The notes under the pieces were generated by a model that searched no databases, was not told the origin of the DNA, and worked only from the letters and a program-made list of their open reading frames with translations. A stretch of DNA of 64,000 nucleotides from Candidatus Peregrinibacteria bacterium. GTDB lineage: Bacteria > Patescibacteriota > Gracilibacteria > UBA1369 > JABINC01. The stretch spans positions 6,589 to 70,588 of the forward strand of contig JAUYJN010000029.1 of assembly GCA_030700255.1 (NCBI GenBank). Reading direction: 5' to 3'. The translations under genes and the position numbers were made by a program. How positions within the stretch are numbered: position 1 is the first letter of the stretch; each line of letters opens with the position of its first letter. This document shows, piece by piece, positions 1-64,000 of the stretch.

Positions 1-120
1 TTTTGACTGGTGATTTCGGTTAGAATTTGTTATTATTTTCTCTCAAGGCAAAAGGTATAACTTCTTTCGCCAAAAAAGAATGCGAAGCATAACAATCAAC
101 TATTTTTTAATCAAAACTAC

Positions 121-1257
121 ATGAAAAATTTAACGAAACTTTCCGATAAAGGCTTACTCGCACGCTGCAAAGAGTATGGTGAACAGGCCATACGTTTTCG
201 ACGCAAGTTTATCGGACTTTTGCCTGAGGTGAAAAAACGTAAACTTTTCGAAAAGAAAAAATGCAAATCCATATACGAATTCGCAGCAAAATACGGAGGA
301 ATAAGCCGCGAACATGTCGATAGAGTTGTGAATTTGAGTGATCGTTTTGCTGAGAAACCTCTCCTGCATAGTTTGCTGGTTAACGGCGAAATAAGTTCAA
401 ATAAATTAGCGAGAATAGCTTCTATAGTGGACATGATCGATGAAACTGATTTAGTAGAAGCTGTTAAAAAACTTGCTTGTAGAACAGTTGAAACATATGT
501 TCGAGATGTGAAACGGGAATTTGGGGTAAAAGATTGGTGCATAGGTGAGAGAAATAATTGCCTTGCAGTTGGAGAAGAAAATCTTTTGAACTTTGGTGAT
601 AACATATCAACTGATATTTTCGGAATAAATTCTTCTCCTGCCAACTTAGGTGGCGAGGTAAACTTTAATTCCGATGAAAAAAGTTCAAAGATAAAAATCG
701 AAAATGGCTCTCTTGAGCCGCTAAACGACCCTAAATCTGTGCACGTGCACAGGCCTTGCGTAGAGGATAATACGGCAATAAGTCAAATCGAGATAGGATC
801 TAAGGTGGGTGAGTATCATGAAAAAGAGGCATTGCCTCTCAAAAAACTCCAATTAAAACTTTCGCAGGAAACGCTTGAAAATCTGCTTGAGTTGCAGGAG
901 AGAGGCGTAAGCGTCGATAAACTATTTAGAGAATTTTTACAAAAACGCGAAGAGAATCTAACTGAAAACAAAGTAAAAGTTGCAGCAAAGGAGGTGGCAA
1001 AAGAGGAGAAACGAAGGGTTGAGGGCAAGAAGGCTAATCGACGATTGTCTGTAGGTGTGAAAAAAGTGTTAAAAGATGAATTTGGAGATCGGTGTTCGGT
1101 CAGCGGTTGCCTGAGGGAGTCAGTGCATATTCATCACAAAGTGCCGTTTTCGATCTCTGGAAGCAACGATCCTCGTTTGCTCGCTCCACTGTGTCGAGAG
1201 CACCATGATATAGTGCATTCAATTAACGTGAAATATTTGGAGAAGAAAATGCGTTAA
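121..1257 (+). CDS. HNH endonuclease-domain protein with DUF222-like helical N-terminus (paralog of 30069..30965)
   Basis: C-terminal HNH signature GDRCSVSGC...HIHHKVPFSISGSNDP...LCREHHDIVHS; N- and C-terminal blocks closely match the second copy in the window. Confidence 0.8.
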   Translation: MKNLTKLSDKGLLARCKEYGEQAIRFRRKFIGLLPEVKKRKLFEKKKCKSIYEFAAKYGGISREHVDRVVNLSDRFAEKPLLHSLLVNGEISSNKLARIASIVDMIDETDLVEAVKKLACRTVETYVRDVKREFGVKDWCIGERNNCLAVGEENLLNFGDNISTDIFGINSSPANLGGEVNFNSDEKSSKIKIENGSLEPLNDPKSVHVHRPCVEDNTAISQIEIGSKVGEYHEKEALPLKKLQLKLSQETLENLLELQERGVSVDKLFREFLQKREENLTENKVKVAAKEVAKEEKRRVEGKKANRRLSVGVKKVLKDEFGDRCSVSGCLRESVHIHHKVPFSISGSNDPRLLAPLCREHHDIVHSINVKYLEKKMR

Positions 1258-1345
1258 AATACCTAAATGTAAAACTGAAATTATAAAAAAAGAAGACATG
1301 TTGTAGGTGTAGTGAAAATATTGAATATGATTTTCAAAAAAAACA

Positions 1346-1374
1346 TTGTCAAATAGGTTAAAGTACATTAAAAT
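1346..1374 (+). promoter_or_regulatory. candidate sigma70-type promoter for rpmA
   Basis: TTGTCA (1346-1351), 17-nt spacer, TAAAAT (1369-1374), about 55 nt upstream of the rpmA ATG. Confidence 0.45.
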
Positions 1375-1430
1375 CCTCCCGCCTTAGTAAAAAAGGTGCG
1401 CTTGAAGAGCGCGTTAATTAATACAAAATT

Positions 1431-1712
1431 ATGGCACATAAGAAGGCCGCAGGGTCAACCAAGAACGGTCGCGATTCCCGCGCGAAACGCCTAGGTGTTA
1501 AAGTCGGTGGAGGAGAAACTATCCGTGCAGGAGGTATAATCATTCGTCAAAGGGGAACTAAAGTTTTCCCTGGAGAAAATGTAGGTATGGGTAATGATTA
1601 CACACTTTTCGCAAAAATAGATGGAGTTGTGAAATTCACAGAGAAACGTATGGAGAAATTTGATGGGAATAGTTACAGAAGTAAGATTGCAAACGTAGAG
1701 CTGAAGGCTTAA
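1431..1712 (+). CDS. rpmA: 50S ribosomal protein L27
   Basis: [24 protein letters not shown]...[26 protein letters not shown] is the canonical L27 sequence. Confidence 0.97.
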
Positions 1713-1737
1713 TTATACATCGTATTGTTTTTTCAAG

Positions 1738-1762
1738 AATGTCGTCTTTCTGAGGCGACATT
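1738..1762 (+). terminator. weak hairpin after rpmA
   Basis: aatgtcg / cgacatt 7-bp stem with 11-nt loop, followed by a ttctgtt tract. Confidence 0.3.
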
Positions 1763-1807
1763 TTCTGTTATAATTTGAATTGTGAATTATTTCTTCAAGT
1801 AAATTAA

Positions 1808-2617
1808 ATGTCAGATTTAGAATCATTTGGTGGACTCGATGGTGGCGAGGGGTTGGACCCGGCCGCGCTGGAGCGTTTTAACGAGCAGATGCGAGAAAAC
1901 GCGGCCCACATAGCCGCATTACAAAAGGCGCAAGCAGCTCAAATGCAGCAAGAAGACAAACTTGTGAAGATTATTTTAAAATTCATACAGACCAGTCAAA
2001 AGACTGAGCTTGTGGTATTGGTTACACAATTACTTGAGCAGAACGTCCCTGCCGGATTTATTTTGAGTTTGATAGTTCTGGGAAATGAAGATATTCAAGA
2101 AGCCGCTGGAATCAAGCTGTCTCTCCCAGAGGAGGATATGCTCCGGTTGCAGGCCTCTGAAAATGCCAAACATGGCCAATCTCAAAACGCTGACAGTGCG
2201 GAGTCATCAAATCAACTTATAATATTCGACTCAGATGTTTCAGTGCTTCCGCTCAAAGTCAGGATTGGTATAGATCTTTGGTCAAAAAACATCCTCGCTG
2301 CAGGCCTCGGTAATCCAAACAAGGTGCTCGACAGTGTTTATATGCCAGGTATGCGCATGAAAGCCGCTGCTACATTATCTAATAACATATCAAATGATGA
2401 ATCCATTTCAGATGATACGTTGATCAAACAAGTTGTAGTAAGCACTGCATTGTTCGTGGTAAAGGAATTTATGTATACAAACAAAGTAGAGGGGCAAAGC
2501 GCTCGTATATATCATTTCTGCTTTTTCCTTCTCAAAGGAATTCTCCGCAAAATCGAAGAATCCATCCAAGTGACAGAGCTCCGCGCAGCGGAGAAAGATA
2601 GGAAATATGAGGAGTAG
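1808..2617 (+). CDS. hypothetical protein (acidic, Gln-rich N-terminus)
   Basis: 269-aa ORF with protein-like composition; no family recognised. Confidence 0.5.
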   Translation: MSDLESFGGLDGGEGLDPAALERFNEQMRENAAHIAALQKAQAAQMQQEDKLVKIILKFIQTSQKTELVVLVTQLLEQNVPAGFILSLIVLGNEDIQEAAGIKLSLPEEDMLRLQASENAKHGQSQNADSAESSNQLIIFDSDVSVLPLKVRIGIDLWSKNILAAGLGNPNKVLDSVYMPGMRMKAAATLSNNISNDESISDDTLIKQVVVSTALFVVKEFMYTNKVEGQSARIYHFCFFLLKGILRKIEESIQVTELRAAEKDRKYEE

Positions 2618-2749
2618 GGAGGGGCTTAAAAGGACGATATGGAGCCTCCGTTTAATTACCAATATTACATTGTATGACATTGTAATACTGTGGAAAAATG
2701 AATACATCACCAATGTACTATAAATTTGCAGGTAATGAAGCTTTATTTA

Positions 2750-2778
2750 TTGACATAGAATACTAAAAATAATATACT
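2750..2778 (+). promoter_or_regulatory. near-consensus promoter for the AbiE-like operon
   Basis: TTGACA (2750-2755), 17-nt spacer, TATACT (2773-2778), about 37 nt upstream of the ATG at 2815. Confidence 0.55.
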
Positions 2779-2814
2779 ATTTCTGTAAATGTACATTTTA
2801 GTCTATTATTGGAA

Positions 2815-3672
2815 ATGAACTACGAATTATTTTTAAAGGCATTTAGGTCAAAATACAGTGGTATTCAAGATACATTGTTACTGTTTCAGTACTTGAGGGA
2901 AGAGTTACAGTTTTTAATTTTACAGATTCTTTATACCAAAACGACATACCCTGTTTATTTTATGGGTGGGACTTTGCTTAGGTTGTCATATAAAATGAAT
3001 CGTTTTTCTGAAGATATCGATCTCTCATTAGACAAACCTGATAAAGGTTTTAAGTCTGAACAATTTTACGAAGATCTAGTCTCTGCATTCTCGAAAAAAG
3101 TAACTGGATTTAGTATGAACGGTAAATTAAATGTGAATGGAAATGTGGTGAAAATTATGCTCTCTTTCGGTAATATTTTATTTGATCTTGGTATTTCACC
3201 TCTACAATCACAAACGATTAAAATCAAAATCGAGCTTGATACGAATCCACCTGCATATGCAACATATGAAAGAAGGAGCTATGCTGGCTTAATGGGCGAT
3301 TACATGGTTGGTACTTATGATATCTCAACTACATTTGCAGGTAAATTGTCAGCGATTTTATTAAGAGGATATCAGAAAGGTCGTGATTATTATGATCTTC
3401 GATGGTATTTGGAGCGTCATCCAAAGATTGATTTAAATCTGAATTATTTGAATTCAAATTGTGGGCAACAAGGAATCGTACCATTTTTGAATAAACAAGA
3501 GGTATATGATGCCGTAAGTAAGCGGGTCAAGAGCCTTGACATTGAGCTGATGCGCAAAGACCTCGAGAGATTTATTATTATGGACAGTGATTCATTTAAG
3601 GAGTGGCTTATGCGATATATTCCAGACACTCTAAACATTTTAGAAATTTACAAATCATCAGATGAAAGCTGA
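2815..3672 (+). CDS. nucleotidyltransferase AbiEii/AbiGii-family toxin (type IV TA / abortive infection)
   Basis: FMGGTLLRLSYKMNRFSEDIDLSL matches the GGTxL...S.DiD nucleotidyltransferase core of DUF1814/AbiEii; I place the start at ATG 2815 rather than the track's TTG at 2809. Confidence 0.8.
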   Translation: MNYELFLKAFRSKYSGIQDTLLLFQYLREELQFLILQILYTKTTYPVYFMGGTLLRLSYKMNRFSEDIDLSLDKPDKGFKSEQFYEDLVSAFSKKVTGFSMNGKLNVNGNVVKIMLSFGNILFDLGISPLQSQTIKIKIELDTNPPAYATYERRSYAGLMGDYMVGTYDISTTFAGKLSAILLRGYQKGRDYYDLRWYLERHPKIDLNLNYLNSNCGQQGIVPFLNKQEVYDAVSKRVKSLDIELMRKDLERFIIMDSDSFKEWLMRYIPDTLNILEIYKSSDES

Positions 3673-4279
3673 AGAACTCAATACATTTTATAATAAAATA
3701 TTCGGTATTAAAGAGTTGCAGAATTACTTCACTGAGTCTGCGGCATCTATTAGGACTCAGGTATCACGTCTGCAAAAAAGTAAGAAGTTAATCCGTTTAA
3801 AAAGAGATTGTTATACATTTCCTGAGTTTCACCCAAATACTTTGGTAATTGGTAATAAAATGGTTTCGCCCTCGTATCATAGTCTTGAGTCTGTCTTGTC
3901 CATGAATGGAATTATCCCTGAAAGTGTAACAGCTCATACATTGGTGACTTCAAAAAAAACACAAGAATACAAAAATGATTTTGGTACTTTTAGTTATCGG
4001 CATCTGCCGCCAAGATTGTTTTTCGGCGTTGAACAAGGGAGTAGTGGAGAATGGGTTGCGGAAAAAGAGAAAGCTTTATTGGATTATCTTTACCTTAATT
4101 CAAGCAAATTCAAGCCTGAAAATACATGTTGGCAGGCCGAACGATTTGATGAATTGGACACTCTGGATTTTGAACTTATGGAGAGCTGGGCGAAGAAATA
4201 TGGTATGCGAAAACTCGAAAATCTTGTGGAAAGCTTGCGTACATACCTCAATTCCGATGAGTATCAAGCTCATCGTTAA
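3662..4279 (+). CDS. AbiEi-like antitoxin / wHTH transcriptional regulator
   Basis: N-terminal ...SIRTQVSRLQKSKKLIRLKRDCYTF resembles the AbiEi wHTH (G-l-x-rl-xrG-Y); overlaps the AbiEii stop by 11 nt. Confidence 0.55.
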   Translation: MKAEELNTFYNKIFGIKELQNYFTESAASIRTQVSRLQKSKKLIRLKRDCYTFPEFHPNTLVIGNKMVSPSYHSLESVLSMNGIIPESVTAHTLVTSKKTQEYKNDFGTFSYRHLPPRLFFGVEQGSSGEWVAEKEKALLDYLYLNSSKFKPENTCWQAERFDELDTLDFELMESWAKKYGMRKLENLVESLRTYLNSDEYQAHR

Positions 4280-4373
4280 TATCCAAATCGAACAAAGGCA
4301 GCTGAATGATAAAGTTGCACCGAAGTTTTTTTTTGCTAAAATACTTTTGATTTAAATTTTAAAAAATTTCAAA

Positions 4374-4649
4374 ATGGCATACGTAATTGTAGATGGGAAG
4401 AAGGTAGATATAAAGAAAGGTCAGAATTTTATGGATATAGAGGAGGAAGCTGGAATTCCTTTTGCTTGTAGAGCTGGGGTTTGCCAAACCTGTGCGGTTA
4501 CAGTAAAAAAAGGCGAAGAATTTTTACCTGCTTTGAATGACAACGAGGAAATGATGGGCGCTGAGGGAAATCACAGGCTTGGTTGCCAATTAAGCTGCGA
4601 AAGCGACGACCCAAATGCGCAGATCGAGGTTGAGATAGGGTGGATTTAA
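4374..4649 (+). CDS. 2Fe-2S ferredoxin (plant-type fold)
   Basis: CRAGVCQTC (C-x4-C-x2-C) plus a distal Cys in LGCQLSC; 91 aa. Confidence 0.8.
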   Translation: MAYVIVDGKKVDIKKGQNFMDIEEEAGIPFACRAGVCQTCAVTVKKGEEFLPALNDNEEMMGAEGNHRLGCQLSCESDDPNAQIEVEIGWI

Positions 4650-4654
4650 TTCAT

Positions 4655-5719
4655 TTATGAACCGTTCGACCACCTGCCCCCTCTGCCCAATCCTATTTGT
4701 TTCGCAACTTTCAACTCACGCAGACGTAGCAGTACCTTTTTGACGGTATTTCTGTTGATGCGCGTTTTTTCAACGATTTCTTTCACTGAAACGGGATGCG
4801 AGCTTGATTTAAGTAATTCAAATACAATTGTCTGATTGCCGGAAAGTTCGTTTTCAATATCTTTTCTCTGAAGGACAGCTTTTGCCCTTACGGTTTGTTC
4901 GATTAACGTATCAAGAAAGAATCCAATCCAAGGTTCTATATTATGCTCTCTATTTTCACGTTTTTTTTGACTTTCTCGGAGTGAGATGTAGTAGGCGATT
5001 TTTCTTTCCTCAATTATTTTTTCCAATGATATGTATTGGATATATGAATACCCGTTTTGGAGAAGTAACAGGTTTGTCAGCGCCCTTGAAAGCCTACCGT
5101 TTCCGTCTTGAAAAGGATGAATTGCCAAAAACTCGCATACGAAATTTCCTATTATAATCAGAGGATGGAATTCTCCGCTTTTGAGATTTTGAATAGTAAA
5201 ATCGGTCAGTTCGCTCATCTCCTTTGGAATGAGGTATGGAGGAGTTGGATTAAAAATTACAGTCTCATTGCCCATAGAATCTCGCGCGATGACCGCATTT
5301 GAACCGACTTTGTACTTCCCTCTATGATGGGAATCTTTTTCGGAATACTTGAGCAATATCTTATGAAGATGTTTTATCTCATTTTCGTTCCATTTGATCG
5401 CAGAATGATGGTCAAAAATCAACTTTGTCAGTTCGGCGTAACCGGCCACTTCGCATTGACTTCTGTCGTGTAATTTTTGAATTTTTAGACCGGATAACAA
5501 CTTTTTTACATCGGTATCCGAAAGATCAGCGCCCTCTATGCGAGTTGACGCTCCACTCGATGTGATAAGAGTGGATTTTTTCAAGCGATGTAAAATTTGA
5601 GGGCTTATATTCAGATGACCTTTCCAAAAGCCTTTAAATTCATCAAGACAGCGAATTTTCAATTGGAACTCGCTCATTCGTTTTTTTGAGAATAGTAATT
5701 TTTTGCACAAATTGTCCAT
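4655..5719 (-). CDS. Fic/DOC family protein with C-terminal wHTH
   Basis: Fic motif HPFQDGNGRLSRAL; N-terminal STRIEG fits the [ST]xxxE[GN] autoinhibitory motif. Confidence 0.9.
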   Translation of the reverse strand: MDNLCKKLLFSKKRMSEFQLKIRCLDEFKGFWKGHLNISPQILHRLKKSTLITSSGASTRIEGADLSDTDVKKLLSGLKIQKLHDRSQCEVAGYAELTKLIFDHHSAIKWNENEIKHLHKILLKYSEKDSHHRGKYKVGSNAVIARDSMGNETVIFNPTPPYLIPKEMSELTDFTIQNLKSGEFHPLIIIGNFVCEFLAIHPFQDGNGRLSRALTNLLLLQNGYSYIQYISLEKIIEERKIAYYISLRESQKKRENREHNIEPWIGFFLDTLIEQTVRAKAVLQRKDIENELSGNQTIVFELLKSSSHPVSVKEIVEKTRINRNTVKKVLLRLRELKVAKQIGLGRGGRWSNGS

Positions 5720-5878
5720 TGGAACGGATAATCTCTAACTTTATCCAATTATATCCAATAACTTATTTCAAGGCAAGTGAAACATGTCCAACGATGATGC
5801 AAGCGGGCAAAAGGCATTGGTTAAGTCATATATAAGTAATATACTATGTATGATTTGTTCATATATAATATATTTTTT

Positions 5879-6127
5879 ATGGAAAACACAAGTTTGATAG
5901 AAAATGCAAAAGTTAAAAACGTCCGGCCCATATCGGAATTACAAGAAAATCTTGATTTGATACGGCGTATTAAAGAAGGGAAAGAAGAGTTGTTTTCAGG
6001 TGATTTGTACGAGTTAGCTGAGTTGCAGGAACTTACAAACATGGCCTCTACGAACAGAGATGAAGATGTTTTAATTGCCGAGGAGGGTATGGAGGACTAT
6101 TTAAACTTGGTTGACAATGCCGCTTAA
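5879..6127 (+). CDS. small acidic hypothetical protein
   Basis: 82-aa ORF from ATG 5879; its 3' end overlaps the convergent metallopeptidase gene by 27 nt. Confidence 0.35.
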   Translation: MENTSLIENAKVKNVRPISELQENLDLIRRIKEGKEELFSGDLYELAELQELTNMASTNRDEDVLIAEEGMEDYLNLVDNAA

Positions 6128-6736
6128 TACGTAACTTTCGATAAACTCGTATTTCGCCTTGAGGACTTTGGATTTGGCTGTTTTTTGTAGGAATAATTTT
6201 CGGTTCGTAAAATACATCGCGAAACTTTCCGCGAAATCTTCGTGCTCGTTAGTGGTTGAATACTCTGTGAGGTAGTTTGGGGCTCCGCCCATACCATATT
6301 TCGGCACGCTTTTTGCAAAGGGATTGTTCTCGGAAATCAGAAAATAATGCACATGTCCGAGTTCATGGAAAAACGTGCGGGTAAATCGTGGCTGTGTCAG
6401 CTCGCAATTGAGCTTGATAGCATTTGCCGAAGCGACTCCATGCAGATTTGGATTTGACGTAAGCTCTATCGAAAGATTATCGGGCAAAAGTTTAGGATTT
6501 GTATTCATCAAGCTGATGGCCAGCTTGTTTTTGCATTCGCTGTCGGCGGAAACGGCATAAATCTTGAGTTCGCCCGCGGTTTGCAGGTGTACGTTTGGGA
6601 TTTCTCTTGAAACTGTTTGACTTTGCTCTTGGGCACCGGCTACCTGAGTCAGGGCAAAGCTTTTTTGCGACAAAGTGTCTTTTAACATTGTTATCACAAC
6701 CAATGCCGATAGGATGCCAAGTGTTTTTTTGAACAT
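6101..6736 (-). CDS. secreted zinc metallopeptidase, M34-like (anthrax lethal factor / Pro-Pro endopeptidase type)
   Basis: Signal-peptide-like N-terminus; HELGH zinc motif followed about 40 aa later by EDFAESF, which resembles the EFFAEAF third-ligand helix of M34. Confidence 0.6.
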   Translation of the reverse strand: MFKKTLGILSALVVITMLKDTLSQKSFALTQVAGAQEQSQTVSREIPNVHLQTAGELKIYAVSADSECKNKLAISLMNTNPKLLPDNLSIELTSNPNLHGVASANAIKLNCELTQPRFTRTFFHELGHVHYFLISENNPFAKSVPKYGMGGAPNYLTEYSTTNEHEDFAESFAMYFTNRKLFLQKTAKSKVLKAKYEFIESYVLSGIVNQV

Positions 6737-6907
6737 AGATTCAAACGTAACGATTTAAGCCTGTATTCAAGCGTATTATTGACGAAATGTCAAATCCCAT
6801 ACTTTGCAAAAGCCACCTCAAAGCCTAAACTTTTCCTAAAAAAACTCTAAAAAGTTTGACTTGGGTTTGCGATAGTACTAAGGTCTATCCTTGTTAATCA
6901 AATAGCC

Positions 6908-7696
6908 ATGAAAACTTTACGAATGATTCCGGCACTGACGGCATCGGCAGGGCTGGCGCTGGCAAGCTGGCAATGCTCTGACACTCCATTACCAAAAAAG
7001 GTTGAAGACGGGATTGAGGATGTGCGGGGAGGGGTTGGGGAAGTCGTGGAACCTAGTACTACCCTACAAGCCGAAGGGAATGGAGTCATTCCGGGTGGAT
7101 TGGAATTAGAGCATCACATCTCTGCATCGGCATTACTAAAAGACAGTCCGGAAGTTGAGATGGCTTACTCGCGAATCGATGATCAGTTGATCGGAACGTC
7201 TCTTTATTTTGATAGAGACAGAGATAAAAGGAAGATGGTTCAAGGTTCCATGTTTGAATTGGAAAAGGCGTACGATAACGATAGATTTGTTTATAAAAAG
7301 GATCCTACCTGGCAGATGCTTGATTTATTGGAAAGGACTGGGAGTTGGGGGACGGATTTCGGCGATAATGACCCGATAGTTGGACAACATTTCGGGAACG
7401 AGCATATAAAGCGACTTTTTGATGAGTATATTATGAAACGCGTGAACGAGAGATTTTTCAATATGTTGGATAAAGATTACAAAATAACTTATTTTGATGC
7501 CAAATGGCTCGTTACGATAGCGAAACTGTGGAATGAAAACTCATCTCCGAATGGAAAGGAGCTGGAGCTCTATGCCCTCCTTGAAAAACTTGAAAAAGAA
7601 ACAGGATGGAAAGATGAGGATCCTAGGATAGATATTTTTTTGCGAGATAAGAAGTCAGATATCGAAAATTTCAAAGAGAAAGTTCGTTCTTTATAG
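6908..7696 (+). CDS. secreted hypothetical protein
   Basis: N-terminal MKTLRMIPALTASAGLALASWQC signal-like sequence; no family recognised. Confidence 0.55.
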   Translation: MKTLRMIPALTASAGLALASWQCSDTPLPKKVEDGIEDVRGGVGEVVEPSTTLQAEGNGVIPGGLELEHHISASALLKDSPEVEMAYSRIDDQLIGTSLYFDRDRDKRKMVQGSMFELEKAYDNDRFVYKKDPTWQMLDLLERTGSWGTDFGDNDPIVGQHFGNEHIKRLFDEYIMKRVNERFFNMLDKDYKITYFDAKWLVTIAKLWNENSSPNGKELELYALLEKLEKETGWKDEDPRIDIFLRDKKSDIENFKEKVRSL

Positions 7697-7778
7697 CAAT
7701 AAAACTGAGAGGAGCTTCGGCAAAAGTCCAATTTGCTTTTGCGCTTCTACTACGGTTTACCATTGTAACCAAATCATT

Positions 7779-8216
7779 ATGAAAATACCGAGTTTAAGTG
7801 CACTGGCATTATCGATGTCATTGGCCCTACCAGCTTGCGCTAAAAAAGAGCCCGAACGGGAAGTACCTGAAGAAGTTGTCACCGAGATATCGGAAACAAG
7901 GGAAAGATTGGCTGTTGTCGACGATGGTAAATACACAGCAGCTCTTCAAAAGCTTAAAGCCGCAGATATATTTGTCTATGATGAATTTGTCGTTGCTCTT
8001 ACGCAAGAGAAAGGTAGAAATGATCAATATATTGAAGCCCTTCTGAAATTAAATCGAGCGGATATTTTTATTGATGTGGATTTTGTAAATGCGCTTACCC
8101 TAGAGAAAGGTACGAGTCCCCAATATATAGATAAACTTTTACAATTACATAGAAGCGATATATTTATAAACGCAGAGTTTGTAGCCGCTTACAGTATGGA
8201 AAAAAGTGAGGGTTAA
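7779..8216 (+). CDS. lipoprotein with three 32-aa tandem repeats
   Basis: Lipobox LALPAC; repeats Y-x-x-x-L-x-L-x-x-x-DIF-x-x-x-x-FV-x-A-x-x-x-EKG. Confidence 0.65.
   Translation: MKIPSLSALALSMSLALPACAKKEPEREVPEEVVTEISETRERLAVVDDGKYTAALQKLKAADIFVYDEFVVALTQEKGRNDQYIEALLKLNRADIFIDVDFVNALTLEKGTSPQYIDKLLQLHRSDIFINAEFVAAYSMEKSEG
7932..8213 (+). repeat. 3 x ~96-nt in-frame coding repeat (32-aa units)
   Basis: YTAALQKLKAADIFVYDEFVVALTQEKGRNDQ / YIEALLKLNRADIFIDVDFVNALTLEKGTSPQ / YIDKLLQLHRSDIFINAEFVAAYSMEKSEG. Confidence 0.7.
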
Positions 8217-8605
8217 TCTTTAGAAACAATGCGAAATCGTATGTCACGAATAGAACAATAATAATTTCATTATGGATAGAGCTGATAAGCAGATACCATC
8301 AAATTTCCCAAGAACTTGATACGAGAGAACAAATTAAACCCGGTGCGGAGCTTTATGGACGCGTACATTCTTTTATGCTGCGTTGGAATAATGTATATGG
8401 AAGTGATGCTCATCTTCATATCGATACTGTCGAGCAGGCTCGCGATGTCATAAATCTTTTCGCGGGCAAAACGCCGGAAAGGCGTCCGCATGACGAGATA
8501 GAAGATGAAAGAGAGAGGATTTTATGAATCCCAAGGTCGCTGATATTCATAAGGCTACTTGCGCCATAGAGTACGAAATCTAATCCCCAGAGATTTGCGC
8601 AGTAT

Positions 8606-10924
8606 TTATTGTTTTTCAGGCTCACGAGGTGTACGTTCATCATTTGCTTTATCAGTTGTAGATGCTTCAAATTGATCGGAATCATCACTTACATCTTCAT
8701 TTAAGGCACCTTCCAATTCATCTTGATCGATACCATGATTTTCGATCATACCACGGACAGTCGAAGGTATAGCCAAAATACCTTTTACCCCACCTCTTAC
8801 TCCATTTGCGACAGCTTTGAGTGTTCCTTTAGCGAGTTTGAAACCAAAATCAACTCCGGCTGCAACTCGAGGTCCGGTAGTGAGAAAACGTTTCATATAT
8901 GTGGTTTCAGCCCATTTCTTGCGTCTGAAATATCCAATTGTCATAAGTGGAAGTAGTATATAAAATCTAAATTTTTCCGACCAGCTATCTAAGAGTTCCT
9001 CACCTCTATCATGTCGTGTAGTCATGCCTAGATCTGGGTCAAGTTGTGGGTCAAACCAAAGGTCGGCGGCCTCTAGTGGGGCGAAAACTTTCATTAAAAA
9101 TCCATTGCCAACAGTTCCTGCGCCACCGAATATGAGAGTTCCTTTTGTAGAAAAAATATTTGCAGCAGCCCAAAAGCGACTTAGTTCTTCACCAGTATTA
9201 AATGCAGTAACCGCAGTCGCTTCAGTCGAGTCAACCATATTTAAGCCATTTTTCGCTTCCATCATTGCGGTGTAATCGATATAGCCTTTACCAAGTTCAA
9301 GTGGGAAGCCTACCCATGGTGATACATGTCTTGTAGAGTATGCTGCAACTTCATCTAGCGATGCATATTTATCACTCGTAGGTGTGGCTTTGAATTTCCC
9401 CCCAAGATTAGAAACGACCCATGTTTCAACTGCACCACGTATACTATCAGGATCTTTGCCCCAAGTTGCCTCTGCGATAGTTTTTCCATTTGGGCGCTTT
9501 TCAATAGATTCACGATTAGTTTGATACTCAAGAACCATTGTCTTAATAGTATCCGGATTTAGTTCAAGTAGTTCGAGCGTTAATGCTATATCTAGATTTT
9601 TTGCAGGGTCAAAATTACCCCACTCAATACCAGCTTCATAGGCTAATTTTGTATCACTACCATCAGGCAACCATGCGGTAGCTGCGTTGCGAGTCATTAA
9701 AGCTCTATTCCCTAAAATTTGCGTATTAAAATATGAAGCAGCCTCTTCAGGTGTCATATCAATCATTTTACTAAAAAATACTCCTAAACTATCAGGCTCT
9801 TGCTCGCAAAGATTGTATAAAACTTCTTTATATGGACGTATGTGAAGCATTTGCTTCATAAAAGCATTTCTAGTAGATTCACCTAAACCAGCTAGACCTT
9901 TTTCATTCCAATTCACAAGGATTTTTGAAAGTTCTTGCATCGTATCTCCATATAACTCAACTGCGCCACTACTGGCACTGCCGATGCCTTCAAAAATTCG
10001 TCCTATAAGTGGGGTGGGGTTTGCATCTTCCAATTCAGACGTTGTCATATTACCATCGTCATGAAATTTCTGCATTAACTCAAATAATTGTTTTCTAGGG
10101 TCTGTTTCGAGGGTGCCAAGTCTAAGGCCATCCAAATGTAAATCTTTAGCGGCTTTTTGATGATTTTTCTGAGCAAAGCCAAAATCAATATTTCGTATGC
10201 CTTGTTCAAGGTATTCTAGGGCTTTTACATACTTATTATACGCCTCTTTGTTTTCTGACGAGGAGTCGCTTGACACATATCCGTCACGAACACGTATCAC
10301 CATGTCAGCTAAAAGCTGTGAAAGTAGACCGGCATCCGACTCCATTACACTACCAGGCTTTTCAAATTCACTCATATCCCATTCTGGAGTATCTGGACCT
10401 AAAATCCACGTTGCATGACTTACGTCATAAAACCTCTCAAGCGCAGCTATTTGTTGGGCTGAATTAGGGGAATGGGCAATAGTCGCAATTAAATAAGCAG
10501 ATAAAGCCTGTAATGCTTCTTTTGTAACGCCAGGATTTTTAATATCGCTTCTAAATTTACCATTTCTAAATAAGTTTTCTATGTAAATTTCCGCCCAAAT
10601 TTGTAATAACTCTTCTTCTTTTGGAGTTATGACACCATCATCAGTTTTTAAGGCTTCTAAGCATGATCCTATTTTCTCAAATTCATCAAATGGACTAATG
10701 GAAAAAGCCTTTTCACCAATAGTTCTACGGATATCTTCTGTCACAGGTCCGGTTACATGATTATGTACGCCATCCGGATCTGTCAAACCACATTCACCTT
10801 TCATTCTAGCATCTGTATCAGAATATTCTTTGTCAGACATACCCCATACTGTTGCCCCAAGGCCAAGCATACCAGCTGCTAATAATGCTAATTTGCCACC
10901 GGATTGTGTAAGTTTCTTTGCCAT
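8606..10924 (-). CDS. large membrane-anchored protein of unknown function (772 aa); paralog of the N-terminal part of the 2069-aa protein
   Basis: N-terminal TM/signal anchor KLALLAAGMLGLGATVW; C-terminal hydrophobic FRFYILLPLMTIGYF; shared module with 11972..18181. Confidence 0.75.
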   Translation of the reverse strand: MAKKLTQSGGKLALLAAGMLGLGATVWGMSDKEYSDTDARMKGECGLTDPDGVHNHVTGPVTEDIRRTIGEKAFSISPFDEFEKIGSCLEALKTDDGVITPKEEELLQIWAEIYIENLFRNGKFRSDIKNPGVTKEALQALSAYLIATIAHSPNSAQQIAALERFYDVSHATWILGPDTPEWDMSEFEKPGSVMESDAGLLSQLLADMVIRVRDGYVSSDSSSENKEAYNKYVKALEYLEQGIRNIDFGFAQKNHQKAAKDLHLDGLRLGTLETDPRKQLFELMQKFHDDGNMTTSELEDANPTPLIGRIFEGIGSASSGAVELYGDTMQELSKILVNWNEKGLAGLGESTRNAFMKQMLHIRPYKEVLYNLCEQEPDSLGVFFSKMIDMTPEEAASYFNTQILGNRALMTRNAATAWLPDGSDTKLAYEAGIEWGNFDPAKNLDIALTLELLELNPDTIKTMVLEYQTNRESIEKRPNGKTIAEATWGKDPDSIRGAVETWVVSNLGGKFKATPTSDKYASLDEVAAYSTRHVSPWVGFPLELGKGYIDYTAMMEAKNGLNMVDSTEATAVTAFNTGEELSRFWAAANIFSTKGTLIFGGAGTVGNGFLMKVFAPLEAADLWFDPQLDPDLGMTTRHDRGEELLDSWSEKFRFYILLPLMTIGYFRRKKWAETTYMKRFLTTGPRVAAGVDFGFKLAKGTLKAVANGVRGGVKGILAIPSTVRGMIENHGIDQDELEGALNEDVSDDSDQFEASTTDKANDERTPREPEKQ

Positions 10925-10948
10925 AAATCCTATTTTATCGAGTACCTC

Positions 10949-10976
10949 ATATTAACTAAAAAAGACAAACTGTCAA
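10949..10976 (-). promoter_or_regulatory. candidate promoter for the 772-aa gene
   Basis: On the minus strand: TTGACA (10976-10971), 16-nt spacer, TAATAT (10954-10949); AGGA lies about 5 nt before the ATG. Confidence 0.5.
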
Positions 10977-11093
10977 GTCCTGATGAAGCAGCTACGGGTA
11001 ACTCGCCTTGAGAAATGGACGCTTATAATACAATTGTTCGAAGTGCCAGTCAAGGCTAAATGAATGAAGGTTAACTAAAAATATAGTAAAATT

Positions 11094-11113
11094 AACAGAT
11101 TTATTAATCTGTT
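11094..11113 (+). promoter_or_regulatory. perfect 7-6-7 inverted repeat immediately upstream of the start codon at 11120
   Basis: aacagat ttatta atctgtt, ending 6 nt before the ATG; possible operator or leader hairpin. Confidence 0.35.
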
Positions 11114-11119
11114 GAAAAT

Positions 11120-11947
11120 ATGAGTGAGACAATAGGAGAAGCAATAGGGGATTTCAAAGGCGCAAAAGATCGGGGTATATTCGGTGGGCTTTCATCTGTC
11201 TTAACTGTTTTGACACCAGATCATTGGAAGGGTGCTGCTAGTGGTGTAGCTGATGTCGCTTATAGAACTCCAAAAGCATTGGCATACAGTGGAGCGTATA
11301 AATCGATGAAAGATGAATTTTTCGCACCGGGGCCCAATTATAATGGTGTAATAGATGCAACTAGAGCGGAATTAGCTAATTTCCTCCCGGAAACATGGGG
11401 TGATGTGAAGTCGATTTTTGATACTGAGATTGTGAAAGATATTTTGAAGCCTTTTACTTACGGTGCAGGGCATGCATATTACAAAGTTTTACTTCCATTA
11501 CTTTCTACATTGAGGCATCCAGTACAGCTTACAGGGTACATTAGTGTCGTTGGAGGCCTTATCGGTATGATCCCAGCAATTGCTACTGGGACACTTTCAA
11601 TGGTGACACATTTGATACCTGATTTAATCAGCTTCCCACTTCATGCATTTGGGTCAATAAACAAAACTATTTCAGGGATATTAAGGCGTGGATTTGCAAT
11701 TGCAGAAAGCGTCGGGGCAAATATACCTATTTTTGGTAAGTTGAACAAAGCTACTACTGGTACATTTAGGCGCTTTTTTGCCGCTGCGGAAGCTATGAGT
11801 GAACAAGTGCTAGTTGGAAGTGACTTGGCGGAACGCGGTTTAAATAAAATGTTTGTACCAAGAGGATGGAGGGAGGGTAAGAGATCGGAACATCCATATA
11901 TTGCCAAATGGGGTCAAGGTATAGGTGGCGCATTGGCAACAAGTTAA
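11120..11947 (+). CDS. hypothetical membrane protein (275 aa), first gene of the plus-strand giant-gene operon
   Basis: Hydrophobic segments such as ISVVGGLIGMIPAIATGTLSMVTHLIPDLISF; 24-nt gap to the next gene. Confidence 0.65.
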   Translation: MSETIGEAIGDFKGAKDRGIFGGLSSVLTVLTPDHWKGAASGVADVAYRTPKALAYSGAYKSMKDEFFAPGPNYNGVIDATRAELANFLPETWGDVKSIFDTEIVKDILKPFTYGAGHAYYKVLLPLLSTLRHPVQLTGYISVVGGLIGMIPAIATGTLSMVTHLIPDLISFPLHAFGSINKTISGILRRGFAIAESVGANIPIFGKLNKATTGTFRRFFAAAEAMSEQVLVGSDLAERGLNKMFVPRGWREGKRSEHPYIAKWGQGIGGALATS

Positions 11948-11971
11948 ACATATATAATATAACTATGTCGA

Positions 11972-14900
11972 ATGGGAAATGAGTTCACACCAAGTTGGAG
12001 AGATGCAAGGTCAATCGGAGAGGCTTTCGTAGGTTCGGGTGTGGATTTCATGAAAGAGGCAATTGCTAAAAAGGCATTTAAACCGTTAGAAATCCTTGAA
12101 GCTTGTCGTGAGTATGGTCCAGAGTTAGCTAGGGACTCATTAACTGATATGGAAAATGAGCTTTATGAACGTGGATTGATATCTATCATAAAAGGAGTAG
12201 CTATGTTGACCGGCTCAAACCCGGATGCAGATGAGAGTGGCGATGTTAATATGGAGGAAGCAAGAAAATTTATACGTGAAATGCGAATGATAAATGGAGA
12301 GATTGCGAATGCGCTTATTTCTGGTGTACGTGCGGATATAATTCGAACGGCAGCGGTGGTTACTAGTAGAAAACAATTTGAAGGGCGTTTTAGAAAATTA
12401 TCAGATGGGGAATCTACAAGCAGTGAGGATGAAAAAGAATTTGAAGATTTCATACATACAAATATTGTTGATATTTCCTTGCCACCCATGAAAAGAGAAG
12501 ATTTTTTAACAGATGAAAAATTCGAAGAGTATGAGAAGGCACGTGTATATATGGAAGCATTTGGAAACTACGCAGTGGATGTTCTCAAGGATTATAGTAA
12601 ACAAAAAGTTACGCTCAAGGATGGTACGAAAACTACAAAGGCTAAGCTTGTGATTAGAGCTTTGGGCAATATGTACGAAGTTACGGAGGGTTGGTTAGGC
12701 CCAGATTTGGGTGAGTTGCATAGAGATGAAGTGACTGAGGAATCCGATCCTGTTATTTTAGCGGAATTCAGCGCTGACATAGCTATTTCTATAACTAAAT
12801 CTGTTAAATCAAAAGAAGGAGCAACTGTTGATGATTTATCTGCAGTTTTTGAAGGGATTCAAAGTGCGTTCATCATTTCGGGATTTGGCATTGGGAATAA
12901 ACCTACTATGTTAAATAGTATAAATGAAATCTTTACACTTGTAACAGCTAATGGTGTAGAGGGTATAGATTTATATGGGAAGGGGAGGAATGCAATTGGA
13001 TTATTGGCTGCTCAAGCAAATGATGAGTTATTAGATTTGGCTGATCACGAAGAACAGGGAGTACTTGGTAAAATGTTCGATGGAGTTGCTATGGTTGCAG
13101 GCTTAACAAAATATTTAATTTTCGATATAGGAATAGGAACTTTATTTAAGGTTGCTGGTGTCCTTGCTAGAGGGGATGGGCTAGAAGGACTTGTTAAAGA
13201 ATTAGGGCAGCCGGTAGTAGATAAAATAAAGCGTTTCTTCGCAAAAGGTTTGTTACTTTCACATTCAACGGATGAAGTTTTGGATGGTCTTGCTGAAAAT
13301 GATTATAGAATTAAGGGTTTTGTTAGCAGGATGTTAACTATGGCTCCCAAACAAGCCGGTAGTGAATTTGATGAAATGTTAAAAGATGAAAGTATAATAA
13401 GTAAAAATGTTTCAGATGTATGGCTCACAGATGGTGGAGTGTTGTCATTAGTGATTAGTGCAGCCAACTTAAAGTCAGATAAAGATTTAAAAGAAATATT
13501 TACAATAGGATTTACATTTTGGGTGCTCGATCTCAAGGGTGAAGATATAACAGAATTAGTCACAGAATATCAAAAAAACCCTTCAGCCTACAATAGGCCT
13601 TTGAATGGTAAGAACCTTGCTCAATCAATGTGGGAAGCGGAGAGTAAATGGGAGTCTAAAGATGGGAGTGACAAAAGTGCATCGTGGGAATCTGATGTAA
13701 GGAATAATGCTACCAGTTTCATGACTGAAAAAGTTGACGAAGAAATGCCATATAGAACAATGTGGCAGACTTTGAAACAAGGTTCTTATGAGTCATTGAT
13801 ATTAGCTCCTTTGCTTATGCAAGGTATACTTGGTGGTGGTAGGGAGGGGCTTAGGGGTTTCGCACGCAACTCATCAGGTCTACTGGTTGCTTTAGATTTG
13901 GTAACTGATCTTAGGAAATATTACTATGACCATATAGAAAGAGAAAAGCTAAAAAACCCTAATTCTGGAGCTGGTCTTTGGGATAGAACGGGTGGCTTCT
14001 TAGTGGAAGAGGGGCCTGAGATTTTGCAAAATAGAGGTCAAGAGTTAATTCACCAATTATGGACTATGCATTTGATAGGTAAAGGTTTACCAGAAAGCAA
14101 ATTTATAGATTTTTTAAAAAAACTTGGCTTTAAAGCTTTAAAGCCTGGAAAATGGATTATAAATAAATTACCACTTAGTACGGGTAAAGCGGTTACTACA
14201 GGGGTCGAATGGGGTGGGGCTAAGATTGCCGGTTTAACAGTAAAGCTGGCTGGCCCAGCTTCAATTTTCTTCGGTGTTAGAATTATTTGGAGAGATGCCA
14301 TATTAGATTTGGAATATGATCCGGTAACAGGGAAATGGGAACCAAGTGGGGAAATCAATCTAACTGGTAGAGGGGCTGCGGCAATAGCAGGGCTTCTTCA
14401 AATCGCATTTGGATGGGGTATGTGTGCAGATTGGGTTGCCTCTAAAGCTGATAGTCATGGTGTGGATTGGGCAGGTAAAGATTCTAAGTTTTATAGAGTT
14501 TCAAAATATCCAAGTAGCAAGTTAGCCATAAAAACACCTGAGAAGGCTGCAGATAAGGCATATAAATCAAGAGGACTTGGAAGGACGAGCTTTGTATTAA
14601 ATGAAGCTAGTGGCGTATTTCTAGGTGAAACTAGTGGTTTTGAAGGGTCTCCTGTGGCAAGGGCGGATAAAATAGATTCTGTAATTATACAGCCAAAGGA
14701 TGGTAATCCAAAGGCAAAATCAGGGAGAGTTATAATCATAGAAGAGGTGACGGTAATGGATGGAGATGGGAGTATAACTGGTAGAGGAGCTAGAGCGGGG
14801 ATAGAGGCTGAACATATAATAATAAGTGACGTAAAAGAGCCTCAGCCAAATTTTATTGACAGAAAAATTCTTGGTCGAAAAAAAGTTACAACATGGGGGG

Positions 14901-17900
14901 TGACGACTACCCATAAATTGGTTCTTTCAGATGGAAGGGTCGTTGATTGTAGCAATATTAATGGACTGGGAACTACAACTGAAGTTGTATATAGCAATCC
15001 CATGGAAGAGGCTGAAAAGTTAAAAAAAGAGATTGCTGAGAGAAAGTTGGAGATAAGTGCTAAAGCTAAAAAAGCTGAGGATGGAAAGTCAAGTGGTACG
15101 GTAGAAGAAAAAAAACCATTAGAAACTAAGGAGTTTAAGAGTCAGTATAGGGAGCAGAAACTAACATACAGCTCAGCCTCTTCAAGGGGTAAAACAACGG
15201 AAACTTTTAAACTAATTGATAAAATAGGAAGCAATACGAATACAAGAATTGTAGAGGTCATAACTGATACTACAAAAACACCAACTGAATATACATTGAA
15301 GTATACTGATCAAAGTGGCAATGTATCCAGAAGGGTTTACAATACAGAGTTACCACCTGCTATTAATAACTCGATAGATAATTTTGAGGTAAGTCGTAAG
15401 GGTGTTTTAGAGATTAATTCTACCTTAGATGCATTGGAAGTGGGTGGATTAAAAGCTGATCATCCAGTAACAAGGTTTTTAGAATTAGATACTCAGGTGA
15501 GTACGGAACTATCTTCTCCTCCTAGAGGTGGAAGGGGCGGTGGCACTAGAGGCGGAGGCGGAGGCGGAGGCGGTATGCCACGTAGCTCATTGGATCCGAT
15601 TGCAGATATAGGTGGATTGACGCCACCACGACGCACGGGAATCCCAATTGGACGTATATCAGTTGGAATGAATAGTGTCGGTGTTTTAGAATCACCAATG
15701 GCTTTTTTCGACTCTCCAAGTGAGATTTTCAAACAAGATATGGAATTGGCGAAGAGATTTATAAGGAAAGTATATGGAGAAATAGTGGATGCATCTGGAA
15801 TTGAAAGATTGATGCAACATTTAGAAAAAAACAAAGGTCCGGTACTGAGTGCATACGCAAAAGAATTTGAGGCCGTAAAGGCTTTGGATTGGGCGGAAGC
15901 TAAGACACGCCTTCGGGCAGCGCAGCTGAGTATGCGAATGGAGACGATATTTAGTATTTTGATGGTTGTAGGGATCATGGTTTCGGCATACGAGGCTAAG
16001 CAATTTAAAAAAAATGCTGCAAGTGATACTGGATTTGAATTCGCAATGGTTATGGCTGGGGCTCTGCCGTCTGGTTTGGGAGGTGCAATGTTAGGAGCTA
16101 GAGCTTTTGCGGGTTTTGGACCTGTTGGTTCAGTTGTTGGAGCCCTTGCCTTTGGTTTTGCCGGTGCATGGCTTGGTGGCGATATGGCGCATAACGCAGC
16201 ATTAACTATGGAACAGCAATTTCCTTACCTTGCACGTGATTTAGGTAAAATATCACAAGTGTTTTTACAAGGGGGTGGGTTGGCAAATCTAGTGATTGAT
16301 GGTATCAAAAAAACAGATGGCACATATGGTTCATTCATAGCTGGTGAAACAGTTGGTTTCGGAGAGAGCAGTCGAACTATAAGTGATGTGACCGGTGGCA
16401 GGGTGCCTTTAGATTGGCATTTGCCGGATTTATCTAAATTAGAGGTTAGTTCTATTCATGTGAATGATGCACCATGGTGGGATAAAAACGATGAATATGG
16501 ATATTATCGAAGGTTAAAGGATTCTGAATTACCAGCAGCTCTAAGAGAAATGTATTCGGCAAAAGCTGACGCAATGAGGCATCCTAGTGATTCTTTTCAT
16601 AAAAAGTATGAAAAGAAAAAAGCTATATATGATATAAAAAAGGCTGAATTTGACACTCTGGAGAAGGCCATAGTAGAAATCGAAGCTGGGATTGACCCTA
16701 CAGAGACAGTCTTTGCAAGGAAATATCTTGAGAGAGAGGCGGTTCTTGCGCAGGGCAGGGAGGTTTTGCAAGATTTCACCAGAGCAAACTTGCGAGCATG
16801 TGAATTTCCTGAACGCGTTGTTGATACAGCAGGTTTAGCATTAGATAGGTTGCCAGAAGGTCCTGAAGGTTGGATGTTAGCTGGTGGAATAAAGAGGGAG
16901 ATTAATTTAATTCATGCAATTGAAGATGAGCTTGTTGACAATAGAGATTATTTTAAATTTGGAGCATTGAAGGAGACTTTGGCTGACGTATATGACGATT
17001 TGGAATCATTTTATGATAAGTATAATAATGTAGCTGATAGGGTTGCGAGTGATTTAGAGGGGGATATAGATAGGCTACGAGAAGCCAACTATGATGCATG
17101 GGATAATCTTGTAGATGTACGTCGTAATGGGGGAGGGAGAGGGTACTTTGATCAGAGATCTGCGTTAAAAGATGCGGAAAAGGCCTATGAAGAATCGGGC
17201 GAGTTACTTGAAAAAGCGAATAAGAATTTAAAAGATGTTTACAATCCTAACTCTGAATATGCAAAAAATCATGAGGAGCTCGGTGAAATGGCTATTGCTA
17301 TAGTAGAGCTAGAAAAACAAATTGATGATGAGCAGAAAGCTACGGTAACTTCCGTTGCAGAAATGAGGGCTAAGTTCAATAAAGCTAAATCTTTGTATGG
17401 TACTTCAGATAAAGGTGAAATACTAAATAATACTGATGACTTATATAAGGAGGCCTTGGTGCGAACTGCTCATACTTATATGCAACAACCGGAACTAAGA
17501 CCTGACAAAATAACATTTACTGAAACGGAAGCAAGGATGCTTATGAGGCTTGAAGATGCTGAAATGGTTGAGGCGAAATATTTCGAAGCGAACCGTGATT
17601 TATGTTTGCTTACGGCGCCATATATTACTAAAGATGAATTCTGGTTTGGATTAAATGACAAAGAAGCTTATAGGGATTCAATTGAGTTACATGCGTTGAA
17701 TACATTTGAAGATAAAGGAACTTTTGACCCAAAGCCAGGATATCAAGCGGAGGATTCATTTATCTATGGTCATAGATCGGGGATAGATGATTATGAAACA
17801 GATGATCTTAAAGTGACTGAGAGAGCTGGTTATAAAATCTTGGATGAAATGACAAAAAATATTCCTGGAGAAGAAAATAGAAAACAAGCGAAGAGGGCGT

Positions 17901-18181
17901 TTTTTGATCAGATTATACTTGCGGAGAGGATTTTCTATGAATCATCTTTATATACTCGATTCGGTGTATTCAAGAATCCTACTCAGTGGCAAGATATTAA
18001 AATTGAACAAGGTAGGCAAGACGATAACGTGGAGCCACCTCAAGATAGGATGTCTACTGCACTTACTGCATTAAATGAGAAATATCAAGAAGTTAAGGAT
18101 GATCCAAGTTGGTTAAATAAAGATGGAGTATTTGATTATGATAGATTGATAGATGAATTTGAGATGACTGATTTTGGTTAA
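11972..18181 (+). CDS. giant protein of unknown function (2069 aa) with several hydrophobic segments, an RGG/poly-Gly tract, a glycine-zipper TM pair and a long helical C-terminus
   Basis: Uninterrupted 6.2-kb ORF; no catalytic motif recognised. Confidence 0.85.
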   Translation: MGNEFTPSWRDARSIGEAFVGSGVDFMKEAIAKKAFKPLEILEACREYGPELARDSLTDMENELYERGLISIIKGVAMLTGSNPDADESGDVNMEEARKFIREMRMINGEIANALISGVRADIIRTAAVVTSRKQFEGRFRKLSDGESTSSEDEKEFEDFIHTNIVDISLPPMKREDFLTDEKFEEYEKARVYMEAFGNYAVDVLKDYSKQKVTLKDGTKTTKAKLVIRALGNMYEVTEGWLGPDLGELHRDEVTEESDPVILAEFSADIAISITKSVKSKEGATVDDLSAVFEGIQSAFIISGFGIGNKPTMLNSINEIFTLVTANGVEGIDLYGKGRNAIGLLAAQANDELLDLADHEEQGVLGKMFDGVAMVAGLTKYLIFDIGIGTLFKVAGVLARGDGLEGLVKELGQPVVDKIKRFFAKGLLLSHSTDEVLDGLAENDYRIKGFVSRMLTMAPKQAGSEFDEMLKDESIISKNVSDVWLTDGGVLSLVISAANLKSDKDLKEIFTIGFTFWVLDLKGEDITELVTEYQKNPSAYNRPLNGKNLAQSMWEAESKWESKDGSDKSASWESDVRNNATSFMTEKVDEEMPYRTMWQTLKQGSYESLILAPLLMQGILGGGREGLRGFARNSSGLLVALDLVTDLRKYYYDHIEREKLKNPNSGAGLWDRTGGFLVEEGPEILQNRGQELIHQLWTMHLIGKGLPESKFIDFLKKLGFKALKPGKWIINKLPLSTGKAVTTGVEWGGAKIAGLTVKLAGPASIFFGVRIIWRDAILDLEYDPVTGKWEPSGEINLTGRGAAAIAGLLQIAFGWGMCADWVASKADSHGVDWAGKDSKFYRVSKYPSSKLAIKTPEKAADKAYKSRGLGRTSFVLNEASGVFLGETSGFEGSPVARADKIDSVIIQPKDGNPKAKSGRVIIIEEVTVMDGDGSITGRGARAGIEAEHIIISDVKEPQPNFIDRKILGRKKVTTWGVTTTHKLVLSDGRVVDCSNINGLGTTTEVVYSNPMEEAEKLKKEIAERKLEISAKAKKAEDGKSSGTVEEKKPLETKEFKSQYREQKLTYSSASSRGKTTETFKLIDKIGSNTNTRIVEVITDTTKTPTEYTLKYTDQSGNVSRRVYNTELPPAINNSIDNFEVSRKGVLEINSTLDALEVGGLKADHPVTRFLELDTQVSTELSSPPRGGRGGGTRGGGGGGGGMPRSSLDPIADIGGLTPPRRTGIPIGRISVGMNSVGVLESPMAFFDSPSEIFKQDMELAKRFIRKVYGEIVDASGIERLMQHLEKNKGPVLSAYAKEFEAVKALDWAEAKTRLRAAQLSMRMETIFSILMVVGIMVSAYEAKQFKKNAASDTGFEFAMVMAGALPSGLGGAMLGARAFAGFGPVGSVVGALAFGFAGAWLGGDMAHNAALTMEQQFPYLARDLGKISQVFLQGGGLANLVIDGIKKTDGTYGSFIAGETVGFGESSRTISDVTGGRVPLDWHLPDLSKLEVSSIHVNDAPWWDKNDEYGYYRRLKDSELPAALREMYSAKADAMRHPSDSFHKKYEKKKAIYDIKKAEFDTLEKAIVEIEAGIDPTETVFARKYLEREAVLAQGREVLQDFTRANLRACEFPERVVDTAGLALDRLPEGPEGWMLAGGIKREINLIHAIEDELVDNRDYFKFGALKETLADVYDDLESFYDKYNNVADRVASDLEGDIDRLREANYDAWDNLVDVRRNGGGRGYFDQRSALKDAEKAYEESGELLEKANKNLKDVYNPNSEYAKNHEELGEMAIAIVELEKQIDDEQKATVTSVAEMRAKFNKAKSLYGTSDKGEILNNTDDLYKEALVRTAHTYMQQPELRPDKITFTETEARMLMRLEDAEMVEAKYFEANRDLCLLTAPYITKDEFWFGLNDKEAYRDSIELHALNTFEDKGTFDPKPGYQAEDSFIYGHRSGIDDYETDDLKVTERAGYKILDEMTKNIPGEENRKQAKRAFFDQIILAERIFYESSLYTRFGVFKNPTQWQDIKIEQGRQDDNVEPPQDRMSTALTALNEKYQEVKDDPSWLNKDGVFDYDRLIDEFEMTDFG
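15524..15574 (+). repeat. GGC/GGA-type simple repeat encoding RGGRGGGTRGGGGGGGG
   Basis: aga ggt gga agg ggc ggt ggc act aga (ggc gga)x3 ggc ggt; a GC-rich island in AT-rich coding sequence. Confidence 0.9.
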
Positions 18182-18218
18182 CAGAGATAGAAACATATAA
18201 ATATTAAATAAAAAATAA

Positions 18219-18479
18219 ATGAACGATCTACAAAACATCAATAAGGAATTTACACGGCTATTAAGTACTTCTGTAATGAGTGCTGACGATAAAGAAAGTA
18301 TCCTCAAGAAGATGGAGGGTAACGCTATGGATCAGGAAGAATTTGCAAATTTGTATCTGTATTTAGTGTCAGAGGAGGAGGTGAGAAAAGCTAATTTACC
18401 TAATGCCATGATTAAATTAGGTCATTTGCAAGGGAAAATGATCGCATCAGAGGTAAAGCAATTTAGAAATAGAAATTAA
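18219..18479 (+). CDS. small helical hypothetical protein (86 aa)
   Basis: ORF packed between the 2069-aa gene (37-nt gap) and the SLT gene (11-nt gap). Confidence 0.5.
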   Translation: MNDLQNINKEFTRLLSTSVMSADDKESILKKMEGNAMDQEEFANLYLYLVSEEEVRKANLPNAMIKLGHLQGKMIASEVKQFRNRN

Positions 18480-18490
18480 GAATAATATAA

Positions 18491-21400
18491 ATGAGATCAA
18501 AAAATGAACAAGCTGAATCGGGGCAAGGCATAGATAATACACCTATTGATACTATAGTGCCTGCGAATGGCCATGTCGATATGGCGGTAGATCCAATGGC
18601 GGAACTAGAAGCTCTTGATCGTGATGTAAAGAAATCTGATGAAAGGGTTGCGGCATGGTATGATTTTCTTGTGCCTGACAATTCAGCACTTCCAAAATCA
18701 ATTGAGAAGAAAATAGATGCAGCTTTACCACCTTCGATAGTGTTGGAAAATATATATGCCCCAGAGATGTTAGCAGACAAAGATGCTTTGAAAGCTTCCT
18801 CCGTAGGTTTGAAGGACGCTGCTAGGGTAAGCCAAAAATCAAGTTATTCGCAGTTTGAGACTTATAAGAACCCGCAGACAATTATTGAGAGACTTGGGCA
18901 GGAGCGATTATCTTTTATTAAATATTTAAGTGAGACATCTGGTATACCTGCCGCAGTAATTGCCTCAATTATGGTGATAGAATCAGGCGGTAATCCTAAC
19001 CTAATGTCATATGGAGGTGCCGCTGGTAGGTTTCAACATGTCAAAGCAACGGCACGTTCTATGAAAGTTGGTGGTGGAAGAGAGGTAGTAACGTATAGAG
19101 CGGGGGAGGTTGATGACAAAAGGAAGGTTGTGCAAGTAGGATCCAAAGATTATACGATAGGCAGGGAGGGTGATTATAAAGATTCAGAGGGGAAGTATTA
19201 TCCGGTAGAAGATGGGCGGTTTGGATTTGAGCATTGGGCAGGGACGGTGAATATACTTTATGGATGTTATAAAGCCGCAGGGGACTCATGGTTAGAAGCT
19301 CCTCGACATTACCATGGTGACGAAGGCCCTGTTGAAAGATATATTGCACAATTTGCATATGTTGTACAAGGAGCATCAGATATTAATTGGAGCTTACTTC
19401 CGGCATACCAGCCTAAGCATGAAGTTCACGAAGTTAAAGAACCAATTAATTTATATGATCTTTTGTATTCAGATGAAGAATATTCTATATTAGATTTCGT
19501 AGATGATTCGGATCCAAATGCCTCACTTAATAACCAATTAAGTTTATTCAGAGTGCCATTAGGGGCTTTAAGTTCTGATTTGAAAATTCCAGAAGATAAT
19601 GTGAATAAATATTTTTTATCCAGAAAGTTAGAAAAACGTTTGATTTTATCAGATCATTGGGTTGGTTACGACGATTCATCTTTTTTTGAAATAATAGTTG
19701 GTAACGAAAAAGGTCCAACAGGTTTTTACCATCAGGCTAAAAATGGTGTTGGTGCGACTGATGTATATACGAAAAATTCAGATGGCACTGTAACAATTAA
19801 CCGCGACGCATTTAGATATGATCAGGCAGATATAGATGCATGGAGGGGAGTTGGTGACTTCTACGATGAAGAAACTTCAGTTGATCCGGAGTTCACATGG
19901 CAAAGACGTGGAGTGAATCATCCACCAACAATCGATGACCTTCGACGTTCGGGAATATCTTTTCGAGAGATTATTCAGTTAAATCCTGATGTGTTTGGCG
20001 TAGGACAGGGCGGGGTAACCACTATGGATCCGGCTATAAAGCGATATTTGCAAACAACATATTTAAGACCCGGATATTTATTGGAAATTAAAGTTGGTAA
20101 AGCCAAAGGGACAAAAGGTGGGACGGAAAAGATGGAGCAAGCAAAGAAAGGTCCAACGGAGGGAGAGATATTAGCCGATCGAAATACAGATAGTGAGGTA
20201 AAGGGCTACATAGCAAAATCAATGTTTAAGAAAAAGAAAGAAGGAGATCGTGTGTATCATATGATAAGACTTGCATCAGAATTGAATTCATTCGTAATGA
20301 AATACCATATCGATTCAGCGACGAAAACTCTTTTGGAAGAAACTGTTGAATATTGTCGGAACCTTTCTAGCGATCAGGATTTACTTACAACTTTAGCTAG
20401 TAATCCATCATTAATGAGATCTTGGTTAGATCTTTTTTTATACAAAAATGTCGAAGAGATGATGAGTAGAAAAAGTGAGCTTACTGTTGATGAGGTTGAA
20501 TTTTTTATGATGACCGTTAAGGTTTACCAAGGGCTTATAGGTAATTACAAGTCAGCATTCAAATTACTTCCAAGTTTTTGGAAACAATATAAGCAGATGA
20601 TAGCTTGGCATGGTGAGCTTGTGAAAATTGAGGGAGATAAACAAGGTACGCAAGCGAAAATTGATGAAGCTAAAGCTGCTAAAAGGTATGCTGATATAGC
20701 TGCAATAAAATTACGTGAAAGTTATCGAGAGGCAAATGAGATAGTTGTAGTTCAAACCCTACTTAATGATGAAGATGTGAAAAAAGAAATTGGCTTATTG
20801 GAAACAAGAGAATTTGCAAATCAGGCACTTGTTAAAATACAAGAAGAACTGAAGAAATTCTCAGCTATTGGTCTATCAGCTTCTGTGAAGGAAATAGTAG
20901 AAGTGGGTGATGGGAGTCCAACAGGCGAAATCAGTATTCCCATTGAAATCACCGATCAAACATCAAAAACTGGTAAATCGATGATTGCAAAAGCAACTTT
21001 CAATAAAAAGAATGGGTTGAAGAAATTTGATTTGTACTCCATGGTTCCATCTGAAGGGTTTGACTTAGATTCAATGTATACGGAGCGGTACGATGAAGGG
21101 TCAAATGCACAATTGGAACGTATTGATGTTGAAAATATAAATGACATGTTATTTGGGTATTTGATGTATAGATTGGTGCATACTCCTGAGAAGAAAAAAC
21201 AATCTACGGAGAGTGGTTTAAGGGAAGGTATGGTGGAGTATGGAGGTAGTACAAAATATAAAATATTTACAACAGAATATAATTCAAGTGTGTACGTTGG
21301 TCTTATTAACCCCTCAACAATTACTACATTTAATTCTGAAGAATATGTAGGGGCATTCTATATTAATGTCTATGAATCTCTTGATGATGATGCGGAGATG

Positions 21401-21622
21401 GATGGTAATTTTATCACTTTGACAACAAAAAGATGGGAAGTAGTTGATGGCAAAATGGTAAGAGCTTCAGACGCTGAAGGGAAGCGATTGCCTGAAATTG
21501 TATTAGGGCGATTTAAATCGGTTGATGATTTAATAATGGCAATTAATAGTGCGAATATAATTGATGGATATTCCACTGAAAATAAAAAAGATTTTATAAA
21601 AAGGCCAATCGTAACTAAATAG
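18491..21622 (+). CDS. SLT-domain lytic transglycosylase fused to about 750 aa of unknown function (1043 aa), with no signal peptide
   Basis: GIPAAVIASIMVIESGGNPNLMSYGGAAGRFQH fits the family-1 SLT E-S ... G-(L/R)-(M/F)-Q pattern; catalytic Glu codon at 18980-18982. Confidence 0.8.
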   Translation: MRSKNEQAESGQGIDNTPIDTIVPANGHVDMAVDPMAELEALDRDVKKSDERVAAWYDFLVPDNSALPKSIEKKIDAALPPSIVLENIYAPEMLADKDALKASSVGLKDAARVSQKSSYSQFETYKNPQTIIERLGQERLSFIKYLSETSGIPAAVIASIMVIESGGNPNLMSYGGAAGRFQHVKATARSMKVGGGREVVTYRAGEVDDKRKVVQVGSKDYTIGREGDYKDSEGKYYPVEDGRFGFEHWAGTVNILYGCYKAAGDSWLEAPRHYHGDEGPVERYIAQFAYVVQGASDINWSLLPAYQPKHEVHEVKEPINLYDLLYSDEEYSILDFVDDSDPNASLNNQLSLFRVPLGALSSDLKIPEDNVNKYFLSRKLEKRLILSDHWVGYDDSSFFEIIVGNEKGPTGFYHQAKNGVGATDVYTKNSDGTVTINRDAFRYDQADIDAWRGVGDFYDEETSVDPEFTWQRRGVNHPPTIDDLRRSGISFREIIQLNPDVFGVGQGGVTTMDPAIKRYLQTTYLRPGYLLEIKVGKAKGTKGGTEKMEQAKKGPTEGEILADRNTDSEVKGYIAKSMFKKKKEGDRVYHMIRLASELNSFVMKYHIDSATKTLLEETVEYCRNLSSDQDLLTTLASNPSLMRSWLDLFLYKNVEEMMSRKSELTVDEVEFFMMTVKVYQGLIGNYKSAFKLLPSFWKQYKQMIAWHGELVKIEGDKQGTQAKIDEAKAAKRYADIAAIKLRESYREANEIVVVQTLLNDEDVKKEIGLLETREFANQALVKIQEELKKFSAIGLSASVKEIVEVGDGSPTGEISIPIEITDQTSKTGKSMIAKATFNKKNGLKKFDLYSMVPSEGFDLDSMYTERYDEGSNAQLERIDVENINDMLFGYLMYRLVHTPEKKKQSTESGLREGMVEYGGSTKYKIFTTEYNSSVYVGLINPSTITTFNSEEYVGAFYINVYESLDDDAEMDGNFITLTTKRWEVVDGKMVRASDAEGKRLPEIVLGRFKSVDDLIMAINSANIIDGYSTENKKDFIKRPIVTK

Positions 21623-21654
21623 AATTGGGTATCTCAAGGTATCTAACTATATAG

Positions 21655-22254
21655 TTAGCCTCTACCCTTATCCCCATCTCTGTCTTCATCAGCTGGTGGT
21701 TTTGGCTTTTCTTTCTTTTTGCCTTTCTTTGGATCTTCTTTCTTTGGATCTTCTTTCTTCAAAACATCACCCGGATAAAAACCATCTAAAAGATTCACAA
21801 CTGTACGTGCTTCATCTACATTCCTAATTTGTACATCAAGAGTATCAGATTTTGGGAAAAGACCATTCCACCAGTGCATAAATGCTTCTAGAGAAATTGA
21901 CAACGCATCCATCGGATTATTAAGGTTTATTTTAGGATCAATAGCTCCATTTATATCAAGTCTTCGCAGCTTTTGAATAACAGCCATGATATTTTCAGGG
22001 GTTGCTGAGTTCAAAAACAAAGCAATTTGTATGGTATTCGCATCTGTGATACGTGTTGTATCAATTGTTATATTTGGGACTTGATCAGTGAGTAAAGCTA
22101 GTCTATCTTCATTTAAATGAAGATCATTTCTAAATGCTTCTAACTCCATGATAGGGTCGATAGTCATGTCTACCGAATTATCAGAATTGTTTTGACCTTC
22201 TAACTCAGATGCCAACTCCATCCCTGTTTTGAATTGTTTATCTCCTTCTGACAT
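21655..22254 (-). CDS. hypothetical protein (199 aa) with a conserved N-terminal motif and a Lys-rich tail
   Basis: N-terminal VDMTIDPIMELEAFRNDLHLNEDRLA; C-terminal KKEDPKKEDPKKGKKKEKPKPP. Confidence 0.6.
   Translation of the reverse strand: MSEGDKQFKTGMELASELEGQNNSDNSVDMTIDPIMELEAFRNDLHLNEDRLALLTDQVPNITIDTTRITDANTIQIALFLNSATPENIMAVIQKLRRLDINGAIDPKINLNNPMDALSISLEAFMHWWNGLFPKSDTLDVQIRNVDEARTVVNLLDGFYPGDVLKKEDPKKEDPKKGKKKEKPKPPADEDRDGDKGRG
21727..21756 (-). repeat. perfect 2 x 15-bp tandem repeat (encodes KKEDP KKEDP)
   Basis: ctttggatcttcttt repeated head-to-tail on the plus strand. Confidence 0.9.
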
Positions 22255-22269
22255 ATTTGATATGTTAAT

Positions 22270-25200
22270 TTAAGGTAATGTATTCAAAGTAGTAATCAGC
22301 CGTGAACCAATAAGATTAGAATTCAAGTTGCGTACAAAAGCATTTTCCATATTTGTATTGAGTGTTTCTAATAGCACATCTCCAGCACCGGCAGTTCCCA
22401 AAGTATTCACTACACTTGGAGCAGTATTTGTTGCAATGAACTGATCAATATAAATTGCCGCCTCGCTTTTAAAATTATTGACACCACGTCGTGGATCAGG
22501 GAAAGCAAGAGCTCCCGCTAGTCCCGGTGGGTAAAGTCCGACAGCATCAAGCGTCCTCCAAACTATGTCATAATGTTCGAAATCAAATACTCTAGCTAAA
22601 GATCCTCGTAATAGTGGCAATTCAAGGCTACCCCAACTGCCTTTGGTTGCATCATATTTACCAGCACTATCTAGGGGTAGGCTAGGTGGTGTTCCAGCTA
22701 TTAACCTTGTGTCTAAAGTCCCCCAATTATGATATTGGAAACCAAATGGCTGCCATTTGATTTTTGAAAGTAATGGGGCTGTAACGAGATCTGTATGTTG
22801 TAGCCACATGCGTTGCACATCATATACTGTATTAACAAAATCAAATCTCATTCGATCATTAGTATTGGCATTTATATATTCATCAAATGTTGGCCATTCA
22901 TAAGAGCCTTGCCCTAATGTTACGTCACCTCCGGAAGTTCGGATCGTATCACGACTAGGTTGCTGAGATTCATCGACAGTAATTGATCTTTCAAGGGACT
23001 GTACATCAGCTGTATCAATTTGGGCAAACATTCCCCCCATCTTGGCTTTATTAAAATGAGTTGTCATTTTCTCTACATAATAATGTAGGAATTTTTGTGC
23101 ATTTGCTTTATCAGTCGGGTTTCCATTGGTTAAAACATCCATAGCAGTACGACCGGTTCTATCTTTTTTTAATGCTTGTTTTTGAAATAAGTCCATCAAA
23201 TCTCTAAATGCTTCAGGTTCAAAATCATAAAATCTCTCCATACGTGATTTAAAATAGCTGTATTCAGCAATAAATTCATCTGGGTATCCCAAGGTTTCAA
23301 GTTCAAGTGCAAAATTATCAAATGTGCTGTTGTCGACCTCCTTATTAAGTGCGATGTCTCTTTGTACCTTTTCTTCAAATTTCGCTAATTCAATCAGCAC
23401 ATCATTTAGATTACTTAGTTGTGATTGACTCATATCTCCGCTTTCTATTTGTTGGATAAGTAAATCGCGACGTGTAGTAAGAAGATTTGTCCATTCCTCT
23501 TCACTTACAGAACCGCCATTTTTGAAATCTTTGAAGTATTTCCATGGGAATTTAAGTGGGAATAAATTTTTGAACCATCTTTCATTCATCTCACTCGCAA
23601 GACTTATCATGTTGTCAAACCTAGTATTTACAACATCAGTAAGTACATCTCTCCATGCATTCTCTTTTTCTGAAGTCGTATAACCTTTAACATCAAATGT
23701 GAATACTAACTCAGAATTAGCTCCGGCCCATCCGCTAGATGTGGAAGCTACCTTATCTCTAGATGCCGCATCACGTACTTCAATACCTTGTTGAGGTGTA
23801 CCTCCTGTAACATCAGTGAATTCACCTTTGAATGTAACAGTTCTACTAGTTCCACGTGTCACAATACCATTAATTGAAGTAGCTGTACCATCTTTGATTT
23901 GTGACCAGTTTTCTATTTCAATATCATCGGTTGCAAATGGAAAATGATAAGAACGCAATATCCATGATTTGAAATTATCCTTTTCTATTTTTTCAGTTAA
24001 TTTGGTTAGAGAACCAGCTGTATCAAGAGCTGCCTTCTCTTTATCCCAATATTTATCATTTTGATAAAATCTAATACCAAAGGTAGCCTTATCCAAAGGC
24101 CCATATGGTTTTATATATATATTATGGAAACTAGTAGGGATTGTTAGGGTATGTTTCATATCATCAGCATTAATCTCAATCGGCTTCGGCTCAACCTTAA
24201 ATCCTGGTACCATCCATTTCATCTCTGATTGATTCCATTCAAGTGTCTTTGAAGCTTGGTGATAGAAATCCTCCATAAGCTTCTTGTCCTCAGCATTGTC
24301 TTTTATCTGAGGCATAGTTTTGAGAGCAGTATCACGTACAAGCCCTTTTGCAAATCCCATGATTTCTTCAGGATTATTTTCACCAAAGTGGAAAATCTTT
24401 TCAGATCCATCTACATTATAAAATACAAAACCATCTATTCGCTCTCCAGGCTTGTAATCTTGTACCTTTGTACCATATAAAAATCTTACTTTTGTCATTA
24501 CTCCACCTGGAAGTGTGACGATATTTTCAGTTTTATTCGGCATTCCTATATCAAACCCATAGTCTGCACTAGGCAGGATTTCCCTCAAATAATTAACTAA
24601 TCTATATTTATTACCACCTATCCAATTACCTATATATCCATGCAATCTATCAATAACTTTACCTCCAAGTGAAGTAGCTCCATCAAATCCATGTCCAAAC
24701 ATATTTGCTAAATAATAAAAAGGTTGTTTCTGTGCACGCGAATCATTATTTACAGAAACCAAAAGTTTAGTTACCTCAAGCATAGTCATCCCAGCTAAAG
24801 CGACAATGCCTTTATCATTCTCATATTCATCGATAAATTTACCATATCTTCTGTCAAACATAGCCATGGCTTCATAAAACGCCTGATCATTATCCATTCC
24901 CTCTATAAGATTAGGATTCAGAACCCCAGGAATATTTAATTTTTTTGGTTTCGCACTAGACTTTTTAACTTGCTGGTATCTGTCCCACAATTCCATAAAA
25001 GGAATATCCTTGGTTACACCAATAAGTATCTCAAAATTCTCAATTTCTTTTTCATTTGTAGCATAATCAGAGAAAATTCTTCTTAGATTATCATCTAATC
25101 TATGTGCATCCATACTTGTTAATTTTTCTACTTCTTCAATTGGACTTTTTCCGGTTAAGGCTTTGACCCATAAATCACCTCCATACACTCCATAAATTCC

Positions 25201-26883
25201 AAGACCTCCATATATCATAGCCTTTCTAAAGGCTCCCATTTTCGGATTTTTACTTGTAAGAACCCATCCAAGTACGCCAATACCTGCAACAAGTGCGGCA
25301 ATACCTTTGTTTGGGTCTTTTGCAAAGGCAGTTTCAACACCATATCTTATCCTTCTAAGTTTTCCTTTTATTTGACGTCCAATATGCTGCCTTGGTCGCA
25401 TCTCTCGTCTTTCATCAACTGCTCCAAGTACAGATTCACCAAGTTGCATTTGAATACGTACTTTTTCTTGTAAAGTTTTAACTGTAAGTGCTATGTGTGC
25501 CAACTCATCGGCAGCTTGCATCAATTCAGCTTCAGTTGGCATGTTCTGCGCATGACCTTTTAAAACTTCATTTTGCATGAATTTAAGGTCAAATTTATTT
25601 GGATCATAGTTGGCTGCATTAAGCAAAGCTTGAGTAGTTAACCCTGTTCCATGGAAATTTTTATCTTGTAATTGCACAATAAGTCTTTGTTCTTGCGCCG
25701 AAAGGTTCTCAGATTGCACTGCCAATTGAAAAACACGCCTATCTATTGCTGCTAATCTGTCAGTAGATAGTCTAGTTTTATCTACAGGCCCACCATTATC
25801 AAAATATGGCTTTAATTCTTGTAAATATGTAAGTGCATCTTTAAGTTTTTGTTCGTCAGGTGTTAGAAATGCTTGAGCTTTGAGGCCTTCAAGTTCTCTG
25901 AATAGCCCTGATGTCATCCCACGAGGTGAATTAAAAAGAAGGCTATACACTTCAATCATATGTTCATCATTCGATGTATACGCTGTGATATTTGTTTCTA
26001 GAGTAGTCTTTCGTACAATAATGGCATCTAGCTCAGTTTGAATCGTTGGTTTGTCGGAAGCCTCTGCAGCGGTTAATTTGTCCTTTAATTCTTGTTCGCT
26101 TTTTAATACTGAACCCATCTCTGCCGTTGCATCACTTTTAGCTTGTTTTTTAGCTGTTAAAGCTTGGTATTCAGCTTTAAGAGTATCAAAAGTAGCTTGG
26201 CCATTGGTTGGATCTTTATCTAATAAGTAATCTTTGAGATCTTTTTTCTTTGTACCTCTAGATTCTTCAGTTCTATCATCATTTGCAGTAAAAGGACCAA
26301 CGATTTGTAGATCTCTAAGTGCGAAAAGTAATTCTTCTTTTTCCTTTTGTTCTAGTTCCGATCCAAGGAATTTTCCAGTAAGTGCCCCTGAGAATTCATC
26401 TTCAAGTTCTTTGAAAACTAGATTTAAGTCTTCCGTCATACGGCTACCATTCTGAATAAGCTTCAAGGTTCGAAGTAAAAGATTTTGGTAAGTGCTTAAC
26501 TCTGCTTCTCGTGACAGTTGTCTAACGAGGAATTGAGCAACATCTTTAGGATTCATAGCTTGCTTTGCAGAAAGCTTTTCATTGCCGGCCCAAGTAAGCA
26601 AGCCGTTATAGCTATAAGAAAAGTTTTTAGAACCAATTGATTCCCCATATTTGTCAGCAGCAGATTCTATAGAGCCACGATCTTGACCGTCCATATGAGA
26701 AATAGCTCTTCCACCTGGACTGTACGGAGTATGGTCATCATGTACTTCATTACCTGTGCCTGCAGCAAACCAAACCCTCTTCCCAAACTCTCTCTCAAAT
26801 TCAAAAGAGCCGGTATGAGATAGGCGGCCTGATCTATCGAAACCGTCTTCGAACGCCGAATTTTGGAATATTTTTGGTGTCAT
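22270..26883 (-). CDS. giant protein of unknown function (1537 aa) with a central glycine-zipper TM pair
   Basis: Uninterrupted 4.6-kb ORF; TM pair GIAALVAGIGVLGWVLTS / AMIYGGLGIYGVYGGDLWV at residues 527-573; helical N-terminal about 500 aa. Confidence 0.85.
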   Translation of the reverse strand: MTPKIFQNSAFEDGFDRSGRLSHTGSFEFEREFGKRVWFAAGTGNEVHDDHTPYSPGGRAISHMDGQDRGSIESAADKYGESIGSKNFSYSYNGLLTWAGNEKLSAKQAMNPKDVAQFLVRQLSREAELSTYQNLLLRTLKLIQNGSRMTEDLNLVFKELEDEFSGALTGKFLGSELEQKEKEELLFALRDLQIVGPFTANDDRTEESRGTKKKDLKDYLLDKDPTNGQATFDTLKAEYQALTAKKQAKSDATAEMGSVLKSEQELKDKLTAAEASDKPTIQTELDAIIVRKTTLETNITAYTSNDEHMIEVYSLLFNSPRGMTSGLFRELEGLKAQAFLTPDEQKLKDALTYLQELKPYFDNGGPVDKTRLSTDRLAAIDRRVFQLAVQSENLSAQEQRLIVQLQDKNFHGTGLTTQALLNAANYDPNKFDLKFMQNEVLKGHAQNMPTEAELMQAADELAHIALTVKTLQEKVRIQMQLGESVLGAVDERREMRPRQHIGRQIKGKLRRIRYGVETAFAKDPNKGIAALVAGIGVLGWVLTSKNPKMGAFRKAMIYGGLGIYGVYGGDLWVKALTGKSPIEEVEKLTSMDAHRLDDNLRRIFSDYATNEKEIENFEILIGVTKDIPFMELWDRYQQVKKSSAKPKKLNIPGVLNPNLIEGMDNDQAFYEAMAMFDRRYGKFIDEYENDKGIVALAGMTMLEVTKLLVSVNNDSRAQKQPFYYLANMFGHGFDGATSLGGKVIDRLHGYIGNWIGGNKYRLVNYLREILPSADYGFDIGMPNKTENIVTLPGGVMTKVRFLYGTKVQDYKPGERIDGFVFYNVDGSEKIFHFGENNPEEIMGFAKGLVRDTALKTMPQIKDNAEDKKLMEDFYHQASKTLEWNQSEMKWMVPGFKVEPKPIEINADDMKHTLTIPTSFHNIYIKPYGPLDKATFGIRFYQNDKYWDKEKAALDTAGSLTKLTEKIEKDNFKSWILRSYHFPFATDDIEIENWSQIKDGTATSINGIVTRGTSRTVTFKGEFTDVTGGTPQQGIEVRDAASRDKVASTSSGWAGANSELVFTFDVKGYTTSEKENAWRDVLTDVVNTRFDNMISLASEMNERWFKNLFPLKFPWKYFKDFKNGGSVSEEEWTNLLTTRRDLLIQQIESGDMSQSQLSNLNDVLIELAKFEEKVQRDIALNKEVDNSTFDNFALELETLGYPDEFIAEYSYFKSRMERFYDFEPEAFRDLMDLFQKQALKKDRTGRTAMDVLTNGNPTDKANAQKFLHYYVEKMTTHFNKAKMGGMFAQIDTADVQSLERSITVDESQQPSRDTIRTSGGDVTLGQGSYEWPTFDEYINANTNDRMRFDFVNTVYDVQRMWLQHTDLVTAPLLSKIKWQPFGFQYHNWGTLDTRLIAGTPPSLPLDSAGKYDATKGSWGSLELPLLRGSLARVFDFEHYDIVWRTLDAVGLYPPGLAGALAFPDPRRGVNNFKSEAAIYIDQFIATNTAPSVVNTLGTAGAGDVLLETLNTNMENAFVRNLNSNLIGSRLITTLNTLP

Positions 26884-26903
26884 GACCTTTTTTAAATCTT
26901 TAC

Positions 26904-26931
26904 ATTATACCGTAAAACAACCATCTGTTCA
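26904..26931 (-). promoter_or_regulatory. candidate promoter for the 1537-aa operon
   Basis: On the minus strand: TGAACA, 16-nt spacer, TATAAT (26909-26904), about 20 nt upstream of the ATG at 26883. Confidence 0.4.
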
Positions 26932-26935
26932 GTCA

Positions 26936-26959
26936 AAACTAGTGGACTAAACTAGTGGA
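26936..26959. repeat. tandem direct repeat aaactagtgga (13-bp period) in a divergent intergenic region
   Basis: aaactagtgga ct aaactagtgga; each unit contains the palindrome actagt. Confidence 0.8.
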
Positions 26960-27083
26960 ATATTGGTTAATATACTAAGGGTGATTTACAGGCGAGTTCG
27001 ATTTGGGTAGGCTACCTTCGTTGCAAATCTAAGTGAATTCATGCAAACTACGATTTAAATCAATAAAAATTAATTCAAAACAT

Positions 27084-28382
27084 ATGGCAAATGAAGTGAC
27101 TATTAAGAAAATCAAGGATTCTCAGGCTGAAATTAATGTAAAAGTAAGCGTTGCTGAGTTTAAGAAATACAAAGAAAAGTCTCTGAAAGAGCTTGGTAGA
27201 AACGTGAAGATCAAAGGTTTTCGCGCAGGGCATGTACCGCATGATGTACTTGAAAAACATGTTAGCAAAGAAGGTATCCTCGGTCTTGCAATTGATATGG
27301 CGCTTACTGCTTCATACCGTGAAGCTATTATTGAGCACAAAGTTGAGGTGATGAGTCGGCCAAATGTGAAAATCGAATCGGAAGATCCACTTGAATATAC
27401 AGTTACTGTAGCGATCAAGCCCGATGCGAAGGTAAAAGATTACAAGAAGATCAAAGTAGATATAAAAGAACAAAAAGTAAGCAAAAAAGAAATCGAGGAA
27501 ACTGTGCAAGATCTTCTAAAAGGGAAGGGGGAATGGCACGACACGGATAGAAATGCGAAATCCGGGGATAGGGTAGAGGTTGATTTTCAGGGGTATGATG
27601 GGACCAAAGTCGCAGAAGGTAAGGAAGTGCCAAATACTAAGAGTACAAACCATCCATTGATTCTTGGTTCAAATTCATTTGTTCCGGGTTTTGAAGATGC
27701 GATTCAAGGCATGAAAGTAGGGGATACAAAGGAATTTACTGTTACTTTCCCAAAAGATTATCACGTAGATGATTTCAAAAATAAAAAAGTTACATTCAAA
27801 GCGAACCTCAAACGTTTGGAAGAGCAAAAACTTCCGGAGTACAATGATGAATTTATAAAAGAAGCTACAAATGGCTTAAAAACCAATAAAAAAGATTTTG
27901 AGATTTACGTAGAAGAAGTGCTTTCAGATAAGAAAAAAGATGATGCCAAAGGCAAGGCCGAAGGTGAGCTTATCGAGAAAATCCTAAAAGCGACTGAGGT
28001 AGAAATCGCTCCACAGCTCATCGAACAAGAGACTGAGGTGATATTTAATGATTACAAACGTCAGATAGAATCAAAGGGTATAACTTTTGAGAAACATCTT
28101 GAGATGTCAAAGGCTGATCCGGAAGCTATGAAAAAAGAAATGGCAAAAGAGGCGGGGAAACGAGTAAAAATGCGCTTCGCACTTGATTACATCATAGAAC
28201 AAGAGAAGTTTGACGTGACAGAAAAAGAAGTGGAAAAGGAAATAGAAATGATCACATCACGTTATCCTGCAGGAGAGCATTCAAAAATAGCGGAACACTA
28301 CAAAAAAGACTCTGATAACTTTATCAGACTCAAAAACATGCTAGTTGTTGGAAAGGTATTTGAAATGTACTTTGCTAAGTAG
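27084..28382 (+). CDS. tig: trigger factor
   Basis: N-terminal ribosome-binding motif KGFRAGHVP, central FKBP-like region and C-terminal helical arm; I place the start at ATG 27084 rather than the track's GTG at 27033. Confidence 0.92.
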   Translation: MANEVTIKKIKDSQAEINVKVSVAEFKKYKEKSLKELGRNVKIKGFRAGHVPHDVLEKHVSKEGILGLAIDMALTASYREAIIEHKVEVMSRPNVKIESEDPLEYTVTVAIKPDAKVKDYKKIKVDIKEQKVSKKEIEETVQDLLKGKGEWHDTDRNAKSGDRVEVDFQGYDGTKVAEGKEVPNTKSTNHPLILGSNSFVPGFEDAIQGMKVGDTKEFTVTFPKDYHVDDFKNKKVTFKANLKRLEEQKLPEYNDEFIKEATNGLKTNKKDFEIYVEEVLSDKKKDDAKGKAEGELIEKILKATEVEIAPQLIEQETEVIFNDYKRQIESKGITFEKHLEMSKADPEAMKKEMAKEAGKRVKMRFALDYIIEQEKFDVTEKEVEKEIEMITSRYPAGEHSKIAEHYKKDSDNFIRLKNMLVVGKVFEMYFAK

Positions 28383-28446
28383 TTTGATTTCAGAGCGAAC
28401 TTTGATATACTCTTTTTAAAAGAAAAATAAATTATAACATTTTACG

Positions 28447-28695
28447 ATGCTTAAATACTTATATCTTGTTGGCGCGCTCATCACAACGGTGATAATTTTC
28501 GTGATAGCATTTGAAAACATACAAGCTCTTTGCGTGGACATGGTGATTTTTTTCACCCCAGTTAGTTCAAGTACCACGCCAACCATTTTAATTTTCTGGG
28601 TTTCAGCTTTTGGTATACTATGTGGATTCTTCTATCATGGCCTGATACATTCCATGTTTGAGAAAAAGGACGATGATGAAGAAGACGATTACTAA
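28447..28695 (+). CDS. small two-TM membrane protein (LapA/DUF1049-like) with an acidic tail
   Basis: Two hydrophobic helices followed by KKDDDEEDDY. Confidence 0.5.
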   Translation: MLKYLYLVGALITTVIIFVIAFENIQALCVDMVIFFTPVSSSTTPTILIFWVSAFGILCGFFYHGLIHSMFEKKDDDEEDDY

Positions 28696-28720
28696 GAAAA
28701 TTTGAACTAAATACTTATAA

Positions 28721-28750
28721 ACAGCCTTGATTTTAAGGCTGTTTTTTTTG
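28721..28750 (+). terminator. Rho-independent terminator
   Basis: acagcctt gatttt aaggctgt followed by a run of T. Confidence 0.8.
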
Positions 28751-28914
28751 CCTAAAAATATATTTATAAAAATCCCTCATTTAATGTATAAAAAAGTTGT
28801 ACACGAGTATATATTTTATTAAAAAAATGGCTCGTTTTCATAAAGTGAAGTGCTGGATTGTTGTTTTATATAAAGGAATCCAGCGTTCGTGAACAAATTA
28901 TTTGTAAAAAGGTA

Positions 28915-28943
28915 TTGCAATTTATTTCGAAAAGATTTAAAGT
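28915..28943 (+). promoter_or_regulatory. candidate promoter for the wHTH regulator gene
   Basis: TTGCAA, 17-nt spacer, TAAAGT. Confidence 0.4.
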
Positions 28944-29043
28944 AGCTCTGCTGTACAAATTATGTGTACTCATAGTACGGATTTGAACATCTCTTTTGCT
29001 CACATTCAACCTTACCCCCTACTTACCTCACCCACTTAGTAGA

Positions 29044-29622
29044 ATGGAAATATTAAAAGCGCTTTTCACATCGCGTACTCGAGTTAAACTTCTGACTATT
29101 TTTATGCAGAATCCGGACGGTGAGTTCTTTATAAGGGAACTTACCAGAATACTGGATGAGCAAATAAATTCTGTGAGAAGGGAGCTTGATAGTTTGCGAA
29201 AAACAGGGTTGCTTCGTTCTAGGACTAAGAATAGAAAGAAATTCTACACTGTTAACAAGAATTTCATTCTTTTTAATGAGCTTCATTCTATGATTATGAA
29301 GAGTTTAAGCTCAAAAGAGGGCTTAGTTAAGAAAATTGGCAAGTTGGGAGATATCGAATTCCTACTTCTTTCCGGAGCTTTCCTGGGAAGGAATTCAAAT
29401 TGCGATCTGTTACTTGTAGGTAAAGTGAATAAATCTGAATTGGAAAAACTTTTAGATGAAGAAGGTGATACTAAGGAACCTATAAAGTTTAGTATCATGA
29501 GTAAAGAAGACTTCTTGTATAGAATCAAATGTAATGATAAGTTTATAAAGGATTTAGTACAAGATTCTACAAATATAGTCGGTATCAACAAACTTGCAAA
29601 ACATATTGAATCGGTAGAGTAA
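29044..29622 (+). CDS. winged-helix (ArsR-like) transcriptional regulator with an extra C-terminal domain
   Basis: ILKALFTSRTRVKLLTIFMQNPDGEFFIRELTRILDEQINSVRRELDSLRKTGLL is a typical ArsR/wHTH layout; start placed at ATG 29044. Confidence 0.65.
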   Translation: MEILKALFTSRTRVKLLTIFMQNPDGEFFIRELTRILDEQINSVRRELDSLRKTGLLRSRTKNRKKFYTVNKNFILFNELHSMIMKSLSSKEGLVKKIGKLGDIEFLLLSGAFLGRNSNCDLLLVGKVNKSELEKLLDEEGDTKEPIKFSIMSKEDFLYRIKCNDKFIKDLVQDSTNIVGINKLAKHIESVE

Positions 29623-29650
29623 GCGCAGTAAATGACAAATCATTCAAAGT

Positions 29651-29698
29651 AACGGAAAAATATTGCTCTCTCTCCAGAATATTTTTCCGTTTTTTTTG
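29651..29698 (+). terminator. strong Rho-independent terminator
   Basis: Perfect 14-bp stem aacggaaaaatatt / aatatttttccgtt, 13-nt loop, then T7. Confidence 0.85.
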
Positions 29699-30068
29699 GA
29701 TCAACGGATTTTTTCTATGAGAAAATTTTGGAGTGACGGAAGTGTGGTGGGATTGATCGTTTGCAGAGAAGTTTTTAGCCGCTTTTTTACGATTTTTCGC
29801 AGCATTGGTATGAAATATTTCATATATATATAGCTATAACATCGCCAATAAGTAAGTTAGTTTTTTTTCTGTATGGCATATTATTCACTACGACACACTT
29901 TAAGGGTAAGCTAATACTCACTATGTAATATTTGGGTTTTTGTGCAAGTTAAAGTTGTAGTTTTTGGCTTAAAGCTAGCCTTTTTTGGCATTTAAGGCTT
30001 GACCCAAAATGGTGAGTGAATGGTATTATTTTTTTGTAAAAACAGCTTTATTTTTTAATCAAAAAACC

Positions 30069-30965
30069 ATGGGAAATATAACAAAGTTTACAGATAGAAA
30101 ATTACTTTATCTTTGTAAAGAATATGGTGATCAAACGCTACTTTGGCGACGAAAGTTCATCGGGCTTTTGCCGGAAGTAAATAGAAGAGGGTTGTATGAA
30201 CGGAAGGGGTTCTCATCAATTGTTGAATTTGGCAAACGCATGGCAGGTTTGAGCGAAGCTCAAATCCGCCTCGCTATAAACCTCGAAAAACGTTTTGAAG
30301 ACAAGCCAGTCCTCAAATCGATGCTAGTGGCTGGCGAGGTCAGCATCAATAAACTAGCTCGTGTCGTTTCACTCGCAAGTTCAGAAAATGAAGAATTGCT
30401 GGCGCAGAGCGCAAAGGTTTTGTCAAAGTCTTCACTTGAAGTTTTTGTAAGAGATATACGACTTGCAAGAAATAACGGCGTTGAGAATAGCCAGACCTTG
30501 CAAAATCAAAACGGCTTGTTTGAGCCGCAAATCGAACCAAAAAGTCTGCCCGGGCATACTTTAAATTTATCAAATGAAGTGGTTGGAAAGCTGCTTGATC
30601 TTCAAAATAAGGGCATAGATTTGAATAAAATTCTTCTTGAATTACTTAAGAAACATGATGAGGGGATTATTGAAAATAAGGCGAAAGAAAGCGAAAAAAC
30701 GCTTGCTAAAGAGGAAAAAAGAAAGGCAGATGGCAAAGGCTCATCGAAGTATATGAGCGTCGGAATCAAAGAGGTGCTGAAAGCGGAATTTGGAGATCGA
30801 TGTTCGGTCAAAGGTTGCGTAAGGGAGGCTAAACAGGTGCACCATAAAATACCGTTTTCGATTTCTGGCAGCAATGATCCGAGTATGCTCGTTCCACTTT
30901 GTCGCGAGCACCATGATATAGTGCATTCGATAAATTCGAAATATATTGAGAAAAAGCTAGGATAA
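30069..30965 (+). CDS. HNH endonuclease-domain protein, DUF222-like (paralog of 121..1257)
   Basis: GDRCSVKGC...QVHHKIPFSISGSNDP...LCREHHDIVHS; start placed at ATG 30069. Confidence 0.8.
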   Translation: MGNITKFTDRKLLYLCKEYGDQTLLWRRKFIGLLPEVNRRGLYERKGFSSIVEFGKRMAGLSEAQIRLAINLEKRFEDKPVLKSMLVAGEVSINKLARVVSLASSENEELLAQSAKVLSKSSLEVFVRDIRLARNNGVENSQTLQNQNGLFEPQIEPKSLPGHTLNLSNEVVGKLLDLQNKGIDLNKILLELLKKHDEGIIENKAKESEKTLAKEEKRKADGKGSSKYMSVGIKEVLKAEFGDRCSVKGCVREAKQVHHKIPFSISGSNDPSMLVPLCREHHDIVHSINSKYIEKKLG

Positions 30966-31120
30966 AAATAAGTAAAAATACGCGCATTTAAGTTTTAAAA
31001 AGCTGAGCTGAAATATGTAAAGCGAATGCTAGCAAGTATAAAAAAAACGCCGTGAATCAAACTACGTTTATAATTATCAACTATTTATTCATAGAAATTT
31101 TCCGTTGATCGTTTTTTTGC

Positions 31121-31149
31121 TTGCATGTTCAATTTCACGTCTATATAAT
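31121..31149 (+). promoter_or_regulatory. near-consensus promoter for rplS-rnhB
   Basis: TTGCAT, 17-nt spacer, TATAAT (31144-31149). Confidence 0.55.
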
Positions 31150-31182
31150 CGGCCTGCTTTAAATTTTGACGTACACAAAAAA

Positions 31183-31761
31183 ATGAATCAAATACTAACG
31201 AAAAAAATAAGTCTGAGTTCTCTTAAGTCAAACGTGCCTGACCTTCGTCCAGGACACACCGTTCGTGTATCTCAAAAGATCAAAGAAGGAGATAAAGAAC
31301 GTTTACAAATTTTTGAAGGATTGATAATCAAGGTAAGTAGTGGACATGGGGTAAATAAGACATTTACAGTACGTAAGATAGTTAGCGGAGTTGGTGTTGA
31401 GAAGATCTTCCCACTTCATTCAACTACTATAAGTAAAATCGAAGTTGTTAAAAAAGCGAAAGTTAGAAGAGCTAAGCTTTATTACATGAGAGATCTAACA
31501 GGTAAAAGCGCTCGTCTAAAAGAAACTTACTATGGAGAGAATGATGAGATGGCAATGGATTCATCTGCACACGAAGAAGATATTTTAGAAGAAGAACCGG
31601 TCATAGAGGAAGAGGTGGTTGCTGAAGAGAAGGCTGAAGAAGCTCCAGCGGAAGCTGAAGAAAAAGAAGAGGTTGTGGAAGAAGAAAAGGCAGAGGAAGT
31701 TGTAGAGGAAGCACCTGCGGTAGAGGCTACTGAAGAAGAGAAGAAGGAAGACAATGCCTAA
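31183..31761 (+). CDS. rplS: 50S ribosomal protein L19 with a ~78-aa acidic C-terminal extension
   Basis: LRPGHTVRVSQKIKEGDKERLQIFEGLII...FTVRKI..GVGVEKIFPLHS is the L19 core; the tail is a Glu/Ala/Val low-complexity run. Confidence 0.93.
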   Translation: MNQILTKKISLSSLKSNVPDLRPGHTVRVSQKIKEGDKERLQIFEGLIIKVSSGHGVNKTFTVRKIVSGVGVEKIFPLHSTTISKIEVVKKAKVRRAKLYYMRDLTGKSARLKETYYGENDEMAMDSSAHEEDILEEEPVIEEEVVAEEKAEEAPAEAEEKEEVVEEEKAEEVVEEAPAVEATEEEKKEDNA

Positions 31762-32338
31762 GGTGTTGTTTGAAGCCGGTATCGATGAGGCGGGTAGGGG
31801 CCCATGGGCAGGTCCACTTTTTGCTGCATGTGTTATTTTGCCAGCAAATCACGGCATAAAAGGCTTGGATGATTCAAAAAAGTTATCAGAAGCCGCTCGT
31901 GAAAGGCTTTATCCGGAGATTACGGATAAGACTTATTTTTATATAGCAAAATGTTCTGAGAAATTTATAGATAAACATGGCCTGCGCAAGGCCTGTAAAT
32001 CCGTTTTCAAAAAAGCATACAAAGGACTTTTGTCTAAATATAAAGAGATTTCGATCAGTGAGCTATTGATAGATGGGCGTGACAACTTTGAATTTGATAT
32101 AAAGGCTACATATATTATCAAAGGAGATAGTAAAATCCCTTGTATTTCAGCAGCTTCTATCTTGGCAAAGGTGTCGCGTGATCATTATATGCAAAAAATG
32201 CACAAAAAGTACCCTGAATACGACTTTTTGAGTCATAAGGGGTATGGAACAAGAACTCATAAAAAACTACTTGAGAAGCACGGTATATGCGAAATTCATA
32301 GAAAGACCTACAAACCTATCGCAGACATGCTAAAATAG
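31754..32338 (+). CDS. rnhB: ribonuclease HII
   Basis: AGIDEAGRGPWAGPLFAACV ... DDSKKL motifs; 8-nt overlap with rplS. Confidence 0.9.
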   Translation: MPKVLFEAGIDEAGRGPWAGPLFAACVILPANHGIKGLDDSKKLSEAARERLYPEITDKTYFYIAKCSEKFIDKHGLRKACKSVFKKAYKGLLSKYKEISISELLIDGRDNFEFDIKATYIIKGDSKIPCISAASILAKVSRDHYMQKMHKKYPEYDFLSHKGYGTRTHKKLLEKHGICEIHRKTYKPIADMLK

Positions 32339-32361
32339 TAGCAATTATTCATATATAGAAT

Positions 32362-33393
32362 ATGGGAAATTACATTGTTTGTGGTAACTATGGGGCGAAT
32401 AACATTGGAGATGAAGCAATTCTTGAAGGTTTGTTATACGTGTTAAAACAATCTGATTCTGACGCGAAATTTATAGTGATGAGTGGTAATCCGGAGGAAA
32501 CAAAAGATATCCATGGGGTTGAAGCGGTTAAATTCTTCCCATCAGGACTTAGATCACTACTGAATTTCGCTACAATTAAGGCTACTTTAAACGCATATAA
32601 AAAATCTGACACATTCGTACTTGGTGGAGGAGGGCTGTTTACTGACCATAGTTCTCTCAAAGCAGTCTGGATATGGTTTATACAAACGCTCCTTGCAAAG
32701 ATATACGGCAAGAAAATAGTAATGATAGGCCAATCAGTAGGGCCTTTGGATTCAAAAATAGCCAGATTTATTACTAAGACAGTTTTTTCATGGGCGAGCT
32801 CAATATCTGTAAGGGATGAATCTTCAAAAAAAGTATTATCTGACATTGGTGTGAATTTAGAAGTCGAGATGAGAGGTGACTTGGCTATGAATTTAACTGA
32901 AATTTATAAGGATATTTTACTAGAGAAAAAGACTGCACAACTTGATCAGAAAACTTACTCGGTGGTCAATTTAAAATACATAGGTCGAACAAATAATGTG
33001 TACGAGCAAGAGGTGGTTAAATTCATTGAGTTCTTGATTAATCAAAGTACACAAGAGGTTTACCTTAAGCCATTTGGGGCTGGGCAAATTTCTGACGAGA
33101 AATACTTGAACAAATTAATTGTACAATATAACTTGGATAAAAATAAGGTTCATGTACATACTGATTACTCACTTAAAGGCACATTAAAATTACTCACAAA
33201 CGCAGAATTTGTACTGGGTATGAGGCTACATTCTTTGATTCTTTCAAGGGTATGTAGAGTGCCATTTATCGGATTAAATTATCATGATAAAGTGAGAGAT
33301 TATTTTAAGAATTCATCTCAAATATTAGATCTCGACAAAATAACTTACGAAAAATTACGTAGTTGCTATGAGGAAGTAATAAAAGATAAATAA
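32362..33393 (+). CDS. polysaccharide pyruvyl transferase family protein (CsaB-like)
   Basis: N-terminal GNYGANNIGDEAILEG and the overall layout are typical of PS_pyruv_trans. Confidence 0.7.
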   Translation: MGNYIVCGNYGANNIGDEAILEGLLYVLKQSDSDAKFIVMSGNPEETKDIHGVEAVKFFPSGLRSLLNFATIKATLNAYKKSDTFVLGGGGLFTDHSSLKAVWIWFIQTLLAKIYGKKIVMIGQSVGPLDSKIARFITKTVFSWASSISVRDESSKKVLSDIGVNLEVEMRGDLAMNLTEIYKDILLEKKTAQLDQKTYSVVNLKYIGRTNNVYEQEVVKFIEFLINQSTQEVYLKPFGAGQISDEKYLNKLIVQYNLDKNKVHVHTDYSLKGTLKLLTNAEFVLGMRLHSLILSRVCRVPFIGLNYHDKVRDYFKNSSQILDLDKITYEKLRSCYEEVIKDK

Positions 33394-33395
33394 TT

Positions 33396-34337
33396 TTATT
33401 CTTCTAAATTCACTTCTTTATTGAAAGCTTTTTTTAAGCGTTCGTTAAATTCTTCAAGTTCGAAGTAATGATTTTGAGTTCCATATTCTTCTATGGCAAA
33501 GCTTGCTATAGTTGCTGCCATTTGCCCTGTTAATTCCCAGTCAAAACCACAGATCATTCCGGATATTATGCCCGCTCTATACGCATCCCCAACGCCTGTT
33601 GGATCAACGACTTCTTTTGGCTTAGCAATACCTATATGTATATGTTTACCAAGATTGAAAATATCCGATCCTTTTGCTCCTCTTGTGATTATAAGAGTTG
33701 GGATTTTTTGGATCAATTCAAGGTCAGAAAGACCTGTTTTTTGTTTTATAATATCAAATTCATAAGAATTCACTATAACAACTTGCGCTCTTCTCATACC
33801 GTGGAGTAATTCTTCCTTTAATAAGGCTGTGACTTGCTGCCCCGGATCAAATATAAAAGGTGTGTTTTCTTCACAATAATTAACTGCTTGCATCATCCAA
33901 TCAACATCTTCCGGGGATATAATTGCCAAATTATATGTAGATGAAGCATGGGGTTTAAATTTATCATCCTTCTTCATAGCTCCCGGATAAAAAGATGTAA
34001 TCTGGTTACCGGCAGAATCTGATGTTATGTAGGCAATAGCTGTATCCAGATCATCATGAATATGAATATGGTCTGTATTGATACCATTTTCCGTAAGCCA
34101 TTCTTCATAATCACCAAAATCTCTACCGGCACGACCTATCAAATCCGTATCCTCACCAAGTAAACTTAAATTATATGCAATATTACCACCACAACCACCA
34201 AATTCTTTTTCTTTCGTATCAATCAAAAAAGAAACATTAAGATGATCCAATTTCCCTTGGATTAGATGGTCTGTAAATTTCCCTTCATGGGTCATTATGA
34301 TGTCGTATGCGAGCGAACCTGTAACGAGTATAGCCAT
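33396..34337 (-). CDS. PfkB-family carbohydrate/nucleoside kinase
   Basis: GGCGGN near the N-terminus and the DPTGVGDAYRAG PfkB signature 2. Confidence 0.85.
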   Translation of the reverse strand: MAILVTGSLAYDIIMTHEGKFTDHLIQGKLDHLNVSFLIDTKEKEFGGCGGNIAYNLSLLGEDTDLIGRAGRDFGDYEEWLTENGINTDHIHIHDDLDTAIAYITSDSAGNQITSFYPGAMKKDDKFKPHASSTYNLAIISPEDVDWMMQAVNYCEENTPFIFDPGQQVTALLKEELLHGMRRAQVVIVNSYEFDIIKQKTGLSDLELIQKIPTLIITRGAKGSDIFNLGKHIHIGIAKPKEVVDPTGVGDAYRAGIISGMICGFDWELTGQMAATIASFAIEEYGTQNHYFELEEFNERLKKAFNKEVNLEE

Positions 34338-34373
34338 GGTATTTATACTAAAAAGTAGATGGATTTAAGTGAG

Positions 34374-35225
34374 CTATCTGTAATTTTCAAGATAATCTTT
34401 TACGGCCTCTTGCCATGAACGGAGGAGTGGCCCTTTGTTGTTCTTTAAAATTGAATACTTTGGTCTTTTGGCCGGTCGCGGAAATTCAGAACTATCGATA
34501 GGATGAACCGGAGTCAATATAGATGAATACTCAAAAATCTTACACGTGTACTCATACCATGTGCAATCATCATTATTTGTAAGATGATAAATTCCAAATG
34601 GATATTTACCACCTGTATCTTCAAGTAATTTTATAGTGGCTTCCGCAAGATCAATAGTGAAAGTAGGGCTGCCATGCTGATCATTTACAACGGAAATAGA
34701 ATCTTTTTCTTTGGAAAGCCGAAGCATAGTTTCTACAAAATTCGGCCCCCCTGGCCCATATAGCCAGGCAGTTCTAATTATATAATACTTACCTTTATTT
34801 TCACCGAGTATATTTTCAATCTCTTCTTCTCCTTTTGCTTTAGATAAACCATAAGCATTTATCGGGTCACGCAAATCATCTTCATTGTAACTCTCCTTTG
34901 AACCATCAAATACATAATCAGTACTGTAATGAATAAGTAATACTTTGTTTTCCAAGGCGGCTTTCGCAAGGTTTTGTACGCCATGCGCATTTATATTGAG
35001 AGCAATATCAATTTCCTCTTCAGCCTTGTCTACAGCTGTATATGCCGCACAGTTCAAAACGACGTCCGGTTTGAATTCATCAAAGATTTTCTTCACAGAA
35101 GACTCATCGGTAATATCACATACATCTTTATCACACGCATAAATCTCAGCATTATGAAGAGCTTGGAGTTTGTTTTTTAAAGCGTAAGCGAGCATGCCAT
35201 TGCCACCTGTAATAAGAAATTTCAT
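34374..35225 (-). CDS. rfbD: dTDP-4-dehydrorhamnose reductase
   Basis: MKFLITGGNGMLA Rossmann motif, STDYVFDG and YGLSK catalytic motifs. Confidence 0.88.
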   Translation of the reverse strand: MKFLITGGNGMLAYALKNKLQALHNAEIYACDKDVCDITDESSVKKIFDEFKPDVVLNCAAYTAVDKAEEEIDIALNINAHGVQNLAKAALENKVLLIHYSTDYVFDGSKESYNEDDLRDPINAYGLSKAKGEEEIENILGENKGKYYIIRTAWLYGPGGPNFVETMLRLSKEKDSISVVNDQHGSPTFTIDLAEATIKLLEDTGGKYPFGIYHLTNNDDCTWYEYTCKIFEYSSILTPVHPIDSSEFPRPAKRPKYSILKNNKGPLLRSWQEAVKDYLENYR

Positions 35226-35235
35226 AGGTTACAGG

Positions 35236-37308
35236 TTAAGCCTCTTCTAGGGTTCTCATACGTGTTTCAATCTTATACGCCTTGAGTATATCGCCCATTT
35301 CTACTTTGATCTTACTCTCTAATTTGATCCCACATTCATGCCCGGAAGTAACTTCATCCACAACCTTATCTGTTTTTTGTAAGCTGGTAACTATACCATC
35401 GCCAATATGCTCTCCATTTCTTTCTATACGTACTTTAGCTCGTTTTTGCATTATACCGGAAGTCACTTTACCACCAATAATCATATCTTTTTTCTTAGTA
35501 TAGAAAATACCTCTAATCTCTAAATCTCCAAGTGCGACTTCTATTATCTCAGGTTCAAGTAAACCTGATAATAGTTTCTTAACCTCATCTAAAAGATTGT
35601 AAATAATGTCATATTTAAGAATCTGCACATTTTCTTGCTCTGCAATTCGGTCTACCTGAGCAGTTGTGTTTACATGGAAGCAAAGTATAACAGCGTGACT
35701 TGCCGCACACATATTTACATCTGACTCAGTTACATTACCAACTCCAGAGTGAATTATACGAATTCCAACATCTTTTCCTGTTATTTTAGCCAAACTCTCA
35801 GCAATTGCCTCAATCGAACCTTGTGTATCAGCTTTGAGAACTACTTTTAATGTTTTAAGTTTTCCGGATTTAATATGAGATATTAGAGTCTCCATAGATA
35901 TACCCATAGATCCGGCTATACGAGCTCTTTCAATTTGTTCGATTGAAGTTGCCTTCATCCTTGCTTCTCTTTCTCCTTGTACAACTTGTAAGATATCACC
36001 ACTTTGAGGTGCTTTAGATAGTCCTGAAATTTGCGCAGTATCCGATGGTAATAACATTTTTAATTTCTTGCCTCTGTGATCTTTCATAGTTTTAACACGA
36101 CCATATGCACTACCTATAATTATAGAATCCATAACCTTAAGTGTACCTGTATTTATCAGCACGGTTGCAACAGGGCCGAGATTCAAGTCCAAATGAGCCT
36201 CAATAACAGTACCGACAGCCGGTCTATCCGGATTTGCCTTCATGTCTTCGATATCAGCAGTAAGTAGGATCATTTCAAGTAATTGATCGATTCCGTCCCC
36301 TGTCATAGCAGAAACAGGAACGGTAATAGTTTTCCCTCCCCAATCTTCCGGCTGTAAACCGTTTTCAGTAAGTCCACCTTTTACTTTTTCCAGATTTACA
36401 TTTGGTTTGTCCATTTTTGTGATAGCCACAATAATAGGAACATTCGCTTCTTTGGCATGATTTATAGCTTCAACTGTCTGTGGCTTGATACCTTCGTCTC
36501 CGGCTACAACTAGAATCGCAATATCAGTTACTTTGGCACCGCGAGCACGCATAGCAGTAAATGCCTCATGCCCCGGAGTGTCCAAAAATGTAATTTTACG
36601 ATCATTCTTTACAACTTGATATGCACCAATATGCTGCGTAATACCGCCGGCTTCGCCGGCTACCACGTTTGTCTCGCGTATATAGTCCAATAATTTTGTC
36701 TTACCATGATCAACGTGCCCCATAATTGTAACAACGGGTGGTCTGGAAGAAAGCTTTGATTTATCAGGTTCATCTAGAAGTTTTTCCAAATTACCTTTCA
36801 TAACATCTTCAATATTAACTTCTCCACGTTTACGATCTAATTGCACACCAAATCCATCAGCCAATATTTCAAGCGTATCAAAATCAATTTGTTGATTTAT
36901 ATTTGCCAGAACACCATTCTTCATCAATTCACCAATAATTTTCGCAGGACTTATACCTGTTTTTTCCGCAAATTCTTTGACAGATATAGTATCACCAATT
37001 TCAATTGTATTTGGTCTTTCTTGTACGCTTTCATCTTCACCTTTTCTCTCTTTTTTCTTTTTTTCCTTACCGGCCATCTGTTTACGCTGACTTTTAACCA
37101 ATTCTTTATCCATCTCTTTGGCCGTGAGCTCATCATACATCCCGACTATATCTCCATCAGATTTCAATTCTTCCTCAACCAAATCAGCAATATCTTCCTC
37201 AAGGCCCTTAACCTCATCATACTCAAAACCAAGATCATCCAGCTTTATTTTGAGTTCGGCTGCATTGATACCTATACGTTTCGCAAGACTTTCTAGAGTG
37301 ACAAACAT
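35236..37308 (-). CDS. infB: translation initiation factor IF-2
   Basis: G-domain [20 protein letters not shown] and the conserved C-terminal domains; start placed at ATG 37308. Confidence 0.95.
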
Positions 37309-37480
37309 AAATTCCAACTGATTAAAGAGCGACCGCAGTCTACAAGAAAGTGACTCTTTATACAAAGGAAAAATGCAGATTCCTTGCGAATAACAAAAAT
37401 AAATGCTACAATTATATAATTTGTATAGCGTAAAAGCTAGAATTCCCCCATAGAACCTATTTTCTGGACAGACCTATTTA

Positions 37481-38665
37481 TCAGTCAAGCAAGCTACTTT
37501 GAACATTTACAAGATCTTCCGTAGCCACTTCAGGTTCTTTTGGCTCAACTAAGCCTTTGATTTGCTTTATTTGCTCCTCAGGATTTTGGATGAATCGTTT
37601 TAAATCGTTTGGTTTGAGATTTTCGACTCTCATTTTCTTCTTTGTAGTCTCAATATCTCCTCTTATGTCATTGCTCAAAGTGCCTTTTTGATGCATAACT
37701 TTCAAGCCTTCTACAGTTGTAAGCAAATTAATCGCATTTTGACGGCTGATATGTTGATCGTAAGTCGCTATCAAATTAACAATATTTTCTCTTTCTTTTG
37801 GGTCGAAGCTCTCTGCAAGGTCATAGTTCATAACTCGCTTAAAACTCGATAATATCGCTTCGAACGCCTCTATAGGTAAAGCAAAAAATGAATAACCTTC
37901 TTCATAGAAATGAGTTTTCTTCAAATTATCAAATTCGATAGTTGGAACGATGAAAAACACAGTATTATAAATTTCTTCTTCATTTTTTGATCCTTTAATT
38001 TTTTTTACAGTTTTCTTAACTTGATCATTTAGATAATTTTGTAAACTTGCCGATCTAGACATCTTCGCATCAAATATTATATATTGCCCAAGGAATTCAA
38101 CCAAGAAATCCGGCTTAAGCCCGCCATCAAATGAATCGGGTAGGGTGGTGTTTCCATAAAAAGCAAATCCTAACTCAGGCTTTTGACAAACCTCTTTCAT
38201 AGCAGATAAACAAGCATTTTCATGTTCATTCCATATTCTATCTCTTTCCCTTTCTTCATCCTCCATCCTCTCGATGTCTTCACGACGAATACGCACCTTC
38301 TCATCCTCAAGCGCCTTCCGAGCCTCTTCCAGATCAGTAACTTTCTTTGAAAATTCTTTTGTACGAGCCTCTTCTTCACTCTCAAAACGAGTTAATTTTT
38401 TCGCAGTTTCTTGCAGCTTTTCATCCAAAGTTTGGCTTTTCTCTTTGAGTGAAGTCAGATGAACAAACATCTCTTTACCCTTACCGGAAAGCTCATCTCT
38501 TTCAGACTCAGCCTTTTTTAAGCTAACTTCAAGATCAGTCATCTTCTCACGATATTTATCTTCAAATTCTTGCTTTAGATTTACATCTTCTATCTTCGCC
38601 TTAGTCTTATCCCAAACGATAAATCCGATAAGTCCCAAAAGTGCCAGTAAAGTAACATATTCCAT
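37481..38665 (-). CDS. RmuC-like DNA recombination protein (TM anchor, coiled coil, PD-(D/E)xK-like core)
   Basis: N-terminal TM, about 130 aa of coiled coil, then LKPDFLVEF..QYIIFDAKMS, which resembles the RmuC nuclease-like motif. Confidence 0.55.
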   Translation of the reverse strand: MEYVTLLALLGLIGFIVWDKTKAKIEDVNLKQEFEDKYREKMTDLEVSLKKAESERDELSGKGKEMFVHLTSLKEKSQTLDEKLQETAKKLTRFESEEEARTKEFSKKVTDLEEARKALEDEKVRIRREDIERMEDEERERDRIWNEHENACLSAMKEVCQKPELGFAFYGNTTLPDSFDGGLKPDFLVEFLGQYIIFDAKMSRSASLQNYLNDQVKKTVKKIKGSKNEEEIYNTVFFIVPTIEFDNLKKTHFYEEGYSFFALPIEAFEAILSSFKRVMNYDLAESFDPKERENIVNLIATYDQHISRQNAINLLTTVEGLKVMHQKGTLSNDIRGDIETTKKKMRVENLKPNDLKRFIQNPEEQIKQIKGLVEPKEPEVATEDLVNVQSSLLD

Positions 38666-38774
38666 CAGTAAATTGGTTATTGAAGCAGCAGAATTCTACC
38701 ACGAAGATATATAAAAGTAAGGTGAGTATAATTGCACCCTCGATCTATGGCAATAGATTTTTTTATTAGCCAAT

Positions 38775-39302
38775 TTAACAAAAGCCATCTTTCTCTAATT
38801 CTTTCTGACTTTTGATCTTTGACCCTTCTTTATCAATGTTTTCATCATAGTTACCATCTTCTATCCTATCAGTTCCCTCAGAATCAGCTTTGCTTGTATA
38901 GCATTGAGCAACTCCAAGTGCAGCAGCAGCTAGAGTACCTAAAATAGCAAGCATTATAGCTTTACGTTTACTGCCATAAATTTCCATTAATTTACTTTTG
39001 AAACTTTTACGTTCAATCAATTGACCTTCCCCCATTTTTCTTGTTTTCATATTAAAAGGGTACTCAATGAACTCGCAATCTGATATTGGTATAATAATAG
39101 TAACATTTGGATGTTCACTACCAAGATACCAATCTTCAATCTCTTCATCGCAATAAGTAACTTGCCAATTTCCACCATCAAGTATCACTATAGAAAGATC
39201 CCCATCATCACTTGTAATTACACAATCTTTTGGAGCTTGCTCCAAGGTTTGAGGAGTTATCAATGCTTCTGATAGACCCAATTCGTCATCTATTCCAGCC
39301 AT
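38775..39302 (-). CDS. hypothetical protein with a C-terminal TM helix
   Basis: 175-aa ORF; hydrophobic AIMLAILGTLAAAALGVAQ. Confidence 0.45.
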   Translation of the reverse strand: MAGIDDELGLSEALITPQTLEQAPKDCVITSDDGDLSIVILDGGNWQVTYCDEEIEDWYLGSEHPNVTIIIPISDCEFIEYPFNMKTRKMGEGQLIERKSFKSKLMEIYGSKRKAIMLAILGTLAAAALGVAQCYTSKADSEGTDRIEDGNYDENIDKEGSKIKSQKELEKDGFC

Positions 39303-39429
39303 GAGAATCTATTTAATAAATAGCCTAGTTACCATTGAAGCATATTTTGAGATAAAGTCAATGACTGGTTCACATTGCATTCAGACTTTCATCTCATATA
39401 CTATGAACTACCCTAAGTGATATAAGGAA

Positions 39430-42400
39430 ATGACAACAATCTTCCAACAACGTCTCGAAAAATTAAATCCTGAGCAGCGCAAAGCTGTGGAGGCTATTGA
39501 AGGTCCGGTTATGGTTATTGCGGGGCCCGGGACGGGTAAAACTGAGGTTTTGTCGGCGAGGATTGCGAATATCTTGCAATCAACAGATGCAGGGCCACAT
39601 AACATATTATGTCTCACCTTTACTGATGCCGGCACTATTGCTATGAGAAAGCGCCTGCTTGAGTTTATAGGGCCGGAGGCCTACAAAGTTAACATCTATA
39701 CATTCCATGCGTTCTGCAACGACGTAATTCAAGAAAATCTGGATTATTTTGAAAAAAGAGAATTATCTCTGGTGTCTGAGCTGGAAGTTGTACAATTTTT
39801 AGAAAAATTAATAGATAAATTCCAACCTGATCATCCTCTTTATCATGTATCGAGTTATTATGAAGTAGGGAGATTGAAGGATCTTTTTCAAACCATGAAA
39901 GCGGAAAATTGGACAACTTCTGACGTCATCGCTGCCTCTGATGAATATTTAAAAAACCTCCCGAACGATCCGGAATTTCAATACAAAAGAGCGAATTCTT
40001 CAAAAGGAGTCAAAGTCGGAGATCCGAATGACCGCCTAATATCGCCTGAAATAGAAAAAATCGAAAAACTCAAAGCCGGCGCAAAAGAATTTGATAATTA
40101 TCAGAAATTTTTAAATGACAAAGAAAGATACGATTATCAAGATATGATCGCTTGGATCGTAAAAGCATTCAAAGAAGATGAAAACATGCTCGCAACATAC
40201 CAAGAGAGGTTTTTATATATTTTGGTTGATGAATATCAAGATACAAATGGAGCCCAAAATGAAATTATAAATCTACTTACTAACTTCTGGGACAGTCCAA
40301 ATATATTTATAGTTGGTGACGATGATCAGTCTATTTATCGTTTTCAGGGAGCCAATCTTCGTAATATTATGAGTTTTTATCATACTCATCCAACTAGCGA
40401 AAAAGTGATGATTACACAAAACTATCGTTCATCTCAAAACATCCTGAATTCGGCAATGTCCTTGATAGAAGGAAATAATGAAAGACTTATAAATGAGATC
40501 CCGGGACTTGAAAAAAACTTAACAGCTTCAAATGCAGAGCTTGCAGGTTCAGAAACAAAAACTAGGGTTTTTGAATATTACAATACAGCGCATGAAGAGG
40601 CGGGAATCGTTGAAATTATAGAAAAACTTCATAAATCAAATATTGATTTAAATGAAGTTGCAATAATCTACAGTCAGCATAGGCAAGCCTATAATATAAT
40701 TAAGTTACTCGAACAAAAGAAAATACCACTAAACGTAAAAGAATCCACGAATATCTTAGATCTTCCTTTCGCCAAAACGATAATAAACATACTGACATAT
40801 ATCGCTGGAGAATTTGAGAATCCATATTCTATGGAAAGCGTACTTTTTCATATTTTACATTATGATTTTTTCAAGATTTCTGTGAGGGACATAGCTATGT
40901 TATCAGCAAAACTTAGGCAGCTTGAGAGCGAGCACAGGGCTCAAAAAAAATCAGCAAATTTGATGCAATTACCAACCCTTGAGCCGAAACTTCGTGAACT
41001 TATCACAGATGAAGCGACTATAAGAGATTTGATCTCAATTGATTCTCAAGAGAAATTATTGAAACTCGGGGAAGGTTTGAACAAATGGATAAGAAATATA
41101 CCTCACATGACTCTACAAGAATTAATAGAGACTATTTTTTCAGAAGGTGGGATTCTCGAATATGTTATGAACGCCGAAGACAAAGTTTGGCATATGAGAA
41201 TACTCACGACATTCTTTGATTTTATCAAAGAAGAATCACGTAAAAATCCAAACACAAGTTTAAAAGACTTATTACAGATGCTAAAAAAGATGGAAGAACA
41301 TGGTATCTCCTTACCACTTGCCAAAATGACTTTCGCAAAAAATGGAGTGAACTTTATAACCGCTCATTCATCCAAAGGACTTGAATTCAAATACGTATTT
41401 ATAATAGGTTGTCAGAAAAAAATATGGGACTCCTCCAGAGCAAACCGAGGCTCTTTCTCTTTTCCAAACACTTTAACGTTATCCAACACCGGAGATGACA
41501 CAGAGGAGGCGCGAAGACTTTTTTACGTAGCAATGACGCGTGCCAAAAAGCATTTAGTGATCAGTTATTCTGCAAGGGATATGAATGATAAAGATATCGA
41601 GATGAGTCAATTTGTCGCAGAAGTTATCGAAAATAGTAAAAAACATGCTCTAGATATACATATTGAGCCCTGCGCTCTCTCAGATGAAAGTATGATGAGT
41701 TATTACTCATTTCTTATGAGCAGTCAGCAGGTCAAAAACAACGACATAATAGAAGAACAATACATAACCGACCTTCTCAAAGATTATAAACTTTCACCAA
41801 CTCATTTGAACAAATATCTAGAGTGCCCTATAGCATTTTATTTTGAAAATGTACTCAGAGTACCGCGCCCACTAAATGAATATATGGCTTTTGGTAATTC
41901 TATTCACTATGCGCTTGAACACTTCTTCAAAAACACAAAAAAGCATGGCAGTTTTGATAATTTGGATAGATTGATACAGTATTTCACTTATTATATGGAT
42001 TTAAATCGCTCATCTTTCACTGAAATTCAATTTGAAAAACGATCTGCATATGGAGCAAAGGTACTTGAAGAATATTTCAACCACTACAAATCATCATGGA
42101 CTCCAAATGTAAGAGTTGAGTACAATGTATGGCAGGCTCAGATTGATGGCGTACCGATTACCGGAAAGATAGATAAGATCGAATTCGAAAATACGGAGGC
42201 GAATATTGTAGATTACAAAACCGGACAATATTCGAACTCAATACAAAATCTCAAAGCTCCATCAGAGGCGGAACCTCTAGGTGGGAATTATTGGCGCCAG
42301 ATCGTATTTTACAAAATTCTCACAGATTCAGACAAAAAAGAATCATGGAATATGACATCAGGTGAAATGGATTTCGTAGAAAGAGATTCAAAATCAGGCG

Positions 42401-42576
42401 AATTCAAAAAAGTAAAAATGGAAGTAAGCCACGAAGATGTCGAAATCGTCAAAGCCCAAATAAAAGACACATACACAAAGATAATGAATCATCAATTCTC
42501 GCAAGGCTGCGGCAAAGAAGACTGCCAATGGTGCAACTTCGTAAAACAAGAATATAGAGTAGGGGCTTCGAATTAA
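39430..42576 (+). CDS. UvrD/PcrA-type superfamily-1 helicase fused to a RecB/Cas4-like PD-(D/E)xK nuclease
   Basis: Walker A AGPGTGKT, DEYQDT, VGDDDQSIYRFQGA, TAHSSKGLEF; C-terminal GKIDKIE...IVDYKTG...RQIVFY plus Cys cluster LECP...CGKEDCQWC. Confidence 0.88.
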   Translation: MTTIFQQRLEKLNPEQRKAVEAIEGPVMVIAGPGTGKTEVLSARIANILQSTDAGPHNILCLTFTDAGTIAMRKRLLEFIGPEAYKVNIYTFHAFCNDVIQENLDYFEKRELSLVSELEVVQFLEKLIDKFQPDHPLYHVSSYYEVGRLKDLFQTMKAENWTTSDVIAASDEYLKNLPNDPEFQYKRANSSKGVKVGDPNDRLISPEIEKIEKLKAGAKEFDNYQKFLNDKERYDYQDMIAWIVKAFKEDENMLATYQERFLYILVDEYQDTNGAQNEIINLLTNFWDSPNIFIVGDDDQSIYRFQGANLRNIMSFYHTHPTSEKVMITQNYRSSQNILNSAMSLIEGNNERLINEIPGLEKNLTASNAELAGSETKTRVFEYYNTAHEEAGIVEIIEKLHKSNIDLNEVAIIYSQHRQAYNIIKLLEQKKIPLNVKESTNILDLPFAKTIINILTYIAGEFENPYSMESVLFHILHYDFFKISVRDIAMLSAKLRQLESEHRAQKKSANLMQLPTLEPKLRELITDEATIRDLISIDSQEKLLKLGEGLNKWIRNIPHMTLQELIETIFSEGGILEYVMNAEDKVWHMRILTTFFDFIKEESRKNPNTSLKDLLQMLKKMEEHGISLPLAKMTFAKNGVNFITAHSSKGLEFKYVFIIGCQKKIWDSSRANRGSFSFPNTLTLSNTGDDTEEARRLFYVAMTRAKKHLVISYSARDMNDKDIEMSQFVAEVIENSKKHALDIHIEPCALSDESMMSYYSFLMSSQQVKNNDIIEEQYITDLLKDYKLSPTHLNKYLECPIAFYFENVLRVPRPLNEYMAFGNSIHYALEHFFKNTKKHGSFDNLDRLIQYFTYYMDLNRSSFTEIQFEKRSAYGAKVLEEYFNHYKSSWTPNVRVEYNVWQAQIDGVPITGKIDKIEFENTEANIVDYKTGQYSNSIQNLKAPSEAEPLGGNYWRQIVFYKILTDSDKKESWNMTSGEMDFVERDSKSGEFKKVKMEVSHEDVEIVKAQIKDTYTKIMNHQFSQGCGKEDCQWCNFVKQEYRVGASN

Positions 42577-43733
42577 GCAGCAGCTTCTTCTTCAACTTTA
42601 ACTACAGCTAGTGCTTCGACTTCTCCACTTATAGCTTTTTTTGCAGTTTCTTCACGAACTGAAAGTGCAATTCTATGTTCGTTTTGATCTACAGCGATTA
42701 CCCATGCTTCGATTTTTTCACCTGCCTTGAATACAGTTATAGGATCTCTTGAATCTCCGGCATCTTCATATAATTCAGATATATGTATAAGTCCGTTAAT
42801 TTGATCGTTTAGAGCTACAAATACTCCAAATGGAGTAACTTTGTTTACAACTGCTGTAACTTTTTGTCCAAGTGGGAAGTCTTTTTCGATATTCTCCCAT
42901 GGATTTGAAGTAAGTCTCTTCATAGAGAGAGAAATCTTACCGTTTTCGATACCGATAACCATAACCTCAACTTCTTCTCCAACTTTTCCATAGTTACGAG
43001 TGTCTTTACAGTGACCCCATTCGATTTCAGATACATGGACTAGCCCTTCTACCTGACCGAATGTAACGAATATACCGAATGCAACTATACCGGATATTCT
43101 ACCTTTGATCTTTTGACCAATTGCAAGTTTATCAAGTGTATCGCTTCTATCTCCTTGGAATGCGGCTTTTTCAGATAAAATCAATTTACCATTTTCTTTA
43201 TCAAGGTTAAGGATCTTAACTTCCAATTCAACACCCATAAGTTCTTTCAGTTTAGTAAGGATTTGGTTCGCATCAGCTCCATTTACACGTGGGTAATGAA
43301 GAGGGGATAGTTGAGATACCGGTATAAATCCTTTAATTCCATCAAGATCAAGTAGTAGACCACCTTTGTTAGCCTCAGTTGGTTTAACTTTGATCGCTTC
43401 ATCTTTTGAATACGCATCGATGAATTTCTTCCATGTTTTCTCCTGACTTGCTTTACGGAAAGAAAGAACTACGAAACCTTCTTCATTTTCTTCTTCAAGT
43501 ACTGCAGCGATAACAGTATCACCAGGTTTTAAACCTTTTGCAGTATCAAATGCATCTTTTGATTCTTTACCGGAAATACTTCCTGTTAAAGTCCCATTAA
43601 GATCAACTAATATACAGTTTTTCTGTATAGAAATAACGGCACCTTCGATAAGTTCTCCAGGTACCACCTTAAAAGGTGAGAAATCTTTGAGTAGCTCATC
43701 CATTGCATGGGGAGCTTGTTTTGTTGCAGCCAT
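42573..43733 (-). CDS. rpsA: 30S ribosomal protein S1 (four S1 domains)
   Basis: Repeated S1 OB-fold signatures (G.V..I..FG.FV.L....GL.H.SE.). Confidence 0.88.
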   Translation of the reverse strand: MAATKQAPHAMDELLKDFSPFKVVPGELIEGAVISIQKNCILVDLNGTLTGSISGKESKDAFDTAKGLKPGDTVIAAVLEEENEEGFVVLSFRKASQEKTWKKFIDAYSKDEAIKVKPTEANKGGLLLDLDGIKGFIPVSQLSPLHYPRVNGADANQILTKLKELMGVELEVKILNLDKENGKLILSEKAAFQGDRSDTLDKLAIGQKIKGRISGIVAFGIFVTFGQVEGLVHVSEIEWGHCKDTRNYGKVGEEVEVMVIGIENGKISLSMKRLTSNPWENIEKDFPLGQKVTAVVNKVTPFGVFVALNDQINGLIHISELYEDAGDSRDPITVFKAGEKIEAWVIAVDQNEHRIALSVREETAKKAISGEVEALAVVKVEEEAAA

Positions 43734-43837
43734 AAGCTTATTTTGCGACTTTCTTAAAATATAATAGCTCTTAAACTACGTGTCGCATATAGCAAAAAGC
43801 AGAGGGATTCTACTGTCTGAGCCTCAAAATTGCAAGC

Positions 43838-46498
43838 TTACTTTTTTGCAGCTACTGTAGCTTTGGCGGTGCTTAGTGTGATTTTTTCCTTTGTTAATCC
43901 AATATTTATCGTGTCGCCTTCTTTGATTTTGCCATCTATCCAAAGGTCAGAGAATTGGTCTTCGATAATTTCTTGGAGTTTGCGGCGGACGGGACGTGCG
44001 CCGTACTCAGGATCATAACTTACGTTCGCCAAGTGTTCTAAAGCTTTATCACTTACATTGAAATGAATATTTTTTTCAGACAAACGCTCTTCGATCTGAG
44101 CTATGTGTAATTTCACTATTTGTTTGATCTGATCGTGAGTAAGCGGTCTAAATACAAGAACTCCATCCAAACGATTGATAAATTCAGGTTTGAAATGTTC
44201 CTTCATCTTCTCAAGTACTTGAGCTTTTTTCTCCTCATAAGCTTCTTCAGCTTCATTTAACTCATCTTTACTGAGTGAGAATCCGATTTTTGCAGCTTTG
44301 TTAGTCAATTCTTCAGATCCAATATTTGAAGTCATGATTATAATTGTATTTTTGAAATCCACTTTACGTCCTTTACCATCTGTAAGTTCACCATCTTCCA
44401 TGATTTGAAGAAGAATATTGAAAACATCAGGATGAGCTTTTTCTACTTCATCAAATAAGACGATAGAGTAGGGTTGTTTACGAATTTTTTCAGTAAGCTG
44501 ACCTCCTTCCTCATATCCAACATAACCGGCTGTAGTACCGGTAAGACGTGAAGTATTATGACGTTCCATAAATTCAGACATATCTATCTTTATGAGAGCA
44601 TGCTCATTGTCATAAACTTGCTTAGCAAGTTGTTTTACAAGCTCCGTCTTACCAACTCCGGTTGGCCCCATGAACATAAACGCACCAATTGGTCTTTTGT
44701 GATTACCAATACCTGTACGAGAGCGACGTATCGCTTGAGCAACACCGTGAATAGCCTCTTCTTGACCTATTATAACGCTACCAAGTTTCTCTTCGAGATT
44801 CTTTAGCTTTTTCGCATCTTCTTGCAATAATTTTGAGACCGGTATACCGGTCATTCTTTCAATAACTTTTGCAACATCGTCAGCATCTATACTCTCACGT
44901 TGGCTACGTGGGATTTTAACTCGTTTCGCTTCATTGATTTCTTCCATAAGCTTAAGTTCCTGCGAACGAAGCTGCGCTGCGGCTTCATATTCTTGGTTTG
45001 AAACAGCGATTTCTTTATCTTTATTGATTTTCTTAAGATCTTTTTGCAATCCTTTTATAGAATTTGATTGTTGAGGACTCTTGATAACTTTAAGAGCCGC
45101 AGCTTCATCGACAAGATCGATTGCTTTATCAGGCAAAAATCTATCATTGATATATCTATGAGAAAGAGTAACTGCGCTTTCAAGAGCGTCATCAGTTATA
45201 AGCAAGTTATGATGATCTTCAAAACTCTCACGAAGACCTCTAAGAATCTCAAGTGAATCTTCGGCATTTGGTTCTCCAACTACAATTGGCTGGAATCTAC
45301 GTTCAAGAGCGGTATCCGGTTCAATATGTTTTGAGTAATCATTAAGCGTTGTCGCTCCAATCATTTGAATTTTTGAACGAGAAAGTGCCGGCTTCAATAT
45401 ATTTGCGGCATCCAAACTTCCTTCCGCTGATCCCGCTCCAACTACAGTATGTAGCTCATCTATAAATAGAATTACATTATCAAGCGTAGTCGCTTCATCA
45501 ATAATTTGTTTAATTCGTTCTTCGAATTCCCCACGATATTTTGTACCTGCTACGACTGAGGCCATAGATAATGAAAGAATTTTTTTGTCTAACATAGAAG
45601 TTGGCACTTCTTCATTGACAATCGCGTAAGCTAGTCCTTCAGCAACAGCTGTTTTACCAACTCCGGGCTCACCTATAAGTACCGGGTTATTCTTTGTTTT
45701 ACGTTGTAATATACTTACCATTCTCTCTATTTCAGAGCTTCGCCCAATAACCGGCCCAAGCTTTCCTTCACGACATTCTTTTGTCATATCCGTTGTGAAG
45801 TAATCAAGGGCAGGAGTGGCAGTTCCTTTTTGCTGAGTATCAGCAGGTTTATTCGCAGCCTTTTCGTAAGCTTCTTGCGGCTCGTTGTTATTCGCCTGCA
45901 ATACCCCATGAAGTCCACTCAAGAAGAATTCCAAAGGATTCATGCCATTTTTCTGCATATCAGCAGGATTACCGGCAGAGCTTCGTTTACCACCACCGGC
46001 AGTTTTATTCATATCACCGGTCATTGCTCCGGCAGGAGATTTTAAATTATCAAAAGTTTCAGCGATCTTACCTTTTATATCATTAGTTGAAACCTTCATA
46101 TTTTCCAATATAACTGTAGCAGCTGTATTTTCTTGGCTAACGACTGCAAAAAGCAGGTGTTCAGTCCCAACGAATGAATGCTCATGTTCATGAGCACATT
46201 TTACTGCATCCTCAATAACTTTTTTAGCAAAACCGGAAAGCCCCCCTTGCTGTCCAGGTTTCATTTGAGTACTTGTGACACGTCCAACTGACTTAAGAAC
46301 AAGTTCTACATTACCAAGTGAAACACCAAATTCATTTAGAATAGATGCTCCAAGCGATGATTGCTGACTGAGCACACCAATAAGTAGGTGTTCCGTACCT
46401 ACATATGAAGATGTCATTTGCTTAGCTGTCTCTTGCGCGACCATCAAAGCCTGCTTAGCCTCTTTGGTAAACTTTTCGAAACGTCCTTCGGATGTCAT
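43838..46498 (-). CDS. clpC: ATP-dependent Clp protease ATP-binding subunit ClpC
   Basis: Two Clp_N repeats (GTEHLL x2), two AAA+ modules ([16 protein letters not shown]), a short UVR-like M-domain ([13 protein letters not shown]) and a ClpP-docking IGF loop (AKIGFSL). Confidence 0.9.
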
Positions 46499-46657
46499 TT
46501 TTATTTTGTATTAAGGGATGAAAATATTGAAGTAGCTTCATTCTACCTCATTTTGCGCTTTTTTTTAAGTTCTCATGCCAATTCTTCGCTTTACTTTTTA
46601 CCTCTAATATCCTGCAATATATTAAACGGAGTAGTGGCCAATGTATTACATAGCAAA

Positions 46658-46684
46658 TTGGCACTCTAGATTATAGAGTGCCAA
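46658..46684. promoter_or_regulatory. CIRCE-like inverted repeat (candidate HrcA operator)
   Basis: TTGGCACTC-N9-GAGTGCCAA versus the CIRCE consensus TTAGCACTC-N9-GAGTGCTAA (8/9 in each arm). Confidence 0.6.
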
Positions 46685-46698
46685 CCGCATTATTGCAA
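46670..46698 (-). promoter_or_regulatory. near-consensus promoter for clpC overlapping the CIRCE-like element
   Basis: On the minus strand: TTGCAA (46698-46693), 17-nt spacer, TATAAT (46675-46670); the -10 lies in the CIRCE spacer. Confidence 0.55.
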
Positions 46699-46705
46699 CG
46701 AAAAA

Positions 46706-47035
46706 TTATCGAATTAATTCCTCAATTATTTTATCAAAATGATACTGCAACTGATTTTCACTTATACTTTCTTCTTGATTTTTACTATAGATGCAGAGTG
46801 GAGCTAAAAGATCTTTGTTTACATATACATAAATATAGCACCTTAAACTTCCGGATTTACCTTTATTTTGATCGGAGCTTTTTATTCTCACTTTATAAAT
46901 CGATTTCCCGATGTGAATTTCATTTTTGAAATCAATGGTTTTTATCTTCAAAAGCAAATCCTCTTTTGCGTGAGGGAATCTTTTCATCAATTTTTTTAAT
47001 TGATGTTTAAAATGATTGGCAAAAAAAGGCTTCAT
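46706..47035 (-). CDS. RelE/ParE-superfamily toxin-like protein
   Basis: YKVRIKSSDQNKGKSGSLRCYIYV...LLAPLCIYSKNQEESIS resembles the kvR...GKSgGyRviy...ll.iy.K core of RelE/HigB-type toxins. Confidence 0.55.
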   Translation of the reverse strand: MKPFFANHFKHQLKKLMKRFPHAKEDLLLKIKTIDFKNEIHIGKSIYKVRIKSSDQNKGKSGSLRCYIYVYVNKDLLAPLCIYSKNQEESISENQLQYHFDKIIEELIR

Positions 47036-47044
47036 GAAAATTCC

Positions 47045-47275
47045 TTATATGTCTGACAGTTGCTCTTCGGCTGAAGGAAGTGTATCGGTATCGATTTTAT
47101 CGAGTAACTTATTGAGAATGTTGATTGAATTATCAAGAGAGTTTTTTTTGGTCAAAAAATAGTATTTGATAAGAAAAGTAAACGTGGCGGTACGATTTCC
47201 CAATCCCTCTTCCTCTTGAATCAAATCAAGTTCTTGCGGAATTTTTTCATTTACTTTGAATAGTATTGAACTCAT
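47045..47275 (-). CDS. putative cognate antitoxin (small, upstream, 9-nt gap)
   Basis: 76-aa ORF directly upstream of the toxin-like gene; no motif recognised. Confidence 0.4.
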   Translation of the reverse strand: MSSILFKVNEKIPQELDLIQEEEGLGNRTATFTFLIKYYFLTKKNSLDNSINILNKLLDKIDTDTLPSAEEQLSDI

Positions 47276-47347
47276 ATACTTTATATTACATTCTATTTAT
47301 CATATAAAATATATACTTTTTATATAAAAAACGCAATTGAAAAGTAT

Positions 47348-48064
47348 TTATTCCTCGAATCTGAAGCTCGCCACCATCTGCTCGAAGATTTTTTCTTCCT
47401 CCGGAGTTGGACCGGCCACACTCATGATATATAATTTACCGTCTTTTGCAAAATAAGCACTCATCCTTACATTCGATGAGCCCATACTGAGTCCGTCTTC
47501 CGGCATTTCACCGCGTACAATAATGATTGACCATGCTTCAGCATATATATGTATTCTTTTCGTCACATTATTCAACCATTTTTCTTGTTCCGCAATCATT
47601 GCCTCAACTGAAGAATAACCTTCGGGCATACCTACCATAACAACGATTTTTCCAGCATATTCCGACCCAAGAGTTTCAGGCAGGGCGGTGGAATCAAAGC
47701 TTGCATAGTCCATACCATTCACAATTCCATAATGATGCCAGTACCAATTCTTCGGGAAGTCTATGGAGTATTTATAAATTTTGTTCGTGAAGGTTTGCGG
47801 TTCGAAGACCGTTTCCGCGGTCAATTCCAACACTTCGGATTCAGCTTCGTTTTCTACCACAGGAGCTGTTTCGGTAGAGGGTGTTTCTTCCACAATCGGC
47901 GCAGGCACTACCACTTCTTCTTCGGATTCGATGACCACTTCATTCTCTTCCGGTTCTTCAACGACGCTTTCTACATTCTTATTATTGTACCAATACATAC
48001 CGCCTCCAACGATGATCGCAGTGATGAGAATTGCGAGAATGGGTGACTTCGCTTCATTATACAT
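47348..48064 (-). CDS. membrane-anchored extracytoplasmic protein with an acidic linker
   Basis: TM ILAILITAIIVGGGMYWY; C-terminal domain begins YSIDFPKNWYW. Confidence 0.55.
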   Translation of the reverse strand: MYNEAKSPILAILITAIIVGGGMYWYNNKNVESVVEEPEENEVVIESEEEVVVPAPIVEETPSTETAPVVENEAESEVLELTAETVFEPQTFTNKIYKYSIDFPKNWYWHHYGIVNGMDYASFDSTALPETLGSEYAGKIVVMVGMPEGYSSVEAMIAEQEKWLNNVTKRIHIYAEAWSIIIVRGEMPEDGLSMGSSNVRMSAYFAKDGKLYIMSVAGPTPEEEKIFEQMVASFRFEE

Positions 48065-48106
48065 AATGTAAAATTAAAGAATTAAATTCAGCCTTACTAT
48101 AACGGT

Positions 48107-50341
48107 TTAGTCCCGGTTATTCAAATATTGATAGATAGCGATAGCCACTTCATCACGTGTAAGTAGTTTAGAAGGATTTAATTTATTACCTCTATCAGGG
48201 AATAAATTATATTTTGAAGCTATACCTGCATATTGCGCGTACCATGCATTCGCATCAACATCAGTAAATCGATGTGAAAGGCCGGTTTGCAGTTCAAAGG
48301 TAAGTGTAAGCATCTTTAAAAATTCAGCCGTGTTCACAGTGCTTGCCGGTCCAAATGATCCGTCCCCGTAACCACTTATGATACCAAGGCCTGCTGCAGT
48401 AATTACATATTTTGTATACCACTGACTATTTAGTACATCGGTGAAATATCCATTGTTTACATTGTCAGGGACTTCTTCATAACGACTCAAAAGTAAGAAT
48501 TTAGCGGCTTCCGCACGGTTTACAGGACGAGAACCTTTGAATCCTCCATCAGGGAATCCTCCGATAATCGCATATCTATATAGAGCTGCGGCCGCCTTAC
48601 CGGCGAGTGTATTTATATTTGTGTCAGAAAATGGATTTTCTTGCGTCACAGTCGCAACTTGCACATCTTTTTCAAAGCCGGCAGGCGGCACAGTAACATT
48701 ACTATTGTTTGCAGCACTCACCCTAGTACTACCAGTATTTGAGCTATTATAAACAACAGCCTCCGAATCACCATCAAACGCAATCGTCATAGAATTGTTA
48801 GTTTCATCAGTTTCAGCTATATATCCAGCGTAATCTGGATACTGAGAAAGAAATTGATTATTATAAGAACGGTCAACAGTTACTTTAATACTGTTCTTTC
48901 CAGGATAGATATAGTTCACCCTTTTATTGCCATTCATTATCTGAGCAGGAATATTGAAGCTAAAAGTGCGAGTATGCCCTTTTTCTAAAAAAAGATGTCT
49001 TCCATTTACATTCTTTGTTGACATTTGATGCCATCCCCACTCATCATCCCCATTTAGGAAATCAACCCAAAGGCCAACAACATCGTATGGAGAATAGGCA
49101 TCTTCATCTCCAGCATTCACAACAACTACTTTTAGAGATCTATTAGATACCCCAAGATTAGAAGAATAGCTACTTAAATTTTCATCAAGATTAGCATCAT
49201 AATCAAGCACTTGAACACTAACAACTTTTAAGTCTGGGCCAAAAGATTCATTACTTACATCTCCATAACCGTATTTTGATACACAAGAATCACCATTCCT
49301 TACATAGCCACTTTCACATTGAAAATTATATCTTTCGATATACCTACCATTTTCTATCTTATCGATACAGCTAGATGGCATAAAATGAGCAGGTGGGTTT
49401 TGACAAGCTGGCACGGGGTCTGTACACGTACCTTTGTACATAACATATGGTGCATTACAAGTATTTGAAGGAGCAGGGACTGGGGCCGCATTACCATTAA
49501 TTAATGTTCTTGTTAAACAATTATCAGCCTCGTTAGATTCATCTACAATATTTAGTGCATCTATACAGGCTTTCACAATATGAGTTCCATATAAATCTTG
49601 TGGCTGAATAGAAGAACCATTATTTGCATAAAGAAAATTTCTTCTGGATGGTTCAAGTGTATCCCATCTATAAGTCCAAACAGGTGTTATCATATCATCT
49701 ATCCAAATATATGTAGACCCAAGTGTTGAAGGATTCACATCAACATTTGAAGTATTTTGCTGTGCTACTGTTAGCTCATTATTCCCACCAAAAACAATAT
49801 TTTCAATTTTAAGATTAGGCTTTTCGTTAGAATTATTATCTGCACCAACCTGATAACGAAACGACATCGTTGACTGTACAGTTCTAGAGGCGGCGGCATT
49901 GCCAAGAAGATTCCAACAATAACTACCTTCGACTGCACAATATACCAAAGCTTCAGTTATATAACTTCCTTGCACCGTTGGAGCTGGGAAGGTCGCATGC
50001 CAATACGCACCATCGAACGTTGCATTATATTGACTATTCGTAACGTACGATTGAATATATGAAGCAGGGGACGTTGCATCATAAGTGTAATATTGAACCG
50101 CCCACCCTTGCGATGGTGCGGCGGCGGTGATGGCCGGTGTGTTGACTGTTTTAATTTCCACATCAATAGTCTCACCGGGCAAATAAGATGAATATTCTCC
50201 GGTGATGTCAGTTATATCTACATATGATGAAGACATATTTCCATAAAGTGCAAAAGCACTATTCACGAAAAGTGAGGACAGAATAAGCGCTGAAATTACC
50301 AGTGCACTTATTTTTCTTGTAAAACTACTTGGTCTATACAT
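48107..50341 (-). CDS. S-layer-homology (SLH) domain surface protein with CARDB-like repeats
   Basis: Signal peptide; DESNEADNC and ETDETNNS CARDB-type motifs; three C-terminal SLH repeats (FSDTN...GGFPDGGFKG..PVNRAEAAKFLL, and so on). Confidence 0.85.
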   Translation of the reverse strand: MYRPSSFTRKISALVISALILSSLFVNSAFALYGNMSSSYVDITDITGEYSSYLPGETIDVEIKTVNTPAITAAAPSQGWAVQYYTYDATSPASYIQSYVTNSQYNATFDGAYWHATFPAPTVQGSYITEALVYCAVEGSYCWNLLGNAAASRTVQSTMSFRYQVGADNNSNEKPNLKIENIVFGGNNELTVAQQNTSNVDVNPSTLGSTYIWIDDMITPVWTYRWDTLEPSRRNFLYANNGSSIQPQDLYGTHIVKACIDALNIVDESNEADNCLTRTLINGNAAPVPAPSNTCNAPYVMYKGTCTDPVPACQNPPAHFMPSSCIDKIENGRYIERYNFQCESGYVRNGDSCVSKYGYGDVSNESFGPDLKVVSVQVLDYDANLDENLSSYSSNLGVSNRSLKVVVVNAGDEDAYSPYDVVGLWVDFLNGDDEWGWHQMSTKNVNGRHLFLEKGHTRTFSFNIPAQIMNGNKRVNYIYPGKNSIKVTVDRSYNNQFLSQYPDYAGYIAETDETNNSMTIAFDGDSEAVVYNSSNTGSTRVSAANNSNVTVPPAGFEKDVQVATVTQENPFSDTNINTLAGKAAAALYRYAIIGGFPDGGFKGSRPVNRAEAAKFLLLSRYEEVPDNVNNGYFTDVLNSQWYTKYVITAAGLGIISGYGDGSFGPASTVNTAEFLKMLTLTFELQTGLSHRFTDVDANAWYAQYAGIASKYNLFPDRGNKLNPSKLLTRDEVAIAIYQYLNNRD

Positions 50342-50427
50342 GTTAAATTGGTTAATTTATGAAATTTATTAAAGTAGAAAAACGTTTCAAAAGTTAAAGT
50401 ACAAATTTTAGAAAAAGGTTACAAAAA

Positions 50428-51942
50428 TTAATTTCCAACAATACTCCTTGCCATCTTCATAAGTCGCTCTTCCTCAGAAGAAGTTGCCCAAAGCACATAA
50501 GTTTCTCCTTCGGTTTCACGCTGCATTACAAGATAAACACCATACTTATCCCCATCTGTTGGATGGGAAATAAAAGCTTCTTTATCAGGAATCAAATTTG
50601 TTTTCTCAAATGAAAATGGTATGTCTGACATAGCGTCAGCAATTTTTTCCTTCCGTACTTCGATTGAAATCAGATAATTACCTTTGAGAGGTTTATCATT
50701 AAACAAATATTTTCCACTTTGACCTTGAACATACCAATTGGACGGATATTGCACGGAAAAATGAAACGGAACACTTTCAAATAATCTATATCCCTCTTCA
50801 AGTACTATTGGGCTCGTATCTCCATCTTCAGATTCCCTGATTACTAGAGTAGAGAGACCTTTTATTTTATCTTCACCGTCAACGATCTCCCAATCGGTAA
50901 CAGTCCCTTCTTTGAATATAGCCTCAACCATAACATCAGAGATTTTGGACTGAGAGAAGTGATAAGAAGTCAGTATACGACCGAATTTTTCGTTTGATTC
51001 ATATGCGACATAGACATAACCGGCTTCATCCGGTGGAAGACCTTCATCCGGTGTATTTAAAAATTCAAATCTGGATATAGAGTACTCACCACCTCCATAA
51101 TCAGGTACGATCTCCGCCAGATGCTCGCCAAAATAAGATTTAACAGTATCTATTTCAATGGCACTATAATTCCCATTTGAAGCAGACTCGCTATTGTCAG
51201 CCACTTGATCCTTTAACGGTACAAACCTAAAAGAATTAAGAATAGTTTTTAATTCATTTTTTGATTCATCATCAGAAAAAGTTAAATCAACTTGGTATAT
51301 ATATCGGTTCGTACGTGATATGAAATAAGTATTTTTTGTATTACTAAACTCATACAAATAAGCCTTTAGTCGATCATGACCTATAAATACCGGCGTTCCA
51401 TTAACCTTATCCGAAAGATTGAGCCATTCATCCAGAGTAAGAGAATCTTTGTTATCAAGGCGTGTAATTTTAAATGAACTTTGCTCTTTTGAAAACACGA
51501 CCTGATTTATATATTCTTTCACTTCAAAATCGACCAGATCCTCTAATTTGAAACCAAGATCCAAATTCTGATATTTTTTAACTATATCATGTTTAACGTC
51601 TTGCTCTATAACTTCACCTATCAGTGGAACGATACTTTCTATCGCTATTATCTCCTTTCCTGATTCGGTTATAGTCACTATTTCTCCGCTTATTTGAAGA
51701 TTCGCATTCTTATATTTGTCTTTATCAAGATCAAGAAACTGACTATACACATAATATATGTTACCATCATAAGTTTCGAGTATATGATCAGCTTTGGATT
51801 CGACCATAACTTCACCAAGACTTTTCAGAGTCCCCGTATATGTGACAGACTCACCTTCACGCGTAATTTCAGTAGTAGTACCACCACAGCTGATTAGAGC
51901 TAGAGATGATAAAATCACACTTATATATTTAGAATATTTCAT
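50428..51942 (-). CDS. lipoprotein of unknown function
   Basis: Lipobox LALISCGG; C-terminal domain begins FSVQYPSNWYV. Confidence 0.6.
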   Translation of the reverse strand: MKYSKYISVILSSLALISCGGTTTEITREGESVTYTGTLKSLGEVMVESKADHILETYDGNIYYVYSQFLDLDKDKYKNANLQISGEIVTITESGKEIIAIESIVPLIGEVIEQDVKHDIVKKYQNLDLGFKLEDLVDFEVKEYINQVVFSKEQSSFKITRLDNKDSLTLDEWLNLSDKVNGTPVFIGHDRLKAYLYEFSNTKNTYFISRTNRYIYQVDLTFSDDESKNELKTILNSFRFVPLKDQVADNSESASNGNYSAIEIDTVKSYFGEHLAEIVPDYGGGEYSISRFEFLNTPDEGLPPDEAGYVYVAYESNEKFGRILTSYHFSQSKISDVMVEAIFKEGTVTDWEIVDGEDKIKGLSTLVIRESEDGDTSPIVLEEGYRLFESVPFHFSVQYPSNWYVQGQSGKYLFNDKPLKGNYLISIEVRKEKIADAMSDIPFSFEKTNLIPDKEAFISHPTDGDKYGVYLVMQRETEGETYVLWATSSEEERLMKMARSIVGN

Positions 51943-51944
51943 AG

Positions 51945-52970
51945 TTATATGCCTAAGTATTCAATTGCAAGATCTGTGATCTTACGACCTTTTGGAGTCC
52001 TTTCCAGGAACCCGAGTTGTAATAAAAATGGTTCATAACAATCTTCAATAGTGTCCTCTTCCTCTGAAGTAGCGGCAGATAGCGTATTTAGTCCGACAGG
52101 ACCACCTCTGAATTTATGAGCTATAGTTTCAAGTATCATACGATCATTTTGATCAAGCCCGAGATGATCTATACCAAGCATATTGAGAGTAGTATTCGCA
52201 CACTTGATATCGATAGAAGTCATATCATTGATTTCAGCATAATCACGGATTCTACGAAGTAATCTATTTGCAATACGCGGAGTTCTTCTGGATGCGGATG
52301 CTATTTTTGCAGCTGACTCTTGGTCTACAGAGGTGTCGAGGATGCGCGCGGAGCGCGCAACTATATCAGATATTTCTATTTCATTATAAAAATTCAATTT
52401 AAAAATATTTCCAAATCTATCGTGAAGCGGGTTTGAAAGCATACTCACTTTCGTAGTTGCACCTATAAGTGTGAATTTAGGAAGATTTATACGCATAGAA
52501 CGAGCCGATGGACCTTTACCTATGATAATATCAACCGCATAATCTTCCATAGCACTATAGAGAACTTCTTCGATAATCGGTTTGGTTCTGTGAATTTCAT
52601 CTATAAAAAGCATATCACCATCATGCAGATTCGTGAGGATAGCAACTATGTCACCTTGCTTCTCTAGAGCGGGACCGGAGGTGATTTTCAGATGAGTCCC
52701 CATTTCATTTGCTATAATACAAGCAAGCGTAGTCTTACCAAGCCCCGGAGGCCCATAAAGGAGTAGATGGTCCAAAGGTTCGCCACGTTTTTTCGCAGCT
52801 CTCAGCGCTATATCAAGGTTTGCTTTAATATCATCCTGCCCAATATATTCATCCAAAGTTTGAGGACGAAGTTTATTTTCCACTTTATCGGAATTACCAA
52901 AAGACCCTTCAACGACTCGCTCATCTAAGCTCGCCGATTGTACTTCCGCCTGTGGATTATCCTCAATCAT
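51945..52970 (-). CDS. ruvB: Holliday junction branch migration helicase RuvB
   Basis: [12 protein letters not shown]...[15 protein letters not shown]...LFIDEIHR. Confidence 0.95.
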
Positions 52971-53086
52971 CTATTGTTTTTTTTATCATATAAAACGCAA
53001 ACACTATAAGGTATATAATAAAATGATACAACTTGAAACTATTGATATTATTAAAGTACACTTGCAGCACTCAAAGACAAACGAAC

Positions 53087-53848
53087 ATGCCAACAAGACA
53101 AATAGAAAATAATTCAAAGTGGGAAATAAAAGACGTTATTAAGGTTCTTTTAGGTTTTGCCATTATCAATATCTTCCTACTTATATTAACTCTAATACAT
53201 AAGAAAACACATGTATTAGATTTCCTTACAACATCAAATCAAGCGGTAAACGGAATTCTTATTTATGTCCTCAGCGCAGCAACTTTCCTCCTACCGCTTT
53301 GGTTTTTCACGATAAGAAATCAAGAAATAACAACCGGACAAGCCGCCGGATTAAATGATTTCAACATAAAAAGAATAAGCGTTCTACAGGCTATCAAGAC
53401 AATATTAATCGGATATGGGGTTTTGATTATATTCGGAGCTGTACTTATCATAATAAAACAATACGTCGGAGATCTGCCTGGCTTAAGCCCGCAAGAATCC
53501 ATGATACCGGTTTTTGGAGAAGGAAGGGTGGCAATAATAACCATCTCAATAATCGCAGTGGGCATCGCTCCAATGATAGAAGAAATCTTTTTCAGAGGAT
53601 TTCTCTTAAATACACTTATGAGTAAATGTCCATTTTTCATCGCATCGACAATAACATCAGCGATATTTGCATTTGTACATTTCCAATTCGAAAGCATGCT
53701 CGCAATTTTTATACTTTCTATGATCATCAATTATCTTTACAAGATAAATGGTAATTCAACTACAGCTACAATCATATTTCATATGGCAAATAACTTAGTC
53801 GCCATAATACTCCTTACAAATCTCGATAAAATTACATTCTTACAGTAA
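53087..53848 (+). CDS. CPBP-family intramembrane glutamic endopeptidase (CAAX protease-like)
   Basis: Polytopic membrane protein with EEIFFRGFL and a distal FxxxH (FAFVH) motif; start placed at ATG 53087. Confidence 0.8.
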   Translation: MPTRQIENNSKWEIKDVIKVLLGFAIINIFLLILTLIHKKTHVLDFLTTSNQAVNGILIYVLSAATFLLPLWFFTIRNQEITTGQAAGLNDFNIKRISVLQAIKTILIGYGVLIIFGAVLIIIKQYVGDLPGLSPQESMIPVFGEGRVAIITISIIAVGIAPMIEEIFFRGFLLNTLMSKCPFFIASTITSAIFAFVHFQFESMLAIFILSMIINYLYKINGNSTTATIIFHMANNLVAIILLTNLDKITFLQ

Positions 53849-53877
53849 CTTAAAACTTACATCCATAACTAAAAAGA

Positions 53878-53953
53878 TGGTACGCGAGGCAGGAATCGAA
53901 CCTGCGACCAATAGCTTAGAAGGCTACTGCTCTATCCACTGAGCTACTCGCGC
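53878..53953 (-). tRNA. tRNA-Arg (anticodon UCU), CCA encoded
   Basis: The reverse complement folds as a cloverleaf: acceptor GCGCGAG/CTCGCGT, D arm GCTC..GAGC, anticodon stem GTAGC/GCTAT with loop CTTCTAA, T arm GCAGG TTCGATT CCTGC, then ACCA. Confidence 0.9.
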
Positions 53954-54049
53954 ATATTTCAAGTTGCCCAAAAAGGCAAATGAAATTGTATATAAACGTT
54001 ACTACAAGGACAAGTGCAAATGATATTAGCAAGATAGGGTTCCAATCAA

Positions 54050-54664
54050 CTACTCTTCATCAGTAAATACTATTAGTCGCTCAGAAAAAGTCTTTGTCAC
54101 ATTATTCCAAACCCCTGTGCAAGTGATGAGATTTAAGTGAGCTTTACCATCGTTTGATTCAAACGCATTTGGCACAATCTCGTCTTTGCCGTAATTTCGA
54201 ATTTCATTCACAATGAAGGTAGTAATTACCCCTTTCTCATCTTCAACAAACACCCTATCGCCTTTGTTTAATTTATGTAAATTATCAAATACTGCCGGTG
54301 TATGATTTTTCCAGCCATAATGTCCAGCAATAACGGCACTACCATTCTCACCAGGGTGTGGCCCAAGATTGAACCACGTCACATTCATAGGATCATCTGA
54401 TACATCCATTGCCCCACTAGATGTGAGCCCCAAATACTCAACATGAGCGTCGACATTTATACTTGGGATCTTAAGACTCACCGGCAACCCAACAAGCACC
54501 TGTTCTTTAATTGAGGAGGCGATTACATATTTAATTAAAATTGTTGGTCCAACTTGGATCGATTTTGTCGAAAGAGCATAAGGCGAAAGCGCTATGAAGA
54601 AAGTTAATCCTAAAAGGATAGGTATTGATAATAACGCTTTCTTTAGTGTTTTTTTTAATTCCAT
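54050..54664 (-). CDS. sortase family transpeptidase
   Basis: N-terminal TM anchor, AVIAGH (catalytic His), LITCTG (catalytic Cys, TLxTC-type), distal Arg in ERLIVF. Confidence 0.85.
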   Translation of the reverse strand: MELKKTLKKALLSIPILLGLTFFIALSPYALSTKSIQVGPTILIKYVIASSIKEQVLVGLPVSLKIPSINVDAHVEYLGLTSSGAMDVSDDPMNVTWFNLGPHPGENGSAVIAGHYGWKNHTPAVFDNLHKLNKGDRVFVEDEKGVITTFIVNEIRNYGKDEIVPNAFESNDGKAHLNLITCTGVWNNVTKTFSERLIVFTDEE

Positions 54665-56151
54665 ACTTTCTTAAAAATAAGACTCAAAGCACCAAAAATA
54701 CCAGCTAATATAGCGATATTCCATGTAATACTTTTTTCGTTAGAGCTAATACCAGTATCTGGCAAACTAGGAGCTGTTACAGCTGTAGTCATGGCCATAG
54801 CTGGCGCTGTAGTCAGGGTCATAGCTGGCGCCGTGGTAAGAGCTATAGCTTCAGTAGATGGCAACGGTCTTGCTTCCGAACATGAATCAGTAATACCTGC
54901 ATCCAACCCCTCACAAGCCCAAGTCCAAGCGGTATAACCAATAGACTTATTAACACTGGTACCTATATCACAACTATAGTGGGTAGAAGAACATAACCCA
55001 TCAACAGGTGTCGGTGTCGGTGTCGGTGTCGGGTCTGGAGTAGATGGCAACGGTCTTGCTTCCGAACATGAATCAGTAATACCTGCATCCAACCCCTCAC
55101 AAGCCCAAGTCCAAACGATAGGACCAATAACCTTACTCACACTGGTACCTATATCACAACTATAGTGGGTAGAAGAACATGACCCATCGATAGGTGTAGG
55201 CGGTAATAATTTTGCTTCTGAACATGAAGCATCAGTGCCTGTATTCAAACCAACACAAGCCCAAGTCCAAGCTGTAGATCCGTTAAGATTATTTTCATTA
55301 ATACCTGTATCACAACTATAATGAGTAGAAGAACATGATCCATCAATAGGTGTCGGAGCTGGATCCGAAGCTGAAGGTGAAGGTGAAGATGGTGCCAAAG
55401 AAAGCAAAATGGTATTGGCATCAAGCGTAACTGCAGTCTGCGCAAGAGCCCTACCATTTAAAGTTGCACCAGTATTCAATATAATTGCCGCTTGATCCAA
55501 GATATTCCCACTAAAGATTGAATTTTTCCCAAGTGTCGTTTGACCAGCTACCTGCCAAAAAACATTAGAAGCTTGAGCGCCTCCGCTCAATACAACTTCC
55601 ATAGCTGAACTTATGGTAAGATTTTGCGCTACTTGGAAGACCCAAACATCATTTGCTCCACCGGAAAGGGTAACGTCAGTTGGTATAGTTACGCCAGTAC
55701 TCCATTTATAAAGACCAGGAGCAAGCGTCATTCCACCAATATTTCCAGCACCGAGTTCAGTCGCAATCGGAATTGTTCTTCCAGCAGCATCTGTATATGC
55801 AGCCTCCATATCACTTATAGCTGTACTCATTTTTGCTGGAGTAGGGATCGTATAATCAGATGCATATATATCTCCGGTTACCAAAGATGAGGTCGAAAAT
55901 GTGTTTGAAGAGTCCATTATCAACCCAAAACCTGTTATAGCAGTAGCAGTAATTGGACTAACCCCAATATCTCCAGTAATCGATGTAGATCCAGTTGTTG
56001 AGATCCCGGACTTTGCCAAGATAACAAAATCACCAGCTGAACCGAGATTTATTGTTGCTGGACCAGCCGCAAACGCAGTAATAGAAAGGACTACAAACGT
56101 CAGAGAAACGACTAACATTGTTAGTATCGAATTCTTATTAATTGTTTTCAT
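54655..56151 (-). CDS. DUF3494 ice-binding-like surface protein with three Cys4 repeats and an LPDTG sorting signal
   Basis: LGSAGDFVILAKSGISTTGSTSITGDIGVSP (DUF3494 N-terminal signature); C-terminal LPDTG, a hydrophobic helix and a KK tail. Confidence 0.85.
   Translation of the reverse strand: MKTINKNSILTMLVVSLTFVVLSITAFAAGPATINLGSAGDFVILAKSGISTTGSTSITGDIGVSPITATAITGFGLIMDSSNTFSTSSLVTGDIYASDYTIPTPAKMSTAISDMEAAYTDAAGRTIPIATELGAGNIGGMTLAPGLYKWSTGVTIPTDVTLSGGANDVWVFQVAQNLTISSAMEVVLSGGAQASNVFWQVAGQTTLGKNSIFSGNILDQAAIILNTGATLNGRALAQTAVTLDANTILLSLAPSSPSPSASDPAPTPIDGSCSSTHYSCDTGINENNLNGSTAWTWACVGLNTGTDASCSEAKLLPPTPIDGSCSSTHYSCDIGTSVSKVIGPIVWTWACEGLDAGITDSCSEARPLPSTPDPTPTPTPTPVDGLCSSTHYSCDIGTSVNKSIGYTAWTWACEGLDAGITDSCSEARPLPSTEAIALTTAPAMTLTTAPAMAMTTAVTAPSLPDTGISSNEKSITWNIAILAGIFGALSLIFKKVWN
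54853..55179 (-). repeat. 186-bp-period coding repeat including a 76-bp perfect duplication
   Basis: 54853-54928 is identical to 55039-55114; a further 41-bp match lies downstream with the same period. Confidence 0.85.
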
Positions 56152-56452
56152 AGTAAATTTTTAAATAATAAATTAGGAATTTTTAAATAATTTTTCAAGT
56201 AAAAGGTTTTTGAGTAAATATTTTTGAAAAAAGATTTATTTCATTTCTCTCATCTTTTGAGTTTCTTCTTCAGTTATTATTAGCCTGTCAATTAAATACT
56301 TGTTTAAGAATTAAAGTATACTGGTTAACAAACAGCTTGTCCATAGAGAAAAACCTATCAAAAAAAATATTTAAATATAATCACTATCTATCTAAACATA
56401 TTCTCTATAGTATCAATATCTTCAGACAAAATTATTATTAATTTACAATCTC

Positions 56453-57190
56453 ATGAATTCAAGAAAAACTTTTCTCTTTGTCCTGGTTGGTTTGTTTATC
56501 CTAGGTGGCTGCTCAGTGACAGAAGGTACAAAAACAATTCAAGTCGAAGAACAATCTTCTGATATTATCCCATTAGAAGATGCCAGTGAAAACAATCGGA
56601 GCATTGGCTTGACGCAATCACCTCAAATAGAAACAGCTCAATTTAAAGAACAGGCTGTCAACAACCCTATTATTGCCTTAAAAGACGCTGATCAAAATAA
56701 TCAGGAAACTAACTGTGATAATACTCTTGGGGGTTGTCCTGTGGCACAAATTTCCAAAATAGAAACAAATCCATTTATGGAACAAACCGTTGATATATTT
56801 CTTATAGCCTTAGAGGATAATGGTCAAAACGGTGAAAAGATTGGCTGTAATGATAGTGTTTTGGCAGTTAGTAGAACCATACCTCCAACTACTAATTTGA
56901 TTGAAGACACTCTATCGGAGCTTTTATCTGTAAAGGGACAATATTATGGAAAATCAGGTCTATATAATGCTCTATACCAATCAGATTTAGAAGTATCAAA
57001 AATAAACGTAAACAACAGAACTGCATCTGTTTATTTAACAGGAGAATATCTTCTTGGCGGAATGTGTGACACTCCTCGATTCGATGCTCAACTTCGACAA
57101 ACAATTTTACAATTCCCGGAAATACAACAAGCATTCATCTTTATCAATGGTACAGAAATAGGAGAACTTTTTTCTGCTCAAGGTATTTAG
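56453..57190 (+). CDS. lipoprotein, possibly GerMN-domain
   Basis: Lipobox ILGGC; the C-terminal half loosely resembles GerMN (IGCNDSVLAV...TASVYLTGEY). Confidence 0.45.
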   Translation: MNSRKTFLFVLVGLFILGGCSVTEGTKTIQVEEQSSDIIPLEDASENNRSIGLTQSPQIETAQFKEQAVNNPIIALKDADQNNQETNCDNTLGGCPVAQISKIETNPFMEQTVDIFLIALEDNGQNGEKIGCNDSVLAVSRTIPPTTNLIEDTLSELLSVKGQYYGKSGLYNALYQSDLEVSKINVNNRTASVYLTGEYLLGGMCDTPRFDAQLRQTILQFPEIQQAFIFINGTEIGELFSAQGI

Positions 57191-57205
57191 TGGTAAATTC
57201 TTCAT

Positions 57206-57448
57206 ATGACTGATCAAAGAAATATTAACGACGAACAGAAGAATAATCCTCTACATGGAATAAAGTTAGCTGATATTTTAGAACGTCTGGTAGCTGAATA
57301 TGGCTGGGAGACGCTAGGAATGAAAGTAGATATACGGTGTTTTAACGAAAAGCCATCCATAAAATCAAGTTTAAAGTTTCTTCGGAAAACCCCTTGGGCA
57401 AGGGAGAAGGTTGAAGTACTATATCTTCAATTAACTCAAATCAACTAA
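57206..57448 (+). CDS. VF530/DUF2132-family small DNA-binding protein
   Basis: [25 protein letters not shown]...[26 protein letters not shown] matches the DUF2132 signature. Confidence 0.6.
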
Positions 57449-57457
57449 TAAAACAAA

Positions 57458-57775
57458 ATGAATACAATAGAATTTTTAAGACAATTTCGTGTTTTCGAAT
57501 ATGCTATTTTTGATCTAGTAGCCTCATTTTTGGGAATATATCTACTTTCACCATTATTATCAAAACTTTTTAAAAAACTAAAACTCGATATACCAAAACT
57601 AAACTGGGTTTTTCTAACATTACCAATTAGCATCGGAACTCACTTCGCTGTCGGCACGATAACACCAATGACAGAAAATTTTATAAATCTTCACGATCAC
57701 TACATATTAAAAATAATAGTCATTGGCATGACCATCCTCGGATTAAGAGGAATAAGGATTGTTAAGAAAAGGTAA
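57458..57775 (+). CDS. small membrane protein
   Basis: 105-aa ORF with three hydrophobic helices. Confidence 0.45.
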   Translation: MNTIEFLRQFRVFEYAIFDLVASFLGIYLLSPLLSKLFKKLKLDIPKLNWVFLTLPISIGTHFAVGTITPMTENFINLHDHYILKIIVIGMTILGLRGIRIVKKR

Positions 57776-57780
57776 GGTGC

Positions 57781-60087
57781 CTACTGGCTCTCGATAACTC
57801 TCCAGATAGCTTCAGCAACCTTTCCACGATCCATCGGTTCAGTTGGATTAAATCTGTTATCTGTTAACTCCATAATTTCGTTGTCAATTAAGAACTCAAC
57901 GTATGGATAGAACCAATCACTTGGTCTAACGTCAGATCCTATAATTGGTGAATCAGGTGCAACTGTCATATCCATGTCTATAGCGAGGCCAAGCACTAAC
58001 ATTTTGGCGAATTCAGCCTTGTTTACGGTCTGAGATGGTTTGAAAGTGCCATCCGGGTAACCTTTTACCACTCCTTCGTTAATAGCATGAGCAACGTATG
58101 GTGCATACCATTGATCAGGGAATAAATCAGCCAGCATGAATTTTAATGACTCAGCGTCCGGCACAACTGCTTCAAGCCCTGCAAATATAAGTTTCAAAGC
58201 TTCTACACGAGACACACCTTTTTCCGGTTTAAATGTTCCATCAGGATATCCTGAGATAACATTACGTTGTTTGAGATGTCTAATCGCTTCGTAGTTTTCA
58301 TGATTCTGAGATAAATCGGAGAAGAGTGGAGCGCCGCTCTTGAGCGGCGCACTCGTTCCTTTGATAAAGGAATGAGCCACACTTACAACTATATCTTTTT
58401 CAGCTTTAGGAGTTACTTCCATATGAGCGATGCCTTCACTGAAATCATCAATTTGCAGAACATTTTTACTAATAGTTCCTTCCCCTTGAACCAAAGTCAC
58501 CTTAACCTCACCAAAAATCGTATAAGAAGTACGGTCTCCATTTTTATCAACAGGAATTATTGTCAAAGTCTCAGGTACCCCAACGCTAAACAGTCCATCA
58601 TGCTCAACACTAAATCCATTAATATCTTTCATATCATCACGTACTGTAACTAAATTTGATTCATATATACTATCTGAGAAAGGTATTCGAAGTTTAAAAT
58701 CCCCTGCTTTTTCAGCTTCTGCCATAATGAGAGTTTTACCATTTTCAAATGAAGAACGGTCTATAGTTTGAGTTCTCAAAGATGCAATACTGGAATCGGT
58801 AGAGGAAAGTATGATCGCTCCGGCAAAAAAAGGATCTTCTACAATTTCACCTGAATTATCTTTGATAGATATTTCAAATTCCATTAGATTTCCTACTAAA
58901 TATGTGTCTTTGGAAGATATCTCAAGAGAGTAGTTAGGTTTTGTAGGTACTACAGTATTATCAGCAATTACATCCGGCACCTCTGTGATAACCGGTACTT
59001 CAGGAGCGATTACATCTGGCACCTCTGTGACAACCGGCACTTCAGGAGTGATCACATCTGGTACTACATCATCAACCTTCGGTTCAACAACAGGCTCAGT
59101 TACGACAGGCTCATCCACCAAATCTTCTGTTATCACCTGATCAACACTTGAAGTGATAACCCCTGTATCTGCAACAAGATTAGATTGTACAAATGACATA
59201 GGATTAAGTGTGTACTTAATAGCATTTTCCTGACCTATACCTTGATTGATAGCATCAAAGAAGGTAAGTCCCTGAGATGCATAATCATTGTAAGTAAAAG
59301 GCCAATAAGGATGCCATAGGGCGCTATCTCCAATCCCATCATTCGTACCACCTTTGTCAAGTTGGAAATGCAAATGAGGTGTCGTAGACGTACCTGTGGT
59401 TCCCACCTTACCAACTACTTCACCACGTGAAACAACCTGACCTTGTTTAACAAGAATCTCACTCATATGATTGTAAGATGAAAATACGGTTTGCTTACCA
59501 CCATCAACCATTGGAACGTTGATATGTTTTACAACTACATGTAACCCGAAACCATAAGCTTCATCCGCAACCTTTGTCACAACTCCATTTGCAATACTAT
59601 GAACAGGAGTTCCGATAGGGGCTTTGATATCGATAGCAGGATGACTACCGGCATATTCAACACCATCTAATTCATAATTACCCAAATATGCAACAGAATA
59701 AGTTATTTTTGCATCTCTAACAGAATTTTCTTCATCAGAATACCCAAGAGTGCTCAATGACGCTTGCAGTGTACTAGGATTATATCTCGGCATTTGCTGC
59801 ATTTTGCTTTGAGGAATATTATTATATGTTTCTCTGTATTCAGCCGTTGTAAGCTCATGCCACTTTGGAGTCAAAGCCAGAGGGTAAACCGTACCATCAA
59901 AATCTTTTGGCATCTCAAGTGTAAGGACTGAAGTTTGCAATCCAAGTTGAGTATATTGCACTCCGGCGACGGAAGCCGCCAATATACTTAAAATCAAAAC
60001 CCACGAAAAAGTATGTTTCGAACTCTTCAAATCAAAATGAAGTTGTCGTAGATGACCTAGAAGATAATCGATGAATCCTTTGAACAT
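57781..60087 (-). CDS. M23 (LytM-type) peptidoglycan endopeptidase with a PEV-rich linker and three C-terminal SLH domains
   Basis: HPAIDI...GLHVVVKH...GTTGTSTTPHLHFQL M23 motifs; SLH repeats such as FSDLSQNHENYEAIRHLKQRNVISGYPDGTFKPEKGVSRVEALKLIF. Confidence 0.88.
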   Translation of the reverse strand: MFKGFIDYLLGHLRQLHFDLKSSKHTFSWVLILSILAASVAGVQYTQLGLQTSVLTLEMPKDFDGTVYPLALTPKWHELTTAEYRETYNNIPQSKMQQMPRYNPSTLQASLSTLGYSDEENSVRDAKITYSVAYLGNYELDGVEYAGSHPAIDIKAPIGTPVHSIANGVVTKVADEAYGFGLHVVVKHINVPMVDGGKQTVFSSYNHMSEILVKQGQVVSRGEVVGKVGTTGTSTTPHLHFQLDKGGTNDGIGDSALWHPYWPFTYNDYASQGLTFFDAINQGIGQENAIKYTLNPMSFVQSNLVADTGVITSSVDQVITEDLVDEPVVTEPVVEPKVDDVVPDVITPEVPVVTEVPDVIAPEVPVITEVPDVIADNTVVPTKPNYSLEISSKDTYLVGNLMEFEISIKDNSGEIVEDPFFAGAIILSSTDSSIASLRTQTIDRSSFENGKTLIMAEAEKAGDFKLRIPFSDSIYESNLVTVRDDMKDINGFSVEHDGLFSVGVPETLTIIPVDKNGDRTSYTIFGEVKVTLVQGEGTISKNVLQIDDFSEGIAHMEVTPKAEKDIVVSVAHSFIKGTSAPLKSGAPLFSDLSQNHENYEAIRHLKQRNVISGYPDGTFKPEKGVSRVEALKLIFAGLEAVVPDAESLKFMLADLFPDQWYAPYVAHAINEGVVKGYPDGTFKPSQTVNKAEFAKMLVLGLAIDMDMTVAPDSPIIGSDVRPSDWFYPYVEFLIDNEIMELTDNRFNPTEPMDRGKVAEAIWRVIESQ
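58967..59064 (-). repeat. about 2.3 copies of a 42-bp tandem coding repeat (linker PEVPV[VI]TEVPDVI[AT])
   Basis: Units at 58967-59008 and 59009-59050 plus a partial third copy, with a few substitutions. Confidence 0.85.
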
Positions 60088-60122
60088 ATGTAAGTATTAA
60101 ATTAATATAATATACCATATTC

Positions 60123-61658
60123 TTATGAAAATAACAATTCTCTAGTTTCAGAAGTTAAAACTCCGGCATCAGTATCGGATGGATCTGAGATCAACTCATA
60201 ATCAAGCTGGAAAGCAATCAAGGCATCTTTGGTTTTTTCACCAAAATACGTAGTTAAAAAACCGGAATTAAAATATCCACGATTTCTAAGCTCTGACTGC
60301 AATGATTTTACCTCAGAACCTCTTGAACCAAATGCGAGCGCCGATACAGCTTCTTCGATTATAATATCTTCAACTGCTTTAAGATCTTCAATTTCAATAA
60401 TTTCAGCAGAATCATCAATACTAAGGACTTCCTCTTTGGTCTCAACGACTTCATCTGTAGAAGCCAATAGGACAACAGCTTGTGTATCATCTCTTTTTGA
60501 GGCAAGCATACCCTTGGTTTCAATTCTTTTATCAAACAAAGCATTTAAAGTTGAACGTGTACGCCGTCCAACAACGCCAGCTCCCTGTGACTCCTTCGTC
60601 GCAATAATACCCGTTTTCATCTGAAAATGCTTAACTGCATTCTCTGTAACCTCACCATAGAAACCACTAACTTCTGTACGCAAATAACCAAGTGTAATCA
60701 AATCTTTTTGTAATTCTCTAACGTCTTCACCTTTTGATCCCAAATATAAATCATCTGTATAAACAGTGAATTCCTCCTTCAAATCATCATATTTTTGTAT
60801 TTTCTCAAGATAAGCGGTTTGATTCACATATTCACCTTTTTCTAAAAGTTCTTTGGCTTTTTCTATTGTGATTCTAGTTTGCGGTCCAAAATGCCCGGAA
60901 CCTAATTCCGACCAATCATATACAAGGTCATTATCACGTTGAAAATAATATACTGCTTGAGCTGTCGCATCATTATAAGTCCCATCTATATCTTCAAAGA
61001 AATAACCCAAATCTGCCAACAGCTGTTGCATTTCTGCTACTTTCTCTGAGTTTTGACCAAACCAAAGATCAGTTGGAAATAACTTAGCGACGGTTCCCCC
61101 AATATATTGGGGGACATTTTCTTTCCAATACTTAACAAGTGCAAGTTCATTTTCATCCCATCCGGAAAATCCTGCAGTAATTAAAAGCTCAGGTCTAGCT
61201 CCATAAACTGTTGCTAGAACTGTACGTTTGCCCCATAAAAGAGCTCTACGTAAGCCGGCATCACCGGCTCCCATCCAGACATCCAGCCTATCGTGCTCTT
61301 GACCGAGCTCTCCCGCATGAACTATCGCACCTCCACGATCTTGAATTTCAGAAATACCAATCCCCGGGATATCTATTTTAAATCCAAAAGGATAAGACTT
61401 AGGTGCGGCAAGCATACCGGGGAAAACCTCAGCACCACTGGCACCATTAGTTCCATTACCATTCAAACGTGTATCTCCATAATATGATCCGGTTACATAA
61501 TGATCCTGATCGGGTAGGGGAGAGTAATATGCAGTCGTGATAAAAGTTTGCTTATAGGGCATCATTATATCAGTGGCGTCAGCGAAGCTGACGCTTACAT
61601 GAAATAAAGTTGCAAATAGCACTGTTACAGTAAGTAGAGTATTAAAACGTTTAAACAT
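60123..61658 (-). CDS. secreted 3D-domain protein with three PG_binding_1 repeats
   Basis: Signal peptide from ATG 61658; 3D-like TTAYYSP...GDTRLNGNGTNGASG...DRGGAI...LDVWMG; repeats of LQxxLxxLGY...G.Y...T..AV..FQ. Confidence 0.8.
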   Translation of the reverse strand: MFKRFNTLLTVTVLFATLFHVSVSFADATDIMMPYKQTFITTAYYSPLPDQDHYVTGSYYGDTRLNGNGTNGASGAEVFPGMLAAPKSYPFGFKIDIPGIGISEIQDRGGAIVHAGELGQEHDRLDVWMGAGDAGLRRALLWGKRTVLATVYGARPELLITAGFSGWDENELALVKYWKENVPQYIGGTVAKLFPTDLWFGQNSEKVAEMQQLLADLGYFFEDIDGTYNDATAQAVYYFQRDNDLVYDWSELGSGHFGPQTRITIEKAKELLEKGEYVNQTAYLEKIQKYDDLKEEFTVYTDDLYLGSKGEDVRELQKDLITLGYLRTEVSGFYGEVTENAVKHFQMKTGIIATKESQGAGVVGRRTRSTLNALFDKRIETKGMLASKRDDTQAVVLLASTDEVVETKEEVLSIDDSAEIIEIEDLKAVEDIIIEEAVSALAFGSRGSEVKSLQSELRNRGYFNSGFLTTYFGEKTKDALIAFQLDYELISDPSDTDAGVLTSETRELLFS

Positions 61659-61746
61659 AAATATTTTTATTAAATCCGATAAGTATACCAAAAAAACCTC
61701 TTTAAAAAAAGTGTCTTAAGGTAAGGTCGACTTGACGACTTAACAA

Positions 61747-64000
61747 TTACTCTCCTTGAACCTTTTTCATTGCAGCAGCTGCCTGCTCATCCGGAGGTAC
61801 AAGCCCTATACGACGTATGATTTGACGACTTACGAAATCACGATCACGTCCATATTTCAAACGAGAAAGTTGCTTGATCGCTTCACCCATTTTCTTATCG
61901 CCCTCTTCAAGATATGGATTTGTAGGAATAATAGAAAAAGGTTTACTTGGCTGAGTATCGATAGATAGCTTCATCACAGCTTTATATTTATCCATATTTA
62001 CAAGATCTTGTTCAGAGAACACAGGGGCCATTTCTTTTGCCATGTACTCAGCGTCGGTTGCACCAATCTTGTAACACATTATCGAACCAACGTTACCAAA
62101 TACTGCATCCTTGATATTTACTCCCCCTCCTTTCCTACCGCCGCCACCGGCATTTGGATCGATCTGTGCTATATACTGATGTGCCAAATTTAGCCCAAGA
62201 CGGTACTTACGAGCCTCAGAAAGAATAGATTCTATACTATCTGTTACATAGTTCTGGAACTCATCAATATATAGGAAGAATGGACAGCGATCTTCTTGCG
62301 CAACTTTCTGTCTTTGCATAGCTGCCATCTGGATCTTTGATGTAATGATAAGTCCAAGAAGCTTTGAGTTGATATCTCCGGTTTCACCTTTTGAAAGATT
62401 CATAAGAAGAATCTTGCCGTCTTGCATAACTTTACCAAAATCAAACGAAGATTTGGTCTGCCCGATAATATTACGCATCATCGCATTTGTAATAAATTGA
62501 CCGAACTTTGCAGCAAAGTAAGGAATCATCTCAGCCTTTTCACGAGCACCGGTTTTGGCCATTTGTTCAGTCCAGAAAGATTTTACAATCGGATTCGAAA
62601 CTCTTTTCACTTTATATGCTTGAAACGCATCGTCAGTAAAGAGCCTTACAATATCGGTTAAAGCTCCACCTTCTTTTTTATCAGCCATAAGGGTCAAACA
62701 ACCATTTCGGAAATAATCCTGAATACGAGGACCGAATACCTCTTCATCGAACATCTTAATCATGATATTCATAGCTTCAAGTGCAACTAAGTCCATCTCA
62801 GCCTCAGAGCCGGCTTCGAGTAAATTTAATCCCATAGGACGCTCAAGATCAGATGGATTAAAATAAATCACATCATCGGCACGTTCCCTCGGCACAAATG
62901 GTAAAACACTTTCAACAAGATCACCATGTGGATCGATAACACATATACCGTTTCCAGCTTTCAAATCCTGACGAATCATAACTTGAAAAATAGAAGACTT
63001 ACCGGTACCTGTCTGCCCAATAACATAGAAATGTCTAAATCTATCTAGATGCTTCATATATACAGGGGTACGCGTCCCACGGTAGACATTCTCACCAAGC
63101 AAAATACCTTCTTTTGGTGCATTATTAGGGAGTGGGGCGATTTTATAATTCATCCAATTAATAGTAGGGGAGGTGTTGTATCGTACATCTGGGATATGAA
63201 AAAGACTTGCTACTTCATTCGGAGTAAGAATCATCTGTTTTGGAGCGGTAAGCCTTTCAGTCCAAGTACGCTTCATATTTCGAAAAATGAAATTAACAAG
63301 AAAACTCTTCAAAGAAAAGTATCTAACCTTCACAAGTCCATTACAATTACCCATTGAGAATTGAGCAAAAGCACCATAAAGACTATTTAACAAAATATTA
63401 GCACGTCTCTTGGTCGGGGCTGCCGTAATAAGTCTAATCACAGTCTCAAATCCAGGAGCGCCACATTTTTCTTCAATAGATTTCACCTGTTCATCAGTAA
63501 GCGGAGTACTGCGTCCACCTTGGTCCGCCGCAGCCTCTGCAAGTTCTTCAGCTTTCTCACCGCGCACCAATATATTCAAAAGCCCACTCAACCATCTAAA
63601 TGGATTTAAATAATAAATAAACCCATTGCCACCATCTTTGCCAGAGAACATTTCCTTCGCATGCTCTTGCCCCTTTTTCTGCCACCATTCTTGAATAGTA
63701 GGTCGAAGCATAATCTGAATTGCAGCACCCTCATCTTCCTCAAATTTAGACATTACATTAATAATACTATTTAGAGGGTCAGAAGGCATAACCTGGTAAT
63801 GCTTTATAGGAAGCCATGTTGCACTTGGCCTAGTCAACTGTAGTGGTCTACCGGCGACCTTTGCACCAGGGTGGAAAATATTATAATCCTCAACTCGTTC
63901 CAAAAAACAATCTGGGAAAAAACCTGTGATTTGTTTTTCCACCATATCGATAAGCTCATTCGGACAAACTATATAAAAATTAATGAGCTTCTCTTGTACA
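61747..64000 (-). CDS. VirD4/TraG-VirB4-like P-loop ATPase (type IV secretion / DNA-translocation type), 5' end outside the window
   Basis: Walker A GQTGTGKSS, VIDPHGDL, Walker B FFLYIDEFQNY, RKYRLGLNLAHQY; the frame stays open upstream of the track's ATG (63945) to the window edge (...VQEKLINFYIVCPNELID-M). Confidence 0.75.
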   Translation of the reverse strand, partial: VQEKLINFYIVCPNELIDMVEKQITGFFPDCFLERVEDYNIFHPGAKVAGRPLQLTRPSATWLPIKHYQVMPSDPLNSIINVMSKFEEDEGAAIQIMLRPTIQEWWQKKGQEHAKEMFSGKDGGNGFIYYLNPFRWLSGLLNILVRGEKAEELAEAAADQGGRSTPLTDEQVKSIEEKCGAPGFETVIRLITAAPTKRRANILLNSLYGAFAQFSMGNCNGLVKVRYFSLKSFLVNFIFRNMKRTWTERLTAPKQMILTPNEVASLFHIPDVRYNTSPTINWMNYKIAPLPNNAPKEGILLGENVYRGTRTPVYMKHLDRFRHFYVIGQTGTGKSSIFQVMIRQDLKAGNGICVIDPHGDLVESVLPFVPRERADDVIYFNPSDLERPMGLNLLEAGSEAEMDLVALEAMNIMIKMFDEEVFGPRIQDYFRNGCLTLMADKKEGGALTDIVRLFTDDAFQAYKVKRVSNPIVKSFWTEQMAKTGAREKAEMIPYFAAKFGQFITNAMMRNIIGQTKSSFDFGKVMQDGKILLMNLSKGETGDINSKLLGLIITSKIQMAAMQRQKVAQEDRCPFFLYIDEFQNYVTDSIESILSEARKYRLGLNLAHQYIAQIDPNAGGGGRKGGGVNIKDAVFGNVGSIMCYKIGATDAEYMAKEMAPVFSEQDLVNMDKYKAVMKLSIDTQPSKPFSIIPTNPYLEEGDKKMGEAIKQLSRLKYGRDRDFVSRQIIRRIGLVPPDEQAAAAMKKVQGE

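Follow-up and report, generated by a model that had tools for sequence, protein, structure and literature searches.

The 64,000-nucleotide stretch of Candidatus Peregrinibacteria DNA analysed here (the window) raises the question of what kind of system is encoded by a cluster of seven genes that takes up 18,278 nt, 28.6% of the window, and whose products total 5,981 aa. The cluster is laid out as follows:

8606-10924, minus strand: g772, 772 aa
10925-11119, 195 nt: intergenic region from which g772 and the g275 operon diverge, with promoter-like hexamers on both strands that are consensus matches only, without enrichment over shuffles
11120-11947, plus strand: g275, 275 aa
11972-18181, plus strand: g2069, the giant, 2069 aa
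18219-18479, plus strand: g86, 86 aa
18491-21622, plus strand: g1043, the SLT protein, 1043 aa
21655-22254, minus strand: g199, 199 aa
22270-26883, minus strand: g1537, 1537 aa

All seven reading frames start with ATG and end with TAA or TAG, and the gaps between them measure 24, 37 and 11 nt on the plus strand and 15 nt on the minus strand. Stop-free runs of 772-2069 codons have a chance probability of 1e-23 to 1e-63, estimated with a stop probability of 0.068 per codon at this base composition, and the NCBI and Logan gene calls yield identical products for the cluster. The ORFs, lengths and spacings given in the initial annotation of this DNA match the ORF list exactly.

Pfam returned a sole match for the seven proteins, PF01464 in g1043. 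PHROGs, NCBIfam and PADLOC gave SLT-type matches to g1043 only and nothing further for the cluster, and PDB searches with the cluster proteins found nothing beyond SLT. When 1.84 billion representative proteins were searched exhaustively with HMMER, only five relatives of the family comprising the 772- and 2069-aa proteins were recovered; the cluster has no tblastn match among 50,697 phages or 72,556 plasmids, and scans of IMG/VR viral contigs found no relatives of it. AF2 confidence was low for the cluster proteins modelled (pLDDT 38-45; g772 45, g1537 38), and Foldseek with these low-confidence models (pLDDT 45 and 38) gave no match at E ≤ 0.001. Pfam detected no adhesion domains in the cluster or in ten relatives, and no SLH domain in the cluster; a motif scan of the seven proteins found no Walker A, HExxH or LPxTG motif, and BLAST revealed no internal repeats. 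Judged by their sequences, the seven genes are true orphans apart from the SLT domain. The initial annotation had described them as orphans with no domain other than SLT and no ATPase, and this description is upheld by Pfam, NCBIfam, PHROGs, PADLOC and PDB, by the lack of other profile hits and of phage or plasmid relatives, and by the absence of any Walker A motif or ATPase profile from the seven proteins. What it had named as speaking against its reading, namely profile hits to tape-measure, tail, ICE/T4SS or RHS proteins, or missing synteny together with pseudogenisation, was not observed.

All seven genes have homologues in 'Candidatus Peregrinibacteria bacterium SI060_bin36', in the same order and at the same site beside tig (331-2545-90-1142 on the plus strand, 541-1480 on the minus strand, in aa), with the g772 homologue 3 kb upstream. 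A JGI contig has the same gene order as SI060_bin36, and in a third lineage, L004, giant, g275-like, SLT-like and g772-like genes are kept together. The neighbours common to both genomes on the tig side are tig, HTH, L19, RNase HII, pyruvyl transferase, PfkB, RmlD and IF-2, and the flanking proteins of the relative sharing the site are merely 49-82% identical. In codon usage the large genes of the cluster resemble core genes (correlation r 0.90-0.93). On this matching codon usage, together with the same order and site beside tig, the cluster is native and vertically inherited, and not a prophage, plasmid or ICE. The earlier view of it as chromosomal and native thus holds; gene order is kept and the genes are intact in related genomes, and the small-genome organism then envisaged is an uncultured, ultra-small CPR bacterium of the Peregrinibacteria type. 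A mobile island or ICE was rejected on the native codon usage, the lack of integrase and relaxase, the identical site in the relative and the absence of plasmid matches. Capsid, portal, terminase, integrase and relaxase genes are all missing from the window, whose sole tRNA lies at 53.9 kb, and no tRNA or att-like boundary was seen at the cluster. AbiEii, Fic and HNH genes lie to the left of the cluster, and other wall or surface proteins encoded within the window include SLH proteins, M23, PG_binding and sortase.

Between the two genomes the cluster proteins share 24-38% identity, compared with 49-82% for 14 conserved flanking proteins. The 1480-aa protein of the relative (r1480) is 100% identical on three contigs, and on the 93-kb JGI contig it stands beside products of 551, 1187, 90 and 2514 aa instead of 541, 1142, 90 and 2545 aa. 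The giants of the two co-occurring strains that share this identical protein have 37% identity, their divergence extending along the whole length rather than being C-terminal and the central linker being best conserved. In the two strains the g275-like proteins agree fully over residues 1-150 and differ thereafter, which places a recombination breakpoint inside the g275 orthologue. Giants of only 37% identity beside an identical 1480-aa protein are a sign of a hypervariable cassette that can be swapped (giant, small ORF, SLT protein and 199-aa-like gene); its replacement is read from gene tables and protein identities. Fast divergence by itself need not mean an arms race; relaxed constraint could produce it too.

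The SLT domain of g1043 has these coordinates:

18893-19345, plus strand: divergent SLT/lysozyme-like domain, residues ~135-285
18980-18982, plus strand: predicted catalytic Glu164, in the SLT motif

PF01464 matches residues 143-193 (nt 18917-19069) with 23.9 bits against a cut-off of 21.3 (E about 3e-5), and the motifs I-E-[ST]-G, G..G.[FH]QH and [KH]Y[NH]G are invariant in an alignment of three sequences, g1043, r1142 and a548. The profile built from this three-sequence family matches MltC (9vi7) at E 0.0067, and r1142 and a548 singly gave no Pfam SLT match reaching E 0.05. The PHROG matches carry the labels 'lytic tail protein' and 'internal virion protein with endolysin domain' and are confined to the SLT stretch. 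The N-terminus of g1043 is acidic and the C-terminal ~750 aa have no assigned domain. Hydropathy scans found no hydrophobic N-terminal segment in g1043 or r1142, and none anywhere in g1043, unlike the SLT paralogue of L004, which has a TM anchor by hydropathy; the claim of an SLT protein without a Sec signal agrees with these hydropathy scans. By its motifs g1043 is a divergent but motif-complete SLT lytic transglycosylase, and muralytic activity is predicted. Its E-S, G-x-x-Q and Y-N-G motifs are those of family-1 lytic transglycosylases (PF01464; E. coli EmtA/MltC type), from which it differs in having ~40 residues (GRxGDYxDxE..YYPxEDGR) inserted between motifs II and III; the ~750 C-terminal residues without known domain set it apart from family-1 and specialised enzymes alike. 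It resembles FlgJ and T7 gp16 in lacking a Sec-type N-terminal signal or anchor and in being a very large multidomain protein among membrane-complex genes; unlike the specialised enzymes (VirB1, TraG/PrgK/TcpG, FlgJ, gp16) it has no CHAP, NlpC, LytM or LysM and does not lie beside virB4.

Hydrophobic segments conserved across homologues occur in four of the seven cluster proteins by crude hydropathy only. By the same measure, conserved segments are present in each of the 772-, 2069- and 1537-aa products, to which TM segments had been ascribed. In g772 residues 12-30 (nt 10835-10891) are a predicted membrane anchor or signal, the only N-terminal one in the cluster by hydropathy, followed by two invariant Cys (C45, C88), a large all-alpha domain (AF2, pLDDT 45) and weakly hydrophobic C-terminal helices. 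The homologues of g772 are P0004, P0005 and P0006. BLAST shows g772 and the first ~870 aa of the giant to be paralogous, the core of the paralogy comprising g772 residues 159-488 (nt 9461-10450). The giant is composed of the following regions:

11972-14581, plus strand: g772-like module, residues 1-~870, BLAST core at nt 12653-13633
14459-15511, plus strand: beta-rich middle region, residues ~830-1180
15518-15580, plus strand: Gly/Arg linker, residues ~1183-1203
15926-16189, plus strand: hydrophobic glycine-zipper-like region, residues 1319-1406
16190-18178, plus strand: helical C-terminal region, ~660 aa

Crude hydropathy places its hydrophobic segments at residues ~64-82 (weak), 609-627, 801-822, 1319-1337 and 1378-1406, and its full-length homologues are P0007 (2514 aa) and P0008 (2545 aa).

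The best conserved member of the cluster is g1537, with 34% identity to r1480 over 1510 aa. Its coiled-coil-rich N-terminal ~520 aa and its mixed alpha/beta C-terminal ~960 aa are separated by a hydrophobic hairpin at residues 527-575 (nt 25159-25305; 527-545 and a weaker 553-575), and crude hydropathy gives another segment at 693-711. Both large domains could be cytoplasmic if this is a two-helix hairpin without signal peptide, so that g1537 may lie mostly in the cytoplasm, anchored by the hairpin. The plus-strand operon opens with g275, the gene of a small membrane protein with a hydrophobic segment at ~141-166 and two FGxxNKxxxGxxRRxFAxxE amphipathic repeats, which is 38-40% identical to r331 and a317. 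The small helical protein g86 has no TM segment and is 35% identical to r90, and relatives have a 90-aa gene in its position between giant and SLT gene. The short protein g199 is a mosaic, which suggests recombination: residues 72-163 have their homologue in the central part of the relatives' 541/551-aa protein, and a KKEDP tandem repeat lies at the C-terminus (nt 21723-21759). Residues 24-57 of g199 and 25-58 of g1043 are 38% identical, and none of 2000 shuffles reaches the score of this alignment:

18563-18664, plus strand: shared motif in g1043
22084-22185, minus strand: shared motif in g199

The corresponding pair of g1043-type and g199-type proteins in the relative shares no N-terminal motif. 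Of the shared leader-like motifs proposed previously, the resemblance of g1043 and g199 in this genome therefore stands, and a family-wide signal does not. A possible eighth gene is loosely associated with the cluster:

6101-6736, minus strand: metallopeptidase-like protein with signal peptide and HELGH motif

Its orthologue in the relative, r240, lies immediately upstream of the g275-like gene, is 33% identical and equally fast-evolving.

Relatives in only a few sister genomes, the kept order and the unusually fast evolution point to a putative, undescribed cell-surface or host-contact device. Our leading, still tentative reading is that a narrow Peregrinibacteria-type CPR clade possesses, in these seven genes, a lineage-specific module, a membrane-anchored cell-surface or cell-contact apparatus whose mechanism we infer as follows. 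The giant, g772, g1537 and g275 would form a cytoplasmic-membrane scaffold with very large soluble domains. Having no hydrophobic N-terminal signal or anchor, g1043 would be brought to the wall by the scaffold or by a dispersed T4SS, with g86 perhaps acting as adaptor, and would cut peptidoglycan locally, either opening the cell's own wall so that the big ectodomains can pass, or attacking that of a partner or host where the two cells touch. A stretch that starts in the 3' part of g275, covers giant, small ORF and SLT protein and ends with the g199-like gene would be an exchangeable cassette under diversifying selection, which fits a specificity determinant exposed to partner, host or phage. 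Complex formation, localisation, export route, target wall and host-interaction role are all parts of the reading that we infer. A point against this reading is that the cluster has no adhesion-type repeats, sorting signals or energy source. It is a possible but unlikely further step that the cluster represents an undescribed envelope machine of a small Peregrinibacteria clade, in which the giants and their short paralogue would act as conduit or anchor deploying the signal-less g1043 on the wall of a partner and the giant/SLT/g199-like cassette would set specificity; such a machine would have no sequence kinship with type I-XI secretion systems and would work on its own or by hijacking orphaned T4SS ATPases.

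The surface-apparatus reading has parallels among giant proteins of other small symbionts. Vampirococcus lugosii, from a sister lineage, encodes ten giant proteins of 1392-4163 aa, and its giant membrane proteins were proposed to serve host recognition and attachment (PMC8080830); Giant1-5 of Apilactobacillus kunkeei are reported as clustered giant surface proteins of a symbiont (PMC12863079). The cluster shares with such CPR and symbiont proteins the very large size, membrane association, clustering and big share of a small genome, and with the Vampirococcus giants also the sister lineage (Absconditabacteria, Gracilibacteria) and the proposed recognition of and attachment to a partner. Known giants, however, carry WD40, PKD, DUF11, integrin and fibronectin domains, whereas the cluster proteins have neither these nor repeats; unlike giant repeat adhesins they lack tandem Ig/PKD/FN3/cadherin-type repeats, LPxTG and SLH, and unlike known giant surface proteins they are polytopic, with several conserved hydrophobic segments, and their genes share an operon with that of a lytic transglycosylase.

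On the same MAG contig, 12.6 kb left of g772, lie a gene of the PrgI family (E 7.6e-13) and one resembling TraC (236 aa), a pair that is about 9 kb from the cluster in the relative, and a VirD4/TrwB-like ATPase is encoded at 61747-63945, 35 kb right of the cluster. These genes favour an alternative to which we assign a low probability, namely that the cluster supplies, in highly diverged form, the outer components and the substrates that a Patescibacteria T4SS is missing. Here g1043 would be a VirB1-like hydrolase or a T4SS-delivered anti-host muralytic effector, the giants would replace VirB6/VirB8-like translocon or surface parts, and energy would come from TraC/VirB4-like and VirD4-like ATPases elsewhere. 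The host phylum is the same, PrgI, TraC-like and VirD4-like genes are dispersed in or beside the window, and an SLT enzyme without N-terminal signal or anchor requires a dedicated exporter. In the Gracilibacteria class T4SS genes are likewise reported to be dispersed, with VirB6 homologues missing or beyond detection ('extreme sequence divergence') and VirB1 homologues usually away from virB4; in Ca. Southlakia epibionticum the T4SS is reported to be essential for epibiotic growth, as are a peptidase and a lysozyme beside virB4. A T4SS of this kind depends on a wall hydrolase and on polytopic membrane parts undetectable by sequence in Gracilibacteria (PMC12102498). Yet no profile for VirB1, VirB3/PrgI, VirB6, VirB8, PrgH, PrgK, PrgL or TrbL matched the seven proteins at E ≤ 0.1 (Pfam, NCBIfam), and no T4SS profile matched ten relatives of the cluster proteins at E ≤ 0.05 (Pfam). 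The cluster also lacks a VirB4-family or other ATPase and a VirB2-like pilin array, and VirB1, VirB6 and VirB8 are far smaller than its proteins of 1043-2069 aa. Moreover, LepA, M23, L27, a toxin-antitoxin pair and an rRNA operon intervene between the PrgI/TraC-like pair and the cluster, there is no homology between the window's VirD4-like gene and the 730-aa gene that neighbours PrgI in the relative, and the proximity is preserved simply because the whole region is syntenic.

We consider it rather doubtful that the cluster provides a scaffold within the envelope of the cell itself, serving wall remodelling, division or surface-layer anchoring, with the SLT protein as a space-making autolysin and no cell-cell role. 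The native, conserved chromosomal place among housekeeping genes would suit such a scaffold, as would the SLH proteins, M23, PG_binding and sortase in the same window and a possibly largely cytoplasmic g1537, and lytic transglycosylases are classic space-making autolysins. Housekeeping envelope proteins, however, are normally widespread and slow-evolving, whereas here five relatives were found among the 1.84 billion proteins, the divergence of the cluster outpaces that of its neighbours two- to threefold, and it is swapped between otherwise near-identical strains.

Allele replacement between co-occurring strains would also be expected of a polymorphic effector or toxin cassette, exchanged as in contact-dependent competition systems, with the giant and/or the SLT protein as secreted antagonistic effectors and g86 and g199 as chaperones or immunity proteins. 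Peptidoglycan-degrading, Sec-independent effectors of bacteria-killing T4SSs, as reported in PMC6536674 and PMC8740702, provide a precedent for a muralytic domain without N-terminal signal or anchor, and the small ORF lodged between large genes and the mosaic g199, suggesting recombination, are compatible with such a cassette. It is nevertheless improbable: no RHS/YD, PAAR, VgrG, XVIPCD, WXG, LXG or known toxin domain was found (Pfam, NCBIfam, PADLOC, PHROGs, motifs), the divergence of the giant is spread throughout with no C-terminal toxin tip, several conserved hydrophobic segments in the giants are untypical of secreted toxins, and g86 has no signal peptide, which immunity against a wall hydrolase would need.

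The T7 ejectosome, a trans-envelope conduit, consists of gp14 (196 aa), gp15 (747 aa) and gp16 (1318 aa, with an N-terminal SLT). Like it, the cluster encodes small, ~750-aa and >1000-aa proteins together, with an SLT protein that has the SLT domain near its N-terminus and no Sec signal; unlike it, the cluster has genes on both strands and no virion genes, is chromosomal, native and syntenic in relatives, and shows no sequence kinship beyond the SLT motif, nothing outside SLT aligning with gp16 in hhalign. A mobile-element or prophage remnant, such as a T7-like internal-core/ejectosome set or an ICE transfer module, is brought to mind by the T7-like sizes of 199, 772 and 1043 aa with SLT near the N-terminus, the PHROG phage-protein matches to the SLT stretch and the AbiEii, Fic and HNH genes to the left, but is highly improbable and largely refuted by the searches of phages, plasmids and IMG/VR viral contigs, by hhalign (T7 gp16, SLT motif only, E 0.07; T7 gp15 against g772, no alignment), by the lack of capsid, portal, terminase, integrase, relaxase and tRNA/att-like boundary, and by native codon usage and a chromosomal site conserved in a relative with flanking proteins of 49-82% identity.

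CPR bacteria are thought to live on other cells, and to our knowledge almost nothing is known of the contact molecules of those outside Saccharibacteria; in the Gracilibacteria/Absconditabacteria/Peregrinibacteria branch even core T4SS membrane parts are undetectable by sequence. Its conserved order, native origin, large genome share, wall-cutting enzyme and exchange between strains make the cluster a concrete candidate for a contact or wall-breaching device, and the locus a defined target for the study of CPR cell contact. If the cluster were a scaffold for the cell's own envelope, it would still comprise six new protein families limited to one CPR clade, and if it were an envelope machine acting on a partner, it would constitute a new host-breaching system.

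The seven open reading frames at window positions 8606-26883, i.e. g772 (minus strand), g275, g2069, g86 and g1043 (all plus) as well as g199 and g1537 (both minus), have exactly the positions, lengths, strands and spacings given in the initial annotation, the descriptive part of which is correct. All seven start with ATG and terminate with TAA or TAG. With a stop probability of 0.068 per random codon at the base composition of the window, stop-free runs of 772-2069 codons would arise by chance with probabilities of 1e-23 to 1e-63. The same products resulted from independent gene calls on 100% identical DNA in the NCBI MAG GCA_034376305.1 (contig JAXMJY010000046.1) and in two Logan assemblies. 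In codon usage the large cluster genes correlate with core genes such as tig, IF-2, ClpB and RuvB (r = 0.90-0.93) as well as core genes do with one another. This core-like codon usage, together with the location at the same chromosomal site in a relative, bears out that the cluster is chromosomal and not freshly acquired. UGA is read as sense in Gracilibacteria, but such a code is not supported here since ORFs of up to 2069 codons lack in-frame TGA and two genes stop at TGA (the stop codons of 40 large window ORFs are TAA in 29, TAG in 9 and TGA in 2 cases). The leaders of the seven cluster genes are A/T-rich, with no obvious Shine-Dalgarno sequence.

The sole Pfam domain in the cluster is SLT at residues 143-193 of g1043, the SLT protein (E 3.3e-5, slightly over the gathering score). 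Additional matches from PHROGs, NCBIfam and PADLOC were confined to this SLT stretch, and PDB sequences, searched by phmmer and with profiles, gave weak EmtA/MltC matches on the SLT motif and otherwise none. These searches agree that no domain besides SLT is recognisable, as had been claimed, and none places a cluster protein in a known family outside that stretch. HExxH and LPxTG motifs and internal repeats are missing from the cluster proteins, as is Walker A, in line with the earlier statement that the cluster encodes no ATPase. The 1043-, 1537- and 2069-aa proteins had no tblastn match in 50,697 records of phages and 72,556 of plasmids, and IMG/VR scans yielded no relatives of the cluster proteins. 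A T7 ejectosome, an idea derived from the sizes of the 199-, 772- and 1043-aa proteins, was rejected in view of hhalign and the lack of phage relatives. An exhaustive HMMER search of 1.84 billion representative proteins, with a profile of g772 aligned with the N-terminal 900 residues of the giant g2069, returned only five non-self proteins, three of them g772-like (763, 834 and 179 aa) and two giant-like (2514 and 2545 aa). When g2069, g1043 and a six-sequence alignment, all long, low-complexity queries, were used in word-indexed searches, the query was the sole match among the 8000 candidates considered, a limit that probably concealed the true relatives. Metagenome-contig scans based on alignments of the g772 and giant families yielded no match, even in the JGI sample that holds a second haplotype of the relative.

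The contig encoding the 2545-aa and 834-aa proteins belongs to the MAG Candidatus Peregrinibacteria bacterium isolate SI060_bin36, where NCBI labels all cluster proteins 'hypothetical protein'.

Gene order in SI060_bin36, from left to right
Left part: L27, 254-aa gene, 834 aa (minus, g772-like), Fer2, AbiEii, 205-aa gene, 240 aa (minus)
Cluster: 331 aa (plus, g275), 2545 aa (plus, giant), 90 aa (plus, g86), 1142 aa (plus, SLT), 541 aa (minus, g199-like), 1480 aa (minus, g1537)
Right part: tig, 82-aa gene, HTH, L19, RNase HII, pyruvyl transferase, PfkB, RmlD, IF-2

All seven window proteins match their positional counterparts, and apart from small insertions the neighbours are those of the window. 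In a third lineage (Logan SRR22387965) genes lying side by side encode a giant N-terminus, a g275-like protein, a g772-like protein and an SLT-like protein of 548 aa that carries a TM anchor at its N-terminus. Gene order, the conservation of which in relatives had been left to be checked, is thus kept without pseudogenisation, which favours a real functional unit. The flanks of the cluster contain the following features.

Flanking features of the window
121-1257, plus: HNH-endonuclease gene
2809-5719: block of AbiEii toxin, overlapping 205-aa partner, Fer2 ferredoxin and Fic/DOC gene with HTH
6101-6736, minus: HELGH protein with signal peptide and weak metallopeptidase matches (Peptidase_Mx1, E 0.001)
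7779-8216: lipoprotein-like gene
8273-8518, plus: translation matches the C-terminal end of a 357-aa gene of the third lineage (66% identity, 82 aa); no intact ORF
30009-30965, plus: second HNH-endonuclease gene, between HTH gene and L19

From the 2809-5719 block the relative has AbiEii, the 205-aa gene and Fer2 in synteny, with 64-73% conservation; Fic occurs in the window genome only. The orthologue of the 6101-6736 protein is encoded immediately upstream of the g275-like gene in the relative and is only 33% identical, so that this protein evolves as fast as the cluster. The 357-aa gene of the third lineage adjoins the g772-like gene there, and 8273-8518, located between the lipoprotein-like gene and g772, is probably a gene remnant. 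The HNH genes are paralogues (41% identity, E 2e-96), and absence of an HNH gene from the site of the second one in the relative suggests a mobile, homing-type insertion.

Homology between g772 and the giant covers residues 159-488 of the former and 228-554 of the latter (25% identity, E 4e-16), and global alignment suggests that the entire g772 corresponds to the first ~870 residues of the giant, which therefore consists of a g772-like module and four further regions.

Regions of the giant following the g772-like module
Region 2: beta-rich middle region
Region 3: Gly/Arg linker; in relatives a ~300-residue Pro/Lys/Arg-rich linker
Region 4: residues 1319-1406, hydrophobic, glycine-zipper-like
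Region 5: helical tail of ~660 residues

The Gly/Arg linker (residues ~1193-1201) is encoded by a GAGGCG repeat of 4.2 copies at 15549-15573. By hydropathy, g772 has an N-terminal anchor followed by two invariant cysteines, suggesting an extracytoplasmic domain. AlphaFold2 models based on shallow alignments were of low confidence, all-alpha for the g772 family (5 sequences, pLDDT 45, reaching 70-87 at residues ~340-480 only) and mixed alpha/beta for residues 580-1537 of g1537 (2 sequences, pLDDT 38). Foldseek of the g772 model against the PDB gave no match at E <= 0.001, only noise with TM <= 0.13. g1537, the family of which is unrelated to the giants by hhalign, contains a probable two-helix hairpin, so both of its large domains could reside on one, possibly cytoplasmic, side.

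In the three SLT family members the catalytic Glu-Ser/Thr, G..G.(F/H)QH and (K/H)Y(N/H)G motifs are invariant, and a conserved insertion of ~40 residues separates motifs II and III. Only g1043 reaches Pfam significance on its own sequence; a profile of the three sequences matched MltC with E 0.007, the third motif being aligned as well. The N-termini of g1043 and of r1142, its counterpart in SI060_bin36, are acidic and devoid of any hydrophobic segment, as expected from the earlier description of a wall-cutting enzyme without a Sec signal. Because of this N-terminus, g1043 would need a non-Sec route if it acts on peptidoglycan, for which FlgJ, T7 gp16 and the muralytic effectors of T4SS/T6SS, established non-Sec wall enzymes, are precedents.

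A leader shared by cluster proteins had also been proposed. g1043 and g199 indeed have an N-terminal VDMxxDPxxELEA motif in common (38% identity over 34 aa), with a score reached by none of 2000 shuffles, but in SI060_bin36 it is kept in weak form by the SLT protein alone and is absent from the 541-aa protein corresponding to g199. The leader is thus significant in the window genome only, and we rejected it as a family-wide feature. As the alignment of g199 with the 541-aa protein is, moreover, limited to residues 72-163, g199 looks like a recombinant mosaic and not like a protein bearing a general export signal. The 3' end of g199 contains 2.5 perfect tandem copies of a 15-nt unit (21723-21759), which encode KKEDP repeats. 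Two independent Logan assemblies both stop within this repeat, at 21752, suggesting that its copy number is heterogeneous or that the assembly breaks there.

Between the window and SI060_bin36 the 14 conserved flanking proteins share 49-82% identity (two HNH and metallopeptidase-like flanking genes fall below this range). The corresponding values are 38% for g275, 36% for g772, 35% for g86, 34% for g1537, 26% for g1043, ~24-26% for the giant and 36% over half its length for g199. A second haplotype, a 93-kb JGI contig, encodes a 1480-aa protein 100% identical to that of the NCBI and ENA contigs, and most flanking genes are equal in length and position in all three. The genes adjoining the 1480-aa gene, however, encode 551, 1187, 90 and 2514 aa on the JGI contig versus 541, 1142, 90 and 2545 aa. 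The two giant alleles are only 37% identical to each other, the central linker being, unexpectedly, the best conserved part (66-75%), and the two strains have g275-like proteins that agree fully in residues 1-150 and diverge beyond them, at the protein level a recombination-breakpoint signature. Taken together, the identical 1480-aa protein, the divergent adjacent genes and the switch in g275 thus mark the 3' part of g275 through the g199-like gene as an exchangeable, hypervariable cassette, judged from gene lengths and protein identities, between the conserved 5' part of g275 and g1537. Both haplotypes were found in one JGI sample. A diversity-generating retroelement was rejected, as the window encodes no reverse transcriptase and the alleles differ over their full length, not in A-specific variable repeats.

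Secretion and surface genes occur on both sides of the cluster.

Secretion and surface genes in and near the window
1-4524 of the stretch left of the window, same MAG contig: 23S and 5S rRNA, then directly a TraC-like 236-aa gene and a PrgI-family gene
48107-50341, minus: SLH-domain surface protein
54050-54664, minus: sortase, immediately downstream of the next
54655-56151, minus: ice-binding-like (PF11999) 498-aa protein
57781-60087, minus: M23 peptidase with SLH domains
60123-61691, minus: protein with three PG_binding_1 domains, adjoining the next
61747-63945, minus: VirD4/TrwB-like ATPase

SLH protein, sortase and ice-binding-like protein point to an elaborate monoderm-type surface, and the 57781-63945 block could form a further set of genes related to wall modification or secretion.

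The foremost rival explanation, although in our view unlikely, is that the cluster encodes a diverged outer part and the substrates of a Patescibacteria T4SS. The PrgI-family gene (E 7.6e-13) is located 12.6 kb from g772, with LepA and M23 peptidase genes also left of the window, and the TraC-like and PrgI genes directly after the rRNA genes are thus T4SS remnants beside an rRNA operon; in SI060_bin36 these genes are arranged likewise, at a distance of about 9 kb. The T4SSs of Patescibacteria are reported to be similar to monoderm conjugation systems, and in the class Gracilibacteria their genes are dispersed and VirB6 is undetectable (PMC12102498). VirB1 homologues are rarely found beside virB4, and in Southlakia wall hydrolases beside virB4 are essential (PMC12102498). 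These reports and the dispersed PrgI, TraC-like and VirD4-like genes in or near the window make a link plausible. On the other hand, T4SS profiles match none of the cluster proteins, and the closeness of the PrgI/TraC-like genes is accounted for by overall synteny. A scaffold for the cell's own envelope ranks second and is somewhat less probable still, followed by a polymorphic effector cassette, which we consider improbable. A phage or ICE remnant is highly improbable, as the window encodes neither integrase nor relaxase, no tRNA borders the cluster, and its chromosomal site is the same in genomes with flanking proteins of only 49-82% identity.

The closest published analogues are giant membrane proteins of Vampirococcus lugosii for which a function in host recognition and attachment is proposed. 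These, however, have adhesion domains that can be recognised, and they are not described as sharing one operon with a muralytic enzyme (PMC8080830). The kinds of protein involved in the cluster are known, namely giant envelope proteins of CPR bacteria and lytic transglycosylases of the specialised type, and a contact or export system of a truly new type appears unlikely. The dedicated envelope machine put forward in the initial annotation is a reasonable inference from the sequences, strengthened by the synteny and sharpened by the rapid cassette-like diversification. Most economically, and tentatively, we regard the cluster as a lineage-specific membrane module that may serve a presumed episymbiont as a cell-surface or cell-contact device, in which the membrane module would position the large lytic transglycosylase g1043 and would expose or control a strain-variable component.

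Follow-up and report, generated by a model that had tools for sequence, protein, structure and literature searches.

Two adjacent genes in a chromosomal 64,000-nucleotide stretch of a Candidatus Peregrinibacteria (CPR) genome (hereafter the window) encode proteins that carry the same motif of 26 residues at the same distance, to within one residue, from the initiator Met, and the similarity is very probably not a product of chance. One is a 1043-aa protein with an SLT lytic-transglycosylase domain and the other a 199-aa protein; both belong to a cluster of seven genes (Table 1). We tentatively infer that the motif is a lineage-specific docking peptide by which both soluble proteins would bind one partner in the complex encoded by the cluster; that they bind it, which partner this is and what end it would serve are all conjectural, and we regard the proposal as quite possible rather than established.

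Table 1. The motif pair and the genes around it (positions refer to the window)
Feature	Position	Strand	Description	Basis
772-aa protein	8606..10924	-	divergent from the 275-aa gene; N-terminal hydrophobic stretch KLALLAAGMLGLGATVWG	
275-aa protein	11120..11947	+	one hydrophobic segment; opens the + operon	
2069-aa giant protein	11972..18181	+	conserved Gly/Ala-rich hydrophobic segments	scan, family consensus
86-aa protein	18219..18479	+	small, helical; six-member alignment	
1043-aa SLT protein	18491..21622	+	acidic low-confidence N-terminal ~120 residues, SLT domain, ~750-residue C-terminal region with no known fold assigned	
Motif copy 1	18575..18652	+	residues 29-54 of the 1043-aa SLT protein, VDMAVDPMAELEALDRDVKKSDERVA	translation, BLASTP, shuffles
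199-aa protein	21655..22254	-	leader (1-59), conserved 'WWN' module (~60-163, nt 21766-22077), Lys/Glu/Asp-rich tail	
Motif copy 2	22096..22173	-	residues 28-53 of the 199-aa protein, VDMTIDPIMELEAFRNDLHLNEDRLA	translation, BLASTP, codon comparison
1537-aa giant protein	22270..26883	-	conserved hydrophobic hairpin; gene upstream of the 199-aa gene, same operon	
Trigger factor (tig)	27033..28382	+	Pfam Trigger_N/FKBP_C/Trigger_C; cluster boundary marker	

The shared motif

Retranslation reproduces the coordinates and translations of both copies exactly as the preliminary description gave them, and the equal offset from the initiator Met stands as well. The motif itself is real; its extent had to be corrected, as 12 residues are identical in the 26-residue stretch (pattern VDMxxDPxxELEA...D...R.A) and pairwise comparison finds no similarity over residues 1-27 of the two proteins. 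Similarity is limited to residues ~24-58. In shape, each copy combines a short hydrophobic-acidic stretch (VDMx[VI]D) with a D-P-capped helix behind it, giving a strand-plus-helix peptide of ~26 residues. A BLASTP comparison of the pair scores 31.2 bits (13/34 identities, E 4e-5), and in a search of all 43 window proteins, in which chance matches reach no more than ~27 bits, the E value of this match is 0.004. The N-terminal 80 residues align with an SW score of 68, compared to a mean of 24.8 (sd 4.6, maximum 54) in 20,000 composition-preserving shuffles (Gumbel p ~3e-6), and the pair ranks second among the 903 N-terminal pairs in the window, behind a pair of true paralogues. The motif was not found in the 772-, 275-, 2069-, 86- and 1537-aa cluster proteins.

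At the DNA level the two copies are far apart: nucleotide identity is 56%, the longest shared word is 7 nt, and the same codon is used at 2 of the 11 identical non-Met residues, with 5.0 expected from codon usage. Synonymous sites are saturated, and the motif is therefore not a recent copy, just as the preliminary description had concluded from the diverged DNA and the match retained at the protein level. Since 9 of the 13 core residues are nonetheless identical, while residues 1-27 are dissimilar, the peptide looks to have been kept by purifying selection in both genes.

Both leaders are acidic, with 13 (SLT) and 14 (199-aa) Asp and Glu residues and 4-6 Lys and Arg among the first 60; the motif follows an acidic stretch, as first described. 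A Sec signal has an h-region of about 10-20 hydrophobic residues in the first ~40, and Tat export needs a twin-arginine in addition. Neither protein has a Sec-type hydrophobic N-terminus or a TM segment (maximal 19-residue Kyte-Doolittle means 1.45 and 1.20), and an RR motif is absent from both leaders. Within the N-terminal 80 residues the SLT protein reaches at most 0.86 and the 199-aa protein 1.20, compared to 1.88 for the TM-anchored paralogue P0009. The low hydrophobicity and the lack of RR led us to reject a Sec/Tat signal peptide or signal anchor for either leader, in agreement with the earlier reading of both proteins.

The AF2 model of the SLT protein has no confident structure over residues 1-123 (pLDDT 25-30 over residues 1-120), with a helix drawn at residues 36-60 at pLDDT <50; the single-sequence model of the 199-aa protein places helices at residues 34-46 and 49-57 with low confidence. 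In both, the predicted helix starts at the motif Pro, again at low confidence. Residues that are hydrophobic in both copies share one helical face (resultant 0.70, p 0.006), and the hydrophobic moments of the two helices are co-directed (355 and 353 degrees) and of unexceptional size (p 0.16 and 0.49). The identical residues are scattered around the helix and not single-faced; this and the unexceptional moment count against docking.

The two proteins and their gene cluster

By its sequence, the 1043-aa protein carries an SLT lytic-transglycosylase domain at residues 143-193 (PF01464, 23.9 bits against a cut-off of 21.3), and the family profile matches lytic transglycosylase C (9vi7, E 2e-5) and E. 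coli MltC (4c5f, E 1e-3) in the PDB. Like family 1 lytic transglycosylases (SLT, PF01464; MltC/EmtA), it has the catalytic Glu-Ser (Glu164) and G-x-x-Q motifs, both kept in 7/7 aligned family members, in which E164, S173, G176, A177, G179 and Q182 are invariant. Unlike them, it has the domain embedded in 1043 residues, ~750 of which are of unassigned fold, and its acidic leader takes the place of the signal peptide or lipobox. The protein has seven homologues among 1.84 billion representatives. Leaders of the SLT orthologues are acidic too and carry clade-specific short motifs (for example FGYDPxTGDMNDSxYEPYxAED in P0003-5), which suggests that this N-terminal region is functional but fast-evolving.

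Residues 60-163 of the 199-aa protein align with residues 248-350 of a 494-aa protein at locus L003 (BLASTP, E 6e-10), and residues 72-163 with residues 286-375 of a 541-aa protein at locus L007 (E 1e-11). The protein as a whole corresponds to residues ~205-375 of its 494-, 541- and 551-aa orthologues, which carry ~200 extra N-terminal residues; as it represents their C-terminal module, the stretch equivalent to its leader is internal there, ~200 residues in. BLASTP with composition adjustment gives no demonstrable homology between the leader and the linker of these orthologues, and the 199-type gene is absent at loci L004 and L006. At a further locus, L008, an N-terminal TM helix is present in an SLT paralogue, and the N-terminus of a 357-aa protein with a 199-type module resembles a signal peptide. 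Sec-type N-termini on paralogues of both module types suggest that the SLT and 199-type modules act outside the membrane, and they make an extracytoplasmic role for both more likely.

The cluster encodes, in order, proteins of 772, 275, 2069, 86, 1043 (SLT), 199 and 1537 aa and is syntenic in six loci. Its two transcription units, 275-2069-86-1043 (+) and 1537-199 (-), are convergent, and gene order bears out the earlier placement of the SLT and 199-aa genes at the convergent ends of different operons. The tig gene adjoins the cluster in the window, at L003 and L006 and on the JGI contig of P0004; at L007 a 436-aa ORF of matching position was compared by length only. The cluster is thus chromosomal and syntenic by tig in five loci (L007 by ORF length), which points to vertical inheritance.

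Apart from matches in the SLT region, the seven proteins have none in Pfam, PDB, PHROG, NCBIfam or PADLOC, and a PHROG 'lytic tail protein' match is confined to that region of the 1043-aa protein. Hydrophobic segments were found by scan in the 2069-, 1537- and 275-aa proteins, and those of the giant proteins, the 2069-aa one included, are probably membrane-embedded. In the 772-aa protein, KLALLAAGMLGLGATVWG was read by eye as a TM anchor, and the 19-residue Kyte-Doolittle scan finds no segment above 1.6. This protein belongs to the same system as the rest of the cluster; it shares a domain with the 2069-aa protein (paralogy E 2e-15) and has an orthologue in L008 (39.7% over 763 aa, E 4e-169), where a 317-aa protein likewise matches the 275-aa protein (39.7% identity, E 3e-60). 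In every locus the 86-aa gene lies directly upstream of the SLT gene, at most 20 nt away or overlapping. Its product has no match in Pfam, PDB or NCBIfam, chaperone families included, and might be considered a candidate adaptor or chaperone. Elsewhere, the window encodes SLH proteins, a sortase and a T4CP/HerA-like ATPase ~35 kb from the cluster, the only secretion-type gene in the window.

The motif in related genomes

The preliminary description saw in a leader of fixed position the mark of substrates of a dedicated system, and named absence from orthologues as the finding that would speak against it. This is largely what we observe in the orthologues available, which are distant (at most 37% identity): an HMM built from the two sequences matches none of the ORFs of five related loci, and the 199-type equivalent is internal or its gene absent. 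Conversely, an HMM built from the SLT leaders of other genomes finds neither window leader. At L003 and L007 the SLT leader is unlike the neighbouring 494- or 541-aa protein (z < 0), and profile-profile comparison of the SLT and 199 families gives a probability of 0.1% (hhalign). No closely related genome suited to a conservation test was found in the databases searched. When 30,590 positions were scanned without gaps, the SLT leaders of L004 and L007 came 6th (at residue 41) and 8th (at residue 35), a weak hint that the motif type may persist at that leader position. A family-wide conserved leader is not supported, and the failure to detect the motif in related genomes makes a genome-specific docking peptide more likely than a general export signal.

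Possible roles of the peptide

As a docking peptide, the motif would be a genome-specific short linear interaction element behind a disordered acidic N-terminus, forming a Pro-capped helix of ~25 residues that bears a single hydrophobic stripe. Both soluble, TM-less proteins, the SLT enzyme and the 199-aa one with the 'WWN' module, would dock on the same site of one partner, a member of the conserved membrane-associated complex of giant proteins whose genes surround theirs. This could be the 86-aa protein, whose gene is the constant upstream neighbour of the SLT gene, or a cytoplasmic portion of the 2069- or 1537-aa membrane protein, and docking may serve recruitment, assembly or export hand-over. 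In this lineage the 199-aa protein would have shed the N-terminal domain (~200 residues) seen in its orthologues and may reach the complex via the peptide it shares with the SLT protein. Counted in favour of docking are the strength and confinement of the similarity, the core kept despite saturated synonymous sites, the common hydrophobic face, the helix that AF2 draws in both proteins, the membership of both genes in one syntenic cluster, the hydrophobic segments of the other cluster proteins, the Sec-type N-termini of the paralogues and the clade-specific leader motifs of the SLT orthologues. Counted against docking are that the motif is known from one genome and that the L003 and L007 orthologue pairs have no shared leader.

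That two acidic, Leu/Ala-rich N-terminal regions are similar by chance is disfavoured by the statistics, and we hold it to be very improbable. At 26-34 residues and 31 bits the match is short; it emerged from an open-ended reading of 64 kb and is not reproduced in orthologues, and we estimate that a whole-proteome all-against-all comparison would give a few 31-bit matches. However, none of the 20,000 shuffles reached 68, p remains ~0.003 after correction for the 903 N-terminal pairs, the window-level E value is composition-adjusted and the score exceeds the 27-bit noise ceiling, and the genes are adjacent with agreeing offsets. We think it rather unlikely, though less so, that the motif goes back to an old partial duplication and that the two proteins have no partner in common; the 5' end (start to ~codon 58) would have been copied from one gene to the other, replacing the N-terminal domain in the 199-aa gene, with the helix kept in each protein for local structural reasons. 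The similarity begins at equal offset and ends near-identically (residues 58 and 57), as for a copied 5' end; the missing N-terminal domain, the lack of homology to the orthologues' linker and the failure of the HMM searches elsewhere fit as well. An unconstrained copy, however, should have decayed throughout, as residues 1-27 have, and not have kept its core despite the divergence in codons. Duplication is also compatible with shared function, and accounts for position, not retention.

The proposal of the preliminary description, a secretion or loading signal marking the substrates of a non-Sec exporter or injection machine that the cluster would encode, we consider improbable. In its favour, the SLT domain has to gain access to peptidoglycan although the protein carries neither a Sec signal nor a TM helix, and paralogues of both module types have Sec-type N-termini; the leader is N-terminal, acidic and of low pLDDT, the giant proteins probably have membrane-embedded segments, and the L004 and L007 scan ranks offer their weak hint. 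Against it, neither HMM nor profile-profile comparison detects the motif in orthologues, the 199-type gene is missing from two genomes and has ~200 extra N-terminal residues in three others, no other cluster protein carries the motif, and the cluster has no ATPase or other known secretion component by Pfam, PHROG, NCBIfam or PADLOC, the T4CP-like ATPase being ~35 kb off.

Several known systems resemble the docking arrangement in part. T3SS effectors have chaperone-binding domains in their N-terminal ~50-100 residues, a strand and helix that wrap a small dimeric chaperone encoded alongside. Here, too, a strand-like stretch and a helix lie behind a disordered N-terminus, with a small gene directly upstream of the enzyme gene; the window has no T3SS genes, the 86-aa protein matches no chaperone family, and we know of no T3SS in CPR bacteria. 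T7SS substrates are WXG100 or LXG proteins with a helical N-terminal targeting region, small helical Lap adaptors, a YxxxD/E motif and the EssC ATPase. The monoderm-type envelope (SLH proteins and sortase in the window), Sec independence, helical N-terminal region and small helical candidate partner are alike, but the leaders lack the WXG motif. With no WXG100 or LXG Pfam match and no EssC/FtsK/SpoIIIE-type ATPase in the cluster, we rejected a T7SS substrate. Short N-terminal peptides, the capsid-targeting sequences or propeptides of T4 IPs and phiKZ inner-body proteins, similarly direct unrelated proteins to one assembly, and phages typically have large internal or ejection proteins with an SLT domain. 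A capsid-targeting or prohead-protease propeptide was rejected since the window has no capsid, portal or maturation protease genes (nor the cluster a terminase gene; viral contig scan empty) and the cluster is chromosomal and syntenic by tig.

The payload signals of eCIS (PVC/Afp; Pvc15-dependent) are a further likeness: hydrophilic, disordered N-termini of ~50 residues on unrelated proteins beside a large machine, replacing a Sec signal (PMC11297309, PMC11495950). The leaders share this hydrophilic and disordered character, in composition and in the pLDDT of the SLT protein. In eCIS signals the sequence is not conserved and residues 6-21 are slightly positive (PMC11297309), whereas the leaders have a defined motif and a counted net charge of -4 (SLT) and -1 (199-aa) there. 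None of the seven cluster proteins is an eCIS core component (sheath, tube, baseplate or Pvc15-type AAA ATPase). More speculatively, and quite improbably in our judgement, the cluster could encode an envelope-spanning machine for export or attack on a host, specific to CPR bacteria and not described before, whose soluble substrates are recognised via fast-evolving acidic leaders. In that case VDMxxDPxxELEA would be the first recognition signal of this machine to come to light, and a second substrate would have captured it once its own N-terminal recruitment domain was gone.

The prevailing view is that CPR bacteria live attached to other cells, and how they export wall-degrading enzymes across their own envelope is, to our knowledge, largely unknown. 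The cluster is vertically inherited, and its sole recognisable part is a peptidoglycan-cleaving domain. As a feature of one genome, the motif is valuable as a lead and not as a defined signal. If two soluble products do dock through one peptide, that peptide would be a concrete experimental handle on the partner and on the role of the giant proteins.

Similarity between the two N-termini

Both the 1043-aa SLT protein and the 199-aa protein carry the VDMxxDPxxELEA-type peptide close to the N-terminus, and translation confirmed the two stretches exactly as they stood in the preliminary description. BLASTP aligns residues 25-58 of the SLT protein with residues 24-57 of the 199-aa protein (31.2 bits, 13/34 identities, pair E 4e-5). 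In an all-against-all comparison of the 43 window proteins the pair comes fourth (E 0.004, chance ceiling ~27 bits), the three pairs above it being genuine paralogues. A Smith-Waterman alignment of the N-terminal 80-mers scores 68, against a mean of 24.8 (sd 4.6, maximum 54) for 20,000 composition-preserving shuffles (Gumbel p ~3e-6), and among 903 N-terminal 80-mer pairs of window proteins this one ranks second. The similarity is real; residues 1-27 of the two proteins have none.

The coding DNA of the two copies is 56% identical and the same codon is used at 2 of the 11 identical non-Met residues, where local codon usage predicts 5.0. A recent duplication of the motif is therefore excluded, as had been claimed, and so is a recent gene conversion: synonymous sites are saturated. 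Both genes have retained the motif under such saturation and with diverged flanks, which speaks for selection acting on the peptide, and judging from the sequences it is probably functional. We rejected an invertible segment or shufflon, in which an inverted repeat 3.4 kb apart could exchange the protein bodies; the longest common DNA word is just 7 nt. Translation beginning, for both genes, at the Met within the motif was also considered and not adopted; the annotated SLT and 199-aa starts lie 11 and 15 nt past upstream stops, and no Shine-Dalgarno sequence precedes either.

The motif in orthologues and related loci

By BLASTP, residues 60-163 of the 199-aa protein match 248-350 of a 494-aa protein in L003 (E 6e-10), and residues 72-163 match 286-375 of a 541-aa protein in L007 (E 1e-11). 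The window gene therefore corresponds to the C-terminal module of its orthologues only, without their ~200-residue N-terminal domain. In the alignment the stretch collinear with the 199-aa leader is an interdomain linker of these longer orthologues; homology between leader and linker was not accepted, being collinear in MAFFT and tblastn and not significant in composition-adjusted BLASTP. L004 and L006 lack a 199-type gene altogether.

An HMM made from the two window copies matched no ORF in the window or in five related loci, and one built from the SLT leaders of other genomes retrieved neither window copy. The SLT leaders of L003 and L007 show no similarity to the neighbouring 494- and 541-aa proteins, nor to the remaining proteins of the cluster; within-genome leader comparison leaves the window pair as sole outlier (z 7.6). 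Compared profile to profile, the SLT N-terminal region and the 199 family reach a probability of 0.1%. In an ungapped motif scan of 30,590 positions the SLT N-termini of L004 (residue 41) and L007 (residue 35) rank 6th and 8th, which is a weak hint that a motif of this type persists there. MAFFT brings a hydrophobic-acidic-x-x-hydrophobic-acidic core into register across all SLT leaders. The first ~100 residues of each SLT orthologue are acidic and hold short conserved motifs peculiar to single clades. By eye the window motif looks like SLT leaders of other genomes (for example MDFDVDYEGDLEDFRDQF), a resemblance that was not upheld: the HMM gives it no support and ungapped scoring little. Three SLT homologues (P0003, P0004 and P0005) have a different, strongly conserved stretch at residues ~50-90, FGYDP[AE]TGDMNDSxYEPYxAED[YF]G..SED, which belongs to one clade, within an otherwise variable acidic N-terminus, and is absent from the window protein.

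Judged from the distant orthologues available, the motif does not appear to be a property of the two families. The preliminary description had put it forward as a candidate position-conserved N-terminal targeting or docking signal, of the kind that marks dedicated secretion or assembly substrates. Of this, a probable function survives through the selection argument; a fixed-position leader across the family does not, given its internal counterpart in the longer orthologues, the missing 199-type genes and the null HMM and profile-profile results.

The cluster and its genomic setting

A sensitive search of 1.84 billion representatives returned just seven homologues of the SLT protein (30-37% identity); with eight family members including the query, the cluster is rare. 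Word-indexed searches for homologues of the 199-aa protein, the 1043-aa protein and the 199-family alignment recovered nothing beyond the query. Two scans of metagenome contigs, for the SLT and the 1537-aa family, and one viral scan gave no match, and a GTDB genome scan found one locus, L007. The homologues' contigs and L007 have a common gene order, an operon coding for proteins of 220-331 aa, 2069-2568 aa, 80-90 aa and the SLT protein (~1050-1190 aa), on which converge none or one gene of 199-551 aa and one of ~1450-1540 aa, followed by tig. The 86-aa-type gene always lies directly upstream of the SLT gene, overlapping it in some loci.

Searches of all cluster proteins against Pfam, PHROGs, NCBIfam and PADLOC matched the SLT domain only (Pfam 23.9 against a cut-off of 21.3; Glu164 invariant). 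The SLT profile finds lytic transglycosylase C in the PDB (9vi7, E 2e-5), and on these sequence grounds the 1043-aa protein is classed as a genuine SLT-domain protein. For the 2069-, 1537- and 86-aa families, searches of the PDB by sequence and by profile gave noise only. The 2069- and 772-aa proteins have in common a paralogous domain of ~330 residues (25-28% identity, E 2e-15) with no Pfam or PDB match. Because of this domain, and because the 772-aa orthologue in L008 adjoins a 275-like gene, we count the 772-aa gene as part of the system. Hydrophobic segments, probably membrane-embedded, occur in the 2069-, 1537- and 275-aa proteins and not in the SLT, 199- and 86-aa proteins; in the 772-aa protein a hydrophobic stretch at the N-terminus was read by eye. 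The very N-terminus is conserved in the 1537-aa family (NSAFExG..SG..S.SGSFEFxREFGxRVWF) and unrelated to the motif.

The window is bacterial chromosome (~38% GC) with tig, rplS, rnhB, infB, clpB, ruvB and an AddA-type helicase gene. SLH-domain proteins, a sortase and an ice-binding-like protein, whose gene adjoins that of the sortase, point to a monoderm-type, S-layer-bearing envelope. Left of the cluster lie an AbiEii-type toxin gene and a Fic-domain gene; in L006 an AbiEii gene stands between cluster and tig. Three small proteins with signal-peptide-like N-termini adjoin the 772-aa gene; two have a lipoprotein-like Cys after the hydrophobic stretch, one matches weakly a HExxH metallohydrolase-lipoprotein (TIGR04549, E 6e-4), and signal-bearing proteins stand at a comparable place in L008. 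Two ORFs ~29 kb from each other are paralogues (40.6% identity over 377 aligned columns, E 1e-94) and possibly represent copies of one mobile or selfish element; an HNH endonuclease motif occurs in the second. Ribosomal protein L19 (218 aa; 197 aa in L007) has its Pfam domain at residues 32-140 only and hence a long C-terminal extension.

Coordinates of the features discussed (window positions unless a locus is named)
Feature	Location	Strand	Remark
Motif copy 1	residues 29-54 of 1043-aa ORF 18491-21622	+	translation
Motif copy 2	residues 28-53 of 199-aa ORF 21655-22254	-	translation
Paralogous domain, 2069-aa protein	residues 228-554, 12653-13633	+	
Paralogous domain, 772-aa protein	residues 159-488, 9461-10450	-	
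Conserved N-terminus, 1537-aa family	26790-26883; L003 16150-16247	-; -	
Conserved stretch of one SLT clade	L007 9599-10100; L003 6945-7300		
SLT paralogue, 548 aa	L008 1444-3090	+	N-terminal TM helix
357-aa protein	L008 7792-8865	-	signal-peptide-like N-terminus, C-terminal 199-type module (hhalign probability 91%, E 1e-6)
AbiEii-type toxin gene	2809-3672	+	
Fic-domain gene	4655-5719	-	
AbiEii gene	L006 18491-19078	-	
Three small proteins	6101-8216		
Paralogous ORFs	121-1257; 30009-30965	+; +	HNH motif in the second
Ribosomal protein L19	31105-31761	+	
Sortase	54050-54664	-	
Ice-binding-like domain protein	54655-56151	-	
Two SLH surface proteins	48107-50341; 57781-60087	-; -	one with M23 peptidase domain
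732-aa ATPase	61747-63945	-	HerA/DUF87 and type IV coupling protein TrwB family

Possible roles of the peptide

Neither protein has a hydrophobic N-terminus or TM segment, in agreement with the earlier statement that both lack a Sec signal and a TM helix. L008, from the same sample as L003 and possibly an adjoining contig, encodes paralogues with such features, so that SLT and 199-type modules both exist in Sec-targeted forms; by eye its 357-aa protein seems to have a second, more degenerate 199-type module mid-protein. These forms make extracytoplasmic action of both modules likely, and the missing Sec signal of the main-cluster copies meaningful.

We tentatively favour a genome-specific docking peptide. 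With it both soluble proteins would attach to a single site of a partner from the cluster. The 86-aa protein, encoded directly upstream of the SLT gene, is the most evident candidate for this partner; alternatives are cytoplasmic portions of the giant membrane proteins. In this lineage the 199-aa protein has lost its N-terminal domain, which suggests that the peptide may stand in for that domain's recruitment role. An old duplication of a 5' end, retained for local structural reasons, is a less probable account. The AF2 models are poor (pLDDT 41 for the 199-aa and 49.6 for the SLT protein, the latter with no Foldseek match in the PDB under E 0.1), and both N-termini lack confidence, yet a helix is drawn from the Pro onward in both. 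The seven positions hydrophobic in both copies fall on a single face of the helix (p 0.006), and the two hydrophobic moments share a direction; the moment itself is unremarkable, and the identical residues are not limited to one face.

That the peptide is a real signal for export or loading by a machine encoded in the cluster we consider unlikely. In behaviour the motif most resembles the N-terminal loading signals of eCIS payloads (PMC11297309, PMC11495950), the chaperone-binding regions of T3SS effectors and phage capsid-targeting sequences. The window leaders are negatively charged and have a defined sequence motif, and the window holds no apparatus genes; in membership tests the motif did not belong with eCIS, phage-capsid, Sec/Tat or T7SS substrates. 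As regards T3SS effectors, the 86-aa protein encoded directly upstream of the SLT gene matches no chaperone family. The only secretion-type gene in the window, for the 732-aa ATPase, lies ~35 kb from the cluster; it stands at the window edge, beside peptidoglycan-binding and M23/SLH proteins. Least probable is chance similarity, against which stand the alignment statistics.

The surrounding cluster, vertically inherited and entirely uncharacterised, is a more interesting object than the motif.

Follow-up and report, generated by a model that had tools for sequence, protein, structure and literature searches.

The clpC gene in the 64-kb stretch of DNA that we analyzed (hereafter the window) is preceded by a palindrome which is likely to be a functional CIRCE operator for HrcA, fused to a distal sigma-70-type clpC promoter (P1), in a Peregrinibacteria-like bacterium belonging to the Candidate Phyla Radiation (CPR). 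An earlier note on this DNA had proposed an operator of the HrcA/CIRCE type that occludes a clpC promoter, and this proposal is supported by comparative evidence: the sites of sister loci, CIRCEs at 44 of 77 loci of ClpC homologs, and the regulon of relatives. The features of the region are as follows.

43838..46498, - strand: clpC, coding for 886 aa (translation, Pfam and NCBIfam scans, alignment to solved ClpC structures)
46528..46550, - strand: small hairpin (TGAGGTAG...CTACTTCA) followed by AATATTTTCAT; overlaps the P2 -10 and was flagged as terminator-like
46540..46568, - strand: proximal promoter P2; -35-like TTAAAA (46568-46563), 17 nt, -10 TAGAAT (46545-46540), 9/12 match to consensus
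46589..46594, - strand: conserved GTAAAG motif in the clpC leader, 43 nt upstream of the P2 -10
46658..46684, - strand: CIRCE-type inverted repeat (predicted HrcA operator), the sole match in the window, with orthologous canonical CIRCEs in loci L005 and L004; left arm TTGGCACTC (46684-46676), spacer TATAATCTA (46675-46667), right arm GAGTGCCAA (46666-46658)
46670..46698, - strand: distal promoter P1; -35 TTGCAA (46698-46693), 17-nt spacer, -10 TATAAT (46675-46670) within the spacer of CIRCE; 10/12 positions agree with the sigma-70 consensus
46706..47275, - strand: a co-oriented pair of small genes (76 aa and 109 aa, from the ORF list), ending 7 nt before the P1 -35

The operator, promoter P1 and the clpC gene

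The protein encoded at 43838-46498 contains two Clp_N repeats, a ~65-aa low-complexity linker after the N-domain, AAA+ D1, a short M-domain, AAA+ D2 and D2-small. Its nearest solved relatives were S. aureus ClpC, B. subtilis ClpC and M. tuberculosis ClpC1, each aligning as one stretch through the short M-domain. Residues 215-868 could be aligned in a single stretch to S. aureus ClpC, whereas ClpB aligned only in two pieces, and an IGF tripeptide in D2 was aligned to the ClpP-docking loop of ClpC. In addition, the ClpB model remained below its cut-off on the window protein, unlike on CPR ClpB proteins. Because of its Clp_N and AAA+ domains, the one-stretch alignment and the IGF loop, this product is a true ClpC. 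Both the MAG GCA_034376305.1 and a groundwater metagenome assembled by Logan encode an identical ClpC. The window sequence was found in DNA groundwater metagenomes only, and no RNA run matched it or the Hainich relative L141. Homologs of 61-65% identity come from sources named Peregrinibacteria, Gracilibacteria or Patescibacteria, and the window therefore derives from a Peregrinibacteria-like, genome-reduced member of the CPR.

On the + strand, positions 46658-46684 read TTGGCACTC-TAGATTATA-GAGTGCCAA. As the earlier note had described, this is a 9-N9-9 repeat that agrees with the CIRCE consensus at 8/9 positions per arm with two symmetric deviations; in total, TTGGCACTC-N9-GAGTGCCAA differs from TTAGCACTC-N9-GAGTGCTAA by 2 mismatches in 18 positions, and the GCACTC/GAGTGC core is intact. 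A search with TTRGCACTC-N9-GAGTGCYAA, allowing up to 3 mismatches, returned the clpC site as the single match in the window. That the repeat arose by chance, or serves a regulator with no relation to HrcA, is hardly credible: even at 3 mismatches only 0.06 sites are expected per window (mean of dinucleotide-preserving shuffles), the site occupies a conserved orthologous place, and the same element is found at dnaK, groES and hrcA in relatives. Moreover, there was no direct repeat of the CtsR type near clpC and no Rfam match.

The operator lies on a vegetative promoter of a proteostasis gene. The spacer on the - strand, TATAATCTA, opens with TATAAT, and TTGCAA was located exactly 17 nt upstream of it, as claimed previously; the resulting sigma-70-type promoter, P1, has its predicted start at ~46664, within the right arm and ~165 nt from the ATG at 46498, so that the long 5' UTR implied in the earlier note agrees with our estimate. 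We infer HrcA binding, occlusion of P1, titration of GroEL and both transcription start sites of clpC, and regulation would proceed in the following way. Since the -10 lies between the arms and the -35 is located 8 nt upstream of the left arm, an HrcA dimer occupying the two arms would mask the -10 together with the start site, and RNA polymerase would thereby be kept off P1. By analogy with characterized HrcA systems, HrcA would stay active only with free GroEL/ES; when unfolded proteins titrate the chaperonin, or when heat inactivates HrcA, the repressor would leave the operator and P1 would fire, adding clpC transcripts with a leader of ~165 nt. Promoter P2, ~100 nt downstream of the operator, would probably provide basal clpC expression independent of HrcA. 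Both HrcA operators that overlap core promoters and the GroE titration model have been documented in other bacteria (PMC6032397).

With the P1 start inside the right arm, the transcript would be devoid of the left arm, and the element would thus act as DNA and not as an RNA hairpin. The palindrome could instead be mainly an RNA hairpin, serving as a terminator or stabilizer for the upstream small genes or, where transcription reads through, as an element that affects the stability of the mRNA. CIRCE is known to affect mRNA stability in B. subtilis as well, and as RNA the repeat folds to -23.6 kcal/mol (z = -4.5). The stop codon of the upstream gene precedes it by 22 nt, and the terminator scan detected no other terminator between this gene and clpC. 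However, the stem is not followed by a U-tract (AUUUGCUAUG) and the terminator scan did not flag the palindrome itself. The element is also conserved in L004 and L005 despite different upstream genes, and it matches the HrcA consensus base for base, beyond what mere pairing would need. Together with the absence of the left arm from P1-derived RNA, these observations make an RNA role very improbable compared with a DNA operator for HrcA.

CIRCE sites upstream of clpC in related genomes

Two related loci, L001 and L002, do not differ from the window in the intergenic region and were uninformative. L005, whose ClpC is 95% identical, has TTAGCACTC-TATAATCTA-GAGTGCTAA at the homologous place, and L004 (ClpC 87% identical) has TTAGCACTC-TATAATGAC-GAGTGCTAA. 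In both loci a TTGACT -35 is present exactly 17 nt upstream of TATAAT, in the same register as in the window, where the -35 (TTGCAA) is weaker. In L003 (ClpC 83% identical), CIRCE is gone and only the promoter-proximal part of the leader, with GTAAAG and P2, is kept; thus, loss or decay of the element does occur in the clade of the window. The window site might itself be a decaying or relict CIRCE, i.e., one that descended from a real operator and no longer works, with clpC being effectively constitutive from a self-sufficient P2. The state of L003 fits this possibility, as do the two arm mutations of the window site and the perfect site and better -35 of its sisters, but we consider it unlikely.

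Since L005 and L004 are canonical at the homologous place, the window site is a canonical CIRCE that was changed at position 3 (A>G) and at the mirror position 25 (T>C). We derived the variability of each operator position from 42 CIRCEs located upstream of clpC. Variation was seen at positions 1, 3 and 4, at the mirror positions 24, 25 and 27, and at position 19, and the core C5-C9/A20-G23 (CACTC/AGTG) was nearly invariant. G was present at position 3 in 7 of the 42 sites and was the only non-consensus base there, and C was present at position 25 in 5 of them. Both deviations therefore fall at positions that are among the most variable of the operator, and an altered repressor is not needed to accommodate them. 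Against a relict, the two changes keep perfect dyad symmetry and spare the invariant core, and the same bases recur in many other sites: in the genome scan described below, the TTGGCACTC arm was found in at least 14 and the GAGTGCCAA arm in at least 4 of the matches listed, before dnaK, hsp20, hrcA, clpB and clpC. One locus, L193, has a double variant identical to that of the window upstream of a ClpC homolog. Two dnaK sites (L006 and L010) likewise have a TTGCAA -35 with a spacing of exactly 17 nt, and CIRCEs with up to 2 mismatches are functional in Mollicutes (PMC5138195). The two changes may mirror each other because a symmetric dimer site was selected for; alternatively, the symmetry could have arisen by template-switch correction of the quasi-palindrome after a change in one arm.

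The similarity between the window and L005 breaks exactly at the left edge of CIRCE, and the pair of small genes (76 aa and 109 aa) is absent at the clpC loci of L003-L005. The sequence upstream of the window operator, including the -35 region, was replaced by this inserted gene pair, which is a further point in favor of a relict. Pfam and NCBIfam searches with the 76-aa, 109-aa and 238-aa upstream ORFs gave no match, even at E = 10. By eye only, the small gene pair resembles a RelE/ParE-type toxin.

We also examined a protein-first sample of 80 loci of ClpC homologs (44-66% identity) from JGI metagenomes, which were chosen regardless of their upstream DNA and of which 77 were analyzed. CIRCE (up to 3 mismatches, within 450 nt upstream) was detected at 44 of these 77 loci, and the calculated chance expectation was ~1.5e-4 per locus. 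Two architectures were observed. In the clade of the window (at least 58% identity), approximately 22 of 33 loci show architecture A, in which CIRCE is located at -110 to -190 and its spacer contains a TATAAT-like -10; GTAAAG comes next and, 20-50 nt ahead of the ATG, an extended -10 (TGnTAnAAT). The other loci of this clade (~11 of 33) have no CIRCE, a proportion that is also in line with a relict in the window. Another clade, at 50-54% identity, shows architecture B: CIRCE comes ~20 nt after a single promoter of the extended -10 type, and this order, promoter and then CIRCE, is the arrangement known in Bacillus. Predicted HrcA control of clpC is therefore widespread among these bacteria, and its layout was rebuilt differently in different clades.

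The promoter-operator cassette and HrcA in Patescibacteria

A pattern-first scan with TTRGCACTC-TATAAT-NNN-GAGTGCYAA, covering one genome per species (185,579 species), yielded at least 120 loci. The matches listed were mostly from Patescibacteria (Peregrini-, Peri-, Gracili-, Uhr-, Magasaniki-, Parcu- and Moraniibacteria). A -35 (at least 5/6 match) was located at a distance of 16-18 nt in 92 of the 120 sites listed, almost all of them in Patescibacteria, and this distance was 17 nt in 64 of the 92. Listed sites that had no -35 were mostly from Firmicutes and Proteobacteria, and the occurrence of TATAAT in their spacers is probably coincidental. Genes downstream of the sites were clustered and then named using Pfam and NCBIfam. 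The Clp group was split by NCBIfam and sequence identity into 6 ClpC orthologs and otherwise mostly ClpB, with one ClpG/K-like protein. Numbers of sites, among the 92 listed, and median distances from the CIRCE end to the start codon were as follows.

dnaK: at least 28 sites, median 32 nt
clpB or ClpG/K-like: at least 17 sites, median 21 nt
hrcA(-grpE-dnaK): at least 14 sites, median 1 nt
groES/groEL: at least 13 sites, median 27 nt (groES)
true clpC orthologs (L029, L041, L063, L067, L119, L121): at least 6 sites, median 126 nt
hsp20: at least 4 sites, median 7.5 nt

The remainder of the 92 listed sites had no identified chaperone or Clp gene downstream, and no lon site was present among the scan matches listed. 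The earlier note had regarded CIRCE control of a Clp ATPase as known mainly from Mollicutes. It is indeed known there (clpB and lon), but it is not confined to them, being widespread in Patescibacteria upstream of clpB and clpC.

A tblastn search of the 64-kb window detected no hrcA, dnaK, groEL, groES, grpE or hsp20, in agreement with the earlier note, which had listed hrcA, groEL and dnaK as missing. No hrcA was found in the ~10 kb flank on another contig of GCA_034376305.1 either. The source genome presumably encodes hrcA, by analogy with its relatives. In Uhr- and Magasanikiibacteria, a short HrcA (~231-240 aa, PF01628 match) is encoded after the cassette, and in at least 14 Peregrini-, Peri- and Gracilibacteria loci among those listed in the scan, the gene for a short HrcA is located immediately upstream of CIRCE-dnaK. 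In 12 of 14 such hrcA genes, a degenerate CIRCE in the same register (TTAGCACTG-TATAAT-NNN-nAGTGCTAA, 2-3 mismatches) is found directly upstream of hrcA, which is what weak autoregulation would look like. The N-terminal winged helix of the lineage HrcA aligned with residues 16-141 of T. maritima HrcA (PDB 1STZ; E = 2.5e-21). The lineage protein is about 100 aa shorter, and residues 142-230 of 1STZ (~90 residues), which we take to include the inserted dimerizing domain, have no counterpart in it. In one MAG, CALMAI01, an hrcA-grpE pair (L053) occurs along with a clpC ortholog that has CIRCE in front of it (L063; 63% identity to the window ClpC). The search proposed in the earlier note, for hrcA and further CIRCEs, thus had a positive outcome in relatives.

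Classical CIRCE/HrcA systems have the same 9-N9-9 operator, from which the window site differs by the two symmetric mismatches, on a vegetative sigma-70-type promoter. The repressor family and the GroE-titration logic are presumably shared as well (model: PMC6032397). The target here is clpC, however, and the HrcA of the lineage is ~100 aa shorter. In B. subtilis, CIRCE lies at the start site or downstream of it and is thus transcribed into the mRNA, whereas in the window the -10 is inside the spacer and, judging from the predicted start, the left arm is not transcribed. The HrcA regulon of Mollicutes includes clpB, lon, dnaK and dnaJ, and CIRCEs with up to 2 mismatches work in these organisms (PMC4245973, PMC5138195). 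They are likewise genome-reduced and have HrcA/CIRCE control reaching AAA+ proteostasis ATPases beyond groE and dnaK. The differences are that here the targeted Clp protein is ClpC, an unfoldase that couples to ClpP and has the IGF loop, with ClpB as an additional target in related CPR genomes, and that the lineage (Patescibacteria) is a different one and uses a stereotyped promoter-operator cassette. Overlap of operator and core promoter is shared with Helicobacter pylori, whose HrcA operators overlap the -35/-10 and start-site region, implying promoter occlusion (PMC6032397). The H. pylori sites, however, are only CIRCE-like and act with HspR at the groES and hrcA promoters, whereas the window has a near-consensus CIRCE in a fixed register and no sign of a HAIR/HspR element at this site.

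Firmicutes place clpC under the control of CtsR and not of HrcA. The outcome in their ctsR-mcsA-mcsB-clpC operon would be the same, i.e., stress-inducible derepression of clpC from a promoter-bound repressor. The CtsR operator is a heptad direct repeat, however, and none occurs near the window clpC, nor were ctsR, mcsA or mcsB detected upstream of it (Pfam/NCBIfam). Membership in a CtsR regulon was considered separately and rejected: RGTCAAA-NAN-RGTCAAA, with 3 mismatches allowed, gave 12 matches in the window compared with 11.5 expected, none of them within 46000-47500.

The kind of element is classical, and for heat-shock specialists the mechanism is conventional; what is new is its attachment to clpC, the CPR lineage, and the stereotyped promoter-in-operator cassette, which recurs throughout a regulon with ClpB, ClpC and Hsp20 among its members. 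A large part of bacterial diversity belongs to the CPR/Patescibacteria, nearly all of which are uncultured. Recognizable transcription factors are very few in them, and to our knowledge almost nothing is known about their gene regulation. The window site and its relatives provide a concrete candidate CPR regulon, in which HrcA would control the unfoldases ClpC and ClpB in addition to chaperones. The resemblance to the unrelated, genome-reduced Mollicutes suggests a convergent simplification of stress control onto one repressor. The cassette also supplies a set of CPR promoters (-35 TTGAC, 17 nt, TATAAT), which should help in the annotation of promoters, and of leaders that are short or missing, in these genomes. 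Our literature searches for HrcA or CIRCE in Patescibacteria/CPR returned nothing relevant, which is not proof of absence, and the same was true of a search for CIRCE overlapping a -10; neither the regulon nor the GTAAAG element was found in the searchable literature.

The clpC leader and promoter P2

The leaders of clpC are long, with 108-159 nt from the CIRCE end to the ATG, versus medians of 1-32 nt in other members of the regulon (matches listed). This length is explained by a second, conserved proximal promoter, the predicted P2, which is located ~40 nt before the clpC ATG and has a predicted start at ~46533, leaving a 5' UTR of ~35 nt. Orthologs of clpC with 58-64% identity, whose leaders are otherwise unalignable, preserve the P2 -10 in the form of an extended -10 (TGnTAnAAT) located 20-50 nt ahead of the ATG. 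P2 is also retained at the CIRCE-less loci L003, L127, L133 and L188. Because the P2 -10 is conserved and survives in loci devoid of CIRCE, we read clpC as a two-promoter gene, with P1 controlled by HrcA and P2 probably independent of it. With P2 in the leader, clpC is probably not under HrcA alone, and HrcA control would be only partial.

The GTAAAG motif is present in most clpC leaders of the clade of the window, including CIRCE-less loci. Its distance to the P2 -10 is 32, 42/43 or 53 nt, i.e., it varies in steps of about one helical turn; it is 43 nt in the window and in L003, and 32 nt in L004 and L005 owing to an 11-nt indel. Such steps point to a protein site on a single face of the DNA, and a second factor that acts on P2 may bind at GTAAAG. 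A broader proposal, which we advance tentatively and hold to be somewhat short of an even chance, is that the shortened HrcA would be a master regulator of CPR proteostasis through the cassette of -35, left arm, -10 and right arm at dnaK, groESL, hrcA-grpE, clpB, hsp20 and clpC, with clpC alone keeping an HrcA-independent proximal promoter governed by a GTAAAG-binding factor.

A known leader RNA or riboswitch was also considered and rejected, as positions 46400-46800 gave only chance-level matches to Rfam at E values up to 10 and the leader as a whole showed no significant fold (z = -1.2). The small hairpin at 46528-46550 was absent from more distant clpC leaders. In the alignment of L003-L005, its TGAGG/CCTCA pairing was kept and its loop was variable.

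Operators upstream of hrcA and the short-form repressor

Peregrinibacteria, Peribacteria and Gracilibacteria carry a degenerate CIRCE upstream of hrcA, with 2–3 mismatches and in the same promoter register as in the cassette, the promoter-operator unit found before chaperone and Clp genes in Patescibacteria. Its typical form is TTAGCACTG-TATAAT-NNN-nAGTGCTAA, and it was located in the following genome-scan loci.

Degenerate CIRCE upstream of hrcA (locus, position)
L011, 3324
L015, 7297
L038, 5592
L039, 190
L057, 3805
L076, 2673
L082, 867
L088, 134
L112, 3222
L118, 1696
L120, 1903
L125, 2633

Whereas the site at hrcA is degenerate, the adjoining dnaK at these loci has a perfect one, a difference in operator sequence that suggests graded autoregulation.

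The repressor of Patescibacteria is itself a short form of ~231–240 aa (loci L053, L008, L019, L026, L077 and others), for example:

L053, 3622-4338, minus strand: short-form HrcA

The winged helix is conserved in this form, and ~90 residues are absent, corresponding to T. maritima HrcA 142-230, the part that we take to contain the inserted dimerising domain. Several MAGs labelled 'uncultured Gammaproteobacteria' (L026, L028, L077, L090, L092, L096, L098, L099 and L110) combine this short CPR-type HrcA with the CPR cassette (TTGAC -35), and their labels are probably wrong.

Leader lengths and a DUF488 gene

Among the loci of the genome scan (L006-L125, at least 120 sites, 92 of them with the -35 box of the cassette), the median distance from CIRCE to the start codon was 1 nt for hrcA and 7.5 nt for hsp20. 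Since these start codons closely follow CIRCE and the predicted transcription start lies in its right arm, the hrcA and hsp20 leaders should be only ~5–15 nt, which implies that their cassette mRNAs would be nearly leaderless. In two Peregrinibacteria MAGs (L053 and L017), a perfect cassette is followed by a gene for a 126–130-aa DUF488 protein (PF04343/PF22751), a possible and unexpected addition to the regulon; in L017 the gene order is DUF488, then dnaK.

L053, 147-527, minus strand: DUF488 gene after the perfect cassette

The clpC leader, upstream genes and ClpC linker

Two elements were found in the leader of clpC in the window.

46589-46594, minus strand: GTAAAG motif, conserved across clpC leaders
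46528-46550, minus strand: hairpin with a T-rich tail, overlapping the -10 of the proximal promoter P2, ~30 nt upstream of the clpC ATG

When clpC leaders were compared, GTAAAG was shared by the window, the close relatives L003-L005, the cassette loci L029, L063, L067, L119 and L121, and many of the metagenome homologs L126-L195, and it is also kept in leaders that have no CIRCE. Between it and the proximal -10 hexamer lie 32, 42/43 or 53 nt; thus, the motif keeps helical phase with this hexamer. It looks like a site for a DNA-binding factor acting on P2. The TGAGG/CCTCA pairing of the hairpin is retained with a variable loop (a long insertion in L003) and is confined to the genus-level clade. 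The hairpin could be an attenuator of transcripts from the distal promoter P1.

Further upstream, a gene pair and an ORF separate the clpC promoter from the SLH/CARDB surface-protein gene, an insertion absent at the corresponding place in L003-L005.

46706-47275, minus strand: pair of 76-aa and 109-aa genes
47348-48064: 238-aa ORF inserted with this pair

On visual inspection, the 109-aa protein looks like a RelE/ParE-type toxin (KGKSG...R..Y motif); none of the Pfam or NCBIfam models matched it. In GCA_034376305.1, a MAG encoding an identical ClpC, the left end of the window (121-1257) is on JAXMJY010000046.1 and clpC (43838-46498) on JAXMJY010000020.1; therefore, the assembly behind the window is more contiguous and joins both. 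AbiEii, Fic and TraC-like/PrgI genes lie nearby.

ClpC itself is 860–915 aa in the window's clade versus ~810–818 aa for Firmicute ClpC chains (PDB), because its N-domain is separated from AAA+ D1 by an additional low-complexity, Gly/Asn/Lys-rich linker of ~65 aa.

45850-46050: extra ClpC linker, residues ~150–215

A second clpC architecture

In metagenome ClpC homologs of 50–54% identity (L161-L185 and L196), a single extended -10 promoter precedes CIRCE by ~20 nt. Many of the elements there show the symmetric variant TTATCACTC-N9-GAGTGATAA. Both arms were changed complementarily in 4 sites, versus one arm only in 2, a pattern that may point to symmetric drift or to a shift in specificity within this clade.
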